Shown here piece after piece: positions 1-64,000 of a DNA stretch of 64,000 nucleotides. Origin of the DNA: Limisphaerales bacterium (GTDB taxonomy: Bacteria > Verrucomicrobiota > Verrucomicrobiia > Limisphaerales > JADLHS01); contig JBGAIM010000010.1 in assembly GCA_044225555.1 (NCBI GenBank), positions 9,457-73,456 on the forward strand, given 5' to 3'. A program made the position numbers and the translations under genes. The notes below the pieces were generated by a model. That model was given only the letters and a program-made list of their open reading frames with translations. It was not told where the DNA came from and made no database searches. Each line of letters starts with the position of its first letter. Position 1 is the stretch's first letter.

Positions 1-216
1 ACCGGGAAAAAAGAAGTGGCTGACAGTACTCAGCGAATTTTACCGGGACTTGTTTGCCCGCGTTCCTGAATCACATCAGCCAACCGAGTTATACGCCGGT
101 TAGCCAAGGCGTCAACCCAAGAAATGCAAAGATGAATGGCAGGCTGGATTCCGCGGGGTGTCGTTGGCCGAGCCTCCGCCGCGACCGGTGGGACCGTTTG
201 ACAACGGCCTGTTCCA

Positions 217-615
217 GTGGTCAATTCAATCAAGGTGAACTTGATAAAACAGTTATTCAGTCGCCACGCACATCCAGATCGGGAATCACCTGCTTCCTAC
301 AATTGGCCCGGGCAGACGGGCCGGGAGTATGCCTTCGGGGTTTACCCCTTTGACACTTCCTTTCAACCGTTGCCCGGCATTTATATTTACGCCAGGCAGT
401 TGTCGGAAGGCGATTGGGACCCGATCTACATTGCGCAAACCCGCGATCTGCACCAACGACTCGAAGGTCACGTGACGTTGGCGGACGCGATCGCGCAGGG
501 CGCCACGCATATCCATGCCCACTATTGTACGGCGGGGCAGGGGGCGCGCCACACGGAGGAACAGGACCTCATCCACCGCTGGCAGCCTGTGTGCAATGAC
601 GTGTTCCAGAACTGA
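217..615 (+). CDS. GIY-YIG-like nuclease-fold protein (putative)
   Basis: 132-aa ORF with only alternative starts (GTG 217/235, TTG 241) and no internal ATG. 'GIYIYAR' is followed 13 aa later by 'PIYIAQTRDLHQRLEGH', and downstream by 'EEQDLIHRWQPVCN'. This resembles the GIY...YIG spacing plus the conserved Arg/His and Glu of the GIY-YIG fold. Recognised from motifs only. Confidence 0.45.
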   Translation: MVNSIKVNLIKQLFSRHAHPDRESPASYNWPGQTGREYAFGVYPFDTSFQPLPGIYIYARQLSEGDWDPIYIAQTRDLHQRLEGHVTLADAIAQGATHIHAHYCTAGQGARHTEEQDLIHRWQPVCNDVFQN

Positions 616-713
616 CGGGAGACCAGCCCGGCGACGCTGATGACGAGCAACTCGGCGCGTGAGTTTGCTTGGGCGCGTTCACTACGATCATCGCCCGCAG
701 CCCGGTTTCCGGT

Positions 714-1946
714 TTAGAATCTCACGAACCATTGTTTCCGATACATCAAGTGCGCCACCAGATAGAGCATGGTGGTCCACATGATCGCCCAGAGCAGCGA
801 GGCATTGGTGGGGCTGGCCAGCGCGGCAAAAGACTTCTGGAAGAGAAAACTCTGAAGGGCGACGGTCTGCTCGGGAGCGGAATTCAGGTTGATCTTGATC
901 GAAAGCAGCCGCCCCAGCACGCCCGAGAGCACAAACACCGTGATGGCATTCATGCCGTAGATGGCGAGCGGCTGGACCGGCTTGCGATAACCTTTCACGT
1001 CCACCAGCCAGTAACAGACGCCGAAGCAAATCATCGCCAGTCCCGCCATGAACACCGTGTAAGAACTCGTCCAGAGACTTTTGTTGATGGGCAGCGCGAG
1101 GTTCATCAACTCACCCAGCCAGAGCAACAACGCACCCGCGACCATCAGCCACGCGGTTTTTTCGGCCTCACTGCGCGGCGTGCGCATCCAGTGCCCCGCC
1201 AGAATTCCGAACAGACACGTCGCGATTGCCGGCAAGGTGCTGAGGATTCCTTCCGGATCCCAGGTGCGCCCGGTCTTCCACACGTGCGTGCCGATGATCG
1301 GGCCGTTGAGCACGAAATTGTCCACAGCGGCGGAAAAGTTATCACCCATCTCAAACAAGCCGGACACGAAGCGGGTTTCACCATGCACATCCACGGGGAA
1401 CGGAGCGAACGTCATGAGCAACCAGTAGGCGAGGAGTAAGCCCACGGTCCAGATTATCTGTCCGCGAATATTGGTCCGTAGCAAGATCGCCGTGACGATC
1501 AAATAACAGACGGCGATGCGCTGCAGCACACCGGGCAGCCGGACGTTGGTCAGATAATGGTGCAACCATTCGACCAAACCCAGTTGGCGCAGCGAACCAT
1601 CAACCAGATGCCCGAGCGTGGCGAGAAACAGCCCCAACCCAAACAGGATCGCAGCCCGGCGCAGTGCGTGCCACCAGAGTTCCCGGCGACTTTGGCCCTG
1701 TTCGAGGCGGCGCGAGACCGAGAGCGGGATGGCCACGCCGACGATCCAGAGGAAAAAGGGGAAGATCGTATCCGTGAAGGTCCAGCCGTTCCATTCCGCG
1801 TGCCGCAGCGGCGGGTAGATGTGCGACCACGAGCCGGGATTGTTGACGAGCATCATCGCGGCGATGGTCGCTCCGCGAAACACGTCAAGCGACATCAAGC
1901 GGCTGGTCGTGGGTGCGGGTGATGAAGGCGGATCGCCTTGGCTCAT
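714..1946 (-). CDS. HGSNAT-like membrane acyltransferase (DUF5009/DUF1624 family; heparan-alpha-glucosaminide N-acetyltransferase homolog)
   Basis: 410-aa polytopic membrane protein. N-terminal 'RLMSLDVFRGATIAAMMLVNNPG' and 'HAEWNGWTFTDTIFPFFLWIVG' are typical of this family. Confidence 0.7.
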   Translation of the reverse strand: MSQGDPPSSPAPTTSRLMSLDVFRGATIAAMMLVNNPGSWSHIYPPLRHAEWNGWTFTDTIFPFFLWIVGVAIPLSVSRRLEQGQSRRELWWHALRRAAILFGLGLFLATLGHLVDGSLRQLGLVEWLHHYLTNVRLPGVLQRIAVCYLIVTAILLRTNIRGQIIWTVGLLLAYWLLMTFAPFPVDVHGETRFVSGLFEMGDNFSAAVDNFVLNGPIIGTHVWKTGRTWDPEGILSTLPAIATCLFGILAGHWMRTPRSEAEKTAWLMVAGALLLWLGELMNLALPINKSLWTSSYTVFMAGLAMICFGVCYWLVDVKGYRKPVQPLAIYGMNAITVFVLSGVLGRLLSIKINLNSAPEQTVALQSFLFQKSFAALASPTNASLLWAIMWTTMLYLVAHLMYRKQWFVRF

Positions 1947-2211
1947 GGGCGCGACGCTAAGGTCTTTTCGCCTTCGAGGGAATCTTTTTCAACGAGTCTG
2001 AGTGCTGGGTTCACACCCGACAATCTTGTTGCCATCCGCAGTCGCAATGCATGGGTGCGAGCCGCATCTGTTGCTGCTATTTGGGGGATTTGCCGAAAGC
2101 TCTTCGCAGTCTATTGCTAGATTAGCGAACCAACCGCCTCTGAGGCGGGGCAATGACTCAAGTAACAAGCCCGCACAACTTGTTGGAAATGAACGGTGCA
2201 TTTCTTGTTAC

Positions 2212-2655
2212 TTACGAGGCCCGTGTTGGTGATTTGATCGCATCGGTTGGGACATCTGACCAGAAATCATATCCCTCAGGTAGAAAAATCACTTCAGGTC
2301 GCTTCAGACACCAGACAAAAACGTCCGTCGTCAGGCGGTCCAACTCTGCATCAGCAAAGTCTCCGCTGTTAGCACCCACGTCGCCGGCTTGCTTAACGGC
2401 TGCCAAATCTTGAGCTATCCTGGCGGCTGAGAAAGGCGTAGGCAGCCAACGTCCGAGCGTATCCAAATATTCGTAATAGCTGTCATTCCAGTTGCACCAA
2501 CCGTCACGATCCCGCGTATGCAATAATACCAGAATCGCGTCGATTACCTCATGGTGGAGTGATCGAATGCCGTCGGTATCTTCCTCCAACTCGTCAAACC
2601 ACCGCCGGAGACTCTCCAACTGATCGGCACTTTGACTAACAGACGAGAGCTTCAT
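2212..2655 (-). CDS. hypothetical protein (acidic, no signal peptide)
   Basis: 147-aa ORF in a visibly AT-richer stretch, isolated by non-coding DNA on both sides. No motif recognised. Confidence 0.45.
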   Translation of the reverse strand: MKLSSVSQSADQLESLRRWFDELEEDTDGIRSLHHEVIDAILVLLHTRDRDGWCNWNDSYYEYLDTLGRWLPTPFSAARIAQDLAAVKQAGDVGANSGDFADAELDRLTTDVFVWCLKRPEVIFLPEGYDFWSDVPTDAIKSPTRAS

Positions 2656-2856
2656 AGGCCTAACATTGTAATGAACCGCGAGCCTTGCAGCCTAGCACGG
2701 CTTGTGAGTTCGACTTTCGGCTTGGCAAAATCTTTTGTCGAGAGGAATTTGGAGTCGAAATGAACCAGCGTCAGCATTCAGCAAAGGCGGCGTACCAGCT
2801 CTCGGGCAGGTTTGTTTCCAATCTTTGGTGAAACTCTGACAACCTTTGGCAGAGAT

Positions 2857-5043
2857 ATGTCCATACGACCCTACCTCGCGCTGGCGCTACTGACCTTGCT
2901 GGCACCCGGCACGTCGGTCAGGACCGCCTCGGCGGGCGAGGGCTGGTTTTCCTTCGAGCCGAAGCCCGATCCGTTTGCCGAGAGCCCGCTGGACTTGCGT
3001 GCCCTCAATGAGAAATTCGCCGGTGAGCATGGGTTCATTGCGACCAAGGACGGCCATTTCGTCCACGCCGCCAACGGCCAGTCAGTGCGCTTCTGGGCAG
3101 TGAACGGGCCCTCCGGGGAGGGCAATGATCGCGCCGAGTTGCGCCGGACGGCGCGTTTGCTGGCGAAGTACGGCGTGAACCTCGTTCGCAAACACGGCGC
3201 GGTGTTCGACAAGGACGGTGAACTGAGTCCGGCGGCTGTCAAACGCAGCCTCGCCATCGTCGAGGAGATGAAAGCCGAAGGCATCTACACGCACCTCTCG
3301 ATCTACTTTCCGCTCTGGTTCACGCCGCGCCCGGACCATCCGTGGCTGAAGGGCTACGACGGCAAGTCGCACCCGTTTGCCGCGCTCATGTTCAATTCGC
3401 AGTTTCAGGAAAAATATCGCGAGTGGTGGAAAGCAGTCCTGACGACGCCCAGCGAAATCACTGGCAAGGCGCTCATCGAAGAACCGGCGCTCTTCGGCCT
3501 CGAGATTCAGAATGAAGACTCGCTCTTCTTCTGGACCTTCGACGCGAAGAACATTCCTGATGCCCAATTGCGCATTTTGGAAAAGATGTTCGGCGACTGG
3601 CTGGTGAAGAAACACGGCTCGCTCGACGCCGCCTTCGCCGCGTGGAAAAACCTGAAAGTGAATCGCGATGCACCGGTCGAAGGTCGCGTCGGCTTCCGCC
3701 CCCTCTGGAACATCGCCAACGAAAAGACGCCTCGCGATCAGGACACCGCTGCGTTCCTGTTCGGAGCACAGGCAAAGTTCTACCGGGACACGGTGGCGTT
3801 CCTGCGGAAGCTCGGGTTCAAAGGGTTGATCACACCTTCCAACTGGTCCACCGCCAGCCCGGAAGTCTTCGGTCCGCTGGAAAAACTCAGTTACACGACC
3901 GGCGATTTCATTGACCGCCACGGTTACTTCGAGAGCAATCACAAGGGCGACAACGCCGCCTGGTCCATTCGCGACGGCCACACCTACTCGGACCGCAGTG
4001 CGTTGCGCTTCGAGGCGGATGACCCGGTCAAGCCCCGGCAATTCGTGCATCCGATCATGGACCCGCACTACGATGGCAAACCCTCGATGATTTCCGAGAC
4101 GACGTTCTGCCGACCGAACCGTTATCGCTCCGAAGCACCGCTCTACTTTGCAGCCTACGGCGCGTTGCAGGACAGCGATGGCATCGTCCACTTCGCGTTC
4201 GATGGTGATCACTGGTCAGTGAAGCCGAACTTTTGGATGCAGCAATGGACGTTGATGACGCCGGCGATGATGGGCCAGTTCCCCGCCGCCGCGCTGATTT
4301 ACCGGCGCGGTTTGATCGCTCCGGGGCGCGTGCTCGCCGAGATCAAGTTGAACAAGACGGATTTGCTCCGCCTCAAAGGCACTCCGTTGCCGCAAGACGC
4401 TGCGCTTGATGAACTGCGCCTGGCTGACGTGCCCCAAGGCGCGGCGATGAAGCCCGGCCAGCGCATTGATCCGCTGATTCACTATGCGGGCAGGGTGGCG
4501 GTCAACTTTGTCGACGAGCCCGGCTCGGTAAAAGCAACCGACCTCGCGTCGTTCGTGAATCACGCGAAGAAAAGCGTTGCCAGCAGCACCGGCGAACTGA
4601 AGCTCGATTACGACAAAGGCGTTCTGGCCGTGAATGCCGCTCGCGCGCAAGGCGTGAGCGGCGCGCTAAGGCTCGCCGGCCTTGTTGACCTCAACGACTT
4701 GAGTGTGACGAGCGATCTTGAACTCGGGCATATCATCGCTGTGGCGCTCGACGAGCAACCGCTGGCGAAATCCAGTCGCATCCTGCTTCAGGTAATGTCG
4801 GAAGAGCAGGAAACCAACCACAAGACCGAGCCGGTGATCCCGACCGTGAAGCGGATCATCAGCATCGGCCACGATCCTTGGCAGGTGCGGGAATTGAACG
4901 GCACCGTCCGGTTCAAGCGCACTGACGCCAAGCAACTCAAAGTCACCGCGCTCGATTTCAACGGTTACCCTGCTCGCTCAATCGGCACGGCGCAGGAGAT
5001 CAAGCTTCAGCCCGCGACGATTTATTACTTGGTGACCCTATAA
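2857..5043 (+). CDS. secreted glycoside hydrolase, clan GH-A TIM-barrel type (family not resolved)
   Basis: The track ORF starts at 2812, but the ATG at 2857 gives a signal peptide 'MSIRPYLALALLTLLAPGTSVRTASA'. 'VRFWAVNG', 'LAKYGVNLVRKHG' and 'GLEIQNEDSLFFW' (an NE acid/base-like motif at a strand end) resemble GH5/GH2-type barrels. Confidence 0.55.
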   Translation: MSIRPYLALALLTLLAPGTSVRTASAGEGWFSFEPKPDPFAESPLDLRALNEKFAGEHGFIATKDGHFVHAANGQSVRFWAVNGPSGEGNDRAELRRTARLLAKYGVNLVRKHGAVFDKDGELSPAAVKRSLAIVEEMKAEGIYTHLSIYFPLWFTPRPDHPWLKGYDGKSHPFAALMFNSQFQEKYREWWKAVLTTPSEITGKALIEEPALFGLEIQNEDSLFFWTFDAKNIPDAQLRILEKMFGDWLVKKHGSLDAAFAAWKNLKVNRDAPVEGRVGFRPLWNIANEKTPRDQDTAAFLFGAQAKFYRDTVAFLRKLGFKGLITPSNWSTASPEVFGPLEKLSYTTGDFIDRHGYFESNHKGDNAAWSIRDGHTYSDRSALRFEADDPVKPRQFVHPIMDPHYDGKPSMISETTFCRPNRYRSEAPLYFAAYGALQDSDGIVHFAFDGDHWSVKPNFWMQQWTLMTPAMMGQFPAAALIYRRGLIAPGRVLAEIKLNKTDLLRLKGTPLPQDAALDELRLADVPQGAAMKPGQRIDPLIHYAGRVAVNFVDEPGSVKATDLASFVNHAKKSVASSTGELKLDYDKGVLAVNAARAQGVSGALRLAGLVDLNDLSVTSDLELGHIIAVALDEQPLAKSSRILLQVMSEEQETNHKTEPVIPTVKRIISIGHDPWQVRELNGTVRFKRTDAKQLKVTALDFNGYPARSIGTAQEIKLQPATIYYLVTL

Positions 5044-5131
5044 CCGGCGACCGGCGAAACTGGGATACCGGAGATCCAAAGTTGGCGGACCATCGTCGGA
5101 CTTGTGAAGTGAAGCCGTTCGTTGTTCACTG

Positions 5132-6637
5132 GTGACTAATATGCCTGCCGACTTTGCTCCTTATCGGAAGCTCCTCAAGCTCACCCGGGAAATTTCATTT
5201 CTCACCAGCTCCACGTCCGTGCTGAACTGGGATCTCGAAACCTGCATGCCGCCGAAGGGATTGACCTTTCGTGCCGAGCAACTCGCCTACCTGGGCAGCA
5301 CGGCGCACCGGAAGTTCACGTCGAAGAAGGCCGGTCAACTGATCGCCGCGTGCGAGCAAAAGGGTTTTGCGCCGGAGTCTGACGAAGCCGCGAATGTGCG
5401 CGAGTGGCGGCGGAGTTACGACCGCGCCACCAAAGTGCCGTCGCGACTGGTGGAAAAAATGGAACGCACGCGCGCCCACGCCCGCGAGGCCTGGAAGGAC
5501 GCGCGCAACCAATCCAAGTTCCGCCTCTTTCAACCGCATCTGCAAAAGGTATTGAACCTCTCGCACCAGATGGCCGATTGCTGGGGGTATCAGGAGTCGC
5601 CGTATGACGCATTGGTGGAAGGTTTCGAGACTGGCAGTACGGCCAGCCAGTTGCGTGCGTTGTTTGGGACGTTGCGCCCCGCGATTGTCTCGGTGCTGGA
5701 GCGCGCGCGCGAACGTTCGGCGGCGATTCCGGCGGATTATTTGCACGACCATTACCCGGTCGCGGCCCAGCAGGCGTTCAATCGCAAGGTGGCCGAGGCG
5801 ATTGGTTTTGATTTCGCCGCCGGACGCGTGGACACGACCACCCATCCATTCTGCGAGACCGTGGGGCCGGGTGATTGCCGGCTCACGACCCGCTATGACG
5901 AGCGGAATTTTGCCCAATCGCTTTACGGCGTCCTGCACGAGGCCGGGCATGGTCTCTATGAACAGGGCTTGGTGGCGGAACATTACGGCACACCGCTGGG
6001 GACCGCCGTTTCGCTCGGGATTCATGAATCCCAATCGCGCCTTTGGGAAAACCACGTTGGCCGCAGTCCCGCGTTCTGGGAACACTGGCATCCGGTTGCG
6101 TGCGAACATTTCCCCGGGCTCAAGCGATTTTCCCCGGCCCAGGTTTCTGCCGCGGTGAACCGGGTCGCGCCATCGTTCATTCGCGTGGAAGCCGATCAGG
6201 TCACGTACGATCTGCACATCATCCTGCGCTTCGAGTTGGAGGTGAAACTGGTCGAAGGTCAGCTCAAGGTTGCCGACGTTCCCGGTTGCTGGAACGAGGA
6301 ATTCGAAAAGATGTTCGGGCTTAAGGTTGCCAAGGACGCGGACGGATGCTTGCAGGATATTCATTGGTCCATCGGCTGTCTGGGATACTTCCCGACTTAC
6401 ACGCTGGGCAATCTCAACGCCGCGCAACTCATGCACCGCGCATTGGCAGAGCAGGGGACTCTGGCGGACGAACTGGCTCGCGGCGAATATGGTAATCTGC
6501 TTCGGTGGCTGCGCGAGAAAGTTCATGCGGCCGGTTCGCGGCATCGTCCCCAACCGTTGATCCAGCAGGTGACTGGTGAACCGACCCAGAGCAAGTATCA
6601 CCTCGATTACCTGCGGCAGAAATTTGCCGGGTCCTGA
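5132..6637 (+). CDS. M32 carboxypeptidase (carboxypeptidase Taq family)
   Basis: Contains 'HEAGHGLYEQG' (HExxH), 'HESQSRLWEN' and 'IRVEADQVTYDLHIILRFELE', all hallmark M32 motifs. Position 5132 is GTG; an ATG at 5141 is an alternative start. Confidence 0.9.
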   Translation: MTNMPADFAPYRKLLKLTREISFLTSSTSVLNWDLETCMPPKGLTFRAEQLAYLGSTAHRKFTSKKAGQLIAACEQKGFAPESDEAANVREWRRSYDRATKVPSRLVEKMERTRAHAREAWKDARNQSKFRLFQPHLQKVLNLSHQMADCWGYQESPYDALVEGFETGSTASQLRALFGTLRPAIVSVLERARERSAAIPADYLHDHYPVAAQQAFNRKVAEAIGFDFAAGRVDTTTHPFCETVGPGDCRLTTRYDERNFAQSLYGVLHEAGHGLYEQGLVAEHYGTPLGTAVSLGIHESQSRLWENHVGRSPAFWEHWHPVACEHFPGLKRFSPAQVSAAVNRVAPSFIRVEADQVTYDLHIILRFELEVKLVEGQLKVADVPGCWNEEFEKMFGLKVAKDADGCLQDIHWSIGCLGYFPTYTLGNLNAAQLMHRALAEQGTLADELARGEYGNLLRWLREKVHAAGSRHRPQPLIQQVTGEPTQSKYHLDYLRQKFAGS

Positions 6638-6862
6638 GCCGCGCGCGGCTGGTCGTTCCGGTTTGCCGGAGACTGGGCGGGGCGCTTCCGTGTTTCCTTT
6701 CGCGATTTTCGATGATTGCGGAAAGTCGCGTGCTAGAAAGTTGGGACGGGTAAGTGCTCGCTATCTTTCCCATAAAAGGCGCCGGGATTGGAGAGTCCTG
6801 GGTGCGGCGCCACAATACCCCCGGGCACGTTGGTGCAAACCATCAAACGCTGATCGAATTAT

Positions 6863-6888
6863 GCGCGGCGACGGAAGTGTCGCCGCGC
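6863..6888. terminator. perfect 10-bp GC-rich stem-loop between convergent genes (putative terminator)
   Basis: gcgcggcgac-ggaagt-gtcgccgcgc. It ends 1 nt before the stop codon (6889-6891) of the minus-strand DUF1501 gene and lies ~225 nt after the plus-strand M32 gene. No strong U-tract is present, so function is inferred. Confidence 0.45.
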
Positions 6889-8343
6889 TCAACTCAAAAT
6901 TCCTTGAACCACCTGACCGCGCACGTCGGTCAGGCGGTAATGTCGGCCTTGGAAAAGGTACGTGAGTTGTTCGTGATCGAAACCGAGCAGGTGCAGCAAC
7001 GTGGCGTTGAAGTCGTGGACGTGGACCTTGTCCTTGATCGCTTCGTAACCGAAATCGTCCGTCTCGCCGTAACTTAAACCGCGCTTCACCCCCGCGCCGG
7101 CAACCCAGATGGTAAATCCACTGGGACTGTGATCGCGTCCGGCGAACGGGTTGTCCTTGCCCTCGCGGTTTTCCTTCATCGGCGTCCGCCCAAATTCGGC
7201 GCCGCAAATCAGCAGCGTGTCTTCGAGCATTCCGCGTTGCTTGAGATCGGCCAGCAGCGCGGCCACGGCCTGGTCCATTACTTTCATCTTCCGCTGGATG
7301 CCGCCGGTGAGTGAGTTTGCTTCGTTATCGCCGTGCGCATCCCAACCCCAGTCGTAGAGCTGGATGAAGCGCACGCCGCGTTCGGAGAGGCGGCGGGCGA
7401 GCAGGCAATTGTTGGCGAAACTGTTCTTGCCCGGTTCAATACCGTAGCTTGCTTGGACGTGAGCCGGCTCCTTTGACAGGTCAGTCGCCTCGGGTACGCT
7501 CATTTGCATGCGAAACGCCAGCTCGTACTGGCTGATGCGCGTGAGGGTTTCCGGGTCGCCGAATTCCTTGGCGGTACGGGCATTGAGTTCGTTGATTGCG
7601 TCCAGCGTCGCCCGCCGTTGCTCGCGTGTGACGCCGTCCGGATTGGCGGCAAAGAGTATCGGTTCGCCGTGGCCCTGGCATTGGACGCCTTGATAGATGC
7701 CCGGCAGAAAACCGCTGCCCCAGATGGTTTTGCCGGCATCGGGGTTTTTGCCACCGCTAGTCAACACGATGAATCCGGGCAAATCCTGGTTTTCCGTGCC
7801 CAGCCCATAATACGCCCATGACCCGACGCACGGGCGGCCTTTGATCTGGCTGCCGCTCTGGAGCATCAATTGCGCGGGGGCGTGGTTGAATTGTTCGGTC
7901 CACATGCTCTTGATGAGGCAGAGTTCATCCACCATCGCACCCAGGTTCGGCAGATGTTCGGAAACCCTCGTGCCCGACTGGCCTTGCTGGACGAACTTGT
8001 GCTGCGGTCCGAGCATGTTCGGAACGCCCTTGATGAAAGCAAAACGTTTTCCCTTGAGAAATGAATCCGGACAGGGTTTGCCGTCGAGTTTCAGCAATTC
8101 GGGTTTGTAGTCGAAGGTTTCGAGTTGCGACGGGGCGCCGGCGAGGTGGATGTAAATGATGCGTTTGACCTTGGCCGGATGCTGGAGACGGGGCCGGAGC
8201 GCCGTTGCCGAATCTTCACCCAAGGCTCGACCAAGGAGTCCGTTGAAAGCTATCCCGCCGAGGCAGGCCATGCTGGTCTTGAGGAAGAAACGGCGGGTCT
8301 GGTGTGCGACCAGTGCGCGCCGGAGATGTTCGTGGGAGTTCAT
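6889..8343 (-). CDS. DUF1501 domain protein (sulfatase-fold, Tat signal)
   Basis: Tat-like 'TRRFFLKTSMACLGGIAF'. 'CGAEFGRTP', 'GRDHSPSGF' and 'DFNATLLHLLGFDHEQLTY' are typical DUF1501 motifs. The ATG at 8343 (MNSHEHL) lies 4 nt after the upstream stop; the track ORF start at 8373 would overlap the upstream gene. Confidence 0.85.
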   Translation of the reverse strand: MNSHEHLRRALVAHQTRRFFLKTSMACLGGIAFNGLLGRALGEDSATALRPRLQHPAKVKRIIYIHLAGAPSQLETFDYKPELLKLDGKPCPDSFLKGKRFAFIKGVPNMLGPQHKFVQQGQSGTRVSEHLPNLGAMVDELCLIKSMWTEQFNHAPAQLMLQSGSQIKGRPCVGSWAYYGLGTENQDLPGFIVLTSGGKNPDAGKTIWGSGFLPGIYQGVQCQGHGEPILFAANPDGVTREQRRATLDAINELNARTAKEFGDPETLTRISQYELAFRMQMSVPEATDLSKEPAHVQASYGIEPGKNSFANNCLLARRLSERGVRFIQLYDWGWDAHGDNEANSLTGGIQRKMKVMDQAVAALLADLKQRGMLEDTLLICGAEFGRTPMKENREGKDNPFAGRDHSPSGFTIWVAGAGVKRGLSYGETDDFGYEAIKDKVHVHDFNATLLHLLGFDHEQLTYLFQGRHYRLTDVRGQVVQGILS

Positions 8344-8347
8344 GGCC

Positions 8348-11335
8348 TCAATTCTGGTTGAGCACCTCGTCAAGATTCAGGATCGCGTTTGCGACCAACG
8401 CAAGGTTGCCATCCACGCGTTGATAAAGTTCCTTGAGCACGGCGATTTCCTCGGGACGCGGCGGGCGTTGAGTGGCGAGGAGCAGGCCGCGTTTGAGTTG
8501 CGCGTCCAGGTCCGGACCGCCCTCCGCCACCATGCGTTGCGCCAGACTCCGGGCGGCCGCGAAGAACACGGGATTGTTGAGCGCATCGAGCGATTGCAGG
8601 GGCGTGTTGGAGCGGATGCGGCGCACGGTGCAGAACTCGCGGCTGGGCGCGTCGAACGTGACGAAGCTCGGATACGTGGCGCTCCGGCGGATGAAGGTGT
8701 AGAGCGCGCGCCGCTGCGCGTCCTCGTTGGTGGCGGTGACCCAGTCGCGGCCCTCGTACGGCGTCTGCCACATGCCGGGCGGTTGATAGGGCATCACGGG
8801 CGGGCCAAACATCTTCGGACTGAGGCTGCCGCTGACGGCCAGGGCTTGATCCCGGAGTTGCTCGCTCGTGAGACGGAAGCGCGGTCCGCGTGCCAGCAGA
8901 CGGTTCGCGGGGTCGCGCTCAACGAGTTTCTGCGTGGCCTTGGAGGATTGGCGATAGACCCGGCTTAAAACGATTTCGCGCAAGAGCGCCTTTTGACTCC
9001 ATTTCAAATCCTCCTGGAAAGTTGCCGCCAATTCGTCGAGTAAATCTTGATAAACGGGCTTGTCCCCTTGTGATCCGAAATCCTCCAGCGTTTCGACCAG
9101 GCCAATGCCGAACAGTTGCTCCCACACCCGATTCACCTGGACGCGCGCGGTCAGTGGATTTTCACCGTTGGTCAACCAGCGGGCGAGGCCGAGTCGGTTG
9201 CGCGGGTAATCGTCGGGCCAGGGGTTGAGAATGGTGGGTGTGGCTGGGCTGACGACTTCATCCTTGTCCAGCCAGTTGCCACGATGAAACACCCGCGTGG
9301 TGCGCACCTCTTTGCCGGTGAGTTCCTTCATGATTGGCAGTTTGCACATGGGCAGCGCAGTCAGCGCCGCGCGGTCGTCGTCCAAGCTCCGATACAACGC
9401 GGCGAGATCGGGATTGATGCTGGAAAGGAATTGGCGCTCCACTTTGGTCCGCTCCTCGACTGACCAGGTTTTGGGATCTCGTTCCAAGGAATCTTGCAGT
9501 TCTTTCGGCAAGGCAGCCAGCTGCTCAGAGGGCAGGCCGCGACTGGTCGCCAGTTGGAACGAACCCAGGACCTGTTTGGGCCACTTCTCGTTTTCGCATT
9601 CCAATATCACTCGTAACTTGGTTCCGCCTGTGATCACGAGTGGAGTTGCCAGGAAGAAGGTTGCGGTCTGCGATTTGCCTGTGCCGCCGGCAATGGCCCA
9701 ACCGCCTTCGCTCTCGACTTTCGCATCGCGACCATTCTTTAGAGCCTCCGTTACCGGCCAGTTGGGTTGCTCGAAGGTCGCGCGGGCGTTGGTGAATTCC
9801 AATTGTGTTTCGGTGTGTCCGTCGGCCCCAACTAATGCAGCGCGGAAGCGGGTGAGAATGAAGTTGCCACCCCCGCTGCTGCCGGGCCCGCGCTGCGGCA
9901 GGGAATCGTCCGGCAGGGCCGCGAGCACGAGCGCCGGCCAGGTCCCCGGCGCGGGTGTCGCCGCAACGGTGATGGTGGTTTCGGCCGGGGCTTCACCTTT
10001 CAAGCGAATCCGGCCATGGTTCAGCACCTCGTATTCGCCTTTTGTGCTTGTGACCATGGGTGAATCCAAGGGGACGAAATTCTCCGGTGGTCGCAGCTCG
10101 CGCAACCAGGTTTCAAATGCGTCCCGGTTTTCCTTTCGCTGCAATTGGACATCGAGTTGCCGCCGGGTGGCGGCAAGTTTCTGTTCGAGGGCGGCGGCTT
10201 TCGCGACATCAGCCCGCGCGTAGAAGCGTCGCGTGGGCGCTTCGTCCTCACGGTCGGCGTCGGCGGTGTTGTTGAAAAAAGCGAGCAGTTGATAGTACTC
10301 ACGATGGACGAATGGATCGTAGGGGTGTCCATGACATTGCACGCAGCCGATGCTCGTGCCTTGGATCGCGTCGAAGGTCGTGTTCAAGCGGTCAATGACG
10401 GAGTACGTGCGGAATTCTTCGTCGTCCGTGCCGCCCTCGTCATTGGCTGGCGTGTTGCGATGAAAGGTGGTGGCGATGATCTGTTCTTCGGTCGAATTGG
10501 GTAACAAGTCCCCGGCGAGCTGCTCGACGAGAAACTGGTCGTAGGGCATATCGCTGTTGAGCGCGTCAATCACCCAGTCGCGATAACGCCAGACATCACG
10601 GAAACCGTCCTTCTCATACCCCTTGCTATCTGCGTAGCGCGCCGCATCCAGCCAGACGGTGGCCCAGCGCTCGCCATAAGCCGGCGAGGCCAGCAGGTGA
10701 TCAATCCACCGCTCATAGGCATCGCGCCGGCGATCATTCACAAAGGCCTGCGCCACTTCCGGCGATGGCGGCAAACCGGTCAGGTCGAGGGCCGTGCGTC
10801 TGGCGAGCGTCCAGCGGTCGGCCTCCGGCGAAAAGGAAAGGCGCTCCTTGCTCAAACGACGCTTCACGATGGCATCAATACTTCGCCCGCTCTTCTTGGG
10901 CGGCACGTAAGCCCAGTGTTCGTTCCACGGCGCGTCGTTGGCGATCCAGCGGTTCAGGAGTTCGATTTCTCCCGGCTTGAGCGGCGCCGCCTTTTGCGGC
11001 ATGCGGTCGTCTTCATTGGTCGTCGTCAACCGCGCGATCAATTCGCTTTCCCGGGGCTTTCCGGGAACAATGGTCGGCAGGCCGGATTTGCCTCCCTTGA
11101 GGGCCGAATCGCGGAAGAGGAGATTTAAATTCCCCGCTTCCTTGACGCCGCCATGACACTTGACGCAGTGTGCGTTGAGGAGCGGGCGGATTTGTTCGTT
11201 GAATTGGACGGGTGTTTCCGCAGACCAACATGGGAGCAAACTCGCGGCGAGGCAGAGGGCGCTGACCCACAGCGGCACCGGGAGACGGTTCTCGCCTTTG
11301 CTGAGAATCGTCAAAATAGATCGGGCGCTGCGCAT
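8348..11335 (-). CDS. PSCyt/DUF1549/DUF1553 (PSD1) family protein
   Basis: 995 aa with a signal peptide. Has an N-terminal 'CVKCHGG' and an internal '[12 protein letters not shown]' (both CxxCH-like), and the usual pairing with a downstream DUF1501 gene. Confidence 0.85.
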
Positions 11336-11410
11336 GGGCGGATGGGTCTAATCTAGCGAACTCGCAGTTGGGCGCAATGAATCAAACGGACGCGTGAACT
11401 TCGAGTTTGA

Positions 11411-14400
11411 TCACGGTGAAACCACCCGGTAGAAGCGGTGCGGGAAGTTGGTGGCGGTGCGGTCTAGGAAACTGTAATTTGTCACACTCGCCACGAAGTT
11501 GGTCAGGTCCAGCCAGAGAATGGGAGTCGCTCCGAGGTTGGTCGTGGCTTGCACGCGATAGTTTTGGCCAATGGCCAGGGAGATATGAGCGTTGAAACCC
11601 GTACTCGTCAGCGTGACCGGCGAGGTAAACGTGGGAATCGCCGGGCCATTGGTGGCCAATAGCGCGAGGCTGAATTCGCTCGTGTCGCCGGTGGTTTGAT
11701 CCGTGGCGGTGGCGGTGATGTACTGCCCGGCGAAATTACCAGCGGCGGTCAGGGTGAACGCCGCGCTGCCGCCGCCGCTGGTGGTGGTTATTGTGCTGCC
11801 GATGTAGTTCTGACCCTCGCCGTAACCTGATGAATCCGCAAAGCTGCTGCGATACACATCCACGAGCATGGTTCGGCCAGGCGCGCCGTTCAGTGTGCCG
11901 GAAATGATAGTGCTGGCGCCGCTGCCAGCGGCCTGGGTGAGGACCGGATAATTTTGCAGGTTGTTTGGGCCGGTATCAGGATCGCCCGGATCGTTGACCG
12001 TGACTCCGGAAAAATCCTCCACGCCGCCGGCAAGGTTGATGCCGAGATAGCCGTTGGAGTAAACATTGTTTCCGCGCAGGCTGTTGTTCGTGGTCGCGGC
12101 ATCAAAGAGGACAATGCCCATAAAGGCGTTCAACGCGATGGTATTGCCCGCGCCCGTGTTGTTTGACGCCAGGCCAATGAGGTTACCACTGGCCCCGCCA
12201 TAAAGTGAAACGCCGTCCCAGCCGTTGCCCAGCGGTTGCGCGCCGGTGGCGCTCAATCCAACCAAGTTGCCTTGGACATTGTTGCCCGAGGTGCCCGTTC
12301 CACTTAGGGTCACGCCGTAGTTGGCGTTGCCCGAAATCACATTCCCGGCATTGGCCGCGCTGCCGCCAATCACGTTGCCCTGGGCGCCGCCATAAAGGGC
12401 TACACCAGACCAGCCGTTGCCAAGAGCCTGGGTGCCGGAGACGTCCACGCCAACATAATTTCCAGCGACGACATTCCCATCCGTCCCGGAGTAGCCGATG
12501 AACAGTCCGTAATTGGTGTTGCCGGAGATGAGATTGGCCGCGCCCGTCGTTGTGCCGCCAATGAGATTGGAAGTCGCGCCGCTAAAAATCTCGATGCCGG
12601 ACCAGCCATTGCCCATGGCCGCGGTCCCGGCGGGATTCAAGCCGATGTAATTTCCCGCCACAACATTCCCGGAAGTGTTCGCATCCGAAAGAGCGATGCC
12701 CTGAAACGTGTTTCCCGAGATGATATTTCGGGCGTCGGAGGTTGCGCCGCCGAGAGTATTTGATTGCGCGCCGCCGAAGAACTGGATGCCGGACCAACCG
12801 TTAGGCACAGCCGCCGACCCCGCGGCATTGAGTCCGATGTAGTTTCCCGCAATGACATTCCCCACGGTGCCGGGGTCGGACACGGTCGCGCCCTGCAGCG
12901 TGTTCCCGGAAATGAGATTCCGCGCGGCGGCGCTCGTGCCACCGATCAGATTGGACTTCGCGCCGCCGAAAATCTGAAGGCCGGCCCAGGCATTTGGCAG
13001 GGCGGCGTTGCCCGCTGGGTTCAGTCCGATGAAATTTCCAGCGACCACATTGCCGGTCGTATTCGTCCCCGAAATGGCAACACCCTGTTTCAAGTTTCCT
13101 GAAATGATGTTGAGAGCGGTGTCCGTGGTGCCGCCAATGGTATTGGCTTGCGCCCCACCGTAAATCTCCAGCCCGGCCCAGGCGTTGGGGAGCGCAGCAC
13201 TGCCTGCGGCGTTCAAGCCGATGAAGTTTCCCTGAACCAGATTGCTGCGCGTGCCGGTGTCGCGAATAACCAATCCTTGATACGCGCTGCCGGAAAGGAC
13301 ATTGCGCGCGGCGACATTCGTTCCGCCGACGGTGTTGCCGCTCGCCCCGCCGGAAATGATCAGCGGATTGTATTTATTGGTGACGGCAGAAGTGCCGGTG
13401 GAATCCAAACCAAGATAACAACCGCGAACGACGTTGCCGCTGGCGTTCGTTCCATCAATGACAATGCCGGAGCCGGGAAAGCCATTCACAATGAGCGACT
13501 GCACCACGCAGTTGGTGCCGAGCAGTCGCAAGCCGTCCACATAGACGCTGACCGGATCGCACAATGCGCCGTTCAGAACAATTTCCGGCCCGCTGGGATT
13601 TGTGTTGGTCGGTTCGCTGCTGCCGTCGAGGAACGTGGCGTTTCGCAACGCGGGCAGGCTGTCAGTCGGTTGGATCGTGAAAACTCCGCCGGCAAACCCC
13701 GGGTCGCTGGTGGGGATGTTGAAGGTAACGGTAGTGCCCGGATGATCGAGCGCGTAATACAACGCGGCACGCAGGCTGCCCGGTCCGCTTTCAAGCGTGT
13801 TGATCACCACGCTGCTCAAAGCCGGGCCGGCCCCATACTTTGCCGCCATGCCCGCGCGATCACTCACACTCAATACGGGTTCGTATTGCTGGCCCATCAC
13901 GTTGAGAAATTGCGCAAAAGCGGGCACGGGTTCGATTGTGTTTAAGGTTGGCGGATTCACCGAGAAGGCATCCCGGCGATAGTGCATCACCGAATAGAAA
14001 TCATAGGTCCCCGTGTTGAGGGTGTTGCCGAGTTTCACGAAATTGCCTTCACTGCCCGGGAGGATATTGTTAGTCAAAATCACCACGAACGCATCACGGT
14101 CCGAGCGTTGGTGCTCATGGACGAGGCCCAGGGTATGGCCGAGTTCGTGGCAGATGGTGGCGCGATTCCAAGCACCGGGACCAATCTTCAAGAACTGTTG
14201 CCCACCAACCATGCCCACGGCGGATTGCCCGCCACCCAGGGTGGGATCCTCCAGGACGGTAAAATAATTGGGCTGCGACGTGCGCGGGATGAAATGCAGA
14301 TTGGCGAACATGGCCCACTCGGCGGCGCCATCCAGGAAGGCCTTTTGCTTGGCCGCCGAAACCGAGGCGTCGAAGGTGTAATACAGATTGCCACCCGTCC

Positions 14401-14680
14401 AAGCCGGCGCGACTCCGTCGAAGGCGAAGCCGGGTACCGACTCGCCCGCGATTTGATTTCGCCACGTGCGCAGGTTCGTCACGAGGATCTCCATATCGCC
14501 GACCGGGGCCAGCTTCTGATCAGCCGGGACTGCGGCGATGATTTTGTCGAGCAGCGCCACGTTCCAGTTCGTGGCCGGATCCGCCGTGGCGTGATTTGCC
14601 ACAGCGACGAGCGCCGCACCAAAAGTTGCAATCCGCAAGCCGAGTCGTGCCGACGGTTTGATACGCTTTAGCGATTTCAT
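11411..14680 (-). CDS. secreted astacin-family (M12A) zinc metalloprotease fused to a long parallel beta-helix repeat region and a C-terminal F-Y-R domain
   Basis: 'HELGHTLGLVHEHQRSDRD' matches HExxHxxGxxHE, and the Met-turn 'SVMHY' is present. About seven ~64-aa repeats follow ('GN[FY]IGLN.AG..A.PN.W.G..I.GGA..N.IGG....A.N.ISGN...G'). The ATG at 14680 gives 'MKSLKRIKPSARLGLRIATFGAALVAVANHATA'; the track start at 14704 is TTG. Confidence 0.85.
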   Translation of the reverse strand: MKSLKRIKPSARLGLRIATFGAALVAVANHATADPATNWNVALLDKIIAAVPADQKLAPVGDMEILVTNLRTWRNQIAGESVPGFAFDGVAPAWTGGNLYYTFDASVSAAKQKAFLDGAAEWAMFANLHFIPRTSQPNYFTVLEDPTLGGGQSAVGMVGGQQFLKIGPGAWNRATICHELGHTLGLVHEHQRSDRDAFVVILTNNILPGSEGNFVKLGNTLNTGTYDFYSVMHYRRDAFSVNPPTLNTIEPVPAFAQFLNVMGQQYEPVLSVSDRAGMAAKYGAGPALSSVVINTLESGPGSLRAALYYALDHPGTTVTFNIPTSDPGFAGGVFTIQPTDSLPALRNATFLDGSSEPTNTNPSGPEIVLNGALCDPVSVYVDGLRLLGTNCVVQSLIVNGFPGSGIVIDGTNASGNVVRGCYLGLDSTGTSAVTNKYNPLIISGGASGNTVGGTNVAARNVLSGSAYQGLVIRDTGTRSNLVQGNFIGLNAAGSAALPNAWAGLEIYGGAQANTIGGTTDTALNIISGNLKQGVAISGTNTTGNVVAGNFIGLNPAGNAALPNAWAGLQIFGGAKSNLIGGTSAAARNLISGNTLQGATVSDPGTVGNVIAGNYIGLNAAGSAAVPNGWSGIQFFGGAQSNTLGGATSDARNIISGNTFQGIALSDANTSGNVVAGNYIGLNPAGTAAMGNGWSGIEIFSGATSNLIGGTTTGAANLISGNTNYGLFIGYSGTDGNVVAGNYVGVDVSGTQALGNGWSGVALYGGAQGNVIGGSAANAGNVISGNANYGVTLSGTGTSGNNVQGNLVGLSATGAQPLGNGWDGVSLYGGASGNLIGLASNNTGAGNTIALNAFMGIVLFDAATTNNSLRGNNVYSNGYLGINLAGGVEDFSGVTVNDPGDPDTGPNNLQNYPVLTQAAGSGASTIISGTLNGAPGRTMLVDVYRSSFADSSGYGEGQNYIGSTITTTSGGGSAAFTLTAAGNFAGQYITATATDQTTGDTSEFSLALLATNGPAIPTFTSPVTLTSTGFNAHISLAIGQNYRVQATTNLGATPILWLDLTNFVASVTNYSFLDRTATNFPHRFYRVVSP
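12035..13423 (-). repeat. tandem coding repeats, ~192-nt (~64-aa) period, ~7 units (beta-helix turns)
   Basis: Repeat units start at residues 428, 492, 556, 620, 685, 748 and 812 of the track ORF numbering, giving periods of 63-65 aa. Coordinates are converted from residue positions. Confidence 0.7.
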
Positions 14681-14791
14681 CCGTCGCACTGTAAGCCGGG
14701 ACAAAATCCCTGCAAGGGCGAAGTCGCCTTTGTCTGGACTGCCTGTCGGCGGCTTCGACGGCGAGAGGCCGGAGATTTGTCGAAGCGATTT

Positions 14792-15760
14792 CTAGCCAGC
14801 GACGGCCAGTTCCGCCACAGCTTTCATTTTGGCGATGCCGGTCTTGGCCACCGCCAACGGCTCCTGCTTCCAGTAATCACGATTGAAGACTTCCAGCGAC
14901 AGCACTTTTTGCCCGCCAGTCTGGCGCAGCGTGCGCAGTAATTCTGGGAGCGGCGCGGTCCCATCGCCGGGATAAACCCGATAACTGTCATCAATCTTGT
15001 CCGGGGGCGGGTCGCTCGGATAATCGTTCATGTGAAGGACCTGGATCACGTCGCGACCCAGCAGGCGCATGCCGCGAAAATCCGAACCGCCCTTGTAAAG
15101 ATGGAACACATCGGCGAGCACGCAGGCTTTGGGGTGGGCGGCCTCCATTGCCACGCAGGCGCATTCACCCAGGCGGTTCAAATTTTTGGAAAATCCCCAC
15201 AACTCAAGTTGCGGCACAATTCCGATTCCGTCTCCGGCCAGGAGCAGAGCGCGATACCGTTCCGCCGCCTGCAACAAGTCCAGCTTAGGCAGGTCGGTCG
15301 CCCCGGCGGGCGGAGCTGCGAAGCGCCGGCCTCCGAGTTGCGCGATCAGGTCCATCTCCCGTTTCGCGCGTTCCAATCCTTGCGCGCGCCGGGCGTCGTC
15401 ATTGACGATCCATTCCGGGAAGCCGATCGCGCTTTCGACCGTGAGGCCGCCATCGGCGATGCGCTGCCGCAAGTCCTTCAGGGTGCCACCGCCTTTGACG
15501 TAATCCTGGATCGAATCCACCCAGGGCTCGATTCCGCTGTAGCCCGCTTGCGAAGCGATCTCGATTTCTTTGACGATTCCCAACTTGTGCCCGCGGAGGG
15601 TGGCAGTGTTCAGGCAAAACCGGAAGGCAGGCTCCTTCGGCGAGCTTTCAACTTGTCCCGCGGCATTGCTTGTTTCGAGTTGTCCGAAAGCCAGCGTGAC
15701 ACCGGCCAACAAGCCGGTTTGAGCCAGAGCTTCGCGTCGGGTCCAGTTGCGTTCCTTCAT
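14792..15760 (-). CDS. Tat-exported xylose-isomerase-like TIM-barrel protein (sugar phosphate isomerase/epimerase family)
   Basis: 'MKERNWTRREALAQTGLLAGVTLAFG' is a twin-arginine leader. The body ('FCLNTATL...', 'IEPW', 'HMNDYP', 'LSLEVFN') resembles the AP-endonuclease-2/xylose isomerase-like TIM family. Confidence 0.7.
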   Translation of the reverse strand: MKERNWTRREALAQTGLLAGVTLAFGQLETSNAAGQVESSPKEPAFRFCLNTATLRGHKLGIVKEIEIASQAGYSGIEPWVDSIQDYVKGGGTLKDLRQRIADGGLTVESAIGFPEWIVNDDARRAQGLERAKREMDLIAQLGGRRFAAPPAGATDLPKLDLLQAAERYRALLLAGDGIGIVPQLELWGFSKNLNRLGECACVAMEAAHPKACVLADVFHLYKGGSDFRGMRLLGRDVIQVLHMNDYPSDPPPDKIDDSYRVYPGDGTAPLPELLRTLRQTGGQKVLSLEVFNRDYWKQEPLAVAKTGIAKMKAVAELAVAG

Positions 15761-15852
15761 CCTTTGTTTCTAACCCAGACACTGGGGCTTGGCCAGACCG
15801 GATTAAGGTGTTTCTCTGTCGATGCGGGAATCGATTGCGGTGATTGGCCGGT

Positions 15853-18468
15853 TCACGGCATCCAGCGCAATCGGTAAAACGCCGTCGCGGCTGGTCCGCT
15901 CAAATCGTGAAAGTCATCCGCATACTCAAACACTCCGTTCGCTGGGGCGATATTGGTGGAAATCGTTGTCCAGTTCATCAAGTCGGTCGAGCGCTCCAGA
16001 TAATATGTCCATCCGGGGCGACCGGCAAAATTCAGGGTCATCGGATTGCCGGTGCCGCTCGGGTAACTCGTGAAACGCCCCGTCGGGCTCGACGCAATCT
16101 GTACCGCTCCCGTAACACTGCCGCCGTGGCCATCGTCGGCGGTGTAAGTGAACTGGTCGGCGACACTGAGGTAGTTCGAGTAGTAAATGAAGGTGCTGTT
16201 TGTGAGCAGCGTGATTCCATTGGTCGTCGTCAGATTGATCCCGGTCAGGGAAATCGTGTCACTATCGGCATCAGTGACGGCGGCCGTAAGGCTCGCATAC
16301 GGTATTTCCAATACAACGGGAGCATGGTTTGTGAATGAGAGGGGATTCGCGACCGGATGACGATTCACTTTGATGGTGCCATTTGCGGTCAGCGAATCAG
16401 TGTGCCAATTCAAGCCGCCCGCAAGCGCCGGAAGGTCGATGGCCGTGAATGCGCCGGAGAATGCGCCCGCCCCAAAATTGGTAAACACCTCGCCTCCGAC
16501 CACCGCCGCGCCCACATTTGTAATCACCAAAGTGCCACCGTAATTCAGAGTTCCGCCGGACAGGACAATTTTATCGGCAAGCGAAGAGCCGTTGTTTCGA
16601 TCAATCCGCAACAAGATGTTGCCCGCAAGCGCCGGGGCGCTGTTCAGCGTCAGCTTGCCGATGGCGGAACTTGTGCCGGGCGAAATCGTGCCGCCACTAT
16701 TGACAGTGACAACGCCCGCAATCGTGCCCGTCCCGCCGAGGATGCCACCATCCACCGTGACTCCGCCACTGCCAGTGCCCGAGCCAGTGCTGTTGTTGAC
16801 GAGCAGCCTTCCCGCGCCAATGACGGTGCCGCCGGCATAGGCGTTTACTCCGGTTATCCGCAGGGTTCCCGGCCCGGTCTTGGTGAGGGCGCCGTTGATG
16901 ACGGGCACCTCCACTGACAAATCCACTTCCGCCGGTCCGTTGGCGACATTCCACGAGCGGTTTCCGCCAGCAAGGTCAATCAGACCGGAACTGCCCGCCC
17001 CGGCGCCTTTCCCAATGGTGGCCGTGGTATTGGTGAATGAGCTGAAAGTGGCATCTCCGTTCACGAGCAGCTTTGCCGGTGCGGCGGCATTGGGCATCAG
17101 ATTGATGGTGTTGAAAGTCAGTGCGCCGCCGCTGAGCGTGAAGGTGCGAGTGGCGTCCACTTGCAGCGTGTGGAGGCTCAGGCTGCCGCCACTGAGGGTG
17201 ACCGCGCCCGAAAACTGCGCGGCGTTGGTCGTGGAATCCGGAGACGGGACGTAATTAACGGTCAGGGAGCCGCCAGTGATGTTCAACGCCTCGCGAACAT
17301 AAAGCTTGCGGATGTTGTGCGTTCCGGATGCCAGAGTCACGGTGATGTTCGTGTTGGGGCGATCCAGAATGACCGTGTCGTTTTGGCCAGACGTCACGCC
17401 AGAGCCAGCCGCTCCCGGTAGGCGCGGCGTGGGTAGCGTCAGCGTGCCGACGGGCGGGACTTGTCCGGGGCCAGTCACCGGTGCCATCGGCGGCTGCCCG
17501 CTGTTCCAGTTGGCCAGCGTCGTCCATTGACCGTCGCTGTCGTTCAGCCAGATGGCGGGAACGAGTTGGTCCTTTAGAAACTCGAGGCCACCGCGCGCGA
17601 CATCCAGGTCGAGATTGCTGCCGCCGTTGTTGTAACTCGGCAAGCGGCCGGTGCTGGCGTATTGCCAGAACGTCCAAGGATGCGTGACGCCGTAATCATC
17701 CCACGGTCCGTAGATGGCAGCGTAGGAGTCCTTCGGTTCGCCGTTCTGCACATCAATGGAATTCGGGTCCGCTTGATTCGGCCAGCGCGCGCTCCACAGC
17801 GTTGGATACGCGGGCGCTGCCAGATTGGGCGGGCTGCCCGAAGGTTGAGCGATCTGATTTCGCAGCGAGGCCGAGGCGCCGCCGACCACAAAGGCGGCGT
17901 AATTGCCGTTGATGTAAATGGCCGGGCGGATACCCATCACGGCGTAGATGCGGCTGGAAAAGTCGAGGCAGAATTGCGCCATCTCGTCATCGGTACGAAT
18001 GCCGTCGCCAGATTCGAGATCATGCACCGGCAGCAGATAACCGGGCCGCATCCACGGGCCGGCCATCTGCATGAAATGGTCCGCCTCGTCCGTGCCGCTG
18101 TTCCGGATGCCGCCGGAGTTAAGAGTGGTCTCGATAATCTCCGGTCGCGAGAAATGATACGAACCGGCGAACATGCCGGCGGCGGTGGCGCGATTGATGT
18201 TCTGAATGAAATAGGGATCATCGTAGCGCTGCGAGAGCGTGTTCAGTCCCTGCGAGTTGCTCGCATCATTCTGATTGTAGTAGCCGGTCGTGCCGCCGCG
18301 ACTGGAGCGCAGGATGACGAATTGCCGGTTCTCGACACTGTAAATATTGTTCCAGGTCGTTTGCGAGATGTTGCCTTGCCACGCGGAAATGTCGAGACCC
18401 AGAGCCCGCGGTTGCGCCGGGGCGGGGTGGTTTGCCACCAGCAGGGCCGCTAGCATTACCAGTTTCAT
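15853..18468 (-). CDS. secreted GH25 muramidase domain fused to PATR (autotransporter-associated beta-strand) repeats, a cadherin/VCBS-like domain and a C-terminal F-Y-R domain
   Basis: GH25-like 'LGLDISAWQGNI...FVILRSSRGG...AGMFAGSYHF...LLPVHDLE'. PATR-like 'GALTKTGPGTLRITGVNAYAGGTVIGAGRLLVNN'. Cadherin/VCBS-like 'DADSDTISL...DQFTYTADDGHGGSVTGAV'. The start is uncertain: ATG 18468 gives 'MKLVMLAALLVANHPAPA', with alternatives at 18546 and 18654. Confidence 0.7.
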   Translation of the reverse strand: MKLVMLAALLVANHPAPAQPRALGLDISAWQGNISQTTWNNIYSVENRQFVILRSSRGGTTGYYNQNDASNSQGLNTLSQRYDDPYFIQNINRATAAGMFAGSYHFSRPEIIETTLNSGGIRNSGTDEADHFMQMAGPWMRPGYLLPVHDLESGDGIRTDDEMAQFCLDFSSRIYAVMGIRPAIYINGNYAAFVVGGASASLRNQIAQPSGSPPNLAAPAYPTLWSARWPNQADPNSIDVQNGEPKDSYAAIYGPWDDYGVTHPWTFWQYASTGRLPSYNNGGSNLDLDVARGGLEFLKDQLVPAIWLNDSDGQWTTLANWNSGQPPMAPVTGPGQVPPVGTLTLPTPRLPGAAGSGVTSGQNDTVILDRPNTNITVTLASGTHNIRKLYVREALNITGGSLTVNYVPSPDSTTNAAQFSGAVTLSGGSLSLHTLQVDATRTFTLSGGALTFNTINLMPNAAAPAKLLVNGDATFSSFTNTTATIGKGAGAGSSGLIDLAGGNRSWNVANGPAEVDLSVEVPVINGALTKTGPGTLRITGVNAYAGGTVIGAGRLLVNNSTGSGTGSGGVTVDGGILGGTGTIAGVVTVNSGGTISPGTSSAIGKLTLNSAPALAGNILLRIDRNNGSSLADKIVLSGGTLNYGGTLVITNVGAAVVGGEVFTNFGAGAFSGAFTAIDLPALAGGLNWHTDSLTANGTIKVNRHPVANPLSFTNHAPVVLEIPYASLTAAVTDADSDTISLTGINLTTTNGITLLTNSTFIYYSNYLSVADQFTYTADDGHGGSVTGAVQIASSPTGRFTSYPSGTGNPMTLNFAGRPGWTYYLERSTDLMNWTTISTNIAPANGVFEYADDFHDLSGPAATAFYRLRWMP

Positions 18469-18687
18469 TATCGCACTGCGGGACAAATCCCACACCCGAC
18501 CGATGCGGCGGCCCCAATTGTTCCGGCTGATGAAAAGTTGGCTCATGCGAAATGGCGCTAAACTAACGCGCCCTGCGCGTTGCGACAAGGGGAAGGACAG
18601 CTCGGCACCATTACATGAACATGTTGACCCGCTTCCACCGCTGCCGGACGCCAACAGGTCTGCGCGTTCGGCCGCGGCTGCTCGAGT

Positions 18688-19350
18688 TCAAGAATCGGGT
18701 GGAGCTTGAACATTGGTTTCATTCCGGCCAGCCGAATCGGCGCTGCGCGGTTTGAACATGGGCAGTCCTAGTTTCCAACGGATGGCGGCCAGCCGAAGCA
18801 GCAGGATGGTGGCAATTGCCACCAAGCGGTGGGAGGGCCTGCCTGGGAGGAAGCGTTCCAGCAGCACGAACAATCCCGCCCCGCAAAACGCGGCGGTCGC
18901 GTAGAGATAAATCGCCTTGCGGAACACCAGCGGAATTTCACCCGTCAATACGTCGCGCATCAATCCACCGCCCACACCCGTCACCACGCCGAGAAAAATC
19001 GCGATGGTGGGCGATACCCAGCACGCGAGAGACTTCTCCACGCCGATCATGGTGAACAACGCCAAGCCGAACGCATCGGCGACGAGCAGTACCGCCTGCG
19101 GCAATTCCCAGAACCGGGCGACGACAAACGTGACCAGCGCTGCGGCCACCGCGGTGTGAACGTAGTGGGGGTCCGCGATCCAGAAATTGGGCGACACGCC
19201 CAGCATCAGATCGCGAACCGTGCCGCCGCCCAGGGCGGTGACCAGGGCCAGCACAACGACCCCAAAGAGGTCGAGCTGCTTGCCTTTGCCGGCGAGTACG
19301 CCGGTGATGGCACAAACCGCCACGGCACAATGTTCAAGGAAGTATTGCAC
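18688..19350 (-). CDS. TRIC-family cation channel (UPF0126/YadS-like)
   Basis: 220-aa membrane protein with duplicated 'GGGxxRD' motifs ('ALGGGTVRDLMLG', 'GVGGGLMRDVLTG'). Confidence 0.8.
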   Translation of the reverse strand: MQYFLEHCAVAVCAITGVLAGKGKQLDLFGVVVLALVTALGGGTVRDLMLGVSPNFWIADPHYVHTAVAAALVTFVVARFWELPQAVLLVADAFGLALFTMIGVEKSLACWVSPTIAIFLGVVTGVGGGLMRDVLTGEIPLVFRKAIYLYATAAFCGAGLFVLLERFLPGRPSHRLVAIATILLLRLAAIRWKLGLPMFKPRSADSAGRNETNVQAPPDS

Positions 19351-19374
19351 GTTTGATCAAGGACGTCGGATACC

Positions 19375-19542
19375 TCAGCGGCCCGCTCGCGTGACCTCCT
19401 CCGCGATGATCTGCAGGCCCTCTCGCCGACCGAGATTGTCCATCAACTCCAGCATGCCGCTGTGCCCGGCTAGTTTGACGCCGGCGAGCGAGAATTCCGG
19501 CCCCGCCGGATTCCCACTGGTTTTGAACTTTTGCGGAGACAT
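19375..19542 (-). CDS. small hypothetical protein (55 aa), tentative
   Basis: An ATG at 19542 opens 'MSPQKFKTSGNPAGPEFSLAGVKLAGHSGMLELMDNLGRREGLQIIAEEVTRAGR'. It fills the only gap between the sulfatase and TRIC genes and its third codon positions look GC-rich like its neighbours. No family recognised. Confidence 0.3.
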   Translation of the reverse strand: MSPQKFKTSGNPAGPEFSLAGVKLAGHSGMLELMDNLGRREGLQIIAEEVTRAGR

Positions 19543-19565
19543 GGCGATCCTGCGGACGAGCCTAC

Positions 19566-21086
19566 TCACTCCTCGACCCCAGGCGAAGCCTGACGAATCT
19601 TGTCGAGCTGCTCGGAGAGCGCCCCGGTTCGCGCCGGTTGTGGTGTGGCGAGATTGTTGGTTTCGCCTCTGTCGGCATCTACCCGGTAAAGCTCCGGCTT
19701 TGCGCCTGGCGGCTTCGCGTTTCGCGGCGGGGTGGCGAGCTTCCAAGAATTGCTGCGAACTCCCAGCCGGTTGAAACCATCATGTTCCACAAGCAGTGTC
19801 CGGCCAGTTTGGGTTTCACCAAGTAGCGCCGGCAGGACATTCTGGCTATCAGGCGCTTCACCCGATGGAAAGGTCTCATGGTTTAGGGTGGCAAAGGATT
19901 TCAACAAATCCACCTGACAAATGAGGGCGTCCGAGAGTCCAGGTTTGACCCGTCCTGGCCAGCGAACCAGAAATGGAACGCGCGTGCCGCCCTCGTAGAT
20001 GCTGTATTTGCCGCCCCGCAGCGGGCCGGCCGGTTTGTGCCCGTTCAAATCGCGGACCGCGCCGTCGGCGTAACCGTCATCTAGGACCGGTCCATTGTCG
20101 CTGGACAGAATGACCAGTGTATTGGTCGCCAGATGCAACCGATCAAGTGCCGCTAGAACTTCGCCCACGCACCAGTCGAGCTGCACGATCACGTCGCCGC
20201 GCACACCGCAACCACTCTTGCCGACGAAGCGCGGATGCGGCACGCGCGGCACGTGCGGGTCGTGCGTGGCAAAGTAGAGGAAGAAAGGTTGGTTGGTGTT
20301 GCGTTCGATGAAGCGTACCGCCTGTTTGGTGAACGTGTCCGCCATGTCCTCGTCCTTCCAGCGCGCTGCTTTGCCTCCAGTCATGAAACCAATGCGGCTG
20401 ATGCCGTTGATGATCGTGCCGTCGTGACCGGCGGTCAGGCCCATTCTCAGCAATTCCGGGTGTTGCTTGCCGGTAGGTTCGTCGCCGATGGGTTTGCCGT
20501 AGCTCACTTGGATGGGATCCGCCGGATCTAACCCCACCACCCGATGATCCTCGATGTAAACACACGGCACGCGGTCGCCCGTCGCTGCCATGATGAAGCA
20601 GTAATCAAATCCAATCTCCAGCGGACCGGGCGCGACGACTCCATTCCAGTCCGCGCCGCTGGGTCCGCCCAAACCCAAATGCCACTTGCCGACCACGCCA
20701 GTGCGGTACCGCGCCTTTTGCAGGATTCCGGGCAGGGTGATGTGATTGGTGGGGATGATGAGGGAAGCGTTGCCAGGCAGAATACCGGTCCCCTTTTTGC
20801 GCCACGGATATTCCCCGGTAAGCAAGGCATAACGCGATGGGGTGCAAGTCGCCGACGTGGCATGCGCGTCGGTGAAGCGCAGCCCTTCACGAGCCAGGCG
20901 GTCTATATTGGGAGTCGCAATCTTCGTCGCGCCGTAGCAGCCGACATCGCCATAGCCGAGGTCGTCGGCAAGGATCAAAACGATATTCGGCGACGACGGT
21001 CTGGTGGCTGCGTTACTTGACGGGACACCAACGATTCCGAGCACAACAAAAACCACCAATCTTGATAGCGTGTTCATGTGACTCAA
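19566..21086 (-). CDS. arylsulfatase-family sulfatase (Cys-type, formylglycine-dependent)
   Basis: Signal peptide, 'LILADDLGYGDVGCYG', and the active-site box 'CTPSRYALLTG' (C-x-P-x-R). Confidence 0.9.
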   Translation of the reverse strand: MSHMNTLSRLVVFVVLGIVGVPSSNAATRPSSPNIVLILADDLGYGDVGCYGATKIATPNIDRLAREGLRFTDAHATSATCTPSRYALLTGEYPWRKKGTGILPGNASLIIPTNHITLPGILQKARYRTGVVGKWHLGLGGPSGADWNGVVAPGPLEIGFDYCFIMAATGDRVPCVYIEDHRVVGLDPADPIQVSYGKPIGDEPTGKQHPELLRMGLTAGHDGTIINGISRIGFMTGGKAARWKDEDMADTFTKQAVRFIERNTNQPFFLYFATHDPHVPRVPHPRFVGKSGCGVRGDVIVQLDWCVGEVLAALDRLHLATNTLVILSSDNGPVLDDGYADGAVRDLNGHKPAGPLRGGKYSIYEGGTRVPFLVRWPGRVKPGLSDALICQVDLLKSFATLNHETFPSGEAPDSQNVLPALLGETQTGRTLLVEHDGFNRLGVRSNSWKLATPPRNAKPPGAKPELYRVDADRGETNNLATPQPARTGALSEQLDKIRQASPGVEE

Positions 21087-21088
21087 CT

Positions 21089-22498
21089 CTAGTTATCGTT
21101 TCGCGCGACCGGCATTTGGGCTCCGCTTTGTTTCAACCACGCATCTAAGCGGCGGCTTAGTTCCTTCAACTTCTCGGGCTGCGTGGAGGCCTGGTCGTTC
21201 TCTTCGGAGGGATCCATGCTCAAGTGATACAACTCTTGCCGGTCAGTTTCATAGAACCGGATCAATTTCCAATCACCCACGAGAGCTACGCTGTAGGGCG
21301 ACACCTTCCCACCATTCCAGTAGTGCGGGTAGTGCCAGAACAGGGCGTCGCGCGCCAGTGCCTTGTCGCCCTTCAGCAACGGCACGATGCTCACGCCGTC
21401 GGGCACGCTACGAGTGGCGGCATTGGCACCGGCCAGCTCGAGCAGCGTCGGAAAGAAGTCCATGCTGATGACCGGCACGTCGCAAAGGCTCCCGGCGCGG
21501 GTGAGTCCCGGCGCTCTAATGATCAGCGGAACGCGCAGGCCGCCTTCGTAGGCGCTGCCTTTGCCGTCGCGCAATGGCCAGTTGGCGGTGGCCGGCGGTT
21601 TCCCGAGGTGGACCGCGCCTCCGTTGTCCGATGTGAAAACGATCACCGTGCGATCGTTCAGTTTGAGTTCGTCCAGTTTTCGGAGAATTCTGCCCACGCT
21701 TTCGTCCACGCTGGTGAGCATGGCTGCGTAAACCTGGTTGCTCTGTCCCAATGATCCCGGGCGTTCGGCGGCTTCCGCAATCAGGTTCGATTTCGCCATC
21801 AAGGGACTGTGAACGGAATAATGGCAGAGACTTAGATAAAACGGGCGGTCCTTGCTCGCCTCGATAAACTGGAGCGCTTCCTCGGTGAGTTGGTCGGCCA
21901 GATAGTCCTTGGTGTGGCCGCCGCGCTCGGCCAGACCCGGCACGCGATGCGATTTACCCTCCGCTCCATACGGCCAGAAATAAGAGGCCGGGTGACCAAT
22001 GTCACCGCCAGCAACGTTGAGGTCGAAACCCTGATGCTCAGGAAAAAATGCCGGCCCGCCCAGATGCCACTTCCCGATGTGGGCGGTTTGGTAACCGAGC
22101 TTCTTCAGCGCTTCGGCCAGGGTGGTTTCTTCCAGCGGCAGTTGCTGCTGCCAGTCTGGTAGTTTGAATCGACTGTTCTTCGGCACGCCTTCGCCGGCGA
22201 TCCAGTCCGTCAAATGCAGCCTTGCCGGGCTTTTGCCGGTCTGGATGGCCGCCCGGGTGGGTGAACACACCGCGCAGGCAGCGTAGGCGCGGGTGAATCG
22301 CATACTTGAAGCCGCCAGGGCTTCCAGGTTCGGGGTGCGATAAAATTTGCTCCCGAAACATCCGCCATCCGCCGCTCCCATGTCGTCAATCAGGATGAAG
22401 ACGAAATTCGGTTTTGCCTCTGCCGCCGAAGCAGTGGTTAAAGCGAGCGAAACACAGCTGAGCAGGACGAGCAGAATTGAAACAATCTTTTGCTTCAC
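21089..22498 (-). CDS. sulfatase (Cys-type)
   Basis: A GTG start at 22498 gives the signal peptide 'VKQKIVSILLVLLSCVSLALTTASA', followed by 'FILIDDMGAADGGCFG' and 'CSPTRAAIQTG'. The start overlaps the upstream stop as GTGA. The 146-aa upstream extension in the track ORF overlaps the previous sulfatase. Confidence 0.85.
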   Translation of the reverse strand: MKQKIVSILLVLLSCVSLALTTASAAEAKPNFVFILIDDMGAADGGCFGSKFYRTPNLEALAASSMRFTRAYAACAVCSPTRAAIQTGKSPARLHLTDWIAGEGVPKNSRFKLPDWQQQLPLEETTLAEALKKLGYQTAHIGKWHLGGPAFFPEHQGFDLNVAGGDIGHPASYFWPYGAEGKSHRVPGLAERGGHTKDYLADQLTEEALQFIEASKDRPFYLSLCHYSVHSPLMAKSNLIAEAAERPGSLGQSNQVYAAMLTSVDESVGRILRKLDELKLNDRTVIVFTSDNGGAVHLGKPPATANWPLRDGKGSAYEGGLRVPLIIRAPGLTRAGSLCDVPVISMDFFPTLLELAGANAATRSVPDGVSIVPLLKGDKALARDALFWHYPHYWNGGKVSPYSVALVGDWKLIRFYETDRQELYHLSMDPSEENDQASTQPEKLKELSRRLDAWLKQSGAQMPVARNDN

Positions 22499-24009
22499 GG
22501 CTTGGCCTTTTGATCGAGGGAAGGAAACGGGAAAGCCTCCGAAGGCGTGTGTTGTTCCTTCATGATTGCTTCGAGCTTGGTGACGACTTCCGGATTTGCT
22601 CCGGCGACATTCTCCTTTTCCGTCGGATCGTTCGCGAGGTTGTAAAGCTCGGTCGTGGGGGCGGCGGGTTGCTTTGCCGTCCCGCGCAAATTTCGCTTGA
22701 GCAGCTTCCAATCGCCGACGCGCACCATTTGCTGGCCGCCGTAGCCGAAGAATTCCCGATACAGAAACGATCGTTCCGGTTGTTTGCCGCCGAGCAAGGT
22801 GGGCGCAAAGTTGATCCCGTCGAGATTCTTGGGCGTCGCGTTGGTCGCGCCGGCGAGTGCGAGCAACGTTGGCAGCCAGTCTTCGAAGCCCGTGACCAAA
22901 GTCGAGGTCGCGCCGACCGGCACGTGGCCTTTCCAACGGACAATGAGCGGAACCCGGACCCCGCCCTCAGACAGCGCGCCCTTGTAGCCATTCAGGTCTC
23001 CATTCGATTGTAAATAATCCGGATCGAAACCTGCAAGTTCGTACACCGCACCATTGTCCGAGGTGAAAATGAAAAGGGTCTCCTCCTCAAGACCAAGTTG
23101 CTTCACCAATTGTACCAGGTCGCCGATGTCGCGGTCCATGCGGGTCACCATTGCGGCATAAGCGGCGCGAGGGAATTGTTGCGGCAGGTAGCCGTTGCCG
23201 CCGACGTAGGGTTGGTCATCCAGTTTTCCACGGTATTCGGCGAGCGAGTCCTCGGGCACTTGCAAGGCCAGGTGCGGCACGGTCGTCGGGTAAAACAGAA
23301 GGAATGGCTTGGACCGGTTGTCGCGAATGAACTGCAGTGCATGTTCCCGGCACAGATCAGGCGCATACTGTTGGCCTTTGAAGCTGGCGTAACTCGCGGC
23401 GTCATTCGGATTCGCGCCGGCGGGCAGAGACAAACCTTCCTTCTCCGACACGTTTGTGTTGCCGGTCAACGGATAGCGGGCTGCATCATCAATCAAATAC
23501 TGCGGGTAATAATTGTGCGCCGGGCGCTGGTCGTTGAACCCGAAGAAGTGATCGAAACCGTGCTGCAACGGATCCCCCGAAGTGCCGACGCCCCCCAATC
23601 CCCATTTGCCGAACGCGCCGGTGGCGTAACCCTCCGCCCTGAGCAGCGTGGCGAGGGTGGTTTCAGTCTTTGGAATCGGAAACTGACCCTGGCCGGAATA
23701 CCAGTCGCCCACTTCCTTGTTGTCGCGAATGAAGGCGTGGCCCGGATGTCTGCCCGTCAGTAACACGCAACGTGACGGCGCGCAAACCGCGTTGCCGGCG
23801 TAGTGCTGCGTGAACTTCATTCCCTCGGCGGCCAGCCGGTCGAGCGTCGGCGTGCGAATGATCTTCTGGCCAAAGGGACCGATGTCGCCGTAGCCCAGAT
23901 CGTCGGCCAGGATGAAAACGATGTTGGGCTTCCGCCCCGCTTCACCAAAGCAGGGTGCGGCCATGAACGAGGTCGCCGCCAGCAGCAAAACCAATCGTTT
24001 CATGGTCAC
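22495..24009 (-). CDS. sulfatase (Cys-type)
   Basis: Signal peptide 'MTMKRLVLLLAATSFMAAPCFG', 'FILADDLGYGDIGPFG' and 'CAPSRCVLLTG'. Confidence 0.9.
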   Translation of the reverse strand: MTMKRLVLLLAATSFMAAPCFGEAGRKPNIVFILADDLGYGDIGPFGQKIIRTPTLDRLAAEGMKFTQHYAGNAVCAPSRCVLLTGRHPGHAFIRDNKEVGDWYSGQGQFPIPKTETTLATLLRAEGYATGAFGKWGLGGVGTSGDPLQHGFDHFFGFNDQRPAHNYYPQYLIDDAARYPLTGNTNVSEKEGLSLPAGANPNDAASYASFKGQQYAPDLCREHALQFIRDNRSKPFLLFYPTTVPHLALQVPEDSLAEYRGKLDDQPYVGGNGYLPQQFPRAAYAAMVTRMDRDIGDLVQLVKQLGLEEETLFIFTSDNGAVYELAGFDPDYLQSNGDLNGYKGALSEGGVRVPLIVRWKGHVPVGATSTLVTGFEDWLPTLLALAGATNATPKNLDGINFAPTLLGGKQPERSFLYREFFGYGGQQMVRVGDWKLLKRNLRGTAKQPAAPTTELYNLANDPTEKENVAGANPEVVTKLEAIMKEQHTPSEAFPFPSLDQKAKP

Positions 24010-24025
24010 AAGCGGGAGGTTGAGG

Positions 24026-25216
24026 TCACACGCCGAGGTCTTTCTTGACGGCGGCGAAGGCGCTCAAGGCGAGTTCCAAATCTTCCCGCGAATGGGCCGC
24101 GGAAATCTGGGTGCGAATCCGCGCTTTGCCTTGGGGCACGACGGGATAGGAAAAGCCAATGACATAAACGCCTTGTTGCAACATGGCGTCGGCGAACTTC
24201 GCCGCCAAAGCAGCGTCACCCAGCATCACCGGACAAATCGGATGCGTGCCAGGGAGAATGGTGAAACCGAGCTTGCCCATGCCCTCACGGAAGAATTTCG
24301 TGTTCGCCTCCAGCTTGTCACGCAGGGCCGGTGATTCGCTCAAGAGCTCCAGCACTTTCAACGACGCACCGGCAATGCTGGGCGCAAGCGTGTTGGAAAA
24401 CAGATACGGTCGCGAGCGTTGGCGCAGGTATTCGACGATCTCCTTGCGCCCACTGGTGTAACCGCCGCTCGCGCCACCAAGCGCCTTGCCGAGCGTGCCG
24501 GTGATGATATCCACGCGACCCATCACGCCGCAGTGTTCATGCGTGCCGCGCCCCGTCTTGCCGATGAAGCCGACGGCGTGCGAGTCGTCCACCATCACGA
24601 GCGCGTTGTATTTGTCGGCCACATCGCAGACCGCTTTCAGGTTGGCGATGTAACCGTCCATCGAGAACACGCCGTCGGTGGCGATCATTTTGAAGCGCAC
24701 CTGTTTTGCGTCGGCCTCTTGCAACTTCGCCTCCAGGTCGGCCATGTCGTTGTTCTTGTAGCGATACCGCTGCGCTTTGCAGAGCCGGATGCCATCAATA
24801 ATGCTAGCGTGGTTGAGTTCGTCCGAGATGATGGCGTCTTGTTCGCCCAGCAAGGTTTCAAACAAACCCCCATTCGCATCGAAGCAAGAGGAGTAGAGGA
24901 TCGTGTCTTCCGTGCCGAGAAACTCGCTGAGCTTCTGCTCCAGTTGCTTGTGAACTCCTTGCGTGCCGCAGATGAACCGCACGCTCGCACAGCCGTAACC
25001 CCATTGCTTGAGCGCAGCGTGAGCCGCTTCAGCCACCGCCGGGTGTTGCGCGAGCCCGAGGTAATTGTTGGCGCACAGGTTGAGCACCGGTTTGCCGTCG
25101 GCCACGCGTATGCTCGTGCCTTGCGGCGTGACGATCACGCGTTCATTCTTGTAAGTGCCCGCGGCCCGCACGGCAGCCAGTTGAGATTTCAAATGGTCCT
25201 GGAATTGTGGCGTCAT
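24026..25216 (-). CDS. kbl: glycine C-acetyltransferase (2-amino-3-ketobutyrate CoA ligase)
   Basis: From the ATG at 25216: '[13 protein letters not shown]...[10 protein letters not shown]', '[10 protein letters not shown]', '[11 protein letters not shown]', '[10 protein letters not shown]', '[14 protein letters not shown]' (PLP lysine). This is the class-II aminotransferase Kbl pattern. The track ORF's 85-aa N-terminal extension overlaps the GH29 gene. Confidence 0.9.
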
Positions 25217-25220
25217 AAAT

Positions 25221-26708
25221 TCATTTCGATTGTACGCGGCCGGAGGCGGGTTCGTCATACAACCCAAATTCGGACAGGGCGGGGCCGGCAGCGGCTTGGG
25301 TGATGCGCAGTCGCACCTTGTCGGTCGTAACGGCATCAACACGCAGCAACCGGCGATTGCCAATGCTCGTGCCTTTGGCGAACTCGACCCACTTTCCCTC
25401 CTGCCAGCGATCCAGTGCGAACGCATCCACGCGCTGGCCGAGCGGCAGATACTCGCGCAGTTCGACGACACTGAAAGTCTTGGGCGTAGGCAGTGTGATG
25501 ATCAGCTCGGCATTGGTGGCATTGTCATCCGTTGACCAGTACGTGTTCCGGTTCGAGTCGAGCACCTTGGCGGCGGCAAAATCGGGTGAGCTGCCGCGCA
25601 CATTGCTGGCTTCAGCCTTGGCCGCGGCAGTCAGGTTCTGGGCAAAGGTTGCATCGAGAACTTTTCGGAACTCGCGCAGCGATTTCACGTCGTTGTCCGA
25701 GATCCGCCCGCGGCGGTCGGGCGGAAGATTCAAATTCAAGCAGGCGCCTCGACCCACGGACTTATAGTAGATGTCGAGCAGTTGCGCGGGCGATTTCACC
25801 TTGCTGTCTTCGCTGGCGTGATAGAACCAGCCGGGGCGGATGGAGACATCGCATTCGGCGGGAATCCAGTCCGTGCCCGGACGCTCGCCCGAATTTAGTC
25901 CGTCACTGCTGCCGCCGGGGTAGCGTCCGGCAGCGTTCACCGTGGCCCAGCATGGATCGCCCGCGATGCCGCGTTCATTCCCAACCCAGCGCATGTCCGG
26001 CCCGGCGTCGCTGAACATCACCGCCATGGGCATCAGTTCGCGGACGATCTTCCATGTGTTCGGCCAATCGTAATAGGTGCGATTGTCGATGGTGCGCTTC
26101 TCCCGCGCGCCGCCATAGAAACCGTCGCCGCCGTTGGCCCCGTCAAACCACACCGTGAAGATATCGCCGTAGTGGGTGAGCAGTTCGCGGAGTTGATGGC
26201 GATAGTAGGTGACATATTCGGGCCGACCATACTGCGGATGATTTCGATCCCACGGCGACAGATAAACGCCGAACTTGAGTCCTTGCTTGCGGCACGCTTC
26301 AGAAATTTCCTTCACCACATCGCCTTTGCCATTGCGCCACGGGCTGTTCTTGACCGAGTGCTCGGTGTATTGGCTGGGCCACAGACAAAAGCCGTCGTGA
26401 TGTTTTGCCGTCAGGATGAGGTCCTTCATGCCCGCGTCCTTGGCCACCCGGACAATCTGGTCGGCGTCGAAATCAGTCGGGTTGAAGACCGTCTCGCTCT
26501 CGTCGCCGTAACCCCATTCCTTATCGGTGAAAGTATTCACCGTGAAATGGAGGAAGCCGTAGAATTCCATTTCGTGCCAGCGCAACTGCCGCTCGGTCGG
26601 CACCGGGCCGAACGGTTTGGGCGGCTGCACAACTGAATTGTCAGCAACGGCAATGGCTGCGCCCAGTATCGTGCTGACGCAACAGAAGATCGCAAGGAGT
26701 GGTCTCAC
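25221..26708 (-). CDS. GH29 alpha-L-fucosidase with C-terminal F5/8 type C (discoidin) domain
   Basis: Signal peptide; '[29 protein letters not shown]', '[13 protein letters not shown]', '[12 protein letters not shown]'. The C-terminal '[13 protein letters not shown]...LSEFGLY' is discoidin-like. Confidence 0.85.
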
Positions 26709-26719
26709 AGACGGGAGGC

Positions 26720-27625
26720 TTACACGCCGGGCATTTTCAAATCAAGCGGATGTCGCCGCTCCTTTGCGTCGCGGGCGAAGATCGGCCCAACGCTCACGAC
26801 CACGGACGAACCGTCGGTCGTGGCGCTGGCGGCATCGGGAGCGCCGGAGCGTTCACCCGGACCGGGATGGACCACGGAGGCGGACTTCAGTTTCGGGCAG
26901 CCGCCATTCAGCCGCGGATAACTGAAAGTCACTTTGACCTCGGGAATTTCACTGCGCGGGATTTTGGCGGTGGAATAGACCTCCACGAACGCCGCGTGAC
27001 GCGCCCAGAACGTGAAATCCGCGCCTTCAAAGCGCAGACTGCCGATGTCATGCACATCACCAGCGGGATCTTTCACGCGACAGGTGAACCAGGTGTTCGT
27101 CTTGTCCTCCGTGATCTCCGTTTGCGCTTTGACGATTTGGTAAGTGTAAGTGCCCTTTGTCCAAGCCAACGGCCGGCGCACGCTCGCAAACTCGCCTTCA
27201 TATCCGGCGCTTTCCACGAGGCAATTCGTTCCCGCCACGCGCACGTTCTCCAGACCGACGGGAGTTTTCTTGTCACTTGACCAGCGGGAGAAAATCGCGC
27301 CCTTTCCGGGATGAACGCGCGTCTGATTGGTGGCGTTGGCCCAGCCATTGATGTTCGATTGCAGACCGCCGTAGAAATCGAGGCCGTTGATCTTGGCGAT
27401 GCCACAGGGCGATACGTAGAGGTTGACGGTGTCCGGCACATCGCGATCAATCGTCACGTCCACCTCGAGCGATTGGAAATTTGTCGTGGGCTCTTCAAAC
27501 GTCCACCACACATCCGCCAGATGCCAGGGTTGCGGTGGAAGCGAATCGGATTTGGACTCAGCCGACTGCGCCGTTGCGGCCACGCTCACAGCGAGACCGA
27601 TTATGAATCGAGCGAGGGAATTCAT
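26720..27625 (-). CDS. secreted hypothetical protein, divergent DUF3472-like module
   Basis: Signal peptide. 'FYGGLQSN', 'AIFSRWSS', 'AGYEGEFASVRRPLAWTKGTYTYQIV' and 'IGSLRFEG' parallel the YFG-Q / FSvW / GeG.G / W..g..Y motif order of the DUF3472 protein at 27972-29261. Confidence 0.5.
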   Translation of the reverse strand: MNSLARFIIGLAVSVAATAQSAESKSDSLPPQPWHLADVWWTFEEPTTNFQSLEVDVTIDRDVPDTVNLYVSPCGIAKINGLDFYGGLQSNINGWANATNQTRVHPGKGAIFSRWSSDKKTPVGLENVRVAGTNCLVESAGYEGEFASVRRPLAWTKGTYTYQIVKAQTEITEDKTNTWFTCRVKDPAGDVHDIGSLRFEGADFTFWARHAAFVEVYSTAKIPRSEIPEVKVTFSYPRLNGGCPKLKSASVVHPGPGERSGAPDAASATTDGSSVVVSVGPIFARDAKERRHPLDLKMPGV

Positions 27626-27640
27626 TTCTAGGTTTGTAGG

Positions 27641-27964
27641 TCAAATACCGGTCGGTTGGTCGTGCGTGGGCACTTGAATCTTGCGTTTCGCTGGATCAGC
27701 CTGCTGGCGATAGAGCAGCACCACGTGACCCACGCGTTGCACGAGGACGCTGCTGGAGCGTTCAGCCAGTTGTGGTGCGAGTTGCTTCTTCTCCTCTTTG
27801 TGCGCGTGGAGTTTCACTTTGACCAGCTCCTGATTGTCGAGAGCCTGATTCAAGCTCGCGAGCAACGCGTCCGTCAAACCCGCTTGCCCGAAGTGAACGG
27901 TGGGTTCAAGTCGCTGGCCAAGTCCGCGCAAGTAGGCAATTTGCTTGGTGCTGAGTTCGCTCAT
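27641..27964 (-). CDS. yhbY: CRM-domain RNA-binding protein YhbY
   Basis: 'LSTKQIAYLRGLGQRLEPTVHFGQAGLTDALLASLNQALDNQELVKVKL' is the typical YhbY/CRS1 pattern. Confidence 0.8.
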   Translation of the reverse strand: MSELSTKQIAYLRGLGQRLEPTVHFGQAGLTDALLASLNQALDNQELVKVKLHAHKEEKKQLAPQLAERSSSVLVQRVGHVVLLYRQQADPAKRKIQVPTHDQPTGI

Positions 27965-27971
27965 GCGAGCA

Positions 27972-29261
27972 TTATGGGGCAGACGGAGACTGGTTCGCAG
28001 CAGTTTTGATTGCAGGCAAGGGCGGCAACTTCAAATCGCTCGGTGGCTGGCTCGTGGCCGGGCGATTGAACTTCTCGCCGAATTTCGTGAAGCCCTCGAC
28101 AAAACCACCATGGCTCAGAAAGAACTGCCCGTTCTCCACGCCCATGAAGCGATCCAGGCGGTCCGCCTTGCCCGTGGGATCGTGACTGAAACTGGCGGTG
28201 GTGATTTCAATCCATTCGCCGGTGTCCGTCTGCAGCCATTGATTGCCGTAAAGCGCCTTGCGCTGCATGTGGCCATTCGCGCCGCCAAAATTCTCGCTGA
28301 AGCTGTGCAAGCCGCGCAGCCAGCCGCCGTCCTTGGGCGCTTTCCAACTGGAGATCAACATCCACTCCTGCTTGTCCGGCCGAAAATAGTAGCCCGAAAA
28401 AACCGTGTGGGTTTCATCAACTGGTTTCGCCGTGACGAGGAAGCGCTGCTTCTCGCCCGTCTTCCATTGGAATTTCAAATGGCTGTGGCCGCCCGTGCCT
28501 TCGTTGCCGAAATCGCCGGAGTAAACGCCTTCGCCTTTGGCGACGAGCGTGACGCGGTCGGCAGCTCCAACTTTATCGCGACTCACCGCTTCATTGCCGC
28601 TGTCCCACACGCTGAAGATGATGCGCCGTTCCGTGGGGCTGTTCACTTGCATTCCGAAATAGCCGCGATGCCAGCCGGTGGCCATGTAAAACGTCCACAG
28701 CGGATCCTCCACCGCCGTGACTTCACAATACAACGCCTGCACATTCGTGCCGCGTTGCACCGGATAAGCCAAGTGCACGGAGGCCGCATTGCGCCGCTCT
28801 TTCAAATTGAAATGCGCGTCCTTCGTCGCCGGCCCGTCCAAAATCAACGCGCTCAGATCGCCCGCCGATTTGCCGGAAGGATTGAGGGATTCCAGGGCGA
28901 AACGCTGATAACCCGGCGACTTGATTTCAAACGAGCCAAAGTCCAGCGTCACCAGATTCGTTCCCGCGCCAGTGGCCGTGGCCTCGCGCGATTGTCCAGC
29001 GACCGTGAGGCGGAGCTTGGAAGTTTCAGCCGCTGCCAGGCGCAACGTGACTTTTGCGTCCAGTTTGCCCGGGGTTTTGATCTCCCCGAACCACTCCACT
29101 TTCAAGTTCGGGTCTTGCCAGCGCGTGATGCCGGAGCGTTCAGAGACGCGGGCGCCGTCGGCATCGGGACTCAAATACGCGGTGAACGCGGGAATCTCCA
29201 ATTCCGCGCGGGCACTCAGGCAGGCACAAGCGACAATGGTGAAAAGCCAAGTCTTCTTCAT
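27972..29261 (-). CDS. secreted DUF5077/DUF3472 domain protein
   Basis: Signal peptide. 'GWHRGYFGMQVNSPTERRIIFSVWDSG...GDFGNEGTGGHSHLKFQWKTGEKQRFLV...SGYYF...EWMLISSWKAP...LHSFSENFG' follows the DUF3472 pattern. Confidence 0.7.
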   Translation of the reverse strand: MKKTWLFTIVACACLSARAELEIPAFTAYLSPDADGARVSERSGITRWQDPNLKVEWFGEIKTPGKLDAKVTLRLAAAETSKLRLTVAGQSREATATGAGTNLVTLDFGSFEIKSPGYQRFALESLNPSGKSAGDLSALILDGPATKDAHFNLKERRNAASVHLAYPVQRGTNVQALYCEVTAVEDPLWTFYMATGWHRGYFGMQVNSPTERRIIFSVWDSGNEAVSRDKVGAADRVTLVAKGEGVYSGDFGNEGTGGHSHLKFQWKTGEKQRFLVTAKPVDETHTVFSGYYFRPDKQEWMLISSWKAPKDGGWLRGLHSFSENFGGANGHMQRKALYGNQWLQTDTGEWIEITTASFSHDPTGKADRLDRFMGVENGQFFLSHGGFVEGFTKFGEKFNRPATSQPPSDLKLPPLPAIKTAANQSPSAP

Positions 29262-30226
29262 AAGGTGGTGGTGGCGGCGCCGGGCTTCGTCTCCGGTGCA
29301 AATAATTTGGTGCTGAAATAACGCTCGGCGCGATCACACAACATGGTGACCACGGTCGCTTGCGGCCCGAGTTCACGGGCGGTTGTTAGAGCGGCAACGA
29401 CGTTGGCGCCGGAACTGGTCCCGACCAGCATGCCGAACTCGCGGTGCAGGCGGCGGGTCATCGCCATCGCATCGGCGCTACGGACCTTGACCTCGCCATC
29501 GAGCGGCGCATCGCGCAGCAACGGTGGAATGAAACCGTCAGCGACGCCTTCGATGAAATGGCAACATGGCAATTCGCCCGCGAGCAGCGCTTGTTCAGCG
29601 GGCTCCATGGCAATGATTCGGGACTGCGGCCAGCGCCGCTTGATCGCCTTGCCGCAACCCGCCAGCGTGCCGCCCGTGCCAAAGCCCGTCACAAACGCGT
29701 GAATCGGTCCGTTGACTTGCTGGAGAATTTCCTGGCCGGTCCCGTGTTCGTGATCCTCGACGTTCAGCGGATTCTCGAACTGCTTGGGCAAAAAGTAGCG
29801 GGAATCCTTGGCCGCCATCTGGCGCGACATTTCAATCCCGGTTTGATACATGCCGCCACTGTCGAACAGGATCAATTCCGCGCCGAGCTGCCGGATTAAA
29901 CTGCGTCGCTCTTCGCTGGCGGACGATGACATCAAGATGGCGACGCGATAACCCAACGCCGCGCCGACCATGGAGAGCGCAATGCCGGTATTCCCGCTGG
30001 TGCATTCGAGGATGATGGAGTCGGGTTGCAACCGCCCGTGTTCCAACGCCTCAACCAACACGGTCTTGGCCAGGCGATCCTTGATGCTGCCACTCGGATT
30101 GAGGAACTCGCACTTGGCGAGCAGCGTGATGCCCTCCGGCTCGAATCGCAACGGCACCAGCGGGGTATTGCCGATGAGCGACAACACCGGTGCTTGCAGA
30201 CCGCGAACTGGAGATGGCTGACTCAT
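29258..30226 (-). CDS. cysteine synthase family PLP enzyme (CysK/CysM/CBS-like)
   Basis: 'GNTPLVPL', 'NPSGSIKDR' (PLP lysine), 'TSGNTGIALS', 'GFGTGGTLAG'. The stop overlaps the next start as ATGA. Confidence 0.85.
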   Translation of the reverse strand: MSQPSPVRGLQAPVLSLIGNTPLVPLRFEPEGITLLAKCEFLNPSGSIKDRLAKTVLVEALEHGRLQPDSIILECTSGNTGIALSMVGAALGYRVAILMSSSASEERRSLIRQLGAELILFDSGGMYQTGIEMSRQMAAKDSRYFLPKQFENPLNVEDHEHGTGQEILQQVNGPIHAFVTGFGTGGTLAGCGKAIKRRWPQSRIIAMEPAEQALLAGELPCCHFIEGVADGFIPPLLRDAPLDGEVKVRSADAMAMTRRLHREFGMLVGTSSGANVVAALTTARELGPQATVVTMLCDRAERYFSTKLFAPETKPGAATTTL

Positions 30227-30242
30227 GAAGAGCGGTTGCGCT

Positions 30243-31268
30243 TTAGCTCCAATTCAAAACCACCTTGCCACACTCGCCTTTGCTCATCGCGGCGAAGCCT
30301 TGCTCGAATTCCGTGTAGGGCAGCCGATGCGTGATCACCGGGGTGATGTTCAAGCCGCTCTCCAGCATCACGGTCATTTGATACCACGTCTCATACATTT
30401 CCCGGCCGTAAATGCCTTTGATCGTGAGCATGTTGAAAACGACCTTGTTCCAATCAATCGCCATCTGCTCCGAAGGAATGCCCAACATGGCGATCTTTCC
30501 GCCGTGACACATGTTGTCGATCATGTCGCGAAACGCCGTCGGATTGCCGGACATTTCCAAACCGACGTCGAAACCTTCCTTCATGCCCAGTTGCTTTTGC
30601 ACATCCGCCAGCTTGCCGTTCTTCACGTTCAACGCCACGGTGGCGCCCAGCTTCTTCGCCAGGTCGAGACGATAATCGTTCACATCCGTAATCACGACGT
30701 GTCGCGCTCCGGCGTGCTTCGCAATGGCAACGGCCATGATGCCAATCGGGCCCGCGCCCGTGATGAGCACGTCCTCACCCAGCAAATCAAAAGAGAGCGC
30801 CGTATGCACCGCGTTGCCGAACGGGTCGAAGATCGAAGCCACGTCCAGGTCCACGCCGGGCGATTGATGCCACACGTTGGTCATCGGCAGGGAAAGATAT
30901 TCCGCGAATGCGCCGGGGCGATTCACGCCCACGCCCTTGGTGTCCGCGCACAAGTGTCGGCGGCCCGCCATGCAATTGCGGCAGCGACCGCAGACCACGT
31001 GGCCTTCACCGCTCACGATGTCGCCGACGCGGAAATCATTCACGTTGGCGCCGATCTTGACGATTTCACCGACGAACTCGTGTCCCACCACCATTGGCAC
31101 GGGGATGGTTTTTTGGGCCCAGGCGTCCCACTTGTAGATGTGCAGGTCCGTGCCGCAAATGCCGGTGCGCATCACGCGAATCAACACATCGTTGATGCCG
31201 ATGCTGGGTTCAGGAACATTTTCGAGCCAGAGACCGGGTTTACTTTCCTTTTTGACGAGGGCTTTCAT
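30243..31268 (-). CDS. tdh: L-threonine 3-dehydrogenase
   Basis: '[70 protein letters not shown]' is the zinc-ADH Tdh pattern. Confidence 0.9.
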
Positions 31269-31475
31269 AAAGCGTTGGTTGTTAGCCTAGGCAAACCCGT
31301 TAGCGCAAGCCATCACACATTCGGGGGGCCTGCGGAAGGGAGAGCCAAACAAGCAACTTGCAAAACCCCCACTCCCAACGAGAATCGCCCCATGCAGCAT
31401 CGAGCCAAGCCAAACCGATCCTTGGTAGGTCAAACCCACGTTTGGCCTACTCTCTGTCAGGGCTCATCACACTTC

Positions 31476-31937
31476 ATGTATCGGATCGCTTCAATTGTAT
31501 TTGTTCTGTTGCTTGGGGCCTGTGCAACTTCTCCCGTGGCAGACCGTACATCTGATGACATTCGGGAGGCAGTCTTCCGGTATCAGTTCGAAAACTGGAA
31601 CGGTGAGGGTGCAAAGGCATATTATTTGGATTTTGGTGAGGAGGGCGTTGACCCTCCCGATTACTTCATGCTGCGTTTCGTTGGGCATACGCCACCGGTC
31701 AAGAAGGTGTCGCAATGCAAGGTGCGGAACTTACGAGAGGGAGTCATTGACTCTCAGACGGAGGAGCCTGGACGAGTTTTTAGAGTTACAGCCATCAAGT
31801 GGGTAGACGATTCAACTGTCGAGGTGGACGGCGGTTATTACGAGAACGGCTTGAGTGCGTCCGGCAACACCTACACTGTGAAGAAGGAAGACGGCAAGTG
31901 GCGAGTCATCAGAGATAAGTTGCATTGGATTTCATGA
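31476..31937 (+). CDS. small lipoprotein, hypothetical
   Basis: Only the last 153 codons of track ORF 30225..31937 look genuine. The ATG at 31476 gives 'MYRIASIVFVLLLGAC' (lipobox). The stretch is AT-richer. The rest of that ORF is antisense to tdh. Confidence 0.55.
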   Translation: MYRIASIVFVLLLGACATSPVADRTSDDIREAVFRYQFENWNGEGAKAYYLDFGEEGVDPPDYFMLRFVGHTPPVKKVSQCKVRNLREGVIDSQTEEPGRVFRVTAIKWVDDSTVEVDGGYYENGLSASGNTYTVKKEDGKWRVIRDKLHWIS

Positions 31938-32058
31938 GCCCTAACTGTTGTACCTCGACACGTTGTCCGCAGTTTGTGGGATTCTGGAGGCAGGCGGTTT
32001 AGAGAGCAAGCGGAGCAATGATGGACTCTCGCGAGGAGACTTACGGCTGGCAGTCACC

Positions 32059-35000
32059 TCACGGCAAACCGACGGCACGGAAGAACTGCTGGGCGTTCGT
32101 CATTGGCGCGGACAATGTGAAAGGTGACGTTGCCAACGAAGCCAGGTCAGCGAAAACCTGCCAGGAACTTACCAGGTCGGTTCGCGAGTCCACCCGATAG
32201 TGCCCGCCGACGGTGCCCGTCAGTGTTAGATCGAGATTGGTGCCGGTGGCAGCCGCCGTCAGCGCCGGCGTGGCGAGCAACGGTTGAGTTACGGTGAGGT
32301 TGAAGGGAGTTGAACTCATTACAGAGCTGCCATCGTAAATGACCTGCGCCAGCAAGGTGTATTGACCCATGGGGACATTGCTCCAAACCAAACTGAAAGG
32401 AGCAGTGGCGGTTTCGCCCAATAGGATCGGGCCGTTGAAGAATTGCACTTTGCTGATGGCGTGACCATTGGCGGTGACAGTGGCGGCGAGCGGGATGTCG
32501 GTGTTGCCGGGGAAAACGGCGCCCGTGACCGGGCTGGTGAGTTGCACCGCGGGCAAGGCGGTTTGCGAGGCGGAGAACAAGGCCGTGACCTCCGTCGGCG
32601 TCAGCGTGCGATTGAACAAGGCGACTTCATCGAGGAATCCGTTGAGCCGCCGAGTGGAGGAATTGGGGTCGTAACCGAAATAGGTCGTGCCGGGGAAAGT
32701 CTGCGCCGCATGCGTGACGTTGTTGGTGGCCGAACGCAGAATCGAGTTCGTGCCGCGATACATGATGGCGCGCGTGGGCTCGATGGTGAGCGCGAAGAAG
32801 GTCCATTGGTTATCGGGCACGGTCAGGCCGGAGTTCCAGTTGTAGGTGTTGCCGCCGTCGTTCCATGTGTAGCGCAACTCCTGCGCGGTGCCGAAATGCA
32901 CGCCCGCCGTGGTGCCGCCGGATCGACAGAACACGATGCCGGACCAGGACACTTGCGTGCCGTTGCGCCGCACCCAACCGCTGAAGGTGAAATTGGTGGT
33001 ATTCAGGTTAAACGCGGGAATCGCGACGCTGCTGTCGGTGCCGTTGAACTGGGCGGAGAGATTTCCCGGTTCAAAGCCGGCAAAAGGCGAGCCCACTCCG
33101 GCCGCGCCGAAAATGATCCCGCCTTGCCCGGTGCCGTCGCGCGTGCCGATGGCATCGGCGGCAATCGGCCCGGCGTCATTCAACCGCCAATACGCGAGCG
33201 GTCCGGTCGCCAGGGTTTGCGAGAAATACGGTGGCGGCGTCAGGACATTCAACGTAGCGACAGCGCTGGTGACGCTGCCACTGGCGTTGCTCAGCACGAC
33301 GCGGAAGAGTCCGGAGTTGGTGGGCTGCACATTGGTAAGGCTGAGCGAAACCCCGGTGGTGCCGGCGAGGGGAACACCATTCAACTGCCATTGGTAGGTG
33401 AACGGTGGGTTGCCACTCGGCAATGCCGTGAAGGTCGCGGTTTGACCCACGTAAGCGGTTTCACTCTGCGGGCTGACACTCACGCCGGGTGGTCCGACGA
33501 TGCTGCCGGTAATGCTCACGCTGTCAAAGCTGGCCCAGTGGACATTGGGATTCTGCGACGGGGCGGCGTAGGTAAACAAACCCACGTAGAGCCGCGTGGC
33601 AATGCCCGAGAGTGTGTTGGTCCAGACGGGCGTCCAATTCACTCCGTCCGTGGCCACCGAGGTGGTGAACACCGAGCCGACGCGTTGGAGTTTGAGCCAG
33701 CGCTGTCCGCCCAGACCGCTGGACCAGTAAGGCCCACCGGCGTTCTCCATCGTGTTGTCCTGGTAATGAGTGTCGCTGTTCACGGTGGCGAACACGGCGC
33801 TGTATTGCGAACTGCCGCCATTGCCGAGCGGCGTGCCCGGGGTGGAATTGGTGGACTCGCGCATGATTAAACCGGCTTCCCAACTCGAACTGGGCGTCGT
33901 TCCATCCGGAGCGGCCGCCGGGCTGGTGATGCCGGAGACGCGCGCGATGATCGTGCAATTGCCATCCACCGGGCGGCAGAGAAGGTTGAGTCCATCGCCA
34001 ATCAAGGTGTAAGAGCCGCCGTCAATCTTCGCGCCGTACGGCTGCACATGTTCGCTCGCTCCGGCCAGCAGCCACGGGCTCAGCGGCGGGTTGGTGGTGG
34101 TGACGAAACTCAACGGCGAATCGAGCGTGTAGCTGGTGTTGTAGAACAGCCGGGCGCGAATGGCGTTGTTCGTGGCCGACCAGAAGAACGAATTCAACGC
34201 GTACGGCGGGATGTTGGTTTGTCCCCAGAAACTGTCGCCCACGTAAAACTGGACCTTGTTGATCGTGTTCGCATTTGTCACCACGCTGGCCGTGAGCGCC
34301 ACGTTGGAACTGACAATGGTCGAGCCGTTGCTGGGTGAGGTCAGCGTCAGGGCTGGTTCGCCAGCGGCGGGAACGCGCGACCAGGCGCTCGAGGGCACTT
34401 CGATCTTCGCCTGACCCGGGCCTTCGTATTCCAACGTAAGCTGATCGGTGAGATCGCCCGCATCGCTGTTTTGCGTGTCGAAGAAATACTGCACGTTCAC
34501 GGCGTGTTTTCCGGCGGCGAGGGCGGCCCAGCCGCTGAGCGGGGACGGACTGTGATTGCCGTCGTGGTTGATGGTCAGTGCGCCATCCACATAGAGCTTG
34601 CTGCCGGCACAGGATTTGAGCGTGAAGCTATAGATGCCGTCCGCGGGCACGGTGATAAAGCCCGTGTAGTTGAACGCATAACCGTTGCGACGTCGTCGCG
34701 GCGTGAGGTCGGGATAGGAAACCGCCCCCTGATAAACCGGGGTGAGCGCAGCGAAGTTGGGCATGCTGGACCAGTTGACGCCGTTGTACTGCCAATAGTA
34801 GCTGGTTGCGGATTCGTAGTATTTGTGACCCAGACCGGAAACCGTGACCGGCGGATTGGTGGCAACGTTCAATGCGACGGCTGCAGGGGTGATTAGCACC
34901 GGCGTGTTGGTGCGGTCAAAAATATCCACGATGCTCAGCCGGACATACGGTGTCGCCACCGAGCCGACGTTGAGCAACTGCTGGCGCACCTCGGGGTCGC

Positions 35001-36123
35001 GTTGAAACACGGCCAGAGCAGGGGAGCCGGAATACGCCGGGTTATCGAACACTTCGAGAACGTAACCAAGCTGCGGCGAACTGGTGAGCGGCATTTGCCA
35101 CGCGACGATGACCTGATTGCCGTAGGTTGAGGCGCTGGCGTTCGTGACCAGAATCGGGTCCAAGTCAGCAGTGGTTGGTTGGCTCGCCAGAATCAAACCG
35201 AAGGAAGCGTAGTTGTTTACGGCGGCGATGGTCGTAATGCCCGGCGGCTTGTTGGTGAGCAGGCTGACGGTCGGTTGGTTCGTTGCGACCAGCATGTAGA
35301 GATTGCCAGACGTCGGCGGAAGGTTGTTGGTCACGTTAAACAGGTAGGAACTGCCACTGCACGTCTCGAAAAACGCGGCGGTGGAATTCTCAATCAAACC
35401 GCACGTGCCGTTCTCGCCGAGTTGCCGAACCGACGGCGTGAAAAGTTTCGCCGCGGTCCACGCTCCGTTCTTGTGCGAATAGACATTGCGATAATCGGTG
35501 CGGCGCGGATTGCTGTTACCGTGGCCGAAGTCCTCCTGAAAACCGCTCAGGCCGTTGATGCCGGTGGCACTGAACGGAATCTGCATGGTCGCGATATGAA
35601 ACCAGTTGCTCGTCGCCGGATCGCGCAACCAGCGTCCGGAAAACGCCAGATGCGGCGTGCCGTCGGTGGGTTGCCAGATGCGGAACACTTCGCGATACCA
35701 ACGATTGGTGGTGATGAGCGGCCAGTCACCGGCGACCTTGCCCGACGCGCCTTCGCCCACGTGTGGCGGCGCATACATGTTGGAGGCGCTCCAATACGCA
35801 GTCACTGCGGCGCCTGGCACTGCCGTGCCGCTCGGGGGCCAGAAACTCCAGATGATGCTGCACGGGGGATTGTCGGTGGGCCCGGACGGCATGCCGCCGT
35901 AGAAATAGCACGACCCACCATCCGACCCGGAGATCGTCTGGCTGTAGATGGCGTTGTAAGTGGACTCGGCCCAATACGGCCAGCGCACTTCCTGGATGAT
36001 GCCGTCGGCGCCGGAAGCAGTATTGAAGTTGTGATACTCAGCGCGGGCGCGCGACGGAACGAGCCAAAGAGAGGCCAATAGAAGGCCGGCGGCTAGGTGA
36101 GTTTTGTAGCTGAGCAATTTCAT
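32059..36123 (-). CDS. giant secreted lectin-like protein: DUF3472-like N-domain + PA14 + Ig-like/I-set + LamG + C-terminal F-F-R domain
   Basis: The ATG at 36123 gives the signal peptide 'MKLLSYKTHLAAGLLLASLWLVPSRARA'. DUF3472-like: 'CYFYGGMP...IIWSFWPP...VGEGASGKVAGDWPL...WYREVFRIW...LSGFQEDFG'. PA14-like: 'YAFNYTGFITVPADGIYSFTLKSCAGSKLYVDGALT'. I-set-like: 'FTYQWQLNGVPLAGTT...SGLFRVVLSNASGSVTSAVATLNV'. LamG-like: 'LNGFLDEVALFNRTLTPTEVTALF'. Confidence 0.8.
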   Translation of the reverse strand: MKLLSYKTHLAAGLLLASLWLVPSRARAEYHNFNTASGADGIIQEVRWPYWAESTYNAIYSQTISGSDGGSCYFYGGMPSGPTDNPPCSIIWSFWPPSGTAVPGAAVTAYWSASNMYAPPHVGEGASGKVAGDWPLITTNRWYREVFRIWQPTDGTPHLAFSGRWLRDPATSNWFHIATMQIPFSATGINGLSGFQEDFGHGNSNPRRTDYRNVYSHKNGAWTAAKLFTPSVRQLGENGTCGLIENSTAAFFETCSGSSYLFNVTNNLPPTSGNLYMLVATNQPTVSLLTNKPPGITTIAAVNNYASFGLILASQPTTADLDPILVTNASASTYGNQVIVAWQMPLTSSPQLGYVLEVFDNPAYSGSPALAVFQRDPEVRQQLLNVGSVATPYVRLSIVDIFDRTNTPVLITPAAVALNVATNPPVTVSGLGHKYYESATSYYWQYNGVNWSSMPNFAALTPVYQGAVSYPDLTPRRRRNGYAFNYTGFITVPADGIYSFTLKSCAGSKLYVDGALTINHDGNHSPSPLSGWAALAAGKHAVNVQYFFDTQNSDAGDLTDQLTLEYEGPGQAKIEVPSSAWSRVPAAGEPALTLTSPSNGSTIVSSNVALTASVVTNANTINKVQFYVGDSFWGQTNIPPYALNSFFWSATNNAIRARLFYNTSYTLDSPLSFVTTTNPPLSPWLLAGASEHVQPYGAKIDGGSYTLIGDGLNLLCRPVDGNCTIIARVSGITSPAAAPDGTTPSSSWEAGLIMRESTNSTPGTPLGNGGSSQYSAVFATVNSDTHYQDNTMENAGGPYWSSGLGGQRWLKLQRVGSVFTTSVATDGVNWTPVWTNTLSGIATRLYVGLFTYAAPSQNPNVHWASFDSVSITGSIVGPPGVSVSPQSETAYVGQTATFTALPSGNPPFTYQWQLNGVPLAGTTGVSLSLTNVQPTNSGLFRVVLSNASGSVTSAVATLNVLTPPPYFSQTLATGPLAYWRLNDAGPIAADAIGTRDGTGQGGIIFGAAGVGSPFAGFEPGNLSAQFNGTDSSVAIPAFNLNTTNFTFSGWVRRNGTQVSWSGIVFCRSGGTTAGVHFGTAQELRYTWNDGGNTYNWNSGLTVPDNQWTFFALTIEPTRAIMYRGTNSILRSATNNVTHAAQTFPGTTYFGYDPNSSTRRLNGFLDEVALFNRTLTPTEVTALFSASQTALPAVQLTSPVTGAVFPGNTDIPLAATVTANGHAISKVQFFNGPILLGETATAPFSLVWSNVPMGQYTLLAQVIYDGSSVMSSTPFNLTVTQPLLATPALTAAATGTNLDLTLTGTVGGHYRVDSRTDLVSSWQVFADLASLATSPFTLSAPMTNAQQFFRAVGLP

Positions 36124-36596
36124 TGGTGAGATCAGAGTCAAGGAGCAGAAGTTTTGTGTTCCGGTCATTTCTTCCCATCACTTCGTGGCGGCGGCGACCG
36201 CGGTGGTGGAGGTTTTGAGAAAGTCACGACGGGTGACAACCGGGTCAGCTTGTTTTTTCATGGAACGTACTTTCACCACAGCCCGCAAGACCTGTCAGTC
36301 GCCCGATCGCGGAGCGATTCAGAGTTGTCCAGCCCAGCGCGCCTTGATTGGAGATAACGCCGCAACCAGCGGTCTGGTGACCGGCTATCGGCTGGAACGG
36401 TTGCGCGGGGAAATGTCCGAGTTTGTGAGCAGCCCATGGAGTTCACGGCGGATGCCAGCCCAGTGAAAATCCAGTTGCCCGCCGCGACAAATGCACCCCA
36501 AGTGCAGCACCACGCGACCCAAAGCCATCTGGGTGAGATAAAGTTTCATGAGGGTGAAGCCGGCGGCCAGGGATTCGTGACCGATCGCGGACTAGT

Positions 36597-36953
36597 TCAT
36601 CGCTTTGGCGCGCCTTCTTTCAAGGCCTCAATCGCCTTTTTGGCCGAGGCATCGCCTTTGGCCGCCGCATCGTTCATGCGATAATTGAGACCGCCCAAGG
36701 CGGTTTGGACGGCGACCAACTGGTCGGGGGTGATGCTCTTGGTCAACAACGAACGATAGTTCGTGCCGGCGGTCAGGTAATCATTGGCTTTGTCGGCTTT
36801 CAGTCCTTGTTCCCAAGCCTGCTTCATTTCGGGAGTGGCGTCTTTGAAGGCGGCCAGGTCTTGTTTACTCAGACTGTAGCCGTTGTCGCCGCAGCCTTGG
36901 AGGAACAGGCAGGCGGAAGCCAGCAGGCAGGCGAGGGTCAGTGATTTTTTCAT
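36597..36953 (-). CDS. small helical lipoprotein, hypothetical
   Basis: The ATG at 36953 gives 'MKKSLTLACLLASACLFLQGC' (lipobox). It starts 14 nt downstream of the pseudopilin gene. Confidence 0.55.
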   Translation of the reverse strand: MKKSLTLACLLASACLFLQGCGDNGYSLSKQDLAAFKDATPEMKQAWEQGLKADKANDYLTAGTNYRSLLTKSITPDQLVAVQTALGGLNYRMNDAAAKGDASAKKAIEALKEGAPKR

Positions 36954-36967
36954 AACCGGCAGTCCCT

Positions 36968-37747
36968 TCAACGTCCGTTCGCGCTGCCCGGATTGCACCA
37001 GACGCTGTTCTTGGCTGTGGACAGCGCGAGTCTTGCCCACTCCTGATACTTCACATATTCAACGGCGCCACTGACGACGATCACGACGCCGCCATTCTTG
37101 CCGTGCCGGCGGCCCAAGGCGCCGTCCACGGTCGGATCCGGGAAGCTTGAACCGTCGTTGTAAGCCGTCCCACCACTCGGGGCGTACTCATTTGGCTCCC
37201 AGGAAATGTAGGCGTCCTGCCGGAAGCTGGAGATCTTGTGACCTTCGTTGATCGCGCCGAAGCCGCAGACCGCTCCGCTCATGATGTAAGTGCCCAACTT
37301 GTTGGCGCGAACCGTGTAGCCCGGCGTGTTGGTGGCCAGATCGGTCGGGCAGAAATATAGGTCCTTGTTTTTGATGTAGGGCCAGAGCAATCCGCCTTCG
37401 TAGGCCAGGCGCGGGTTCATGTTGAAAGGTGCGGCGGCGAGATTGGGGGGAGCGCTGCCCACCGGGGTATAGAGCCAGCCCGGCAGGGGTTGGCCATTCG
37501 CGCCCGTCCATGGCGGATTCCAGTTGGGGTGCGGCAGCTTGTCGGCGAAATCGTTGCTATACATGTGAGCCGCGAGGCCCAACTGTTTGCAGTTGCTCAC
37601 GCACCGGGTGCGATGCGCCTTGTCCTTGGCCTTGGCCAGGGCGGGCAGCAACATGGCCGCCAGGATGGCGATGATCGCAATCACGACGAGCAGTTCGATG
37701 AGGGTGAAACCGGCGCCACGTTGGCGACCATTCAAAGATATGTTCAT
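36968..37747 (-). CDS. prepilin-type N-terminal cleavage/methylation domain protein (type II secretion pseudopilin-like, DUF1559/H-X9-DG-like family)
   Basis: The ATG at 37747 gives '[41 protein letters not shown]', the classic G|FTLIELL leader. The C-terminal '[21 protein letters not shown]' resembles a degenerate H-X9-DG box. The track start at 37777 is TTG. Confidence 0.85.
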
Positions 37748-37911
37748 GGGCTGTTGGTCGGAATTCTTCAGGTTCAAGAATCGAAAAAACTATGCCTGCT
37801 CATTTCTCCGGAAACCATCCCACATTCGGGGGGCTTGGATTGTACAAAACAGCGGCCAGGAATTGCTTCCTGGCCGCTGGGTGATTTTTAACTTCCGTCC
37901 GGATTATCGGC

Positions 37912-40014
37912 TCAAGGTGCCGCCCGGAAGAATCGGGCAGGCTCCGTCGGCAGGAACGGATAGGCGGGGAGCGCTGCGCCGGGGACCGGAGTCCAGGTGG
38001 CCGTCGGACCAAGCGTCGGCGAACTGAGGAGCGTGCCAAATGGCCACGTCACGGAGTTGCCGATGCCCGCCGTACCGAAGTTGTAGCGCAGTTTGAGCGC
38101 CGCGGTGTCCACCAGCGCGTCGCTGGTGAAGACGGAGGTAATTTCGCCCGCAGTGAGAACGCGGTTGTAAATGCGGAAGTCGTCCATCTGGCCGTCATAA
38201 CGCTTCCAGTAACTGTCGTGCGAGCGGCCCAACTCGATCGCTTGCGCGGTCGGCCAAGCCCAGGCGGCCGTGTTGGCCTGCGTGCCCTGAGAGGCGCCGT
38301 CCACGAAGATTTCGATGCTGCCGGAAGCCGATTGATCGTAGGTGACGGCGACGTGGTGCCAGTTGCCGTCGGGCAGATAGCCGCCGGCAAAACTGTTCGC
38401 CCCGCCGGAGCACTGGACGAAGATGTTGCCGGCGTCGTTAAGCACGATCACTGCGCCGGAAGTGGTGCGGCGGTCAAAGATGATGGCGCCTTCATTGCCC
38501 GGACCGGGAACCGGGGCATCCGCCTTCATCCAGAACGTGAAGGTGCCGGTGGTGGAATCAAAGTCCGGACTGGCGTCAACCTTGATCTGACTGTTGTTGG
38601 CCGTGGAGAATACTTCCACGCCCGTGCGGGTCACGGGGATGGCCGCAACATCCGTGCTGGAGGCGAGCCAGGTGGTGAGGTAGTTCGCGCCTTGATGGGG
38701 TGTTCCCACGGGCTTGGAATCCTCGATCATTCCGCCGGGCACAATACCGACGACCAACGGCGCACCGGTGCCAACCATGAAAAGCGCGTTGATCTCGCTC
38801 TGGGTGAGAGCGCGATTGTAAACGGCGAACTCATCCTCCTGGCCGAGATAATTGCGATCGGCGCGGTCGGGTTGGTTGCCGGCGAAGCCCAGCGGCGAGT
38901 AAACCGCCAGAGGGGCGTGGGCCACGGTGTTTACCGACGACTTCAAGGTCAGTCCATCGGACATGTAGAACGTGGCCTTGGTGGGTTCAACCACCATGGC
39001 GACAAACGTCCAAGTGTCTGCGGGAACAACGAGGCCGGAACCCCAACCCCAGTAGTTGCCTTTCCAGTGGTAGCGCAACTCGCCTTGGGGACGACCGCTG
39101 GTGTTCTCAATGTGCATGCCGCCGTCGCCAAGCCAGCAGGGCCAGCCGAGATCGGCCGTTGACGGAGTACCATCACGCTTGAGCCAGCCGGCGACCGTGA
39201 TGGTGTTGACGTTCAGGTCCGGGCAAATTGGGGCGCCGATGTGCCCGTAAGTAGCGCCACTGGTGATGGCAACGTTGGTGGATTCCAAGCCCGGTTGAGT
39301 CGGCGGACGAGGTCCAACCGTGCCCGGCACCACGTCAAACCCGTATGCCCCGTTCCAGGCAGTTCCGAGCGTGCCGCTGTTCACGGGGAATGGCGCCGTC
39401 GGACCGGCCGGATCGTTCAGTCGCCAATAACCAACGGGTGAACTGGCTTGCACCAATGTCCCATAATCGATGCTGCGGGCGGCGTTGGTGCCGTTCTGGT
39501 AGTGCGCGAGAATGTCTTCCGCGCTGAGGGCGGTATTGTAGATGGCCACTTCATCAATGCCCCCCTTGAAGAGCAGCAGGTTGGCGCCGGTATCAATATC
39601 ATTACGTCCACCGAGCCGCATCTGGACGGAGGTGTTGGGGGTGAAGCCCGGGGCGCTCAAATCGGCGCCTTGTTGAACGCCGTTGACATAGAACCTTTGG
39701 ATTCCGGTATTCCCGTCATAAACACCCACCAGATGGGTCCAGACTCCCGGCACCACATCCACGGTTGAACTGATGGTTCGCCCGCTCGCGCCGGAGTAGG
39801 TGCGGAACGACCACTTGGTGGTGGCGTTATGGGCGAAGAACAGGAAACCGTCCGAAGTGCTGGCGCCGCGGTTGTAGAGGGGCGACCGGGCCGAGGTGCC
39901 AATTACCTCTGCTGGCTTGACCCACAATTCGGCGGTGAAGGTGGCCGGGTTCAATGCCGCATCAAACGGGATGTCAATAACCTTGCCGTCGTTGCCCGTT
40001 CTGCCTGAACTCAA
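37912..40014 (-). CDS. 3x LamG (concanavalin-like) repeat protein with C-terminal F-F-R domain; probably the C-terminal part of a frameshift-split gene
   Basis: LamG_3-type endings 'DEVAIYNTALSAEDILAHY', 'DEFAVYNRALTQSEINALF' and 'DDFRIYNRVLTAGEITSVF'. There is no signal peptide, only a TTG 'start', and the frame stays open upstream to 40128. Confidence 0.7.
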   Translation of the reverse strand: MSSGRTGNDGKVIDIPFDAALNPATFTAELWVKPAEVIGTSARSPLYNRGASTSDGFLFFAHNATTKWSFRTYSGASGRTISSTVDVVPGVWTHLVGVYDGNTGIQRFYVNGVQQGADLSAPGFTPNTSVQMRLGGRNDIDTGANLLLFKGGIDEVAIYNTALSAEDILAHYQNGTNAARSIDYGTLVQASSPVGYWRLNDPAGPTAPFPVNSGTLGTAWNGAYGFDVVPGTVGPRPPTQPGLESTNVAITSGATYGHIGAPICPDLNVNTITVAGWLKRDGTPSTADLGWPCWLGDGGMHIENTSGRPQGELRYHWKGNYWGWGSGLVVPADTWTFVAMVVEPTKATFYMSDGLTLKSSVNTVAHAPLAVYSPLGFAGNQPDRADRNYLGQEDEFAVYNRALTQSEINALFMVGTGAPLVVGIVPGGMIEDSKPVGTPHQGANYLTTWLASSTDVAAIPVTRTGVEVFSTANNSQIKVDASPDFDSTTGTFTFWMKADAPVPGPGNEGAIIFDRRTTSGAVIVLNDAGNIFVQCSGGANSFAGGYLPDGNWHHVAVTYDQSASGSIEIFVDGASQGTQANTAAWAWPTAQAIELGRSHDSYWKRYDGQMDDFRIYNRVLTAGEITSVFTSDALVDTAALKLRYNFGTAGIGNSVTWPFGTLLSSPTLGPTATWTPVPGAALPAYPFLPTEPARFFRAAP

Positions 40015-40114
40015 CTCCGCCGATTTGTTGGCATCGCCGACAATCGCACCCGGCTGTTGGAACGTGACGTAACGTTTCGCGACGCCATTGTCCGCCGATC
40101 CAGTGCTGCCGCTA

Positions 40115-41338
40115 TTAGACCGGGACTTTCACGGCGAGCGTTGCCGAAGCGGACACCATCGGGCCGACCGGGTTGTTGACTTCGACCGTGTAGGTGCCGG
40201 CCGAGCTGCTGGTGACACTGGCGATGGAGAAGGTAGCACTGGTGGCGCCGGGGACTGCCACATTGTTCGACTTCCATTGATAGGTGAGTTGTCCGCCGGT
40301 AGCGGCGACGGTAAAGGTAGCTGGATAGCCTTGATAGAGGTTCTGGGAGACGGGCGCTTGTGTAATCACCGGCGCCACGACGTTTTGGATTGTTACCTGC
40401 GCCACCGCGCTGGTTACGGCGCCGAAGGCATTCGTGACGACGACGTCGTAAGCGCCGGTATCGCCGATAGCGACACTGGAATTGGTGTAATTGGCGAAAT
40501 TGGCGCCCGGAATTTCTGTCCCGCCTTTGCGCCATTGATAGTGAAGCGTTGGAGCTCCGGAAGCTTGGGAGGCCAATGAGAAAGACCCGCCCGGGAAGAT
40601 CAGGCCCACCGGTGGCTGCGGGTCCACTTCAATCAACGGCGGGTTGTTGGCGGCGGGTGTATAGGTGATGACGATCCCGGCCAGGCAGGAGCGGATGGAA
40701 GAATTCGTCTTGGCGAAGCCTTGAATCGTCACCGAGTCGTTGGCGCTCAATGTGGCAAAGGCAGGGCTGACGGTGCTGTCGCCGGCCAGACCACCGGCGA
40801 AACTCGGAGTATAGTTGGCCAGATATTCGAGCGTGTTCGTGTCCGTGGCCGAGTAAACGCTGACGGGCATGAAGTCAGCCCCGCTGTCAGTTGCCGCGAT
40901 GGTCTTGATGGTAAAGCTGGATGCAAAAGCGCGCAGGCCGGTCAATTTGACCTTGTATCCATAGTCCGTGTCGTCGAGGTAACCATAGATGATCTGGTTG
41001 TCACCCGCCGTCGGGACCGCGGCGTAGAGGCTGTAGGTATTCTTGCAGGACCAAGTCACTTGGAGGTCACCGCCGCCCGGCACCGCGAAGGTTCCGTTGG
41101 TTCCCACGCCACCACCGGCGCCCGAGTTGGACACCATGGGCGCGTTGTACCAATTGGCCAGCGGTATGCCGAAGGCGCCCGCCGAATCCGTGAGCGTGCC
41201 GTAAGGCGTGCCGCCCCAGTTATCCGCGAAGTTGATCCCGATCTGGGCGCCGTGACTGGCCGCACCAAGCATCATGGCGGCGGCCGGTATTACGAGGAGC
41301 CCTTTCTTCAACTGAATGGGTAATAGTCTTCTTTTCAT
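40115..41338 (-). CDS. secreted protein with unknown N-domain + two Ig I-set-like domains; probably the N-terminal part of a frameshift-split gene
   Basis: The ATG at 41338 gives 'MKRRLLPIQLKKGLLVIPAAAMMLGAASHG'. Ig domains: 'LHYQWRKGGTEIPGAN...GAYDVVVTNAFGAVTSAVAQVTI' and 'LTYQWKSNNVAVPGAT...GTYTVEVNNPVGPMVSASATLAV'. The ORF ends right after the second Ig domain. Confidence 0.7.
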   Translation of the reverse strand: MKRRLLPIQLKKGLLVIPAAAMMLGAASHGAQIGINFADNWGGTPYGTLTDSAGAFGIPLANWYNAPMVSNSGAGGGVGTNGTFAVPGGGDLQVTWSCKNTYSLYAAVPTAGDNQIIYGYLDDTDYGYKVKLTGLRAFASSFTIKTIAATDSGADFMPVSVYSATDTNTLEYLANYTPSFAGGLAGDSTVSPAFATLSANDSVTIQGFAKTNSSIRSCLAGIVITYTPAANNPPLIEVDPQPPVGLIFPGGSFSLASQASGAPTLHYQWRKGGTEIPGANFANYTNSSVAIGDTGAYDVVVTNAFGAVTSAVAQVTIQNVVAPVITQAPVSQNLYQGYPATFTVAATGGQLTYQWKSNNVAVPGATSATFSIASVTSSSAGTYTVEVNNPVGPMVSASATLAVKVPV

Positions 41339-41686
41339 TTTGGGTTTTGCTTTGGGTTTGAGGCGAGACTCAGGTAACGGGGGCAACCATACACTCGCTT
41401 CGATTCATGGGATTGGAATCGGTAGTTCGCTCGCCATTGACCGGAAGGCATCCCTGACCTTCACTATCAACACGAAGTAACCACCAGTTTGATTTTATGT
41501 CTCTTGATCCGGATTCCACTGGTCAAAGTCGCCAGCTTGACTCGAACGACCGCGCGGAAGTTTTGCGTCATTGGCGACCTGCCTACTCTAGCCTTCGTAT
41601 GATTCAGCACCATCCCACAAACGGGGGGGGAATGCTGCGGAGCACAAAGCAGGCGCCGCGAGAATGAGCAACCGTGCCGAGCTGGT

Positions 41687-43246
41687 TCAGGCGACGTAGC
41701 CAAAAGCCCGGCAGTAAGGGGACAGCTTTGCCTGAATCGGCGCCAGTGCTGCGGCATAACGCTGCCACCGTCCCACCGCACGTTGATAAACCGGCTGCGT
41801 CACATCGTGGTAGGTCGGCGCGTAGAGCACCTTGCGCCGGGCGGTTTCGTGATAGCGCGCTTGATCCGCGTGCCAGGTCAGCCCGAGAAATTCGGTGGCG
41901 CGCCGTCCTTCTCCCTCCACGTCCGCGACTACATCTTCATAGCGCGTCTCGATCCAATCGAACCCACCCAGCTCCCGCATGCGCAGCCACACGTCCATCA
42001 AATCCGCGTAGTGCTTGGCCGTGCGCTCCAGGCTGAGAAAGTTCACGTTGGTGGCGTTGAGCATGATGTTCAGAAAGAAGCAACTGATGATCACATCACG
42101 CGGATCACGCAAAGCAATGATGACCTTCAATTCCGGAAACACCCTTAGCCAGATGTTGAGCGACATCGTGAGGGAGGGATTTTTGTCCAGCAACACACGC
42201 GCCGTGGGTTCACTGGGGATTTCACGCAGGAGGCTTTTCACATAGCGTCGGCGCATGTCAGCTCGCCGGGCCGCCGGAAGCGAATCCAGACTGCGCAACG
42301 CGGCGCCCGGACCTTGCAGTGGGGCCAGATGGTTGCAAATCTCCTGGGTGAACGCCATCGGTTCGTCGAAGGCTAGTGCGTCCGGGTGGGCGTCCAGAAT
42401 CTGTTCCAGCAAGGTCGTGCCGCTGCGTGGATGTCCGCCCAGGAAGGCAATCTGGTAGCGCTCCTTCGAGGCGTGGGCTTCCGCGCGCCAGCGGCGGATC
42501 ACTTCGGGAGTCATCTCTGCGAGCAATGCGCGCCGCTGCCGATCGCCTTCGTCGTAGCCACGCTCCAACAACGAAGTGTCCGTGATGGTTCGGACCTGCG
42601 CCTTGGCCTCGCACAGCCAGCGCATGGCTTCGTCGTAGTGACCGAGCTGGTCCAGCACCACGCCCAGCAGATGTCGGCTGGCATACTTCACGTACGGATA
42701 CTGCGGCCCGTCCTTGATCAAATCCCGCAATTCCGTCTCGGCCTCAGTGTGCCGCTTCTTGCGATGCAGGAGAAAGGCCCGGAAGTACCGGACTTGATCG
42801 TCGCGCGGATGTTTCGCCCGACACGCTTCGACACATTCCCACGCTTCATCCAGTCGCCGCTCCTTCTCGAACCACACGGCGAGATTGATGCGCGCGTCCA
42901 CCATATCCGGCGCCGCGGTGACGGCGCGCTCGAAACAGGTGCGGGCCTCGTCCAGTTGCCGCAGACCGAGATACTGATTGCCAATCATCCCGAGCAAGGA
43001 GGCGTTTGCCGGCGCGAGAGCCATCGCTCGCTGATAGGCCTGATTGGCCTGCTTGAAATCCAGTTCGCCCGCCGCCGCGTTGCCCAACTCAAACCACAAT
43101 TGGGGGATCGCTGGATACTTGGCAGCCAACTGCCGATAACCCGCCAGCGCCGGACCGGGTCGTCCGCCGAGAAGCTGCTCTTGGGCCTTCTGCCAGCGGG
43201 CGAGATCGCGCGGATTGCGCTGCAGCATGCTCTGCGTGCCTTGCAT
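41687..43246 (-). CDS. TPR-repeat sulfotransferase (PAPS-dependent, cytoplasmic)
   Basis: N-terminal TPR-like repeats. The 5'-PSB motif 'HPRSGTTLLEQIL' and the 3'-PB-like 'IALRDPRDVIISCF' are present. No signal peptide. A start at 43246 (MQGTQS) sits 1 nt after the upstream stop according to track coordinates. Confidence 0.8.
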   Translation of the reverse strand: MQGTQSMLQRNPRDLARWQKAQEQLLGGRPGPALAGYRQLAAKYPAIPQLWFELGNAAAGELDFKQANQAYQRAMALAPANASLLGMIGNQYLGLRQLDEARTCFERAVTAAPDMVDARINLAVWFEKERRLDEAWECVEACRAKHPRDDQVRYFRAFLLHRKKRHTEAETELRDLIKDGPQYPYVKYASRHLLGVVLDQLGHYDEAMRWLCEAKAQVRTITDTSLLERGYDEGDRQRRALLAEMTPEVIRRWRAEAHASKERYQIAFLGGHPRSGTTLLEQILDAHPDALAFDEPMAFTQEICNHLAPLQGPGAALRSLDSLPAARRADMRRRYVKSLLREIPSEPTARVLLDKNPSLTMSLNIWLRVFPELKVIIALRDPRDVIISCFFLNIMLNATNVNFLSLERTAKHYADLMDVWLRMRELGGFDWIETRYEDVVADVEGEGRRATEFLGLTWHADQARYHETARRKVLYAPTYHDVTQPVYQRAVGRWQRYAAALAPIQAKLSPYCRAFGYVA

Positions 43247-43247
43247 C

Positions 43248-44147
43248 TTACGGTTTTGACTTTGGTGGGTTGCTGACCTGAACTGCGTTGGTCGAGAACG
43301 TGATGTAAGCAAAACACTCGGGGATGTGCGAATCCCAGACGCCGTGGCGCGTCCAGAACCAGCCGCCCGAATCCTTGGCCGGCGGCGCTGCTTTGTAGGT
43401 GTTGAAGCGCGAGAAATCCATCCGCCATACGTCGCCCTCCTTGGGGGGCAGGGCGCGACCGTCCGTGGCGAGCCATTTCATGTTTCGCCACGGCAATGCC
43501 AGTTCCACCGTCCAGCCGCGGTCGCGGTCGGTGTCGTCATTCACCGTGCCGTCGATTTGGACCGCCGTTTTCAGGCCGGGAAACGAATGGTCGAAATTCC
43601 CTACGCGTCCGCCGCGCGGATGATTGGTGAACCCGACGCCGTTGAAGGGAACAAGTTTGGCTCCGGAGAATTCCGGTTGACTGGCCAGGCCGCTTTTCTC
43701 GAACGCGTCGTTCCACGCGAAGAATACTTCGTAGCAGGTGTTGAAGGCATTGATCTCGAATTCGTAGTAGGCGTCAGGTCCGGCGATGAAGAATTCCACA
43801 TCGTTGTCCTGGTAAATGAAATCATTGTGGTTGGTGAACTTCGCGTGGACCATGGGTTCTTCCACGCGGTAGGACACGTAGAGGTATTGGTCATCCCACA
43901 ACACCGCCGCGCGCGTGTCATGAATCACCGGCCCGCCAGTGAGGATGTCCACGAACCGGGGAGACAAGGTGGCGGACCGCCAACTCGGTTCATCCAGCTT
44001 GCCGTCAATCGTGATCGGGCCGGACGTGCGTTGTGCCGTGTAGCGGGCGATCTCGCTTTGGGGGCAAGGAAACTTCCAGCCGACCGATCCAGCCAAAGCG
44101 GCCCGGCCGCCGCATGCCACGAGTAAAAGAAATAAGAGTGCTTTCAC
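43248..44147 (-). CDS. CBM9-like (DOMON-type carbohydrate-binding family 9) lipoprotein
   Basis: GTG start giving 'VKALLFLLLVAC' (lipobox). 'ITIDGKLDEPSW', 'DDQYLYVSYRVEEP' and 'DNDVEFFIAGPDAYYEFEINAFN' follow the CBM9-like pattern. Confidence 0.65.
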   Translation of the reverse strand: MKALLFLLLVACGGRAALAGSVGWKFPCPQSEIARYTAQRTSGPITIDGKLDEPSWRSATLSPRFVDILTGGPVIHDTRAAVLWDDQYLYVSYRVEEPMVHAKFTNHNDFIYQDNDVEFFIAGPDAYYEFEINAFNTCYEVFFAWNDAFEKSGLASQPEFSGAKLVPFNGVGFTNHPRGGRVGNFDHSFPGLKTAVQIDGTVNDDTDRDRGWTVELALPWRNMKWLATDGRALPPKEGDVWRMDFSRFNTYKAAPPAKDSGGWFWTRHGVWDSHIPECFAYITFSTNAVQVSNPPKSKP

Positions 44148-44156
44148 GTTGGATCG

Positions 44157-46622
44157 CTATTTCGCCGGCGATGTTACCGCCAGGAGACCGTTCGCAGCTT
44201 TTGCCACCTCGAGTTCGGCGCTGAAGGCGTAAGCCGGGTCACCCCGGCGCGCGAGGGTTTCGCAGAAGATCGTGAGGCTTGGCTTCAAGTGGCGCGTCAC
44301 AGTCGAGCCGTTCAGTTCGATGTCCACCGGTTTGCTGAAATCCACCAGGCGCGAGTTCATCAAGACGGTGACCGCCGTGACGCCTTCATTGGCGGTGATC
44401 ACGAACCGGTTGTTCTGACAACTCGCGAGGATCTCCTGCTGTTTGCCCGGCTGCGGCACACGCAACCAGAAAAAATCCTGCACCACTGCGTCGGTCATCA
44501 GCCAGGTCAACTCGCGTGGCACGGGATTCCGCACTGCCGGATACATGTCGGCAATCTTGTCGCGATCCGGCAGGCCGGTGTGGCCGTTGCCTTTCACGAT
44601 CGTCACCGTGACCGGATAGATATCCAGACGCCCACCGCGCAGTTGTTCAACCTGCTCCTTGAACTTCAGGTTGCGTTCGTAGCGGCCATACATCGTGTCC
44701 TTTTCGCCAACCATCACCGTGAACGGTGTGGTGCGCAGTGTTTTCGCCGTTGTTTCACCGTCGGTGGCCGCGGCGGCGCTGGCGTGAATGGCCGCGAAAC
44801 GGTCGGGCATTTTCGGCCCGATGGCATAAGCGCCATAGCCGCCATGGGAATAGCCCATGACAAAAACCTTGTCGGGATCAATGTCACCAAAGAGGCGGAA
44901 CTGGCGAATCAGATTATCAATCAGCGGATAGACGTAATTGTCGTAGAAACCGTTCCACGTATCGTTCGGCGCGCGGAGGGCGAGATAAAGGTAGCCGCCC
45001 GCTTCCGGATGATCCTTGTAGTAGATCTGCATGTGCTTCCACTGACTGTCGTTTACTTCCTTGGGCGCGCCGCCGCCGCCGTGCATGGCGATGAATAACG
45101 GCCAACCGCCCGCTGGCCGGGTGCCGACCTGTTTTACGGTGTAAGGGCTGGTGTATTGTTCGAACTTCACCACGCTCGCATCGAAGTTGGATTTGAGATT
45201 CGCGTGTATGGGTGCGCTGCGGTACGTCTCCCAGGCGATCTGCCTCACGGCGGGCTCGTTTTCCTGAAGCAGCTTTTCGAACCGCGATGAGAACTTCCAC
45301 TTCGTCTGTTTGTTTGGATCGGCCACAAAGTATCGACCGAGTTCCTTCGTCAGGCTTGCCGCGTCCTTGGGTGGCAATGGTTTGATGGTTTCCGGAGTGA
45401 TGCCGCAGGAAGCGGAGTCGGCGGTTGATTGTTCCGTGAGCGTCAAGGTCACGAGTTGCTCGCCGGACTCCGGCGTGGTCACCTGTGTTTCGGCGGCGCG
45501 ACTGCCGAGGCGCGCGACGACCTGATACTTGTTGCCCGGCGCGAGTTTGAATGTGGCAAAATCGTTCAGGTCAGCCGTTTCACTGCGGCTTTGGTCGCGG
45601 CAGGCAGTGGTGGGATTTGCCAGATCGTTGACGACCACGTCCGCGGCCACTCGCTTGCCCTGCGCATCCAACACCTTCACCGCGAGCCGTAACTTGCCTT
45701 CCGTCGCGGCGACACTGGTGGCTTTGATCCGGTATCGATCCGTCACGTTGACTGCGCTCACTGATTTGTCGCCCGGCAACCATACCAGCGGAAAATAGAC
45801 ATCCGTCCGGCGAAAACTTGTCGCGTAGATCGCATGCTGCGGCACATCGCGTTGGGCTTTCGACGCATCCTCCACAAACCAACCGTGGTCCAGTCCGGCG
45901 GGGTCGGGTTCGGCCGCACCGACGAAATGCCAGTCGCCGTCCCAAACCTCGACCCAGGTATGATTGCCGCGCATGTTGGACCACATCGGCGTGCCGGCGA
46001 CGCGCGCCGGGATACCCACCGAGCGGCACGCGTCTACGAGAAGAATTGAAAGTCCGGTGCAGGTGGCGATCCCGCTCTGGATAGACTCGCCGGGGCTCTG
46101 GTCCGGACGTTTGCGAGTCGTGTTGTAGCGGACCTTGAAGTGCGGGAAAACTTTCTGGTTCAGCACGTGCGCGGCCTCGCCCGGTGTTTTGCAGGAAGCC
46201 ACCATCGGCAGACACACCTCGCGCAGCCTTGCTCGCCATGCCTCCCGCGTTTCGTTCAAGCAGGCGTAGGCCAGGACATCGTTGAAGAACAGCTCCTTCG
46301 TCACGCTGTCGCGCCATGGTGATTGTTCCCAGCCGTCGTAAGCGAGATTGAGGTCATCCAAAAGAAATTTCTTCGACAGCGATTTCAGGTCCGACTCCGG
46401 CATGTTCTCGACGAGAAAGCTCAAACCCTCGCGCCGGTCCGCCGGCGCATCGCGAAACGCCAGCGCAATCTCCGAACGATTGGTCTCCGCCAGTTCGAGC
46501 CGGGCCTCGATAGCGTCGTTCCAGGGTCTCACTGCCGCCGGTTGGCTATGGCCGGTGAACGGAAGCAGAATCAAATGCGCCAAGGCGCACGCAGTTGTGG
46601 AAACACAGCGCACGGTATTCAT
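44157..46622 (-). CDS. secreted fusion: transglutaminase-like cysteine-protease core + Ig/CarboxypepD_reg-like middle + alpha/beta-hydrolase esterase
   Basis: The ATG at 46622 gives the signal 'MNTVRCVSTTACALAHLILLPFTG'. TGase core: 'GIATCTGLSILLVDACRSVGIPARV...GNHTWVEVWDGDWHFVGAAEPD' (Cys/His/Asp). Esterase: 'WPLFIAMHGGGG' and the nucleophile elbow 'VFVMGYSHGGYGAY' (GxSxG). Confidence 0.75.
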   Translation of the reverse strand: MNTVRCVSTTACALAHLILLPFTGHSQPAAVRPWNDAIEARLELAETNRSEIALAFRDAPADRREGLSFLVENMPESDLKSLSKKFLLDDLNLAYDGWEQSPWRDSVTKELFFNDVLAYACLNETREAWRARLREVCLPMVASCKTPGEAAHVLNQKVFPHFKVRYNTTRKRPDQSPGESIQSGIATCTGLSILLVDACRSVGIPARVAGTPMWSNMRGNHTWVEVWDGDWHFVGAAEPDPAGLDHGWFVEDASKAQRDVPQHAIYATSFRRTDVYFPLVWLPGDKSVSAVNVTDRYRIKATSVAATEGKLRLAVKVLDAQGKRVAADVVVNDLANPTTACRDQSRSETADLNDFATFKLAPGNKYQVVARLGSRAAETQVTTPESGEQLVTLTLTEQSTADSASCGITPETIKPLPPKDAASLTKELGRYFVADPNKQTKWKFSSRFEKLLQENEPAVRQIAWETYRSAPIHANLKSNFDASVVKFEQYTSPYTVKQVGTRPAGGWPLFIAMHGGGGAPKEVNDSQWKHMQIYYKDHPEAGGYLYLALRAPNDTWNGFYDNYVYPLIDNLIRQFRLFGDIDPDKVFVMGYSHGGYGAYAIGPKMPDRFAAIHASAAAATDGETTAKTLRTTPFTVMVGEKDTMYGRYERNLKFKEQVEQLRGGRLDIYPVTVTIVKGNGHTGLPDRDKIADMYPAVRNPVPRELTWLMTDAVVQDFFWLRVPQPGKQQEILASCQNNRFVITANEGVTAVTVLMNSRLVDFSKPVDIELNGSTVTRHLKPSLTIFCETLARRGDPAYAFSAELEVAKAANGLLAVTSPAK

Positions 46623-46728
46623 TTTAGAGAAATAACTGCAACGGGCGACATGGGATAATGGCTCGGTTCTCAGCGCAATCACAATTTGGAGCGGGAGGGG
46701 CGCAAATTCACACTGCACCGAATCGTAG

Positions 46729-46866
46729 CGTCAGTCATCCTGCCTGACGTAGAGTGCGGCATCCTGCCGCGCAGCACAGACCCTCGTAACACCCGAGATG
46801 GTCAGCCATACGAATGTTTAGCCAAAACGTAGGGGGCTTCCACCGGGCTGGAACCCCGGCTCTACG
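46729..46866. repeat. cluster of inverted repeats/hairpins in a 417-nt intergenic region
   Basis: Three hairpins: cgtcag-tcatcctgc-ctgacg (46729-46749); gcggca-tcc-tgccgc (46756-46770); and a long imperfect one, cgtag-gggg(c)ttcc-accgggct-ggaacccc-ggct-ctacg (46828-46866). The 9-mer catcctgcc occurs at 46736, 46760 and 46980. Confidence 0.5.
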
Positions 46867-47135
46867 ACAGGCAAAGAGGCACGCTGCTACAAGGCCTGCG
46901 CATCCCCAAACAGCGGTCCTGACCAAGGCTGATGCTGACTTGGGAATTGCGCTAACTCTATTTGTAATGCTGCCGAATACATCCTGCCGACCTGACTTGG
47001 CCGCTTGAAAGTTGCCCGCTGTGGCGACACATTCAGCCTTAGCAAGATGATTGAAGAACGCTCCAACTTCAGTCGCGCCCAGATCACGGGGTTTCTGCCA
47101 ACCTCCCGCAGCGCCGAACGCAATCCCTAAGGTTT

Positions 47136-47597
47136 ATGTCTTCCGAGACTTTTGCCGGGTATGTCAGACGCTACTGCGAGTGGGCAGAATCCGACACGCA
47201 TGACCTTGAAACTGCCCGCGAGCTGCTGGTCGCGCTCATTGCGGGCGCGCCGGGTCTGAGAAGCTCAATTGGACAGGAGCGCGAACGCACTGCTTTAGGA
47301 TATCCCCGTGAAGTAGTATGGGCTGATACCAAGCGATACGCTGATTTCCCGTTTCAAGTCTACTACCCCTCCTATTGGCAGGAGGTACATCCGGAAGGCA
47401 ACATCACCGATAATATCCACAAAGATTTTGCCCACATCTACGCGGAGCTTCGCCACGGTTTGGACGCGCTGGAGAGAGGTGACATGGAGGGTGCGACTAA
47501 ATACTGGTGTGATTCGTACTTTCTCCAATGGGGTCATCACGCGAATGCTGCCGTTTGGGCGATTCAATACTATGAAGCAGGAATCGAAAGCGCCTAA
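47136..47597 (+). CDS. DUF5063-like hypothetical protein
   Basis: 153 aa. 'YYPSYWQEVHPEG...DNIHKDFAHIYAELRHGLDALERGDMEGATKYWCDSYFLQWGHHANAAVWAI' resembles the DUF5063 pattern as I recall it. AT-richer than the flanking genes. Confidence 0.45.
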   Translation: MSSETFAGYVRRYCEWAESDTHDLETARELLVALIAGAPGLRSSIGQERERTALGYPREVVWADTKRYADFPFQVYYPSYWQEVHPEGNITDNIHKDFAHIYAELRHGLDALERGDMEGATKYWCDSYFLQWGHHANAAVWAIQYYEAGIESA

Positions 47598-47617
47598 CCG
47601 ATACCCTGCTGCGCATT

Positions 47618-47694
47618 CGGACGGTTCCGAAGAATTTGCGCGCGACTATTTGCAGCCAACCGGGCATTTCCGGAGGCGGTCGTTGAGCTCTTGG
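47618..47694. repeat. intergenic ~77-bp repeat, copy A
   Basis: cggacggttccgaagaatttgcgcgcgactatttgcagccaaccgggcatttccggaggcggtcgttgagctcttgg. It aligns with copy B, sharing an identical 17-mer cgcgactatttgcagcc plus the blocks accgggc, tttccgg, ggcgg and tgagc. Confidence 0.6.
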
Positions 47695-47726
47695 TCGTGG
47701 TCTAGGCCACATTCGTACCTCTACCT

Positions 47727-48098
47727 ATGAAACGATACATCTTGCCAGTGCTGGTTCTGGTCACATGTTGCGCAGGGTCAGGTTATGTCTGCTATCGCGT
47801 GGGCGAGCGTGTGGGTGACAATCGTGCTACCTCGGTGCGGGCGGCCAATGCCGTGATGGTTTTGGATGCTCTGAATAAGCTGAAGAGTGGCGAGGTGGAT
47901 GAAGCTACTGACACTTTGGAACGCCGGTGTTTCGCAGATGCGGCAGGCGTGCTATCAGATACTGGGTGGCGCGTAGAGGCATTTAGGAAGATATGTGTTC
48001 CAGGATTGATTGCATATCGGCAGAGCTATCGGACCAATCAGATTGAGTGGACACTGATGGAACAGAAGTTGGAGAAGCTATTAGCGTGGAAGCCATGA
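47727..48098 (+). CDS. small N-terminally anchored hypothetical protein
   Basis: 123 aa. 'MKRYILPVLVLVTCCAGSGYVCY' is a hydrophobic anchor or possible lipobox; the rest looks helical. No family recognised. Confidence 0.45.
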   Translation: MKRYILPVLVLVTCCAGSGYVCYRVGERVGDNRATSVRAANAVMVLDALNKLKSGEVDEATDTLERRCFADAAGVLSDTGWRVEAFRKICVPGLIAYRQSYRTNQIEWTLMEQKLEKLLAWKP

Positions 48099-48143
48099 AT
48101 TCGTGGTCAAATAAAGCGCTGCAGTGCCGCCCCGCTGGGCAGG

Positions 48144-48221
48144 CGGACGGTCTGGGAGAAGTTGCTCGCGACTATTTGCAGCCGACCGGGCGTTTCCGGC
48201 GGCGGCCGCTGAGCATTTTGG
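48144..48221. repeat. intergenic ~78-bp repeat, copy B
   Basis: cggacggtctgggagaagttgctcgcgactatttgcagccgaccgggcgtttccggcggcggccgctgagcattttgg, lying 526 bp downstream of copy A. Like copy A it starts shortly after a stop codon. Contains the hairpin gccg(a)ccgg-gcgttt-ccggcggc. Confidence 0.6.
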
Positions 48222-48249
48222 ACGGTAAGCACAACGCAGCACGAATCTG

Positions 48250-48507
48250 ATGATTGTCATTGGACACATTTTGCTGGCACTGGGGTTGGTCGTCGCCCTG
48301 ATCGGATATGTCAAGTTTCTGTCAGTCGCTTACAGGCGCAGTCTTTGGTGGTTCTTTGGTTGCTTGTTCATCCCGTTTGTGGACATCGCCTTTTTTGCTT
48401 TTGAATTGGAAGGCTACCGCCAAGCCGTTTGGAATAAGTGTGCTTGGGCTAATGACTGCGGGTGCCGGAGCAGGGCTGGCGGGAATTTTATGGCCGAGCT
48501 GATATGA
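48250..48507 (+). CDS. small membrane protein, probably frameshifted at a T6 run (48391-48396)
   Basis: Frame 1 gives two TM-like segments ('MIVIGHILLALGLVVALIGYV...SLWWFFGCLFIPFVDIAFF'), then turns Cys/Arg-rich. The +1 frame (track ORF 48308..48502) continues with 'LLLNWKATAKPFGISVLGLMTAGAGAGLAGILWPS', a further TM-like segment. Confidence 0.4.
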   Translation: MIVIGHILLALGLVVALIGYVKFLSVAYRRSLWWFFGCLFIPFVDIAFFAFELEGYRQAVWNKCAWANDCGCRSRAGGNFMAELI

Positions 48508-48962
48508 AGAAATGGTCTACCATGAGCAGCCACGGCGGCATCGCGGTCGTAGCGAGCTTTGCTCTCGTTTTCACTGGATGCATCATTCCCAAGCCGAAGC
48601 CGGGTAAAGTCATGGTTGCCCCGGATGTTCGCGGACGTGTCGTGGATTCTGTGACTGGCAATCCTGTAGCCGGGGCGCAGGTGACGGTCGCCAGCCGACC
48701 AGAAACGATGTCCGTCAGCGGAGACGACGGACAGTTCCACGTTGAGCAGTTGTATAAGAAGTATGCCATCGAGTTCATTGACCCCGGTGGTGTGATGGGA
48801 TATTGCCCGCCACTAGGTGAGATCATTTTCCGGCTCGACGTTGCTCACCCAGGCTACCAAGACTTGCACTTGTGGATTAGGGAACACTTGGCCGAGACTA
48901 CCGCGAACCATGATGGCCCGTTTGTGATGCGTGATGTTCGATTGAACCCAGTAGATAGATGA
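48504..48962 (+). CDS. lipoprotein with carboxypeptidase-regulatory-like beta-sandwich
   Basis: The ATG at 48504 gives 'MKKWSTMSSHGGIAVVASFALVFTGC' (lipobox). 'VRGRVVDSVTGNPVAGAQVTV...SGDDGQFHV' matches the CarboxypepD_reg-type motif. Confidence 0.55.
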   Translation: MKKWSTMSSHGGIAVVASFALVFTGCIIPKPKPGKVMVAPDVRGRVVDSVTGNPVAGAQVTVASRPETMSVSGDDGQFHVEQLYKKYAIEFIDPGGVMGYCPPLGEIIFRLDVAHPGYQDLHLWIREHLAETTANHDGPFVMRDVRLNPVDR

Positions 48963-49004
48963 AAGGGCAGAACCCGTTACGTAGGGTTCGGTTAAGGCTC
49001 CCAT

Positions 49005-51347
49005 TCATCGCTTACGAAGAACAACTGGTTCCGTTGCATCGCTTGGCGCGGCAGGAATGTCGTCGGGTTTGGGCAGCGTCGCTTCGATCGCTTGGCCGAG
49101 CTTCAATTTGATTTCGTAGTTGTCGCCGATTCTCGTCACGCCTTCACGATTCCAACTCGGACTGCGGTCACCGAAGTTGTCGCGGATGCGGACCACGCCG
49201 TCGCGGCTCGCGACGACCCGCAGCCAGGTGGTGGCGTTGTTCTCGCGTTTTGCCGAAACGCGGTGGCCGCCTTCGGCACGCAAATCCTCAAAGGACGCAT
49301 CATGCCAGCGCCAGGGCATTGCCGGGAAAATCCGGATGACGCCCCAATCGCCGCTGCCGGGCGCGGCACTCCAGCTTTGCAATAGCATTTCGTGAAGCGC
49401 CGCCATGGCGAGAAAGTTTCCTTCGAGCGTGAAGGGTCTATAGGTAAAGCCGCTGAAACCGGAGGCGGTTTGATCGCCATTCGCGTGAAAGCCGTTCCGC
49501 AGGATGAACGCGCGCGTGTAAATATCCAGGTCGCGCAAAGCAGCTTCACCATCGCCGATGCGGGCACTGAGCGCTGCCATCCAGCCGAAGCTGTAGCCGC
49601 ACCAAGCACCGGTGCCGAAATCCCGCCACTGTTTCAATGAAGCTTCAATGATCTGCCGGTCGCGCGGACTGCCTTCGGTCGTGATGAGATTGAACGGATA
49701 CAAACCCATCAGGTTCGAGAGATGCCGATGACTGCCGGGCAGGGGAGTCTTCTCATCGAGCAACAAGGTATTGTCTCCCGCCACATGCCAGTCCCCGAGC
49801 TGCTGCGCCGCGGCGGTCCATTTCGCGGCGTCTTTGGGCTGGCCGCAAGCCGACGCCATTTCGCTCAGCGACAAGAACAGCATCTTCAGCGACATGAGAT
49901 CGTAGTTGCTGTTTGGAATGAGGAAGGCGCGGCGGGAATTGTCGAAGACTTCCGGCGAGCTGGAGAGCGGCAGCTTCAGCACGCCATTCGTATCCGGCTT
50001 GAGGAGACTCAGCAGGCAATCGCCGATCTCACGGCACCAGGGATAGGCGCGGGTGTGCAGGAAACGTTCGTCGCCGGCGTAGCGCCAGTGCAAATAGAAC
50101 AGGTGGGCATTCCAAGCACCCATGGTCGGCGAGAGGCTGTATTGCCCCCAGCCACCGAGCGCCTGGCCTTTTCGGCTCATCACGCCGGGCACGGCGGCGC
50201 CGGGAGCATCGTAGAATTCTTTCGCGAACTTGCGAAACGTGGGCAGCAAATCCCAGAGCATGTCGAGGAAGGTCGCGCCTTCATCAAATTGACCTGCCGC
50301 CTGGTAACCCATGTAGGTCATCTGCGTGTTGAGGTCGTTGTGATAATCACCCTTCCACGGCGGCAAACCTCCCGTATCCGCGGTCCACACACCCTGCAAC
50401 GGCATGGGCGGCGCGCCTCGACGTGAGGCCGCGCCATAGAAGTAACGCACCAGGTAGTAGTGCTGGAGAATGTGCGGCTCCGGCACGAAGACACTGGAGC
50501 GATCCCAGAACTGCGCCCACCAACTGGCGTGTTCGCGAAAGAGTTTTTCATAGCCAGCCTTCAGGGCCGACTCGACCCGGCGTTGCGCCACAGCTTGCGG
50601 ACTCTTGCCCTCGTTACGGGTGGCGACCGTCACCGCCAGCAAGGTCGTCTGGCCCACGCGCTTCCAACCGGCGTGCACGGCGTAGGCGAAACCATCGGCC
50701 CCCGGTTGTTCAAACCAACACCAACCATCGCTCTCGCCCGTGCGGGGCGGGGGATAGCCGAGTTGCTTCACGGACTCGGGCGACTTGAGCCGGACAGCTT
50801 TCAACGGCGGACCGGACAGACGCAGCAAGGCAACCGGCGCTTTCACATCGCCGGCATTAACAAAAATCCGGGCGTCCGATCCGCCGCCCAGCTTTGCGAT
50901 GCCTTCCGCCGTAGCGAGGTTCAACTCAAACGCCTCAACCGTTTGTGATTCGTCGAGGGTGATTTCGACGCGGACGGCAGGAAGTTTGGTGGGCGGCCCG
51001 CCGTAGTCGTAGTTCGAGTCGAAGATGTCGTTGAACTCGTCCATGCGGTTGCTGGCCACGAGCTGTTGCATGGTGCGCCAGTTGAACTTGTCCCGCACCT
51101 CGGTGAACCGTTTTGACGGTCGCTCGTCCCACAGATCGCCGCGATCCAGCGAAAGGCGCAACGTGTTGCTCCCGCCCCACAGCAACACACCCATCGCTCC
51201 GTTGCCGAGCGGGATGGCTTCATCCCAGGTCTTGATCGGTGCTGCGAGTTTCAGATTGAGCGAGGCATCGGGCAGCCGATCAGCCGCAAACGACGAGTTC
51301 ACGCAGAGTCCCAATGCGAACAACAATCTCCAGACGTGGAGTTTCAT
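49005..51347 (-). CDS. GH95-like alpha-L-fucosidase
   Basis: The ATG at 51347 gives the signal peptide 'MKLHVWRLLFALGLCVNSSFA'. 'WDEAIPLGNGAMGVLLWGG...LSLDRGDLWDERP' and 'PFTLEGNFLAMAALHEMLLQS' parallel the GH95 N-terminal and (F)QIDGNfG...EMLlQS motifs. Confidence 0.75.
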   Translation of the reverse strand: MKLHVWRLLFALGLCVNSSFAADRLPDASLNLKLAAPIKTWDEAIPLGNGAMGVLLWGGSNTLRLSLDRGDLWDERPSKRFTEVRDKFNWRTMQQLVASNRMDEFNDIFDSNYDYGGPPTKLPAVRVEITLDESQTVEAFELNLATAEGIAKLGGGSDARIFVNAGDVKAPVALLRLSGPPLKAVRLKSPESVKQLGYPPPRTGESDGWCWFEQPGADGFAYAVHAGWKRVGQTTLLAVTVATRNEGKSPQAVAQRRVESALKAGYEKLFREHASWWAQFWDRSSVFVPEPHILQHYYLVRYFYGAASRRGAPPMPLQGVWTADTGGLPPWKGDYHNDLNTQMTYMGYQAAGQFDEGATFLDMLWDLLPTFRKFAKEFYDAPGAAVPGVMSRKGQALGGWGQYSLSPTMGAWNAHLFYLHWRYAGDERFLHTRAYPWCREIGDCLLSLLKPDTNGVLKLPLSSSPEVFDNSRRAFLIPNSNYDLMSLKMLFLSLSEMASACGQPKDAAKWTAAAQQLGDWHVAGDNTLLLDEKTPLPGSHRHLSNLMGLYPFNLITTEGSPRDRQIIEASLKQWRDFGTGAWCGYSFGWMAALSARIGDGEAALRDLDIYTRAFILRNGFHANGDQTASGFSGFTYRPFTLEGNFLAMAALHEMLLQSWSAAPGSGDWGVIRIFPAMPWRWHDASFEDLRAEGGHRVSAKRENNATTWLRVVASRDGVVRIRDNFGDRSPSWNREGVTRIGDNYEIKLKLGQAIEATLPKPDDIPAAPSDATEPVVLRKR

Positions 51348-51369
51348 AAACACGATGGCGCGCGGTTGA

Positions 51370-53558
51370 TCACGGAGCTTCGATCGCGATCCAGACGCGA
51401 CCCTTGGCGGGCAATGCAACGGTGGTTTCAATTGAATAATCACGCTCGAGCTTCAGGCGTTGCGCCGAACCATCGTCGCGTCGCAGAATCGCTTCGCCGG
51501 TGAGCCCGGTGTAATACAGCGGCAACCGGATGCGGCGCTCCACGGCCTGAGGCAATGGATTGTAGAAGACGGCCAGGCCGCGTTCCTTCAATGCGGGATT
51601 GACGTGCAGCCAGCCGTCCCAATCGCGCCCGTCCGCGCGACGCAGGTGAATCAAGTCCGAGTTGAGAATGGCGCGGTGCTGCTTGTAGAAATCCACCCAG
51701 CGCTTGACCACGGCCTTGGTTGCATCGCTGTCGTACAGGCGCGGGCCGCGATAGCAGGCAATGACACCCGCACCAAAGAGATTCGCGAGACGCGTCTCGT
51801 AATGCGGCAGATGTTCCGCGAGCGGTTCAATGGTGGCCGCGGCGCCGCCGCCTTGATACTCAGTTAACGGCACGAACATCCAACCCATGCTCGGCGTCTT
51901 TTCCCACGTGCCGTCAAAAATATTCTGGCGCTCGATGATTTCCTGATACTCACGCGGCAAGGACCAATTGACCTCCCGATAACCCATACCCGTCTTGGTG
52001 CCGCCGGAAAGGAAATACCAGTCGGGTATGTTCAAGTACACGCCCTCGCTACGACACCATTTGTAGAAGTCGGTGATGGCCCGCCATTGCACCCACTGCG
52101 AATCGTCCAGCCCACGATGGAACGGGTGATTCGTGCTGGCGCAGGTGTCGCCGGGATACGAGCCGTCGTGTTCCAGCACTCCCAGTCCTGCTGTGTTGAT
52201 GAAATCCTTGAGTTGAGCGAGGTAATCCACTCCCCACTGCGCGCCCAGACACGGCATCACGCCAAACGCGGTCGGGCCGACGGTGTTGTCGTTGGTCGTG
52301 GCAGCGCCCCGGCTGGCCAACAGGGAATAACTGCCGAGCGCGATTTTCTTGGAACGCGCATAGTCGGCGAGTTCCTTGATGCTCGCTTGGTAGGCTTTGT
52401 CGCGGCTTTCAAAGTCGAACCCACTGCCGAACGTCATGATGACCATCTCGAAGCCGACGTCGGCGCATTGATCGATCGCCAGTCTTACGGCGTCCGGCTT
52501 CGCGCTGCGGACATGCATGAGCACGGGGTTTTCCGTCACCCACGGTGCAATCGTTCGATACATGCGCCGCTGGGCGAGCCCCTTGCGCTCGCGTTCCGTC
52601 GAGTCCTGCACCAACTCGAACGCCCGGAAGCTCTCGAAACTTTCCCCGGGCGCGATCACCTGATCCGGTCCGAGCGGCGGACGACACTCCAACAGGCAGG
52701 GCGTGTTGCGCTCGTAATTCACCTGCGACTTGTATTCCGGATCGGTGACCCAGTGAACGCCTTTGTTGCCGCCTTTGCTGCCCATGCCGCCAAACGCGTA
52801 GTCGGTCTCGACGTAGAGGTTGGGCCATTCCCAGCGTGGATTGTTGTCCACGTACGACTCGTACTCCACCGCCGCAAGGATTTCGCTGATGAACGAGTTC
52901 AGACGAACCGGCTGGTCCGAACCGTTGCGCACGACGATCCATTTGCTGAGCAAAGGAATTCCGTCGTAGAGCTCGTAATGAACCTCCACTGCGATGGCTT
53001 TGTTCGGTGCGGGTCCGTTCGTTGAGGCTTCAGCCGGCGGGGAAAACTCCAGGGTCAGCGAAACGCCCGGTGGCGGCCATGGCAAATCCTGTGGCATCCA
53101 CTCCGGATGCCGCTTCCACGGAAACCGCGCCTGCGTCCGGCCGGTCTGGAATCCCGTAAATCGAAACGCGCGCGGATTGGCCTTGAGGTTGGCAGTCCAG
53201 TCGGCGGCGAGATAGTTGTGAACCGGTTGGCCGCGCAATCCGCCGACCTCGTACTTCACACCATCCAAAGTCACACTGGCTTCAGGGCGTGCCGACCGGA
53301 GAAGCGATTCGCCAGTCATGAGATTGTCAAAAGCCACCGTCGCGGCATCCGGTTCCAGGCGAATGACCCGACGCACCAATCCGTTCTCCAATACAATCTC
53401 CTTCACGTCTCGGCCCGTAGTGGCCTTCGCCAGAAAAGGGCGCGGATCAATCAACCAGTCGCTGGCTGGCTGCGGTGCCGCAGGGAGAAACAGCGGTATT
53501 AAAACGACGGCGAAGAGGAGTGTCGTTCGTCTAAACCTTCTTGAAATGAGATTGTTTT

Positions 53559-53562
<4 letters not shown>
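51370..53562 (-). CDS. secreted hypothetical protein, probable glycoside hydrolase of unresolved family
   Basis: 730 aa. GTG start (GTGA overlap with the upstream stop) and signal peptide 'MKNNLISRRFRRTTLLFAVVLIPLFLPAAP'. The central region 'AIDQCADVGFEMVIMTFGSGFDFE...GVLEHDGSYPGDTC...YLNIPDWYF' looks like a TIM barrel. Embedded between GH2 and GH95 genes. Confidence 0.5.
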
Positions 53563-61676
<8,114 letters not shown>

Positions 61677-61677
61677 G

Positions 61678-62763
61678 TCAGAGCGCCTCCACGAGTTTGT
61701 TCATCGCCGCTTCCTGTTTTGCGATGGATTCGACCAGTTTGAACTGCGTGCGGCAGCGATCGAGGTTGTGGCCATCCCGACTCACCTTGAAGTAAACATC
61801 TCCTGCGAGGTAGTCCGTCAGGAAACGAATCCCGATCTCGAACGTGATGAGCTTTCCCGAGAACGGCAGCACCCGCTTCTCCGCCGGCGTGAGAAAATCC
61901 GACGCGGATTCCAGGTAGCCGCGTGCCAGTGCCTCGAACATCGGAAACTGCATCTGGACCTTGGAGAGATCACGTTCGTCCTCGCGCGCGGGACTCGTGG
62001 TGGTTCGCACCATGTCGCCGAAATCGTACAGCGCGAGCCCGGGCATGACGGTATCCAGGTCAATCACGCACACGCCTTCACCGGTGGCATCGTCGAGCAG
62101 CACGTTGTTGAACTTGGTGTCGTTGTGCGTCACGCGCTCAGGGAGATTCGCGTCTAGCAATCCGCCGCAAATGGGTTTGTGGCGTAGCGCAAAATCAATC
62201 TCCGCCCGGGCGAGCTGGGCTCGATTGGCGGGATCGGTCTCAATCGCCTTTTCCAACGCCGCGAACCTTTTCGGAGTGTGATGAAAATCCGGGATGGTGT
62301 CGTTCAGGCGCGGGGCGGGCAGATCCGCCAGCAGCTTTTGAAAGCGACCAAACGCCTTGGCGGCCGAGCGCGCCTGCGCAACGTTCTCCACCGCATCGTA
62401 GCCACGGGCTTGCTCGATAAAAATGTAGGCGCGCCAGTGATTTCCCTCCGCATCGCGATGATAGGCTTCGCCGGTTCGCGTGGAGATGAGCGTCAGCACA
62501 CGCCGGCTGGCTTCGGCTTCGCCTGTGATTTTCCGGGCGAGATGTTCGGTGACGCGCCGGACATTTTCCATCAAGGCGACCGGCTGTTTGAACACGTTAT
62601 GGTTTATGCGCTGGAACAAATAGCGGACGCGCGTGCCACCCTGGTTGTAAACGACGCAATAGGTGTCGTTGATGTGCCCACTGCCGTAGGGCTCGGCGCT
62701 CAGGAATTCCCCGGCAATGTAGAAGTGGCGCGCGACGGCGCGGACGTCGTGCTTGGGTTTCAT
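61678..62763 (-). CDS. nahK: N-acetylhexosamine 1-kinase-like phosphotransferase (NahK/LnpB family)
   Basis: From the ATG at 62763: 'AEPYGSGHINDTY', 'RVTHNDTKFNNVLLD', 'VIDLDTVMPGLALYDFGD', 'LPFSGKLITFEIGIRFLTDYLAGDVYF', 'HNLDRCRTQFKLV'. These closely parallel the Bifidobacterium NahK sequence as I recall it. ATGA overlap with the upstream stop. Confidence 0.75.
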   Translation of the reverse strand: MKPKHDVRAVARHFYIAGEFLSAEPYGSGHINDTYCVVYNQGGTRVRYLFQRINHNVFKQPVALMENVRRVTEHLARKITGEAEASRRVLTLISTRTGEAYHRDAEGNHWRAYIFIEQARGYDAVENVAQARSAAKAFGRFQKLLADLPAPRLNDTIPDFHHTPKRFAALEKAIETDPANRAQLARAEIDFALRHKPICGGLLDANLPERVTHNDTKFNNVLLDDATGEGVCVIDLDTVMPGLALYDFGDMVRTTTSPAREDERDLSKVQMQFPMFEALARGYLESASDFLTPAEKRVLPFSGKLITFEIGIRFLTDYLAGDVYFKVSRDGHNLDRCRTQFKLVESIAKQEAAMNKLVEAL

Positions 62764-63656
62764 GTCCAGAGCTTTTCCGGATAATCGCCGCGCGCGATGA
62801 GCTGGCGAACGCTTTCCACGACTCGCGGACGGTCTTCGCGATAAGTGACGCCAAACCACGAGGCTTGGGTCCGCAGAACTTTGACCCGTGCCTGACGGGC
62901 GACCACCAGACTGTTCACCGCGCTGGGGATGTAAAACTCGGACTTCATGTCCCAGCCGTGGCGCTCAAGGAATTCCTGAAAGCCCTTCTGCAACTGGGGA
63001 AAGATCGTTGGCGTAAAACCCCACATGTTCATCGAGACCGCTTCGTCGCCGCTGAGGTTGATGACGTTTCCCGCCGGGTTGGTGTCGCGCGCGCCCGCGC
63101 CGTCGCGCTCAATCTTCGTCAGCTCAACGACCCCCTGGAGGTAGTTCTCCGGGTCCACCTGGCACACGCCCCGTGCCACGCTGCCAAAATCCGACAGGGT
63201 GTTGCGCAATATGAATCCAACCATCGCGTAATCCGGCGTGCCTGCTTGCAGATGTTGCGCCAGCAGGCGATAGGATTCCGCGCCGTAAAAGTCGTCGGCG
63301 TTAATGGCGGCGAAGGGTTCGCGCACGGTGCCAGTGCCCATCAGGATGGCGTGCGCGGTGCCCCAGGGCTTGGTGCGACCAGCGGGCACGGAGAACTCAG
63401 CCGGCAGTTTGTCCAGTTCCTGAAAGACGTATTCCACCGGAATGCGCGACTCGAAACGCGCCCCGACGATTTCCTTGAACTGCGTCTCGATGTCGCGCCG
63501 AATGACGAACACGAGTTTGCCGAAACCGGCGCGCAGTGCGTCGAAGACCGAGTAATCAATGATGGTTTCACCGGCGGGCCCGACCGGGTCAATTTGCTTC
63601 AAACCGCCATAACGGCTGCCCATGCCGGCGGCGAGAACGAGGAGAGTTGGTTTCAC
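62760..63656 (-). CDS. sugar-1-phosphate nucleotidyltransferase
   Basis: 'LVLAAGMGSRYGGLKQIDPVGP' (G-x-G-x-R NTP-transferase loop), 'KPWGTAHAIL', 'NADDFYG'. Confidence 0.75.
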   Translation of the reverse strand: MKPTLLVLAAGMGSRYGGLKQIDPVGPAGETIIDYSVFDALRAGFGKLVFVIRRDIETQFKEIVGARFESRIPVEYVFQELDKLPAEFSVPAGRTKPWGTAHAILMGTGTVREPFAAINADDFYGAESYRLLAQHLQAGTPDYAMVGFILRNTLSDFGSVARGVCQVDPENYLQGVVELTKIERDGAGARDTNPAGNVINLSGDEAVSMNMWGFTPTIFPQLQKGFQEFLERHGWDMKSEFYIPSAVNSLVVARQARVKVLRTQASWFGVTYREDRPRVVESVRQLIARGDYPEKLWT

Positions 63657-63696
63657 GATTCCTATTTGCAGTCGAGGCTGTGCAGTCCAAACGGTC

Positions 63697-64000
63697 TTAC
63701 GACTTCCCGTTCGTTTGTTTGTCCCAGAGATGATTGATGACGTAGAGCAGGACCAGTCCGCTTACCACAAAGACCGCGGTCAGGATGAAGGCCAGCGTCA
63801 TGCGGCCATAAAGGAAATTGCCGATGGCGAACAGGGATGACCAGATCACGGCGCAACCGGAAACCCACCCCAGCGTCGCCATGCCCATGTGATCGCCGTG
63901 CTGTGCCGCCTCGGCCTCCGAAACACCGGCCGCTTCGCGGATCTTCGTCCAACCGGGACCAGCGGGATGCACTTTTTTGTAGAACGCCACCAGCTTCTCG
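63697..64000 (-). CDS. sodium:solute symporter family protein, C-terminal fragment (gene continues beyond the window)
   Basis: The frame is open to the window edge ('EKLVAFYKKVHPAGPGWTKIRE...' followed by two TM segments). 'FYKKV.P.G.GW' plus terminal TMs is typical of SSS C-termini. Confidence 0.55.
   Translation of the reverse strand, partial: EKLVAFYKKVHPAGPGWTKIREAAGVSEAEAAQHGDHMGMATLGWVSGCAVIWSSLFAIGNFLYGRMTLAFILTAVFVVSGLVLLYVINHLWDKQTNGKS

Follow-up and report, generated by a model that had tools for sequence, protein, structure and literature searches.

Among the closest described counterparts of the domain reported here are the type A sorting domains (CTDs) of T9SS (TIGR04183/Por_Secre_tail), small seven-stranded beta-sandwiches of the Bacteroidota which occur in single copy at the extreme C-terminus of diverse Sec-exported cargo and carry a K-rich motif in their final strand. 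The Verrucomicrobiota are not known to have a T9SS. PEP-CTERM/exosortase and related CTERM tags are common in other Verrucomicrobiota; they combine a short motif with a TM helix and a basic tail, and presumably also occur on PATR-repeat proteins (descriptions of TIGR02601 and TIGR02595). SLH, GW, LysM and choline-binding modules, which have other folds and belong mainly to monoderm envelopes, provide a third point of comparison.

In the window (the whole stretch of 64,000 nucleotides of Verrucomicrobiota DNA that was analysed), four genes for secreted proteins end in peptides that share an F-[YF]-R triplet. All four peptides are present verbatim on the minus strand, each directly before a stop codon, whereas the plus strand yields nonsense when translated at these places. 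Together with their carriers and one neighbouring gene, these FYR tails are:

11414..11605, minus strand: astacin tail, long-class FYR (…GQNYRVQATTNL…W…RFYRVVSP, stop at 11411-11413)
11411..14704, minus strand: astacin (M12A) multidomain secreted protein (Pfam Astacin, E=1.2e-33, residues 102-290)
15856..16050, minus strand: GH25/PATR/Big_9 tail, long-class FYR (…GWTYYLERSTDLMNW…AFYRLRWMP, then stop)
15853..18468, minus strand: GH25 muramidase-like/PATR/Big_9 secreted protein (Pfam Glyco_hydro_25, PATR and Big_9)
32062..32244, minus strand: DUF3472/PA14/Ig/LamG/Big_7 tail, intermediate-type FYR (…GGHYRVDSRTDLVSSW…QQFFRAVGLP, then stop)
32059..36168, minus strand: DUF3472/PA14/Ig/Laminin_G_3/Big_7 secreted protein of 1369 aa (Pfam; signal peptide MKLLSYKTHLAAGLLLASLWLVPSRARA)
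36968..37777, minus strand: GspG-like pseudopilin gene (N-terminus matching NCBIfam TIGR02532 and TIGR01710)
37915..38067, minus strand: LamG tail, short-class FYR (…VTWPFGTLLSSPTLGPTATWTPVPGAALPAYPFLPTEPARFFRAAP, then stop)
37912..41386, minus strand: disrupted LamG gene, ~1160 aa (5' ORF 40115-41386 and 3' ORF 37912-40014)

The tail was found by inspection on four of the roughly 17 signal-peptide proteins of the window, and profile searches of its 903 six-frame ORFs returned no further copies. The carriers measure about 870-1370 aa, so that "giant", the term of the earlier note, applies to them only loosely. The astacin protein likely starts at the Met at 14680, with the signal peptide MKSLKRIKPSARLGLRIATFGAALVAVANHATA; no Pfam model covers its last ~65 aa, where the tail HMM scores 64 bits (envelope 1063-1126 of the ORF). 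The true start of the GH25 protein, whose tail reaches 92 bits with the tail HMM, is Met 18468 (MKLVMLAALLVANHPAPAQP) and not TTG 18654, as indicated by the signal peptide and by the conserved N-termini of the orthologues in loci L019-L023. The DUF3472 tail is the most divergent of the four and has an identical copy in an ENA contig (L001) and in a MAG locus (L002). The LamG tail (64.9 bits with the short-class HMM) is conserved in more than 40 orthologue and paralogue tails. The ORF first described as a LamG protein does carry this tail, but it is not a whole protein: it represents the 3' portion of a gene that has been disrupted (three Laminin_G_3 domains and the tail), while the signal peptide and Ig-like repeats lie on the 5' ORF. 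Between the two portions there are TAATAG stops and a shift of frame, with ~32 codons absent relative to an intact orthologue of 1194 aa (L024:3196-6777), and the 5' ORF is 64% identical to residues 30-430 of that protein.

On the evidence of sequence profiles, all four tails are homologous and constitute one domain family. Pairwise similarity among them is weak, being limited to GH25 versus DUF3472 pairs (E~1e-3 in a 4-sequence database), and a 3-sequence HMM missed the LamG tail; the homology becomes firm with outside relatives in the profiles. The astacin tail is recovered with E=2.3e-10 by an HMM built without its own subfamily and the GH25 tail with E=5.9e-17 by one built without GH25-like tails. 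A combined long and short profile built without the LamG and DUF3472 tails retrieves both along the whole domain (E=4.2e-10 and E=1.1e-4, respectively), and no other ORF among the 903 scores better than E=0.37. The family comprises a long class of ~62 aa and a compact, short class of ~50 aa (LamG type), which are themselves homologous (hhalign 96.5%, E=8.6e-10). The weakest member is the DUF3472 tail, which reaches E=0.086 with the HMM of the long class by itself; hhalign relates its first half to the long class (E=5e-5) and the rest, the second half, to the short class (E=8e-4). The alignment of the four C-termini proposed in the earlier note is thus borne out by leave-out E-values of 1e-4 to 6e-17. 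Mostly non-significant pairwise BLAST results might suggest that the likeness is due to chance or composition, but the probability of this is negligible: it is refuted by the leave-out profiles, which put the C-terminal tails in the right register, and by dozens of conserved relatives outside the window; of the 148 top-ranking library representatives, 65 carry the tail.

The tail is a small all-beta domain that descends from the FN3 fold of bacteria, and profile homology together with strand register makes it a remote member of the FN3 superfamily. Its profile aligns with bona fide fn3 repeats in hhalign (97.1%, E=5e-11, template columns 7-66 of 90), and its best PDB sequence match is 3mpc, an "Fn3-like protein" (E=0.003), over the span of the fn3 alignment. 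Pfam fn3 (PF00041) itself matches 13 of 14 fn3 reference repeats (best E=1e-7) and 0 of 34 tails, even at E<=10, which places the tail outside that family. The structure prediction suggested in the earlier note gave a confident fold for the GH25 tail (AF2, pLDDT 93.2) with six beta strands, at residues 4-5/10, 16-21, 27-33, 39-46, 52-57 and 70-75 of 77, and none after F. No PDB fold matched this model significantly (best E=0.03), and Foldseek found CBM, Ig and SiiE BIg domains to be weakly similar. The strands kept are A-B-C-C'-E-F, marked by L-x-W in B, G-x-x-Y-x-L-E-x-S-T-[ND]-L in C and the C-C' loop, W in C', [FT]-x-D in E and the E-F loop, and F-[YF]-R-[LVA] in F, the tyrosine-corner strand. 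In a set of 198 unique terminal tails, the Arg of the triplet, where present, is followed by 3-6 residues in 94% of cases, and in 120 of 194 the last residue is Pro; the window itself shows the spacing F-[YF]-R-x(2-4)-P, not F-[YF]-R-x(1-3)-P as first given. With the stop so soon after the Arg, the tail lacks the FG loop and G strand found in a normal FN3 domain, and neither the alignment, the AF2 model nor the stop position leaves a seven-strand sandwich. Internal copies (P0058 and P0079) likewise lack the G strand; the truncation therefore belongs to the family as such and does not result from terminal position.

Of 81 tail copies in ~0.96 Mb of related DNA, 75 have their end no more than 6 residues before the stop, and in 61 of the 65 library carriers one copy ends within 10 aa of the C-terminus. 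The position is thus overwhelmingly terminal, in agreement with the C-terminal placement originally described. Bystander matches that were not seeded by the query pattern behave alike, 8 of 11 ending 0-2 aa from the stop and 3 of 3 in a second set ending 0-3 aa from it. Tandem arrays of 2-13 copies occur in 47 of the 65 carriers, a list in which summed scores favor multi-copy proteins, and these arrays too end with a tail copy at the C-terminus; a few copies are internal (two in L006, one each in L019 and L016). The tail thus lies, as a sorting domain would, at the very C-terminus of varied cargo with signal peptides, without being confined to one copy per protein or excluded from internal sites. 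The counter-case named in the earlier note, an ordinary internal FN3 spacer, is partly realized, because the tail belongs to the FN3 superfamily, forms tandem arrays and is occasionally internal; its mostly terminal position does not fit that description.

The carriers have Sec signal peptides, are multidomain and present very diverse cargo (astacin, GH25/PATR, DUF3472/PA14/LamG, Ig arrays, PKD with beta-helix, GHL10 and DUF5122 propeller), so that the description of the cargo as unrelated secreted proteins holds on both Pfam domains and signal peptides. As for the proposed lineage specificity, 17 of 19 named genome loci with the tail are Verrucomicrobiota MAGs, in a partial survey resting on one narrow peptide pattern. 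Tail subclasses follow cargo families (GH25-type, astacin-type, beta-helix-type and LamG-type), which argues for vertical co-divergence with the cargo rather than for a uniform signal. This co-divergence, the FN3 homology, the weak Foldseek resemblances, the tandem and internal copies, P0058 and P0079 with their missing G strand included, and the lack of any sorting machinery found are all consistent with a passive structural or adhesive module, that is, a lineage-expanded six-stranded FN3-like bead with no sorting role, acting as a spacer, an end-cap or a weak glycan- or protein-binding module. Its C-terminal site would then reflect domain accretion in mosaic genes and vertical inheritance within each cargo family. 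We regard this as a serious possibility, but on balance doubt it. Generic spacers are mostly internal, yet the tail is the last domain in 93% of copies in the genomic samples, and even tandem arrays finish with a C-terminal copy; the stop falls 3-6 residues past the last strand, with terminal Pro strongly enriched. Moreover, the tail is common to protease, muramidase, lectin-like and beta-helix proteins and to Ig arrays, and its presence on such unrelated cargo argues for a cargo-independent role.

No Pfam or NCBIfam model matches any of the tails, which answers a point raised at the outset, and no literature relevant to them was found. The tail is hence a genuine, un-modelled, strongly C-terminal FN3-derived module. 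As initially noted, its sequences have no TM helix, basic tail, PEP or LPXTG motif; nor do they contain a basic cluster, a hydrophobic stretch or a beta-barrel. It might nevertheless be a divergent member of a characterised sorting domain (T9SS CTD type A or B, PEP-CTERM, LPXTG, GlyGly-CTERM or autotransporter), since distant, Bacteroidota-type LamG homologues end at the equivalent position in TIGR04183 (E=8e-13 and 2e-8), and the T9SS CTD, too, folds as an Ig-like sandwich and has a "GVYLYRL" strand superficially like FYRL. However, TIGR04183 matches none of the tails, although it does match these homologues as positive controls; all other NCBIfam and Pfam sorting models, the NCBIfam CTERM models among them, miss the tails even at permissive thresholds, and hhalign gives T9SS CTDs (L077, L089 and L095) a probability below 1% against both tail classes. 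The tails also lack the motif, helix and basic tail of PEP-CTERM, LPXTG and GlyGly-CTERM signals. Membership in a known sorting family is therefore very improbable, and effectively refuted at the sequence level.

The position of the tail and the diversity of its cargo suggest a lineage-specific tag for addressing or anchoring, and it may plausibly have a sorting or anchoring role, the likeliest of the readings considered here, which we put forward tentatively. What stands of the original proposal of such a tag is an un-modelled terminal family on diverse cargo; machinery, cleavage site and anchor were not found. After Sec export, the tail would serve as a common "logistics" handle, apart from the catalytic or binding function of its carrier, and could be recognised by a shared envelope component through the exposed edge of the F strand, the free C-terminus and the conserved STNL loop. 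This component might either direct the protein, once folded, into a route of export through the outer membrane or keep it non-covalently on the cell surface, and the rarer internal and tandem copies may be ordinary spacers or avidity repeats, as in SLH, GW and LysM anchoring modules. The positional equivalence with the T9SS CTD in distant LamG homologues favors this proposal. Against it are the common use of FN3 as a passive spacer, the tandem arrays and few internal copies, unlike single T9SS CTDs, and the correspondence of tail subclasses with cargo families. No conserved cleavage motif precedes the tail, and in the fetched loci no secretion, sortase-like or anchoring component is linked to it, a pseudopilin being the only recurrent neighbor.

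This pseudopilin gene, whose product begins with a prepilin cleavage/methylation domain, sits between the LamG and DUF3472 tail genes, and its homologues adjoin short-tail LamG genes in at least 15 fetched loci. It possibly links the tail to a T2SS-like apparatus, and such an expanded pseudopilin apparatus, the only candidate seen nearby, might provide the export route. The adjacency is specific to the LamG subfamily, and pseudopilins are a hugely expanded gene family. Because the G strand is missing, F is an edge strand, and it could accept a beta-strand from another subunit or a dedicated scaffold, the tail being an assembly or oligomerisation handle by which proteins polymerise or dock to build fibres or layers at the surface, with the LamG-adjacent pseudopilus as a possible site. 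The tandem arrays and the recurrent pseudopilin neighbor would fit such strand complementation, but the idea is purely inferential and we consider it improbable: no complementing strand or partner was found, AF2 folds the isolated domain confidently without one, and in the window no pseudopilin gene lies next to the astacin or GH25 genes.

Compared with known systems, the FYR tail shares with the type A T9SS CTD a small beta-sandwich at the extreme C-terminus, diverse Sec-exported cargo, a lineage-restricted distribution and the same site in homologous LamG proteins; it differs in that it can be tandem, has no detectable sequence homology to that domain and has no translocon or sortase found for it. 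Like the SLH, GW, LysM and choline-binding modules, to which it has no sequence relationship, it is terminal on diverse secreted enzymes, single or tandem, with no TM segment. It resembles the PEP-CTERM and related tags in marking the C-terminus of many secreted proteins in a genome, but is a soluble beta domain of ~50-65 aa. With fn3 (PF00041 and 3mpc) it has in common the strand order and the core motifs L-x-W, Y-x-[IL]-E-R-S, W, t-x-y-x-D and Y-Y-R-[VIL], whereas it ends after the F strand, 3-6 residues past FYR and often on Pro, is almost always the last domain, and includes a compact class of ~50 aa.

Four proteins encoded on the minus strand of the window end in a C-terminal domain of about 50-65 residues that closes with F-[YF]-R (the FYR tail). 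The four tail peptides listed in the earlier note, a reading of the DNA alone that proposed a shared sorting or anchoring signal, are found verbatim on this strand, each followed by a stop codon; the plus-strand reading of the same segments is a nonsense translation. The carriers are:

11411-14704, minus strand: astacin protein
15853-18468, minus strand: GH25/PATR/Big_9 protein, its start corrected to the Met preceding an obvious signal peptide
32059-36168, minus strand: DUF3472/PA14/Ig/Laminin_G_3/Big_7 protein
37912-40014, minus strand: triple-Laminin_G_3 (LamG) protein

The TTG starts listed for the GH25 ORF (15853-18654, minus strand) and the astacin ORF (11411-14704, minus strand) are likely wrong; the most likely starts are the Met at 18468 (MKLVMLAALLVANHPAPAQP) and the Met at 14680 (MKSLKRIKPSARLGL…), respectively, each of which yields a canonical signal peptide. 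The LamG protein is the 3' portion of a disrupted gene (37912-41386, minus strand; junction ~40014-40128). The ORF at 40115-41386, with a signal peptide and Ig-like repeats, aligns to residues 30-430 of an intact 1194-aa orthologue from a fetched locus (L024:3196-6777), and at the junction ~32 codons are absent between 'KVPV' and 'SNSGS', with TAATAG stops and a change of frame. Either the gene is a pseudogene or split, or the assembly is in error here.

Pairwise BLASTP among the four window tails recovers a sole pair (GH25 and DUF3472) and an HMM from three sequences misses the LamG tail; these comparisons alone do not suffice to prove homology. The tails were also used to seed a word-indexed search, which gave 68 short proteins of the pattern G-x-x-Y-x-L-E-R-S-T-N-L…W…F-Y-R-[LV]-x(2-5)-stop, and leave-one-subfamily-out HMMs detect both the astacin tail (E=2.3e-10) and the GH25 tail (E=5.9e-17). 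A separate compact class includes the LamG tail; this class is kept at the end of >40 LamG orthologues and paralogues from metagenomes and is homologous to the long one, with which it aligns end to end (hhalign 96.5%, E=8.6e-10). When the window tails of the LamG and DUF3472 proteins are left out of a combined profile, it retrieves them at E=4.2e-10 and E=1.1e-4, respectively. The DUF3472 tail, the weakest of the four, looks like an intermediate in sequence: over its first half it resembles the long class, over its second the short class. With the combined profile, the four tails rank as the top four among the 903 six-frame ORFs of the window (next E=0.37), and no further copy was found among these ORFs. 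Given this ranking and the significant leave-out E-values, the proposed alignment of the four C-termini is confirmed as homology; chance resemblance is effectively excluded, and the tail profile also finds relatives outside the window.

Neither Pfam (2025 copy) nor NCBIfam 20.0 holds a model over the last 50-65 residues, for the four full proteins or the isolated tails and even at E<=10, which settles an earlier doubt about existing coverage. The AF2 model of the GH25 tail (43-sequence alignment) is all-beta, with pLDDT 93.2, pTM 0.82 and six strands, the last being the FYRLRW segment; the model of the short LamG-type tail, from a 3-sequence alignment, is unusable (pLDDT 39.7). A Foldseek search of the tail model against the PDB gave no significant match (best E=0.03), the weak matches being generic Ig/FN3/CBM sandwiches. 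The tail HMM weakly matches the tandem repeats of a metagenomic library protein (P0097), of which 13/14 are bona fide Pfam fn3 domains (best E=1e-7), and the tail profile aligns to these repeats with 97.1% probability (E=5e-11, template columns 7-66 of 90). The aligned span runs from strand A/B to the tyrosine-corner F strand, which reads Y-Y-Y-R-V in fn3 and F-Y-R-V in the tail; nothing in the tail corresponds to the template's FG loop and G strand. Among PDB sequences the best match, 3mpc ('Fn3-like protein'), covers the same span. On the strength of the profile alignment, the 3mpc match and the missing G-strand counterpart, the tail is, as judged from profiles and the predicted model, a remote FN3-superfamily offshoot of six-stranded, G-less topology. 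PF00041 detects 0/34 tails, and several carriers hold complete, Pfam-detectable fn3 domains internally, which are distinct from the tail. In the internal copies of two tandem library proteins (P0058, P0079), a short linker joins FYR directly to the A strand that follows; lack of the G strand is therefore characteristic of the family and not an effect of terminal position.

Almost all full-length carriers have clear Sec signal peptides. Their cargo includes astacin, GH25/PATR, DUF3472/PA14/LamG and I-set Ig arrays, and extends to PKD plus NosD-like beta-helix, GHL10 glycosidase-like and DUF5122 propeller proteins, which bears out the claim that a shared tail is attached to unrelated proteins (protease, GH25, LamG, Ig, beta-helix and propeller carriers). 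Tail subclasses follow cargo families, and the source names of tail-bearing clusters reflect cargo alone. By inspection, 4 of the ~17 signal-peptide proteins of the window are tailed, and no FYR tail was seen on its sulfatases, fucosidase or DUF1553 protein. A glycan-degradation cluster is found between the tail genes; it is syntenic with MAG contig CAZKBO010000036.1 (locus L002), and its signal-peptide enzymes all lack the FYR tail:

within ~19500-31300, minus strand: three sulfatases
within ~19500-31300, minus strand: alpha-L-fucosidase with an F5/8 type C domain
within ~19500-31300, minus strand: two small DUF3472 (BPSS1860-like) proteins, one also with DUF5077
within ~19500-31300, minus strand: tdh/kbl-like genes

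Elsewhere in the window, two paralogous large ORFs (53559-56990 and 56831-60850, minus strand) end in near-identical discoidin-like C-termini (…AEIDIIP and …AELEIIP, a stop after each), a second shared C-terminal module that is unrelated to the FYR tail.

The MAG GCA_964550825.1 matches the window. Among 19 species-representative genome loci retrieved with the narrow pattern [TN]Y[YF]LERST[ND], which indicates where the family is common but carries no information on its absence, 17 bear a Verrucomicrobiota, Verrucomicrobiia or Limisphaerales label. The remaining two, from a Candidatus Limnocylindrales bin (L017) and a Bifidobacteriaceae bin (L023), may be mis-binned; this is likely for the latter, since its GH25/PATR orthologue and three GHL10 proteins, every one tailed, resemble Verrucomicrobiota gene content. 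A tblastn search of PLSDB plasmids gave no match to a canonical tail. A library-wide profile search (126 positions) returned 51,898 proteins at E<=1e-3, a count that is not the family size and is inflated because the ~50 upstream columns kept in the profile draw Big_9/cadherin-like repeat giants; a true tail is present in only 65 of the top 148 representatives.

Position was surveyed with trimmed long- and short-class HMMs over the six-frame ORFs of the window and 98 fetched loci (~0.96 Mb), many of them seeded by tail-containing or LamG queries. Of the 81 domains detected, 75 end <=6 residues (mostly 0-2) before the stop, 2 end 16-17 residues before it and 4 are internal. Bystander tails, for which the query pattern played no part in selection, lie 0-2 residues from the stop in 8/11 cases in Verrucomicrobiota loci and 0-3 residues from it in 3/3 cases in LamG-seeded loci. 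In 61 of the 65 tailed library representatives a copy ends <=10 residues from the C-terminus; 47 contain tandem arrays of 2-13 copies, in a list that favours multi-copy proteins, scores being summed. Single terminal copies predominate in the genomic samples. Arrays of 4-13 tail-like modules occur in metagenomic proteins among P0073 (2361 aa), P0079, P0080, P0081, P0086-P0088 and P0097, and a divergent, Cys-containing subclass is arrayed in a proprotein-convertase-domain protein of a Verrucomicrobiota MAG; in these arrays the last, most canonical copy still sits at the C-terminus. Placement is thus overwhelmingly but not always C-terminal, and the objection that the segment might be an ordinary internal Ig/FN3 spacer is borne out in part, by its FN3 kinship, its tandem arrays and its occasional internal copies. 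The main rival to an address or anchor function, a passive structural or adhesive FN3-like bead, is a serious possibility: the FN3 fold speaks for it, as do the tandem and internal copies and the fact that no machinery has been identified.

The spacing to the stop is also narrow: across 198 unique terminal tails, 3-6 residues follow FYR in 94% of those bearing the triplet. The final residue is Pro in 120/194 tails, spread over several subclasses (…RLRWxP, …RVVSP, …RLKKP, …RVGVP, …RAVGLP) in a sample (window, loci and library proteins) weighted to GH25-type relatives; such enrichment is unusual at the last position of a protein. The succession of FYR and Pro noted earlier stands, although the spacing x(1-3)-P was slightly tight, the window itself having x(2-4)-P.

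The sole recurrent machinery-like neighbour of tail genes is a GspG-like pseudopilin with a prepilin N-terminal methylation domain:

36968-37777, minus strand: GspG-like pseudopilin gene, between the LamG and DUF3472 tail genes

Homologues flank short-tail LamG genes in at least 15 loci, either directly downstream on the same strand or upstream and divergent (pairs in L024, L027, L028, L030, L032, L034, L035, L036, L038, L045, L047, L052, L056, L060, L062 and L066), which suggests a functional pairing of LamG protein and pseudopilin. Pseudopilin genes of this kind are very numerous in PVC genomes, and for this reason the adjacency is a lead on the machinery, short of proof. Together with the open F-strand edge of the tail, this neighbour would also suit a role in strand complementation or assembly, an attractive speculation that we consider improbable.

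Altogether, these data establish one FN3-derived, G-less domain family, with long and compact classes, that is strongly though not exclusively C-terminal, carried by diverse Sec-exported proteins and concentrated in Verrucomicrobiota. What is new is a tail with neither a Pfam/NCBIfam model nor a matching solved structure; literature searches on the tail motif, Verrucomicrobia C-terminal sorting and DUF1559/LamG returned nothing relevant, and we found no paper describing it. The structural and positional facts are solid; the case for a new PVC sorting tag is circumstantial. To our knowledge, essentially nothing is known of how PVC bacteria, notably soil, peat and freshwater Verrucomicrobiota, export and display their large multidomain exoprotein repertoires. 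A compact, HMM-findable tag on a defined Sec-exported subset would allow surface and secreted proteomes to be predicted in thousands of MAGs, and would offer a handle (fusions, pull-downs, deletions) to find the machinery. Its HMM would supply the missing Pfam/NCBIfam model and annotate a region now blank in many proteins. Even if purely structural, the tail is a distinct six-stranded, G-less FN3 variant with a strict terminal rule.

Distant LamG homologues are informative as to function. At the position of the FYR tail, some have a genuine T9SS type A sorting domain as their last domain (TIGR04183, E=8e-13 and 2e-8) and others a hydrophobic segment that leads into an RRRK-type tail (the two kinds comprising L077:2374-10785, L095:5575-6597 and L089:1573-3570, with L080, L083 and L088); a known sorting device therefore fills this slot in other lineages. 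Because the FYR tail is independent of cargo, comes last, ends a fixed distance past its final strand and gives way to a T9SS CTD in other phyla, a shared address or anchor handle is its most economical function. The sorting or anchoring idea of the earlier note is retained tentatively in this form, as quite possible: cargo independence and terminal position speak for it, tandem and internal copies and the missing machinery against it. A more specific version of the handle is rather unlikely as a whole: the tail would be the cargo-recognition domain of an undescribed Verrucomicrobiota pathway for outer-membrane export or surface attachment, read by a component of a massively expanded pseudopilin/T2SS-like apparatus, and would have arisen independently, when an FN3 domain lost its G strand, as a functional analogue of the T9SS CTD. 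It would then mark ~100 or more exoproteins per genome, a figure extrapolated from the density seen in Verrucomicrobiota loci and the window, ~1 copy per 16-30 kb. Homology with the T9SS CTD is rejected (hhalign <1%), and membership of a known sorting family is effectively excluded. The FYR tail is an FN3-superfamily domain that is positionally like a C-terminal sorting domain: it occupies the same slot in LamG homologues as the T9SS CTD, but the two share no detectable homology.

What the first reader, a model, noticed from the sequence alone, without database searches (positions are those of the whole stretch)
32059..41338. Pseudopilin + small lipoprotein flanked by giant lectin-like proteins: candidate cell-surface glycan-capture module
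One minus-strand array encodes, in order:
- the Ig+LamG protein (41338 to 37912, split as described above)
- a prepilin-type protein with the canonical G|FTLIELL leader (37747 to 36968)
- a helical lipoprotein, 14 nt downstream (36953 to 36597)
- after a 430-nt gap, a 1354-aa DUF3472-like/PA14/Ig/LamG protein (36123 to 32059)

All the large proteins carry carbohydrate-binding-type folds (LamG, PA14) and the shared C-terminal tag. No secretion ATPase, secretin or prepilin peptidase is present locally.

In PVC bacteria these DUF1559-like pseudopilin paralogs are hugely expanded and functionally uncharacterised. Tight linkage to lectin-domain giants suggests the pseudopilin acts as an anchor or fibre presenting or partnering these binding proteins. 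That is inference only.
Basis: partly seen in the sequence, partly recalled or inferred. Interest (0 to 1): 0.62.

Follow-up and report, generated by a model that had tools for sequence, protein, structure and literature searches.

The report
Co-regulated pseudopilin, lipoprotein and lectin-like giant
A pilus-subunit-like gene, its small lipoprotein partner and a neighbouring giant lectin-like protein form a conserved set that shares a promoter motif and is expressed together in wastewater Verrucomicrobia, giving a concrete handle on a huge, uncharacterised pilin family.

Summary

- **The Ig+LamG "split" is a deletion.** This assembly lacks 98 nt at 40118|40119. Every public run that covers the site, and an ENA contig, carry an intact 1154-aa gene.
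- **The array is not one operon.** A strong terminator hairpin (37850-37879) separates Ig-LamG from the pseudopilin. The pseudopilin and lipoprotein form their own bicistron. A gap holding a gene relic separates them from the PA14/LamG giant.
- **The lipoprotein belongs to a sizeable family** (484 clusters) with no Pfam or NCBIfam model. It lies next to this type of pseudopilin in all 20 assessable loci.

The linkage is real. Ig/LamG giants carrying the same unmodelled C-terminal [FY][FY]R domain sit beside this pseudopilin subfamily through many rearrangements. Relatives often add a Y_Y_Y sensor kinase, a LuxR-type regulator and a TPR-sulfotransferase.

A conserved palindromic operator, at fixed spacing from a -10 box, precedes the pseudopilin, Ig-LamG and an ADH operon. 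In eight small metatranscriptomes nearly all RNA contigs in this 16-kb stretch fall on the pseudopilin (all eight) and Ig-LamG; none shows the downstream giant.

Physical partnering (fibre display or secretion of the lectin-like protein) is still inference.

The parts
36968..37747 (-). Prepilin-type pseudopilin (259 aa). Leader ends in Gly-1, then Phe+1 and Glu+5. The large globular domain of about 200 aa carries 4 conserved Cys and an RHGK-x-GG..VSG motif.
   Evidence: Pfam N_methyl 34.6 bits and DUF1559 26.8 bits (N-terminal part only). GspG model matched only at positions 2-56, below its cutoff. More than 8000 homologues. Alpha1 residues 14-37 are invariant except position 31 (90% or more) and position 32. 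PDB sequence hits cover the helix only. The AlphaFold2 model (pLDDT 69) has no Foldseek match.
36597..36953 (-). Small lipoprotein (118 aa, LQGC lipobox), a TPR-like four-helix bundle. It is the dedicated partner of the pseudopilin.
   Evidence: No Pfam family. 68 close and 484 distant cluster hits. AlphaFold2 pLDDT 87, with only generic helical matches. It lies immediately next to a pseudopilin in all 20 assessable loci and in L018-L022. An RNA contig, 36588-37272, spans the junction.
37912..41338 (-). Ig-LamG giant: Sec signal, unknown N-terminal domain of about 230 aa, 2 Ig domains, 3 LamG_3 domains and a C-terminal [FY][FY]R tail. In this assembly it is broken by a 98-nt deletion at 40118|40119.
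   Evidence: Pfam. Frame analysis. Intact 1154-aa ORF in L012 and the 98 extra letters in public runs. RNA contigs at 37881-41567.
37850..37879 (-). Intrinsic-terminator-like hairpin (13-bp stem, 9 GC pairs, TTTTGT tail) ending the Ig-LamG transcript.
   Evidence: RNA contigs stop at 37881 and resume at 37767.
37815..37833 (-). Operator CCCCCCGAATGTGGGATGG. It lies 20 nt upstream of the -10-like CATAGT (37789-37794) of the pseudopilin promoter.
   Evidence: Alignment of upstream regions. Motif searches. Read from the sequence. RNA contig ends at 37760-37767 fit a start near 37781.
41610..41628 (-). Second operator copy, CCCCCCGTTTGTGGGATGG. It lies 19 nt upstream of the -10-like TAGAGT (41585-41590) of the Ig-LamG promoter.
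   Evidence: RNA contigs reach 41566-41567. The same motif precedes Ig-LamG-type giants in L009, L114, L115, L121, L130, L133, L161 and L172.
41687..43246 (-). TPR + PAPS-type sulfotransferase with no signal peptide. It is the most conserved neighbour of this family of giants.
   Evidence: Pfam Sulfotransfer_3 and TPR. Translation. Adjacent to the giant in about 25 of 40 GTDB loci and in L001, L003, L008 and the P0118 locus. No RNA contig in the small metatranscriptomes.
32059..36123 (-). Giant A (1354 aa): DUF3472-like N-terminus, PA14, Ig, LamG_3, Big_7 and a [FY][FY]R tail. It is a recurrent neighbour but is not shown to be co-regulated.
   Evidence: Pfam. A 73% identical orthologue lies downstream of the pair in L104. 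Similar giants follow the pseudopilin in the P0118 locus and L129. No operator found. No matching RNA contig: the only contigs touching it run on into unlike sequence.
36178..36261 (-). 27-codon Tat-signal relic (MKKQADPVVTRRDFLKTSTTAVAAATK*) in the gap between the lipoprotein and giant A.
   Evidence: Sequence. An intact GFO_IDH_MocA gene occupies this position in the P0118 locus.
31310..31328 (-). Third operator copy, CCCCCCGAATGTGTGATGG. It lies 20 nt upstream of TAGGCT, ahead of the ADH gene (30243-31268).
   Evidence: Also found before ADH in L003 and L108.

Best explanation
**What it is.** This is a regulated module of two transcription units.
- The pseudopilin and lipoprotein form a bicistron.
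- The Ig-LamG gene is transcribed separately.
- Both are driven from promoters with the same palindromic activator site. An ADH-headed catabolic operon carries a third copy.

**Likely regulator (inferred).** In relatives, a sensor kinase with a periplasmic Reg_prop/Y_Y_Y domain and a LuxR/GerE-type response regulator sit next to these genes. That regulator probably binds the operator. The pair is not in this window.

**Shown**
- Gene order, the terminator and the operator copies.
- Co-expression of the pseudopilin and Ig-LamG.
- Conservation of the partnership through rearrangements.
- A cleavable prepilin leader with Glu+5 and a nearly invariant assembly helix.

**Inferred**
- A prepilin peptidase encoded elsewhere processes the pseudopilin.
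- A type II secretion or type IV pilus machine, also elsewhere, polymerises it into a short fibre.
- The Sec-exported Ig-LamG protein is handled by that fibre, probably through its C-terminal [FY][FY]R domain. Its three LamG lectin-like domains are then displayed at, or released from, the cell surface to bind polymer.
- The small lipoprotein acts as a dedicated adaptor or chaperone for its pseudopilin.
- The surrounding fucosidases, galactosidases, sulfatases and Thr/Ser catabolic genes suggest the target is a sulfated, fucosylated glycoprotein or glycan.
For: **Own transcription unit**
- Terminator hairpin between Ig-LamG and the pseudopilin.
- RNA contigs cover 36588-37767 and 37881-41567, with the hairpin region empty, in runs from two studies.
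- One contig spans the pseudopilin/lipoprotein junction.

**Shared control**
- A 19-nt operator lies 19-20 nt from a -10-like hexamer in front of the pseudopilin, Ig-LamG and ADH.
- The palindrome centre sits about 42 nt upstream of the predicted start, and RNA contig ends fit that start.
- The operator recurs before pseudopilins and Ig-LamG-type giants in at least 15 other loci. It is almost never found elsewhere in about 2 Mb of fetched sequence.
- The kinase and regulator are adjacent in L008, L010, L011, L104, L118-L125, L161 and L172.

**Partnership**
- An Ig/LamG giant is adjacent in most loci of this pseudopilin subfamily despite inversions and reordering.
- Reciprocal search from the giant: 10 of 12 close loci carry the pseudopilin.
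- Among 75 distant paralogue loci, tail-bearing ORFs cluster beside the pseudopilin (permutation P about 0.002).

**Filament competence**
- Leader, Phe+1 and Glu+5; alpha1 residues 14-37 invariant but for two positions.
- The pseudopilin is the one gene in the 16-kb stretch with an RNA contig in all eight small metatranscriptomes.

**Literature**
- A PulG-like pseudopilin sits in an alginate utilisation cluster of a verrucomicrobium with 67 paralogues, and a pseudopilin is over-expressed on alginate (PMC13274419).
- Pili-like fibres of Planctomycetes bind dextran (PMC5394234).
- LamG and PA14 are among the commonest modules grafted onto pilins (PMC8179133).
Against: - No direct evidence of contact between the pseudopilin, lipoprotein and giant.
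- The pseudopilin's globular domain has no recognisable fold match, and its model is only moderate (pLDDT 69).
- Half of the pseudopilins linked to these giants lack the lipoprotein. Many tail-bearing giants, including two in this window, have no pseudopilin neighbour. Neither partner is therefore obligatory.
- The RNA evidence comes from assembled contigs at 2-11x depth, which are a poor measure of expression. Three deeper runs cover everything evenly and may contain DNA.
- The identity of the operator-binding protein is inferred, and the kinase/regulator pair is not in this window.
- In this particular assembly the Ig-LamG gene is frameshifted.
Confidence: 0.4

Rival explanations
1. The pseudopilin is a cargo-specific subunit of a type II secretion pseudopilus. 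It is co-induced with its cargo and helps push the folded Ig-LamG protein, and other tail-bearing exoproteins, through a secretin into the medium. It does not display them. The C-terminal [FY][FY]R domain would be the recognition signal.
For: - The N-terminus is closest to GspG.
- Neighbouring tail-bearing proteins include secreted enzymes: subtilase, reprolysin and GSDH-like proteins.
- The tail is a discrete C-terminal domain, as expected of a sorting signal.
- PMC13274419 proposes type II secretion of alginate lyases next to such a pseudopilin.
Against: - Classical type II systems use one major pseudopilin and have no known linear C-terminal signal.
- The globular domain is far larger than that of GspG, and the GspG model is not met.
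- Most tail-bearing proteins have no adjacent pseudopilin.
- No T2SS genes are linked in any locus whose called genes were listed.
Confidence: 0.22
2. The pseudopilin's own large globular domain binds the substrate, as a fibre-borne analogue of SusD-like surface glycan-binding proteins. Ig-LamG is simply another binding protein of the same regulon, and the two do not touch.
For: - There are thousands of divergent paralogues with an invariant assembly helix and variable heads.
- Some subfamily members have no giant next door (L099 and L011).
- The pseudopilin is the only gene here with RNA contigs in all eight small runs.
- Dextran binds planctomycete fibres (PMC5394234).
- A pseudopilin is over-expressed on alginate (PMC13274419).
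Against: - The head domain is highly conserved within this subfamily, with no recognisable carbohydrate-binding fold.
- Adjacency to tail-bearing giants exceeds random placement.
- A specific pseudopilin subfamily tracks a specific family of giants.
Confidence: 0.18
3. The pseudopilin and lipoprotein do not form a filament. They make a membrane-anchored periplasmic accessory, such as a ligand-binding co-sensor, for the adjacent Y_Y_Y sensor kinase. The prepilin helix would serve only as an anchor.
For: - The kinase and regulator lie immediately upstream of the pair in L008, L010 and L011.
- Pfam's short name for DUF1559, SBP_bac_10, follows its naming for solute-binding protein families (name; that reading is my own recollection, not tested).
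Against: - Conservation of Gly-1, Phe+1, Glu+5 and near-invariance of the whole alpha1 helix across thousands of paralogues is what polymerising subunits show. A simple anchor would not need it.
- The pair occurs without the kinase in this window and in L003, L005 and L009.
- There was no significant Foldseek match at all, so none to solute-binding proteins.
Confidence: 0.1
4. The neighbourhood is coincidental. Prepilin-type genes and giant secreted proteins are both very abundant in these genomes, so they end up adjacent without any functional link.
For: - Four tail-bearing giants occur in 64 kb.
- Only 5 of 75 distant paralogue loci show immediate adjacency.
- Giant A has no operator and no RNA support.
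Against: - Adjacency survives inversions and reshuffling across many species-level genomes.
- The two units share an operator and are co-expressed.
- Within loci, tail-bearing ORFs all lie within about 2 kb of the pseudopilin although flanks reach 8 kb.
Confidence: 0.1

Closest known systems
Type II secretion major pseudopilin GspG/PulG, and type IV pilins in general
   Same: - Class III signal peptide with Gly-1, Phe+1 and Glu+5.
- Hydrophobic alpha1 helix.
- The N-terminus aligns with GspG, PilA, PilE and geopilin structures.
   Different: - The head domain is about 200 aa, against roughly 100 aa in GspG.
- The head has no sequence or fold match.
- The GspG model scores 38 bits against a cutoff of 89.
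- The gene lies away from any secretion machinery.
- It belongs to a family of thousands of paralogues.
DUF1559 / H-X9-DG prepilin-type paralogue families of Planctomycetota, Verrucomicrobiota and Lentisphaerota
   Same: - N_methyl plus DUF1559 hits.
- Massive paralogy.
- PVC distribution.
- Function unknown in the literature (PMC10632474).
   Different: - Only the first 53 of 268 DUF1559 profile positions match.
- The H-X9-DG model is not hit. The motif here is RHGK-x-GG-x5-SG, with one extra residue and Ser in place of Asp.
- This subfamily has a dedicated lipoprotein, a cognate family of giants and an operator. I found none of these described in the papers searched.
PilY1/PilC-type non-pilin adhesins carried by minor pilins, and modular pilins bearing LamG or PA14 modules (e.g. 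Streptococcus sanguinis PilC)
   Same: A lectin-type module (LamG, PA14) is functionally combined with a pilin carrier, and a distinct carrier domain is proposed to dock the adhesin to the fibre (PMC8179133).
   Different: - Here the lectin domains are on a separate Sec-exported polypeptide, not fused to the pilin.
- No family beyond Ig and LamG-type domains, so nothing PilY1-like, was detected in Ig-LamG.
- Docking is hypothetical.
Bacteroidota polysaccharide utilisation loci with hybrid two-component sensors and SusD-like surface binding proteins
   Same: - A sensor with a Reg_prop/Y_Y_Y periplasmic domain.
- A regulon of binding proteins plus glycoside hydrolases and sulfatases.
- In a verrucomicrobial relative, a pseudopilin is over-expressed on the substrate (PMC13274419).
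   Different: - No SusC/SusD-type family was hit among the proteins scanned here.
- The kinase and regulator are separate proteins.
- The candidate binding and handling parts are a pseudopilin and a LamG giant.
Pilotin and assembly lipoproteins of type IV filament systems (PulS/OutS, PilF/PilW, TadD)
   Same: A small helical or TPR-like lipoprotein encoded with pilus components.
   Different: - No sequence or structural match.
- It is encoded once per pseudopilin paralogue, and sometimes twice (L108, L112), rather than once per secretin.
- It is absent from half of the pseudopilins linked to these giants.
C-terminal sorting domains (T9SS CTD, PEP-CTERM)
   Same: A discrete domain of about 60 aa at the extreme C-terminus of many large secreted proteins.
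   Different: - No Pfam or NCBIfam model matches, including those families.
- It lacks a PEP motif, a transmembrane helix and a basic tail.

Membership tests
Type IV pilin / pseudopilin superfamily (class III signal peptide) | Short basic leader ending in Gly, Phe/Met at +1, Glu at +5 and a hydrophobic helix of about 20 residues; N_methyl model above threshold | tested here: met
   [13 protein letters not shown]|[26 protein letters not shown]07963 scores 34.6 bits (cutoff 21.2) and TIGR02532 28.2 bits (cutoff 16.3).
Type IV pilin / pseudopilin superfamily (class III signal peptide) | Cleavage and N-methylation by a prepilin peptidase, and assembly into a filament | not testable with these tools
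   No peptidase, ATPase or platform gene in the window. This needs biochemistry or microscopy.
GspG (T2SS major pseudopilin, TIGR01710) | Full-length match above the curated cutoff, including the compact globular domain | tested here: not met
   38.4 bits against a cutoff of 88.85. Only profile positions 2-56 are matched.
GspG (T2SS major pseudopilin, TIGR01710) | Encoded within a gsp operon with GspD/E/F | tested here: not met
   No such genes in the 64-kb window, or in the relatives' loci for which called genes were listed.
DUF1559 (PF07596, SBP_bac_10) | Pfam model above the gathering threshold | tested here: inconclusive
   26.8 bits against a cutoff of 23.3, but only profile positions 2-53 of 268 are matched. 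Homologues carry precomputed PF07596 hits.
H-X9-DG prepilin-associated domain (TIGR04294, named from memory) | C-terminal His-x9-Asp-Gly motif; NCBIfam model hit | tested here: not met
   No such family is listed at E<=0.01. The sequence has H-x10-SG ([14 protein letters not shown]), which is conserved in the family.
Bacterial lipoprotein | Signal peptide with lipobox [LVI][ASTVI][GAS]C | tested here: inconclusive
   The window has ...LFLQG|CGDN, with Gln at -2, which departs from the pattern as written. The Cys is invariant across 39 family members, and the Gly before it is invariant among the 19 close homologues.
Pilotins (PulS/OutS, PilF/PilW/TadD) | Sequence or fold similarity to a known pilotin | tested here: not met
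   The best NCBIfam hit is BamD-like at E=0.003, far below its cutoff. Best Foldseek E-value is 0.79, with generic TPR, MIT and 14-3-3 matches.
LamG_3 / ConA-like lectin domain proteins | PF13385 above threshold | tested here: met
   Three copies in the 37912-40014 ORF (230 bits in total) and one in giant A (75.6 bits).
PilY1/PilC tip adhesins | C-terminal PilY1-type beta-propeller | tested here: not met
   No such domain in either giant. The C-terminus is the unmodelled 60-aa tail.
PEP-CTERM or T9SS C-terminal sorting domains | Model hit; for PEP-CTERM, a PEP motif plus transmembrane helix plus Arg-rich end | tested here: not met
   No Pfam or NCBIfam hit at E<=10 for six tails. The tails end ...RFFRAAP / ...QFFRAVGLP with no hydrophobic helix.
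Sus-like polysaccharide utilisation locus | Adjacent SusC-like TonB-dependent transporter and SusD-like protein | tested here: not met
   Neither family was hit among the proteins scanned in the window.

The most novel reading that the evidence does not exclude
DUF1559-type pseudopilins are the substrate-inducible subunits of the polymer-binding fibres of PVC bacteria.

- Each paralogue, sometimes with its own small lipoprotein, would pair with a cognate exported giant.
- The giant's unmodelled C-terminal [FY][FY]R domain would be a new docking or sorting signal for a type IV filament machine.
- Together they would form a pilus-based functional counterpart of Sus-like capture systems, switched on by a glycan-sensing two-component system through the operator found here.
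Probability: 0.2. Interest if true: 0.85.

Novelty: new variant of a known kind. Interest (0 to 1): 0.6.

Why it matters
Prepilin-type DUF1559 proteins are the largest paralogue group in *Planctopirus limnophila* (68 copies) and number 67 in a verrucomicrobium, yet have no assigned function (PMC10632474, PMC13274419).

The protein make-up of the polysaccharide-binding fibres seen on Planctomycetes is also unknown (PMC5394234).

This locus gives a defined and testable set:
- one pseudopilin subfamily;
- a dedicated lipoprotein;
- a cognate lectin-like giant with a discrete C-terminal domain;
- an operator and a candidate regulator;
- evidence that the pair is expressed in wastewater communities.

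If the partnership is physical, it would define a new way of coupling type IV filaments to large exoproteins. It would also help explain polymer foraging in bacteria that lack Sus-type systems.

Tried and rejected
- **Programmed frameshift or two separate genes for Ig and LamG.** Rejected: the break is a 98-nt deletion private to this assembly.
- **Single operon.** Rejected on the terminator and the RNA gap.
- **Fold assignment of the pseudopilin head and the lipoprotein by Foldseek against the PDB.** No significant match. PDB sequence hits cover only the pilin helix.
- **Tail as PEP-CTERM or T9SS CTD.** No model hits.
- **Deep metatranscriptomes X3-X5.** Coverage is flat over genes and intergenic DNA, so they were uninformative.
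- **Wider context search for the distant lipoprotein family.** I scanned already fetched loci with an HMM of my own instead.
- **GTDB search with the close lipoprotein alignment.** It returned only two species.
- **Sigma-70 consensus scan.** It found nothing useful. The promoters lack a -35 box, which fits activator dependence.
- **Operator count in the window.** The raw count at 3 mismatches (4 matches) is not above the shuffled expectation of 3.4. The argument rests on position, spacing and conservation.
- **Literature searches** (DUF1559, H-X9-DG, pseudopilin with Verrucomicrobia or Planctomycetes). They found no functional study.

Full report
**1. What is in the sequence**

The window has about 60% G+C. 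The finding sits in a long run of minus-strand genes.

- **Giant A, 32059-36123.** DUF3472-like N-terminus, PA14, Ig, LamG_3 and Big_7.
- **Lipoprotein, 36597-36953.** 118 aa, no family hit, lipobox LQG|C.
- **Pseudopilin, 36968-37747.** 259 aa with leader [13 protein letters not shown]|FTLIELL. It has an N_methyl hit and a DUF1559 hit covering only the N-terminal part. It resembles GspG only over the first 55 residues and scores below that model's cutoff.
- **A 3x LamG_3 ORF and an Ig ORF** upstream of the pseudopilin.

The surroundings look like a glycan or glycoprotein foraging region:
- three sulfatases, GH29, GH95 and two GH2 enzymes;
- an astacin giant;
- two DUF5077/DUF3472 proteins;
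- a Tdh-like ADH, a PALP enzyme and a Kbl-like aminotransferase;
- a TPR-sulfotransferase, a CBM9 protein and a transglutaminase-like protein.

This is the only prepilin-type ORF in the window. None of the ORFs of 200 aa or more that I scanned is a secretion ATPase, secretin or prepilin peptidase.

**2. The "split" Ig+LamG gene**

The two ORFs are in different frames and overlap at 40115-40128.

I laid contigs from eight public runs on this site: DNA and RNA, from several studies, some otherwise 100% identical. Seven of them have a contig that carries 98 extra letters between 40118 and 40119. In the eighth (X2), contigs end inside that insert.

ENA contig L012 carries the same 98 nt. They encode PGSYEAVVAQTKPLVWFRESETTVPQLITGSAA and give a single 1154-aa ORF. 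Relatives have single ORFs of 900-1300 aa.

The break is therefore a deletion private to this assembly. It is either an artefact or a rare variant. It is not a programmed frameshift.

**3. Transcription units**

*Structure.*
- A 13-bp-stem hairpin followed by TTTTGT lies at 37879-37850. That is 33 nt after the Ig-LamG stop and about 100 nt before the pseudopilin start.
- The pseudopilin and lipoprotein are 14 nt apart.
- The lipoprotein and giant A are about 470 nt apart. That gap holds a 27-codon Tat-signal relic. In one relative, an intact GFO_IDH_MocA gene occupies this position.

*RNA evidence.* I used eight small metatranscriptomes, seven of them from two studies (X25-X28 and X29-X31).
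- Within 30000-46000, nearly all assembled RNA contigs fall on 36588-37767 (pseudopilin and lipoprotein) or 37881-41567 (Ig-LamG). The pseudopilin has contigs in all eight runs; Ig-LamG has them in all eight too, though only a single short one in X26 and X35.
- Nothing covers 37768-37880.
- No matching contig falls on giant A, the sulfotransferase or CBM9. Only stray fragments touch the ADH gene and the transglutaminase-like gene.
- One contig spans the pseudopilin/lipoprotein junction.

Three deeper runs cover everything evenly, intergenic DNA included, so they do not discriminate. All of this is contig evidence at low depth. It shows presence, not absence.

**4. A shared operator**

Aligning the regions upstream of the pseudopilin from eleven loci exposed a conserved palindrome. 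An example is CACCCAAATGTGGGTG.

The window holds three copies of an extended form, CCCCCCG(A/T)(A/T)TGTG(G/T)GATGG. All three are intergenic and on the coding strand. Each lies 19-20 nt upstream of a -10-like hexamer.

| Operator | -10-like hexamer | Gene downstream |
|---|---|---|
| 37815-37833 | CATAGT | pseudopilin |
| 41610-41628 | TAGAGT | Ig-LamG |
| 31310-31328 | TAGGCT | ADH, head of the ADH-PALP-DUF5077/3472 string |

- The palindrome centre lies about 42 nt upstream of the predicted start. There is no -35 box. This is the geometry of an activator-dependent promoter (established knowledge of class II activation; inference here).
- The predicted starts, near 37781 and 41577, sit 10-20 nt beyond the outermost RNA contig ends (37760-37767 and 41566-41567).

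The core motif recurs in relatives, in front of the following genes:
- the pseudopilin in L003, L008, L009, L011, L104-L106, L121 and L125;
- Ig-LamG-type giants in L009, L114, L115, L121 (two giants), L130, L133, L161 and L172;
- ADH in L003 and L108.

It is almost absent elsewhere in about 2 Mb of fetched DNA.

One caveat applies. The raw match count in the window at three mismatches is not above the shuffled expectation. The case rests on position, spacing and conservation.

**5. Conservation of the neighbourhood**

*Lipoprotein.*
- It has 68 close homologues. A profile search finds 484 clusters at 50% identity. No Pfam family was hit, and the only NCBIfam hits are far below their cutoffs.
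- In all 20 assessable loci retrieved through the lipoprotein, a pseudopilin of this family is the immediate neighbour. It is usually 0-20 nt upstream. In one locus it lies downstream of two tandem lipoprotein genes.
- The pair also appears where the pseudopilin is only 37-49% identical (L018-L022).
- The reverse does not hold. Half of the pseudopilins that sit beside Ig-LamG giants lack the lipoprotein.

*Giants.*
- An Ig/LamG giant is adjacent in the window, L001, L003, L008, L009, L010, L104, L105, L098 and the P0118 and P0160 loci.
- An Ig-only giant is adjacent in L005.
- None was seen in L011 or L099.
- Order and orientation differ between loci.

*Reciprocal search* from the giant's N-terminal domain in species-level GTDB genomes.
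- The pseudopilin subfamily is adjacent in 10 of 12 loci with at least 43% identity, and in 14 of about 40 overall.
- The commonest layout is: DUF5077/3472 <- lipoprotein <- pseudopilin | Ig-LamG -> TPR-sulfotransferase, then <- regulator <- kinase.
- The TPR-sulfotransferase is the giant's most faithful neighbour, adjacent in about 25 of 40 loci. It has no signal peptide, so it is cytoplasmic. This is unexplained.

*Sensor and regulator.* The Reg_prop/Y_Y_Y sensor kinase and GerE-type regulator flank the cluster in many relatives, but they are not in this window.

*Giant A.* Giant A-like proteins follow the pseudopilin in L104 (73% identity), L129 and the P0118 locus.

**6. The C-terminal tag**

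Four giants in the window end in a stretch of about 60 aa of the form ...W..V...[FY][FY]R...

- An HMM built from such tails hits 37 ORFs, 36 of them at the extreme C-terminus.
- No Pfam or NCBIfam model matches.
- Near more distant pseudopilin-lipoprotein pairs, the tail-bearing neighbours are a DUF5122 propeller/LamG giant, a GSDH-like protein and a reprolysin-like protein. A subtilase with Ig domains, whose end is cut by the contig, is another neighbour. The relationship is therefore with large exported proteins of this kind in general, not with lectins alone.
- In 75 loci of unrelated PVC pseudopilin paralogues, the 10 tail-bearing ORFs all lie within about 2 kb of the pseudopilin, and five lie within 500 nt. 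The permutation P is about 0.002.

**7. Structures**

- The pseudopilin profile matches solved pilins only over the alpha1 helix.
- Its AlphaFold2 model has pLDDT 69 and pTM 0.64. It shows the long helix plus a four-stranded sheet, but has no Foldseek match.
- The lipoprotein model (pLDDT 87) is a four-helix, TPR-like bundle with only generic helical matches.

**8. Interpretation**

*Shown.* The pseudopilin-lipoprotein bicistron and the separately transcribed Ig-LamG gene are a conserved set. They share an operator and are expressed together in the same RNA samples.

*Inferred.*
- The adjacent-in-relatives two-component system drives them.
- The pseudopilin polymerises. The evidence is Glu+5 and the near-invariant alpha1 helix.
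- The fibre displays or exports the tail-bearing lectin-like protein, with the lipoprotein as adaptor.

*Rivals.*
- Cargo-specific type II secretion.
- The pseudopilin head as the actual binder.
- A non-filament co-sensor for the kinase.
- Coincidental adjacency.

*Literature.*
- The DUF1559 family is uncharacterised (PMC10632474).
- A PulG-like pseudopilin sits in an alginate utilisation cluster of a verrucomicrobium with 67 paralogues, and a pseudopilin is over-expressed on alginate (PMC13274419).
- Planctomycete fibres bind dextran (PMC5394234).
- LamG and PA14 modules are often grafted onto pilins (PMC8179133).

**9. Verdict**

The role of giant A and any physical partnering remain open.

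I rate it a new variant of a known kind: a type IV filament subunit embedded in a glycan-foraging regulon, with a dedicated lipoprotein and a cognate giant.

Noticed in passing
window 40118|40119: The window lacks 98 nt that are present in all seven public runs spanning the site and in ENA contig L012. The deletion frameshifts the Ig-LamG gene, so this is a likely assembly error or a rare variant.
   Followed up: yes
window 36178-36261 (-): A 27-codon Tat-signal relic (MKKQADPVVTRRDFLKTSTTAVAAATK*) lies in the gap between the lipoprotein and giant A. It is probably the remnant of a GFO_IDH_MocA gene that is intact at this position in a relative (P0118 locus).
   Followed up: partly
window 11411-14704 (-) and 15853-18654 (-): The astacin giant and the GH25/PATR giant end in the same [FY][FY]R C-terminal domain of about 60 aa, which has no Pfam or NCBIfam model. 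Neither has a pseudopilin neighbour.
   Followed up: partly
window 31310-31328 (-), upstream of ADH 30243-31268: A third operator copy with the same spacing to a -10-like box sits here. It suggests that the ADH-PALP-DUF5077/3472-DUF3472-GH29-aminotransferase string belongs to the same regulon. The motif is also found before ADH in L003 and L108.
   Followed up: partly
window 41687-43246 (-): The TPR-sulfotransferase has no signal peptide, so it is cytoplasmic. Yet it is the most conserved neighbour of this family of Ig-LamG giants (about 25 of 40 GTDB loci). What it sulfates is unknown.
   Followed up: partly
window 31476-31937 (+): A small lipoprotein-like ORF (MYRIASIVFVLLLGAC...) is convergent with giant A and lies in a lower-GC patch. 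The 570-aa plus-strand ORF listed here is probably spurious upstream of it.
   Followed up: no
window 46718-49005: A lower-GC (0.57) stretch holds only small plus-strand ORFs, one of them lipoprotein-like (47727-48098). It interrupts the minus-strand gene run and may be an inserted islet.
   Followed up: no
L001 10607-11332, L104 9552-9749, L113 9381-10190, L102 3160-3363: In several relatives a second, different prepilin-type gene follows the lipoprotein, giving pseudopilin-lipoprotein-pseudopilin. The window has none.
   Followed up: no
L108 8995-9348 and 10687-11040; L112 8866-9270 and 9318-9773: Some loci carry two paralogous copies of the small lipoprotein. In L112 both lie upstream of the pseudopilin.
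   Followed up: no
window 6889-11335 (-): A PSCyt1/DUF1549/DUF1553 protein is followed by a DUF1501 protein, the usual planctomycete-type pair. This is ordinary and unrelated to the finding.
   Followed up: no
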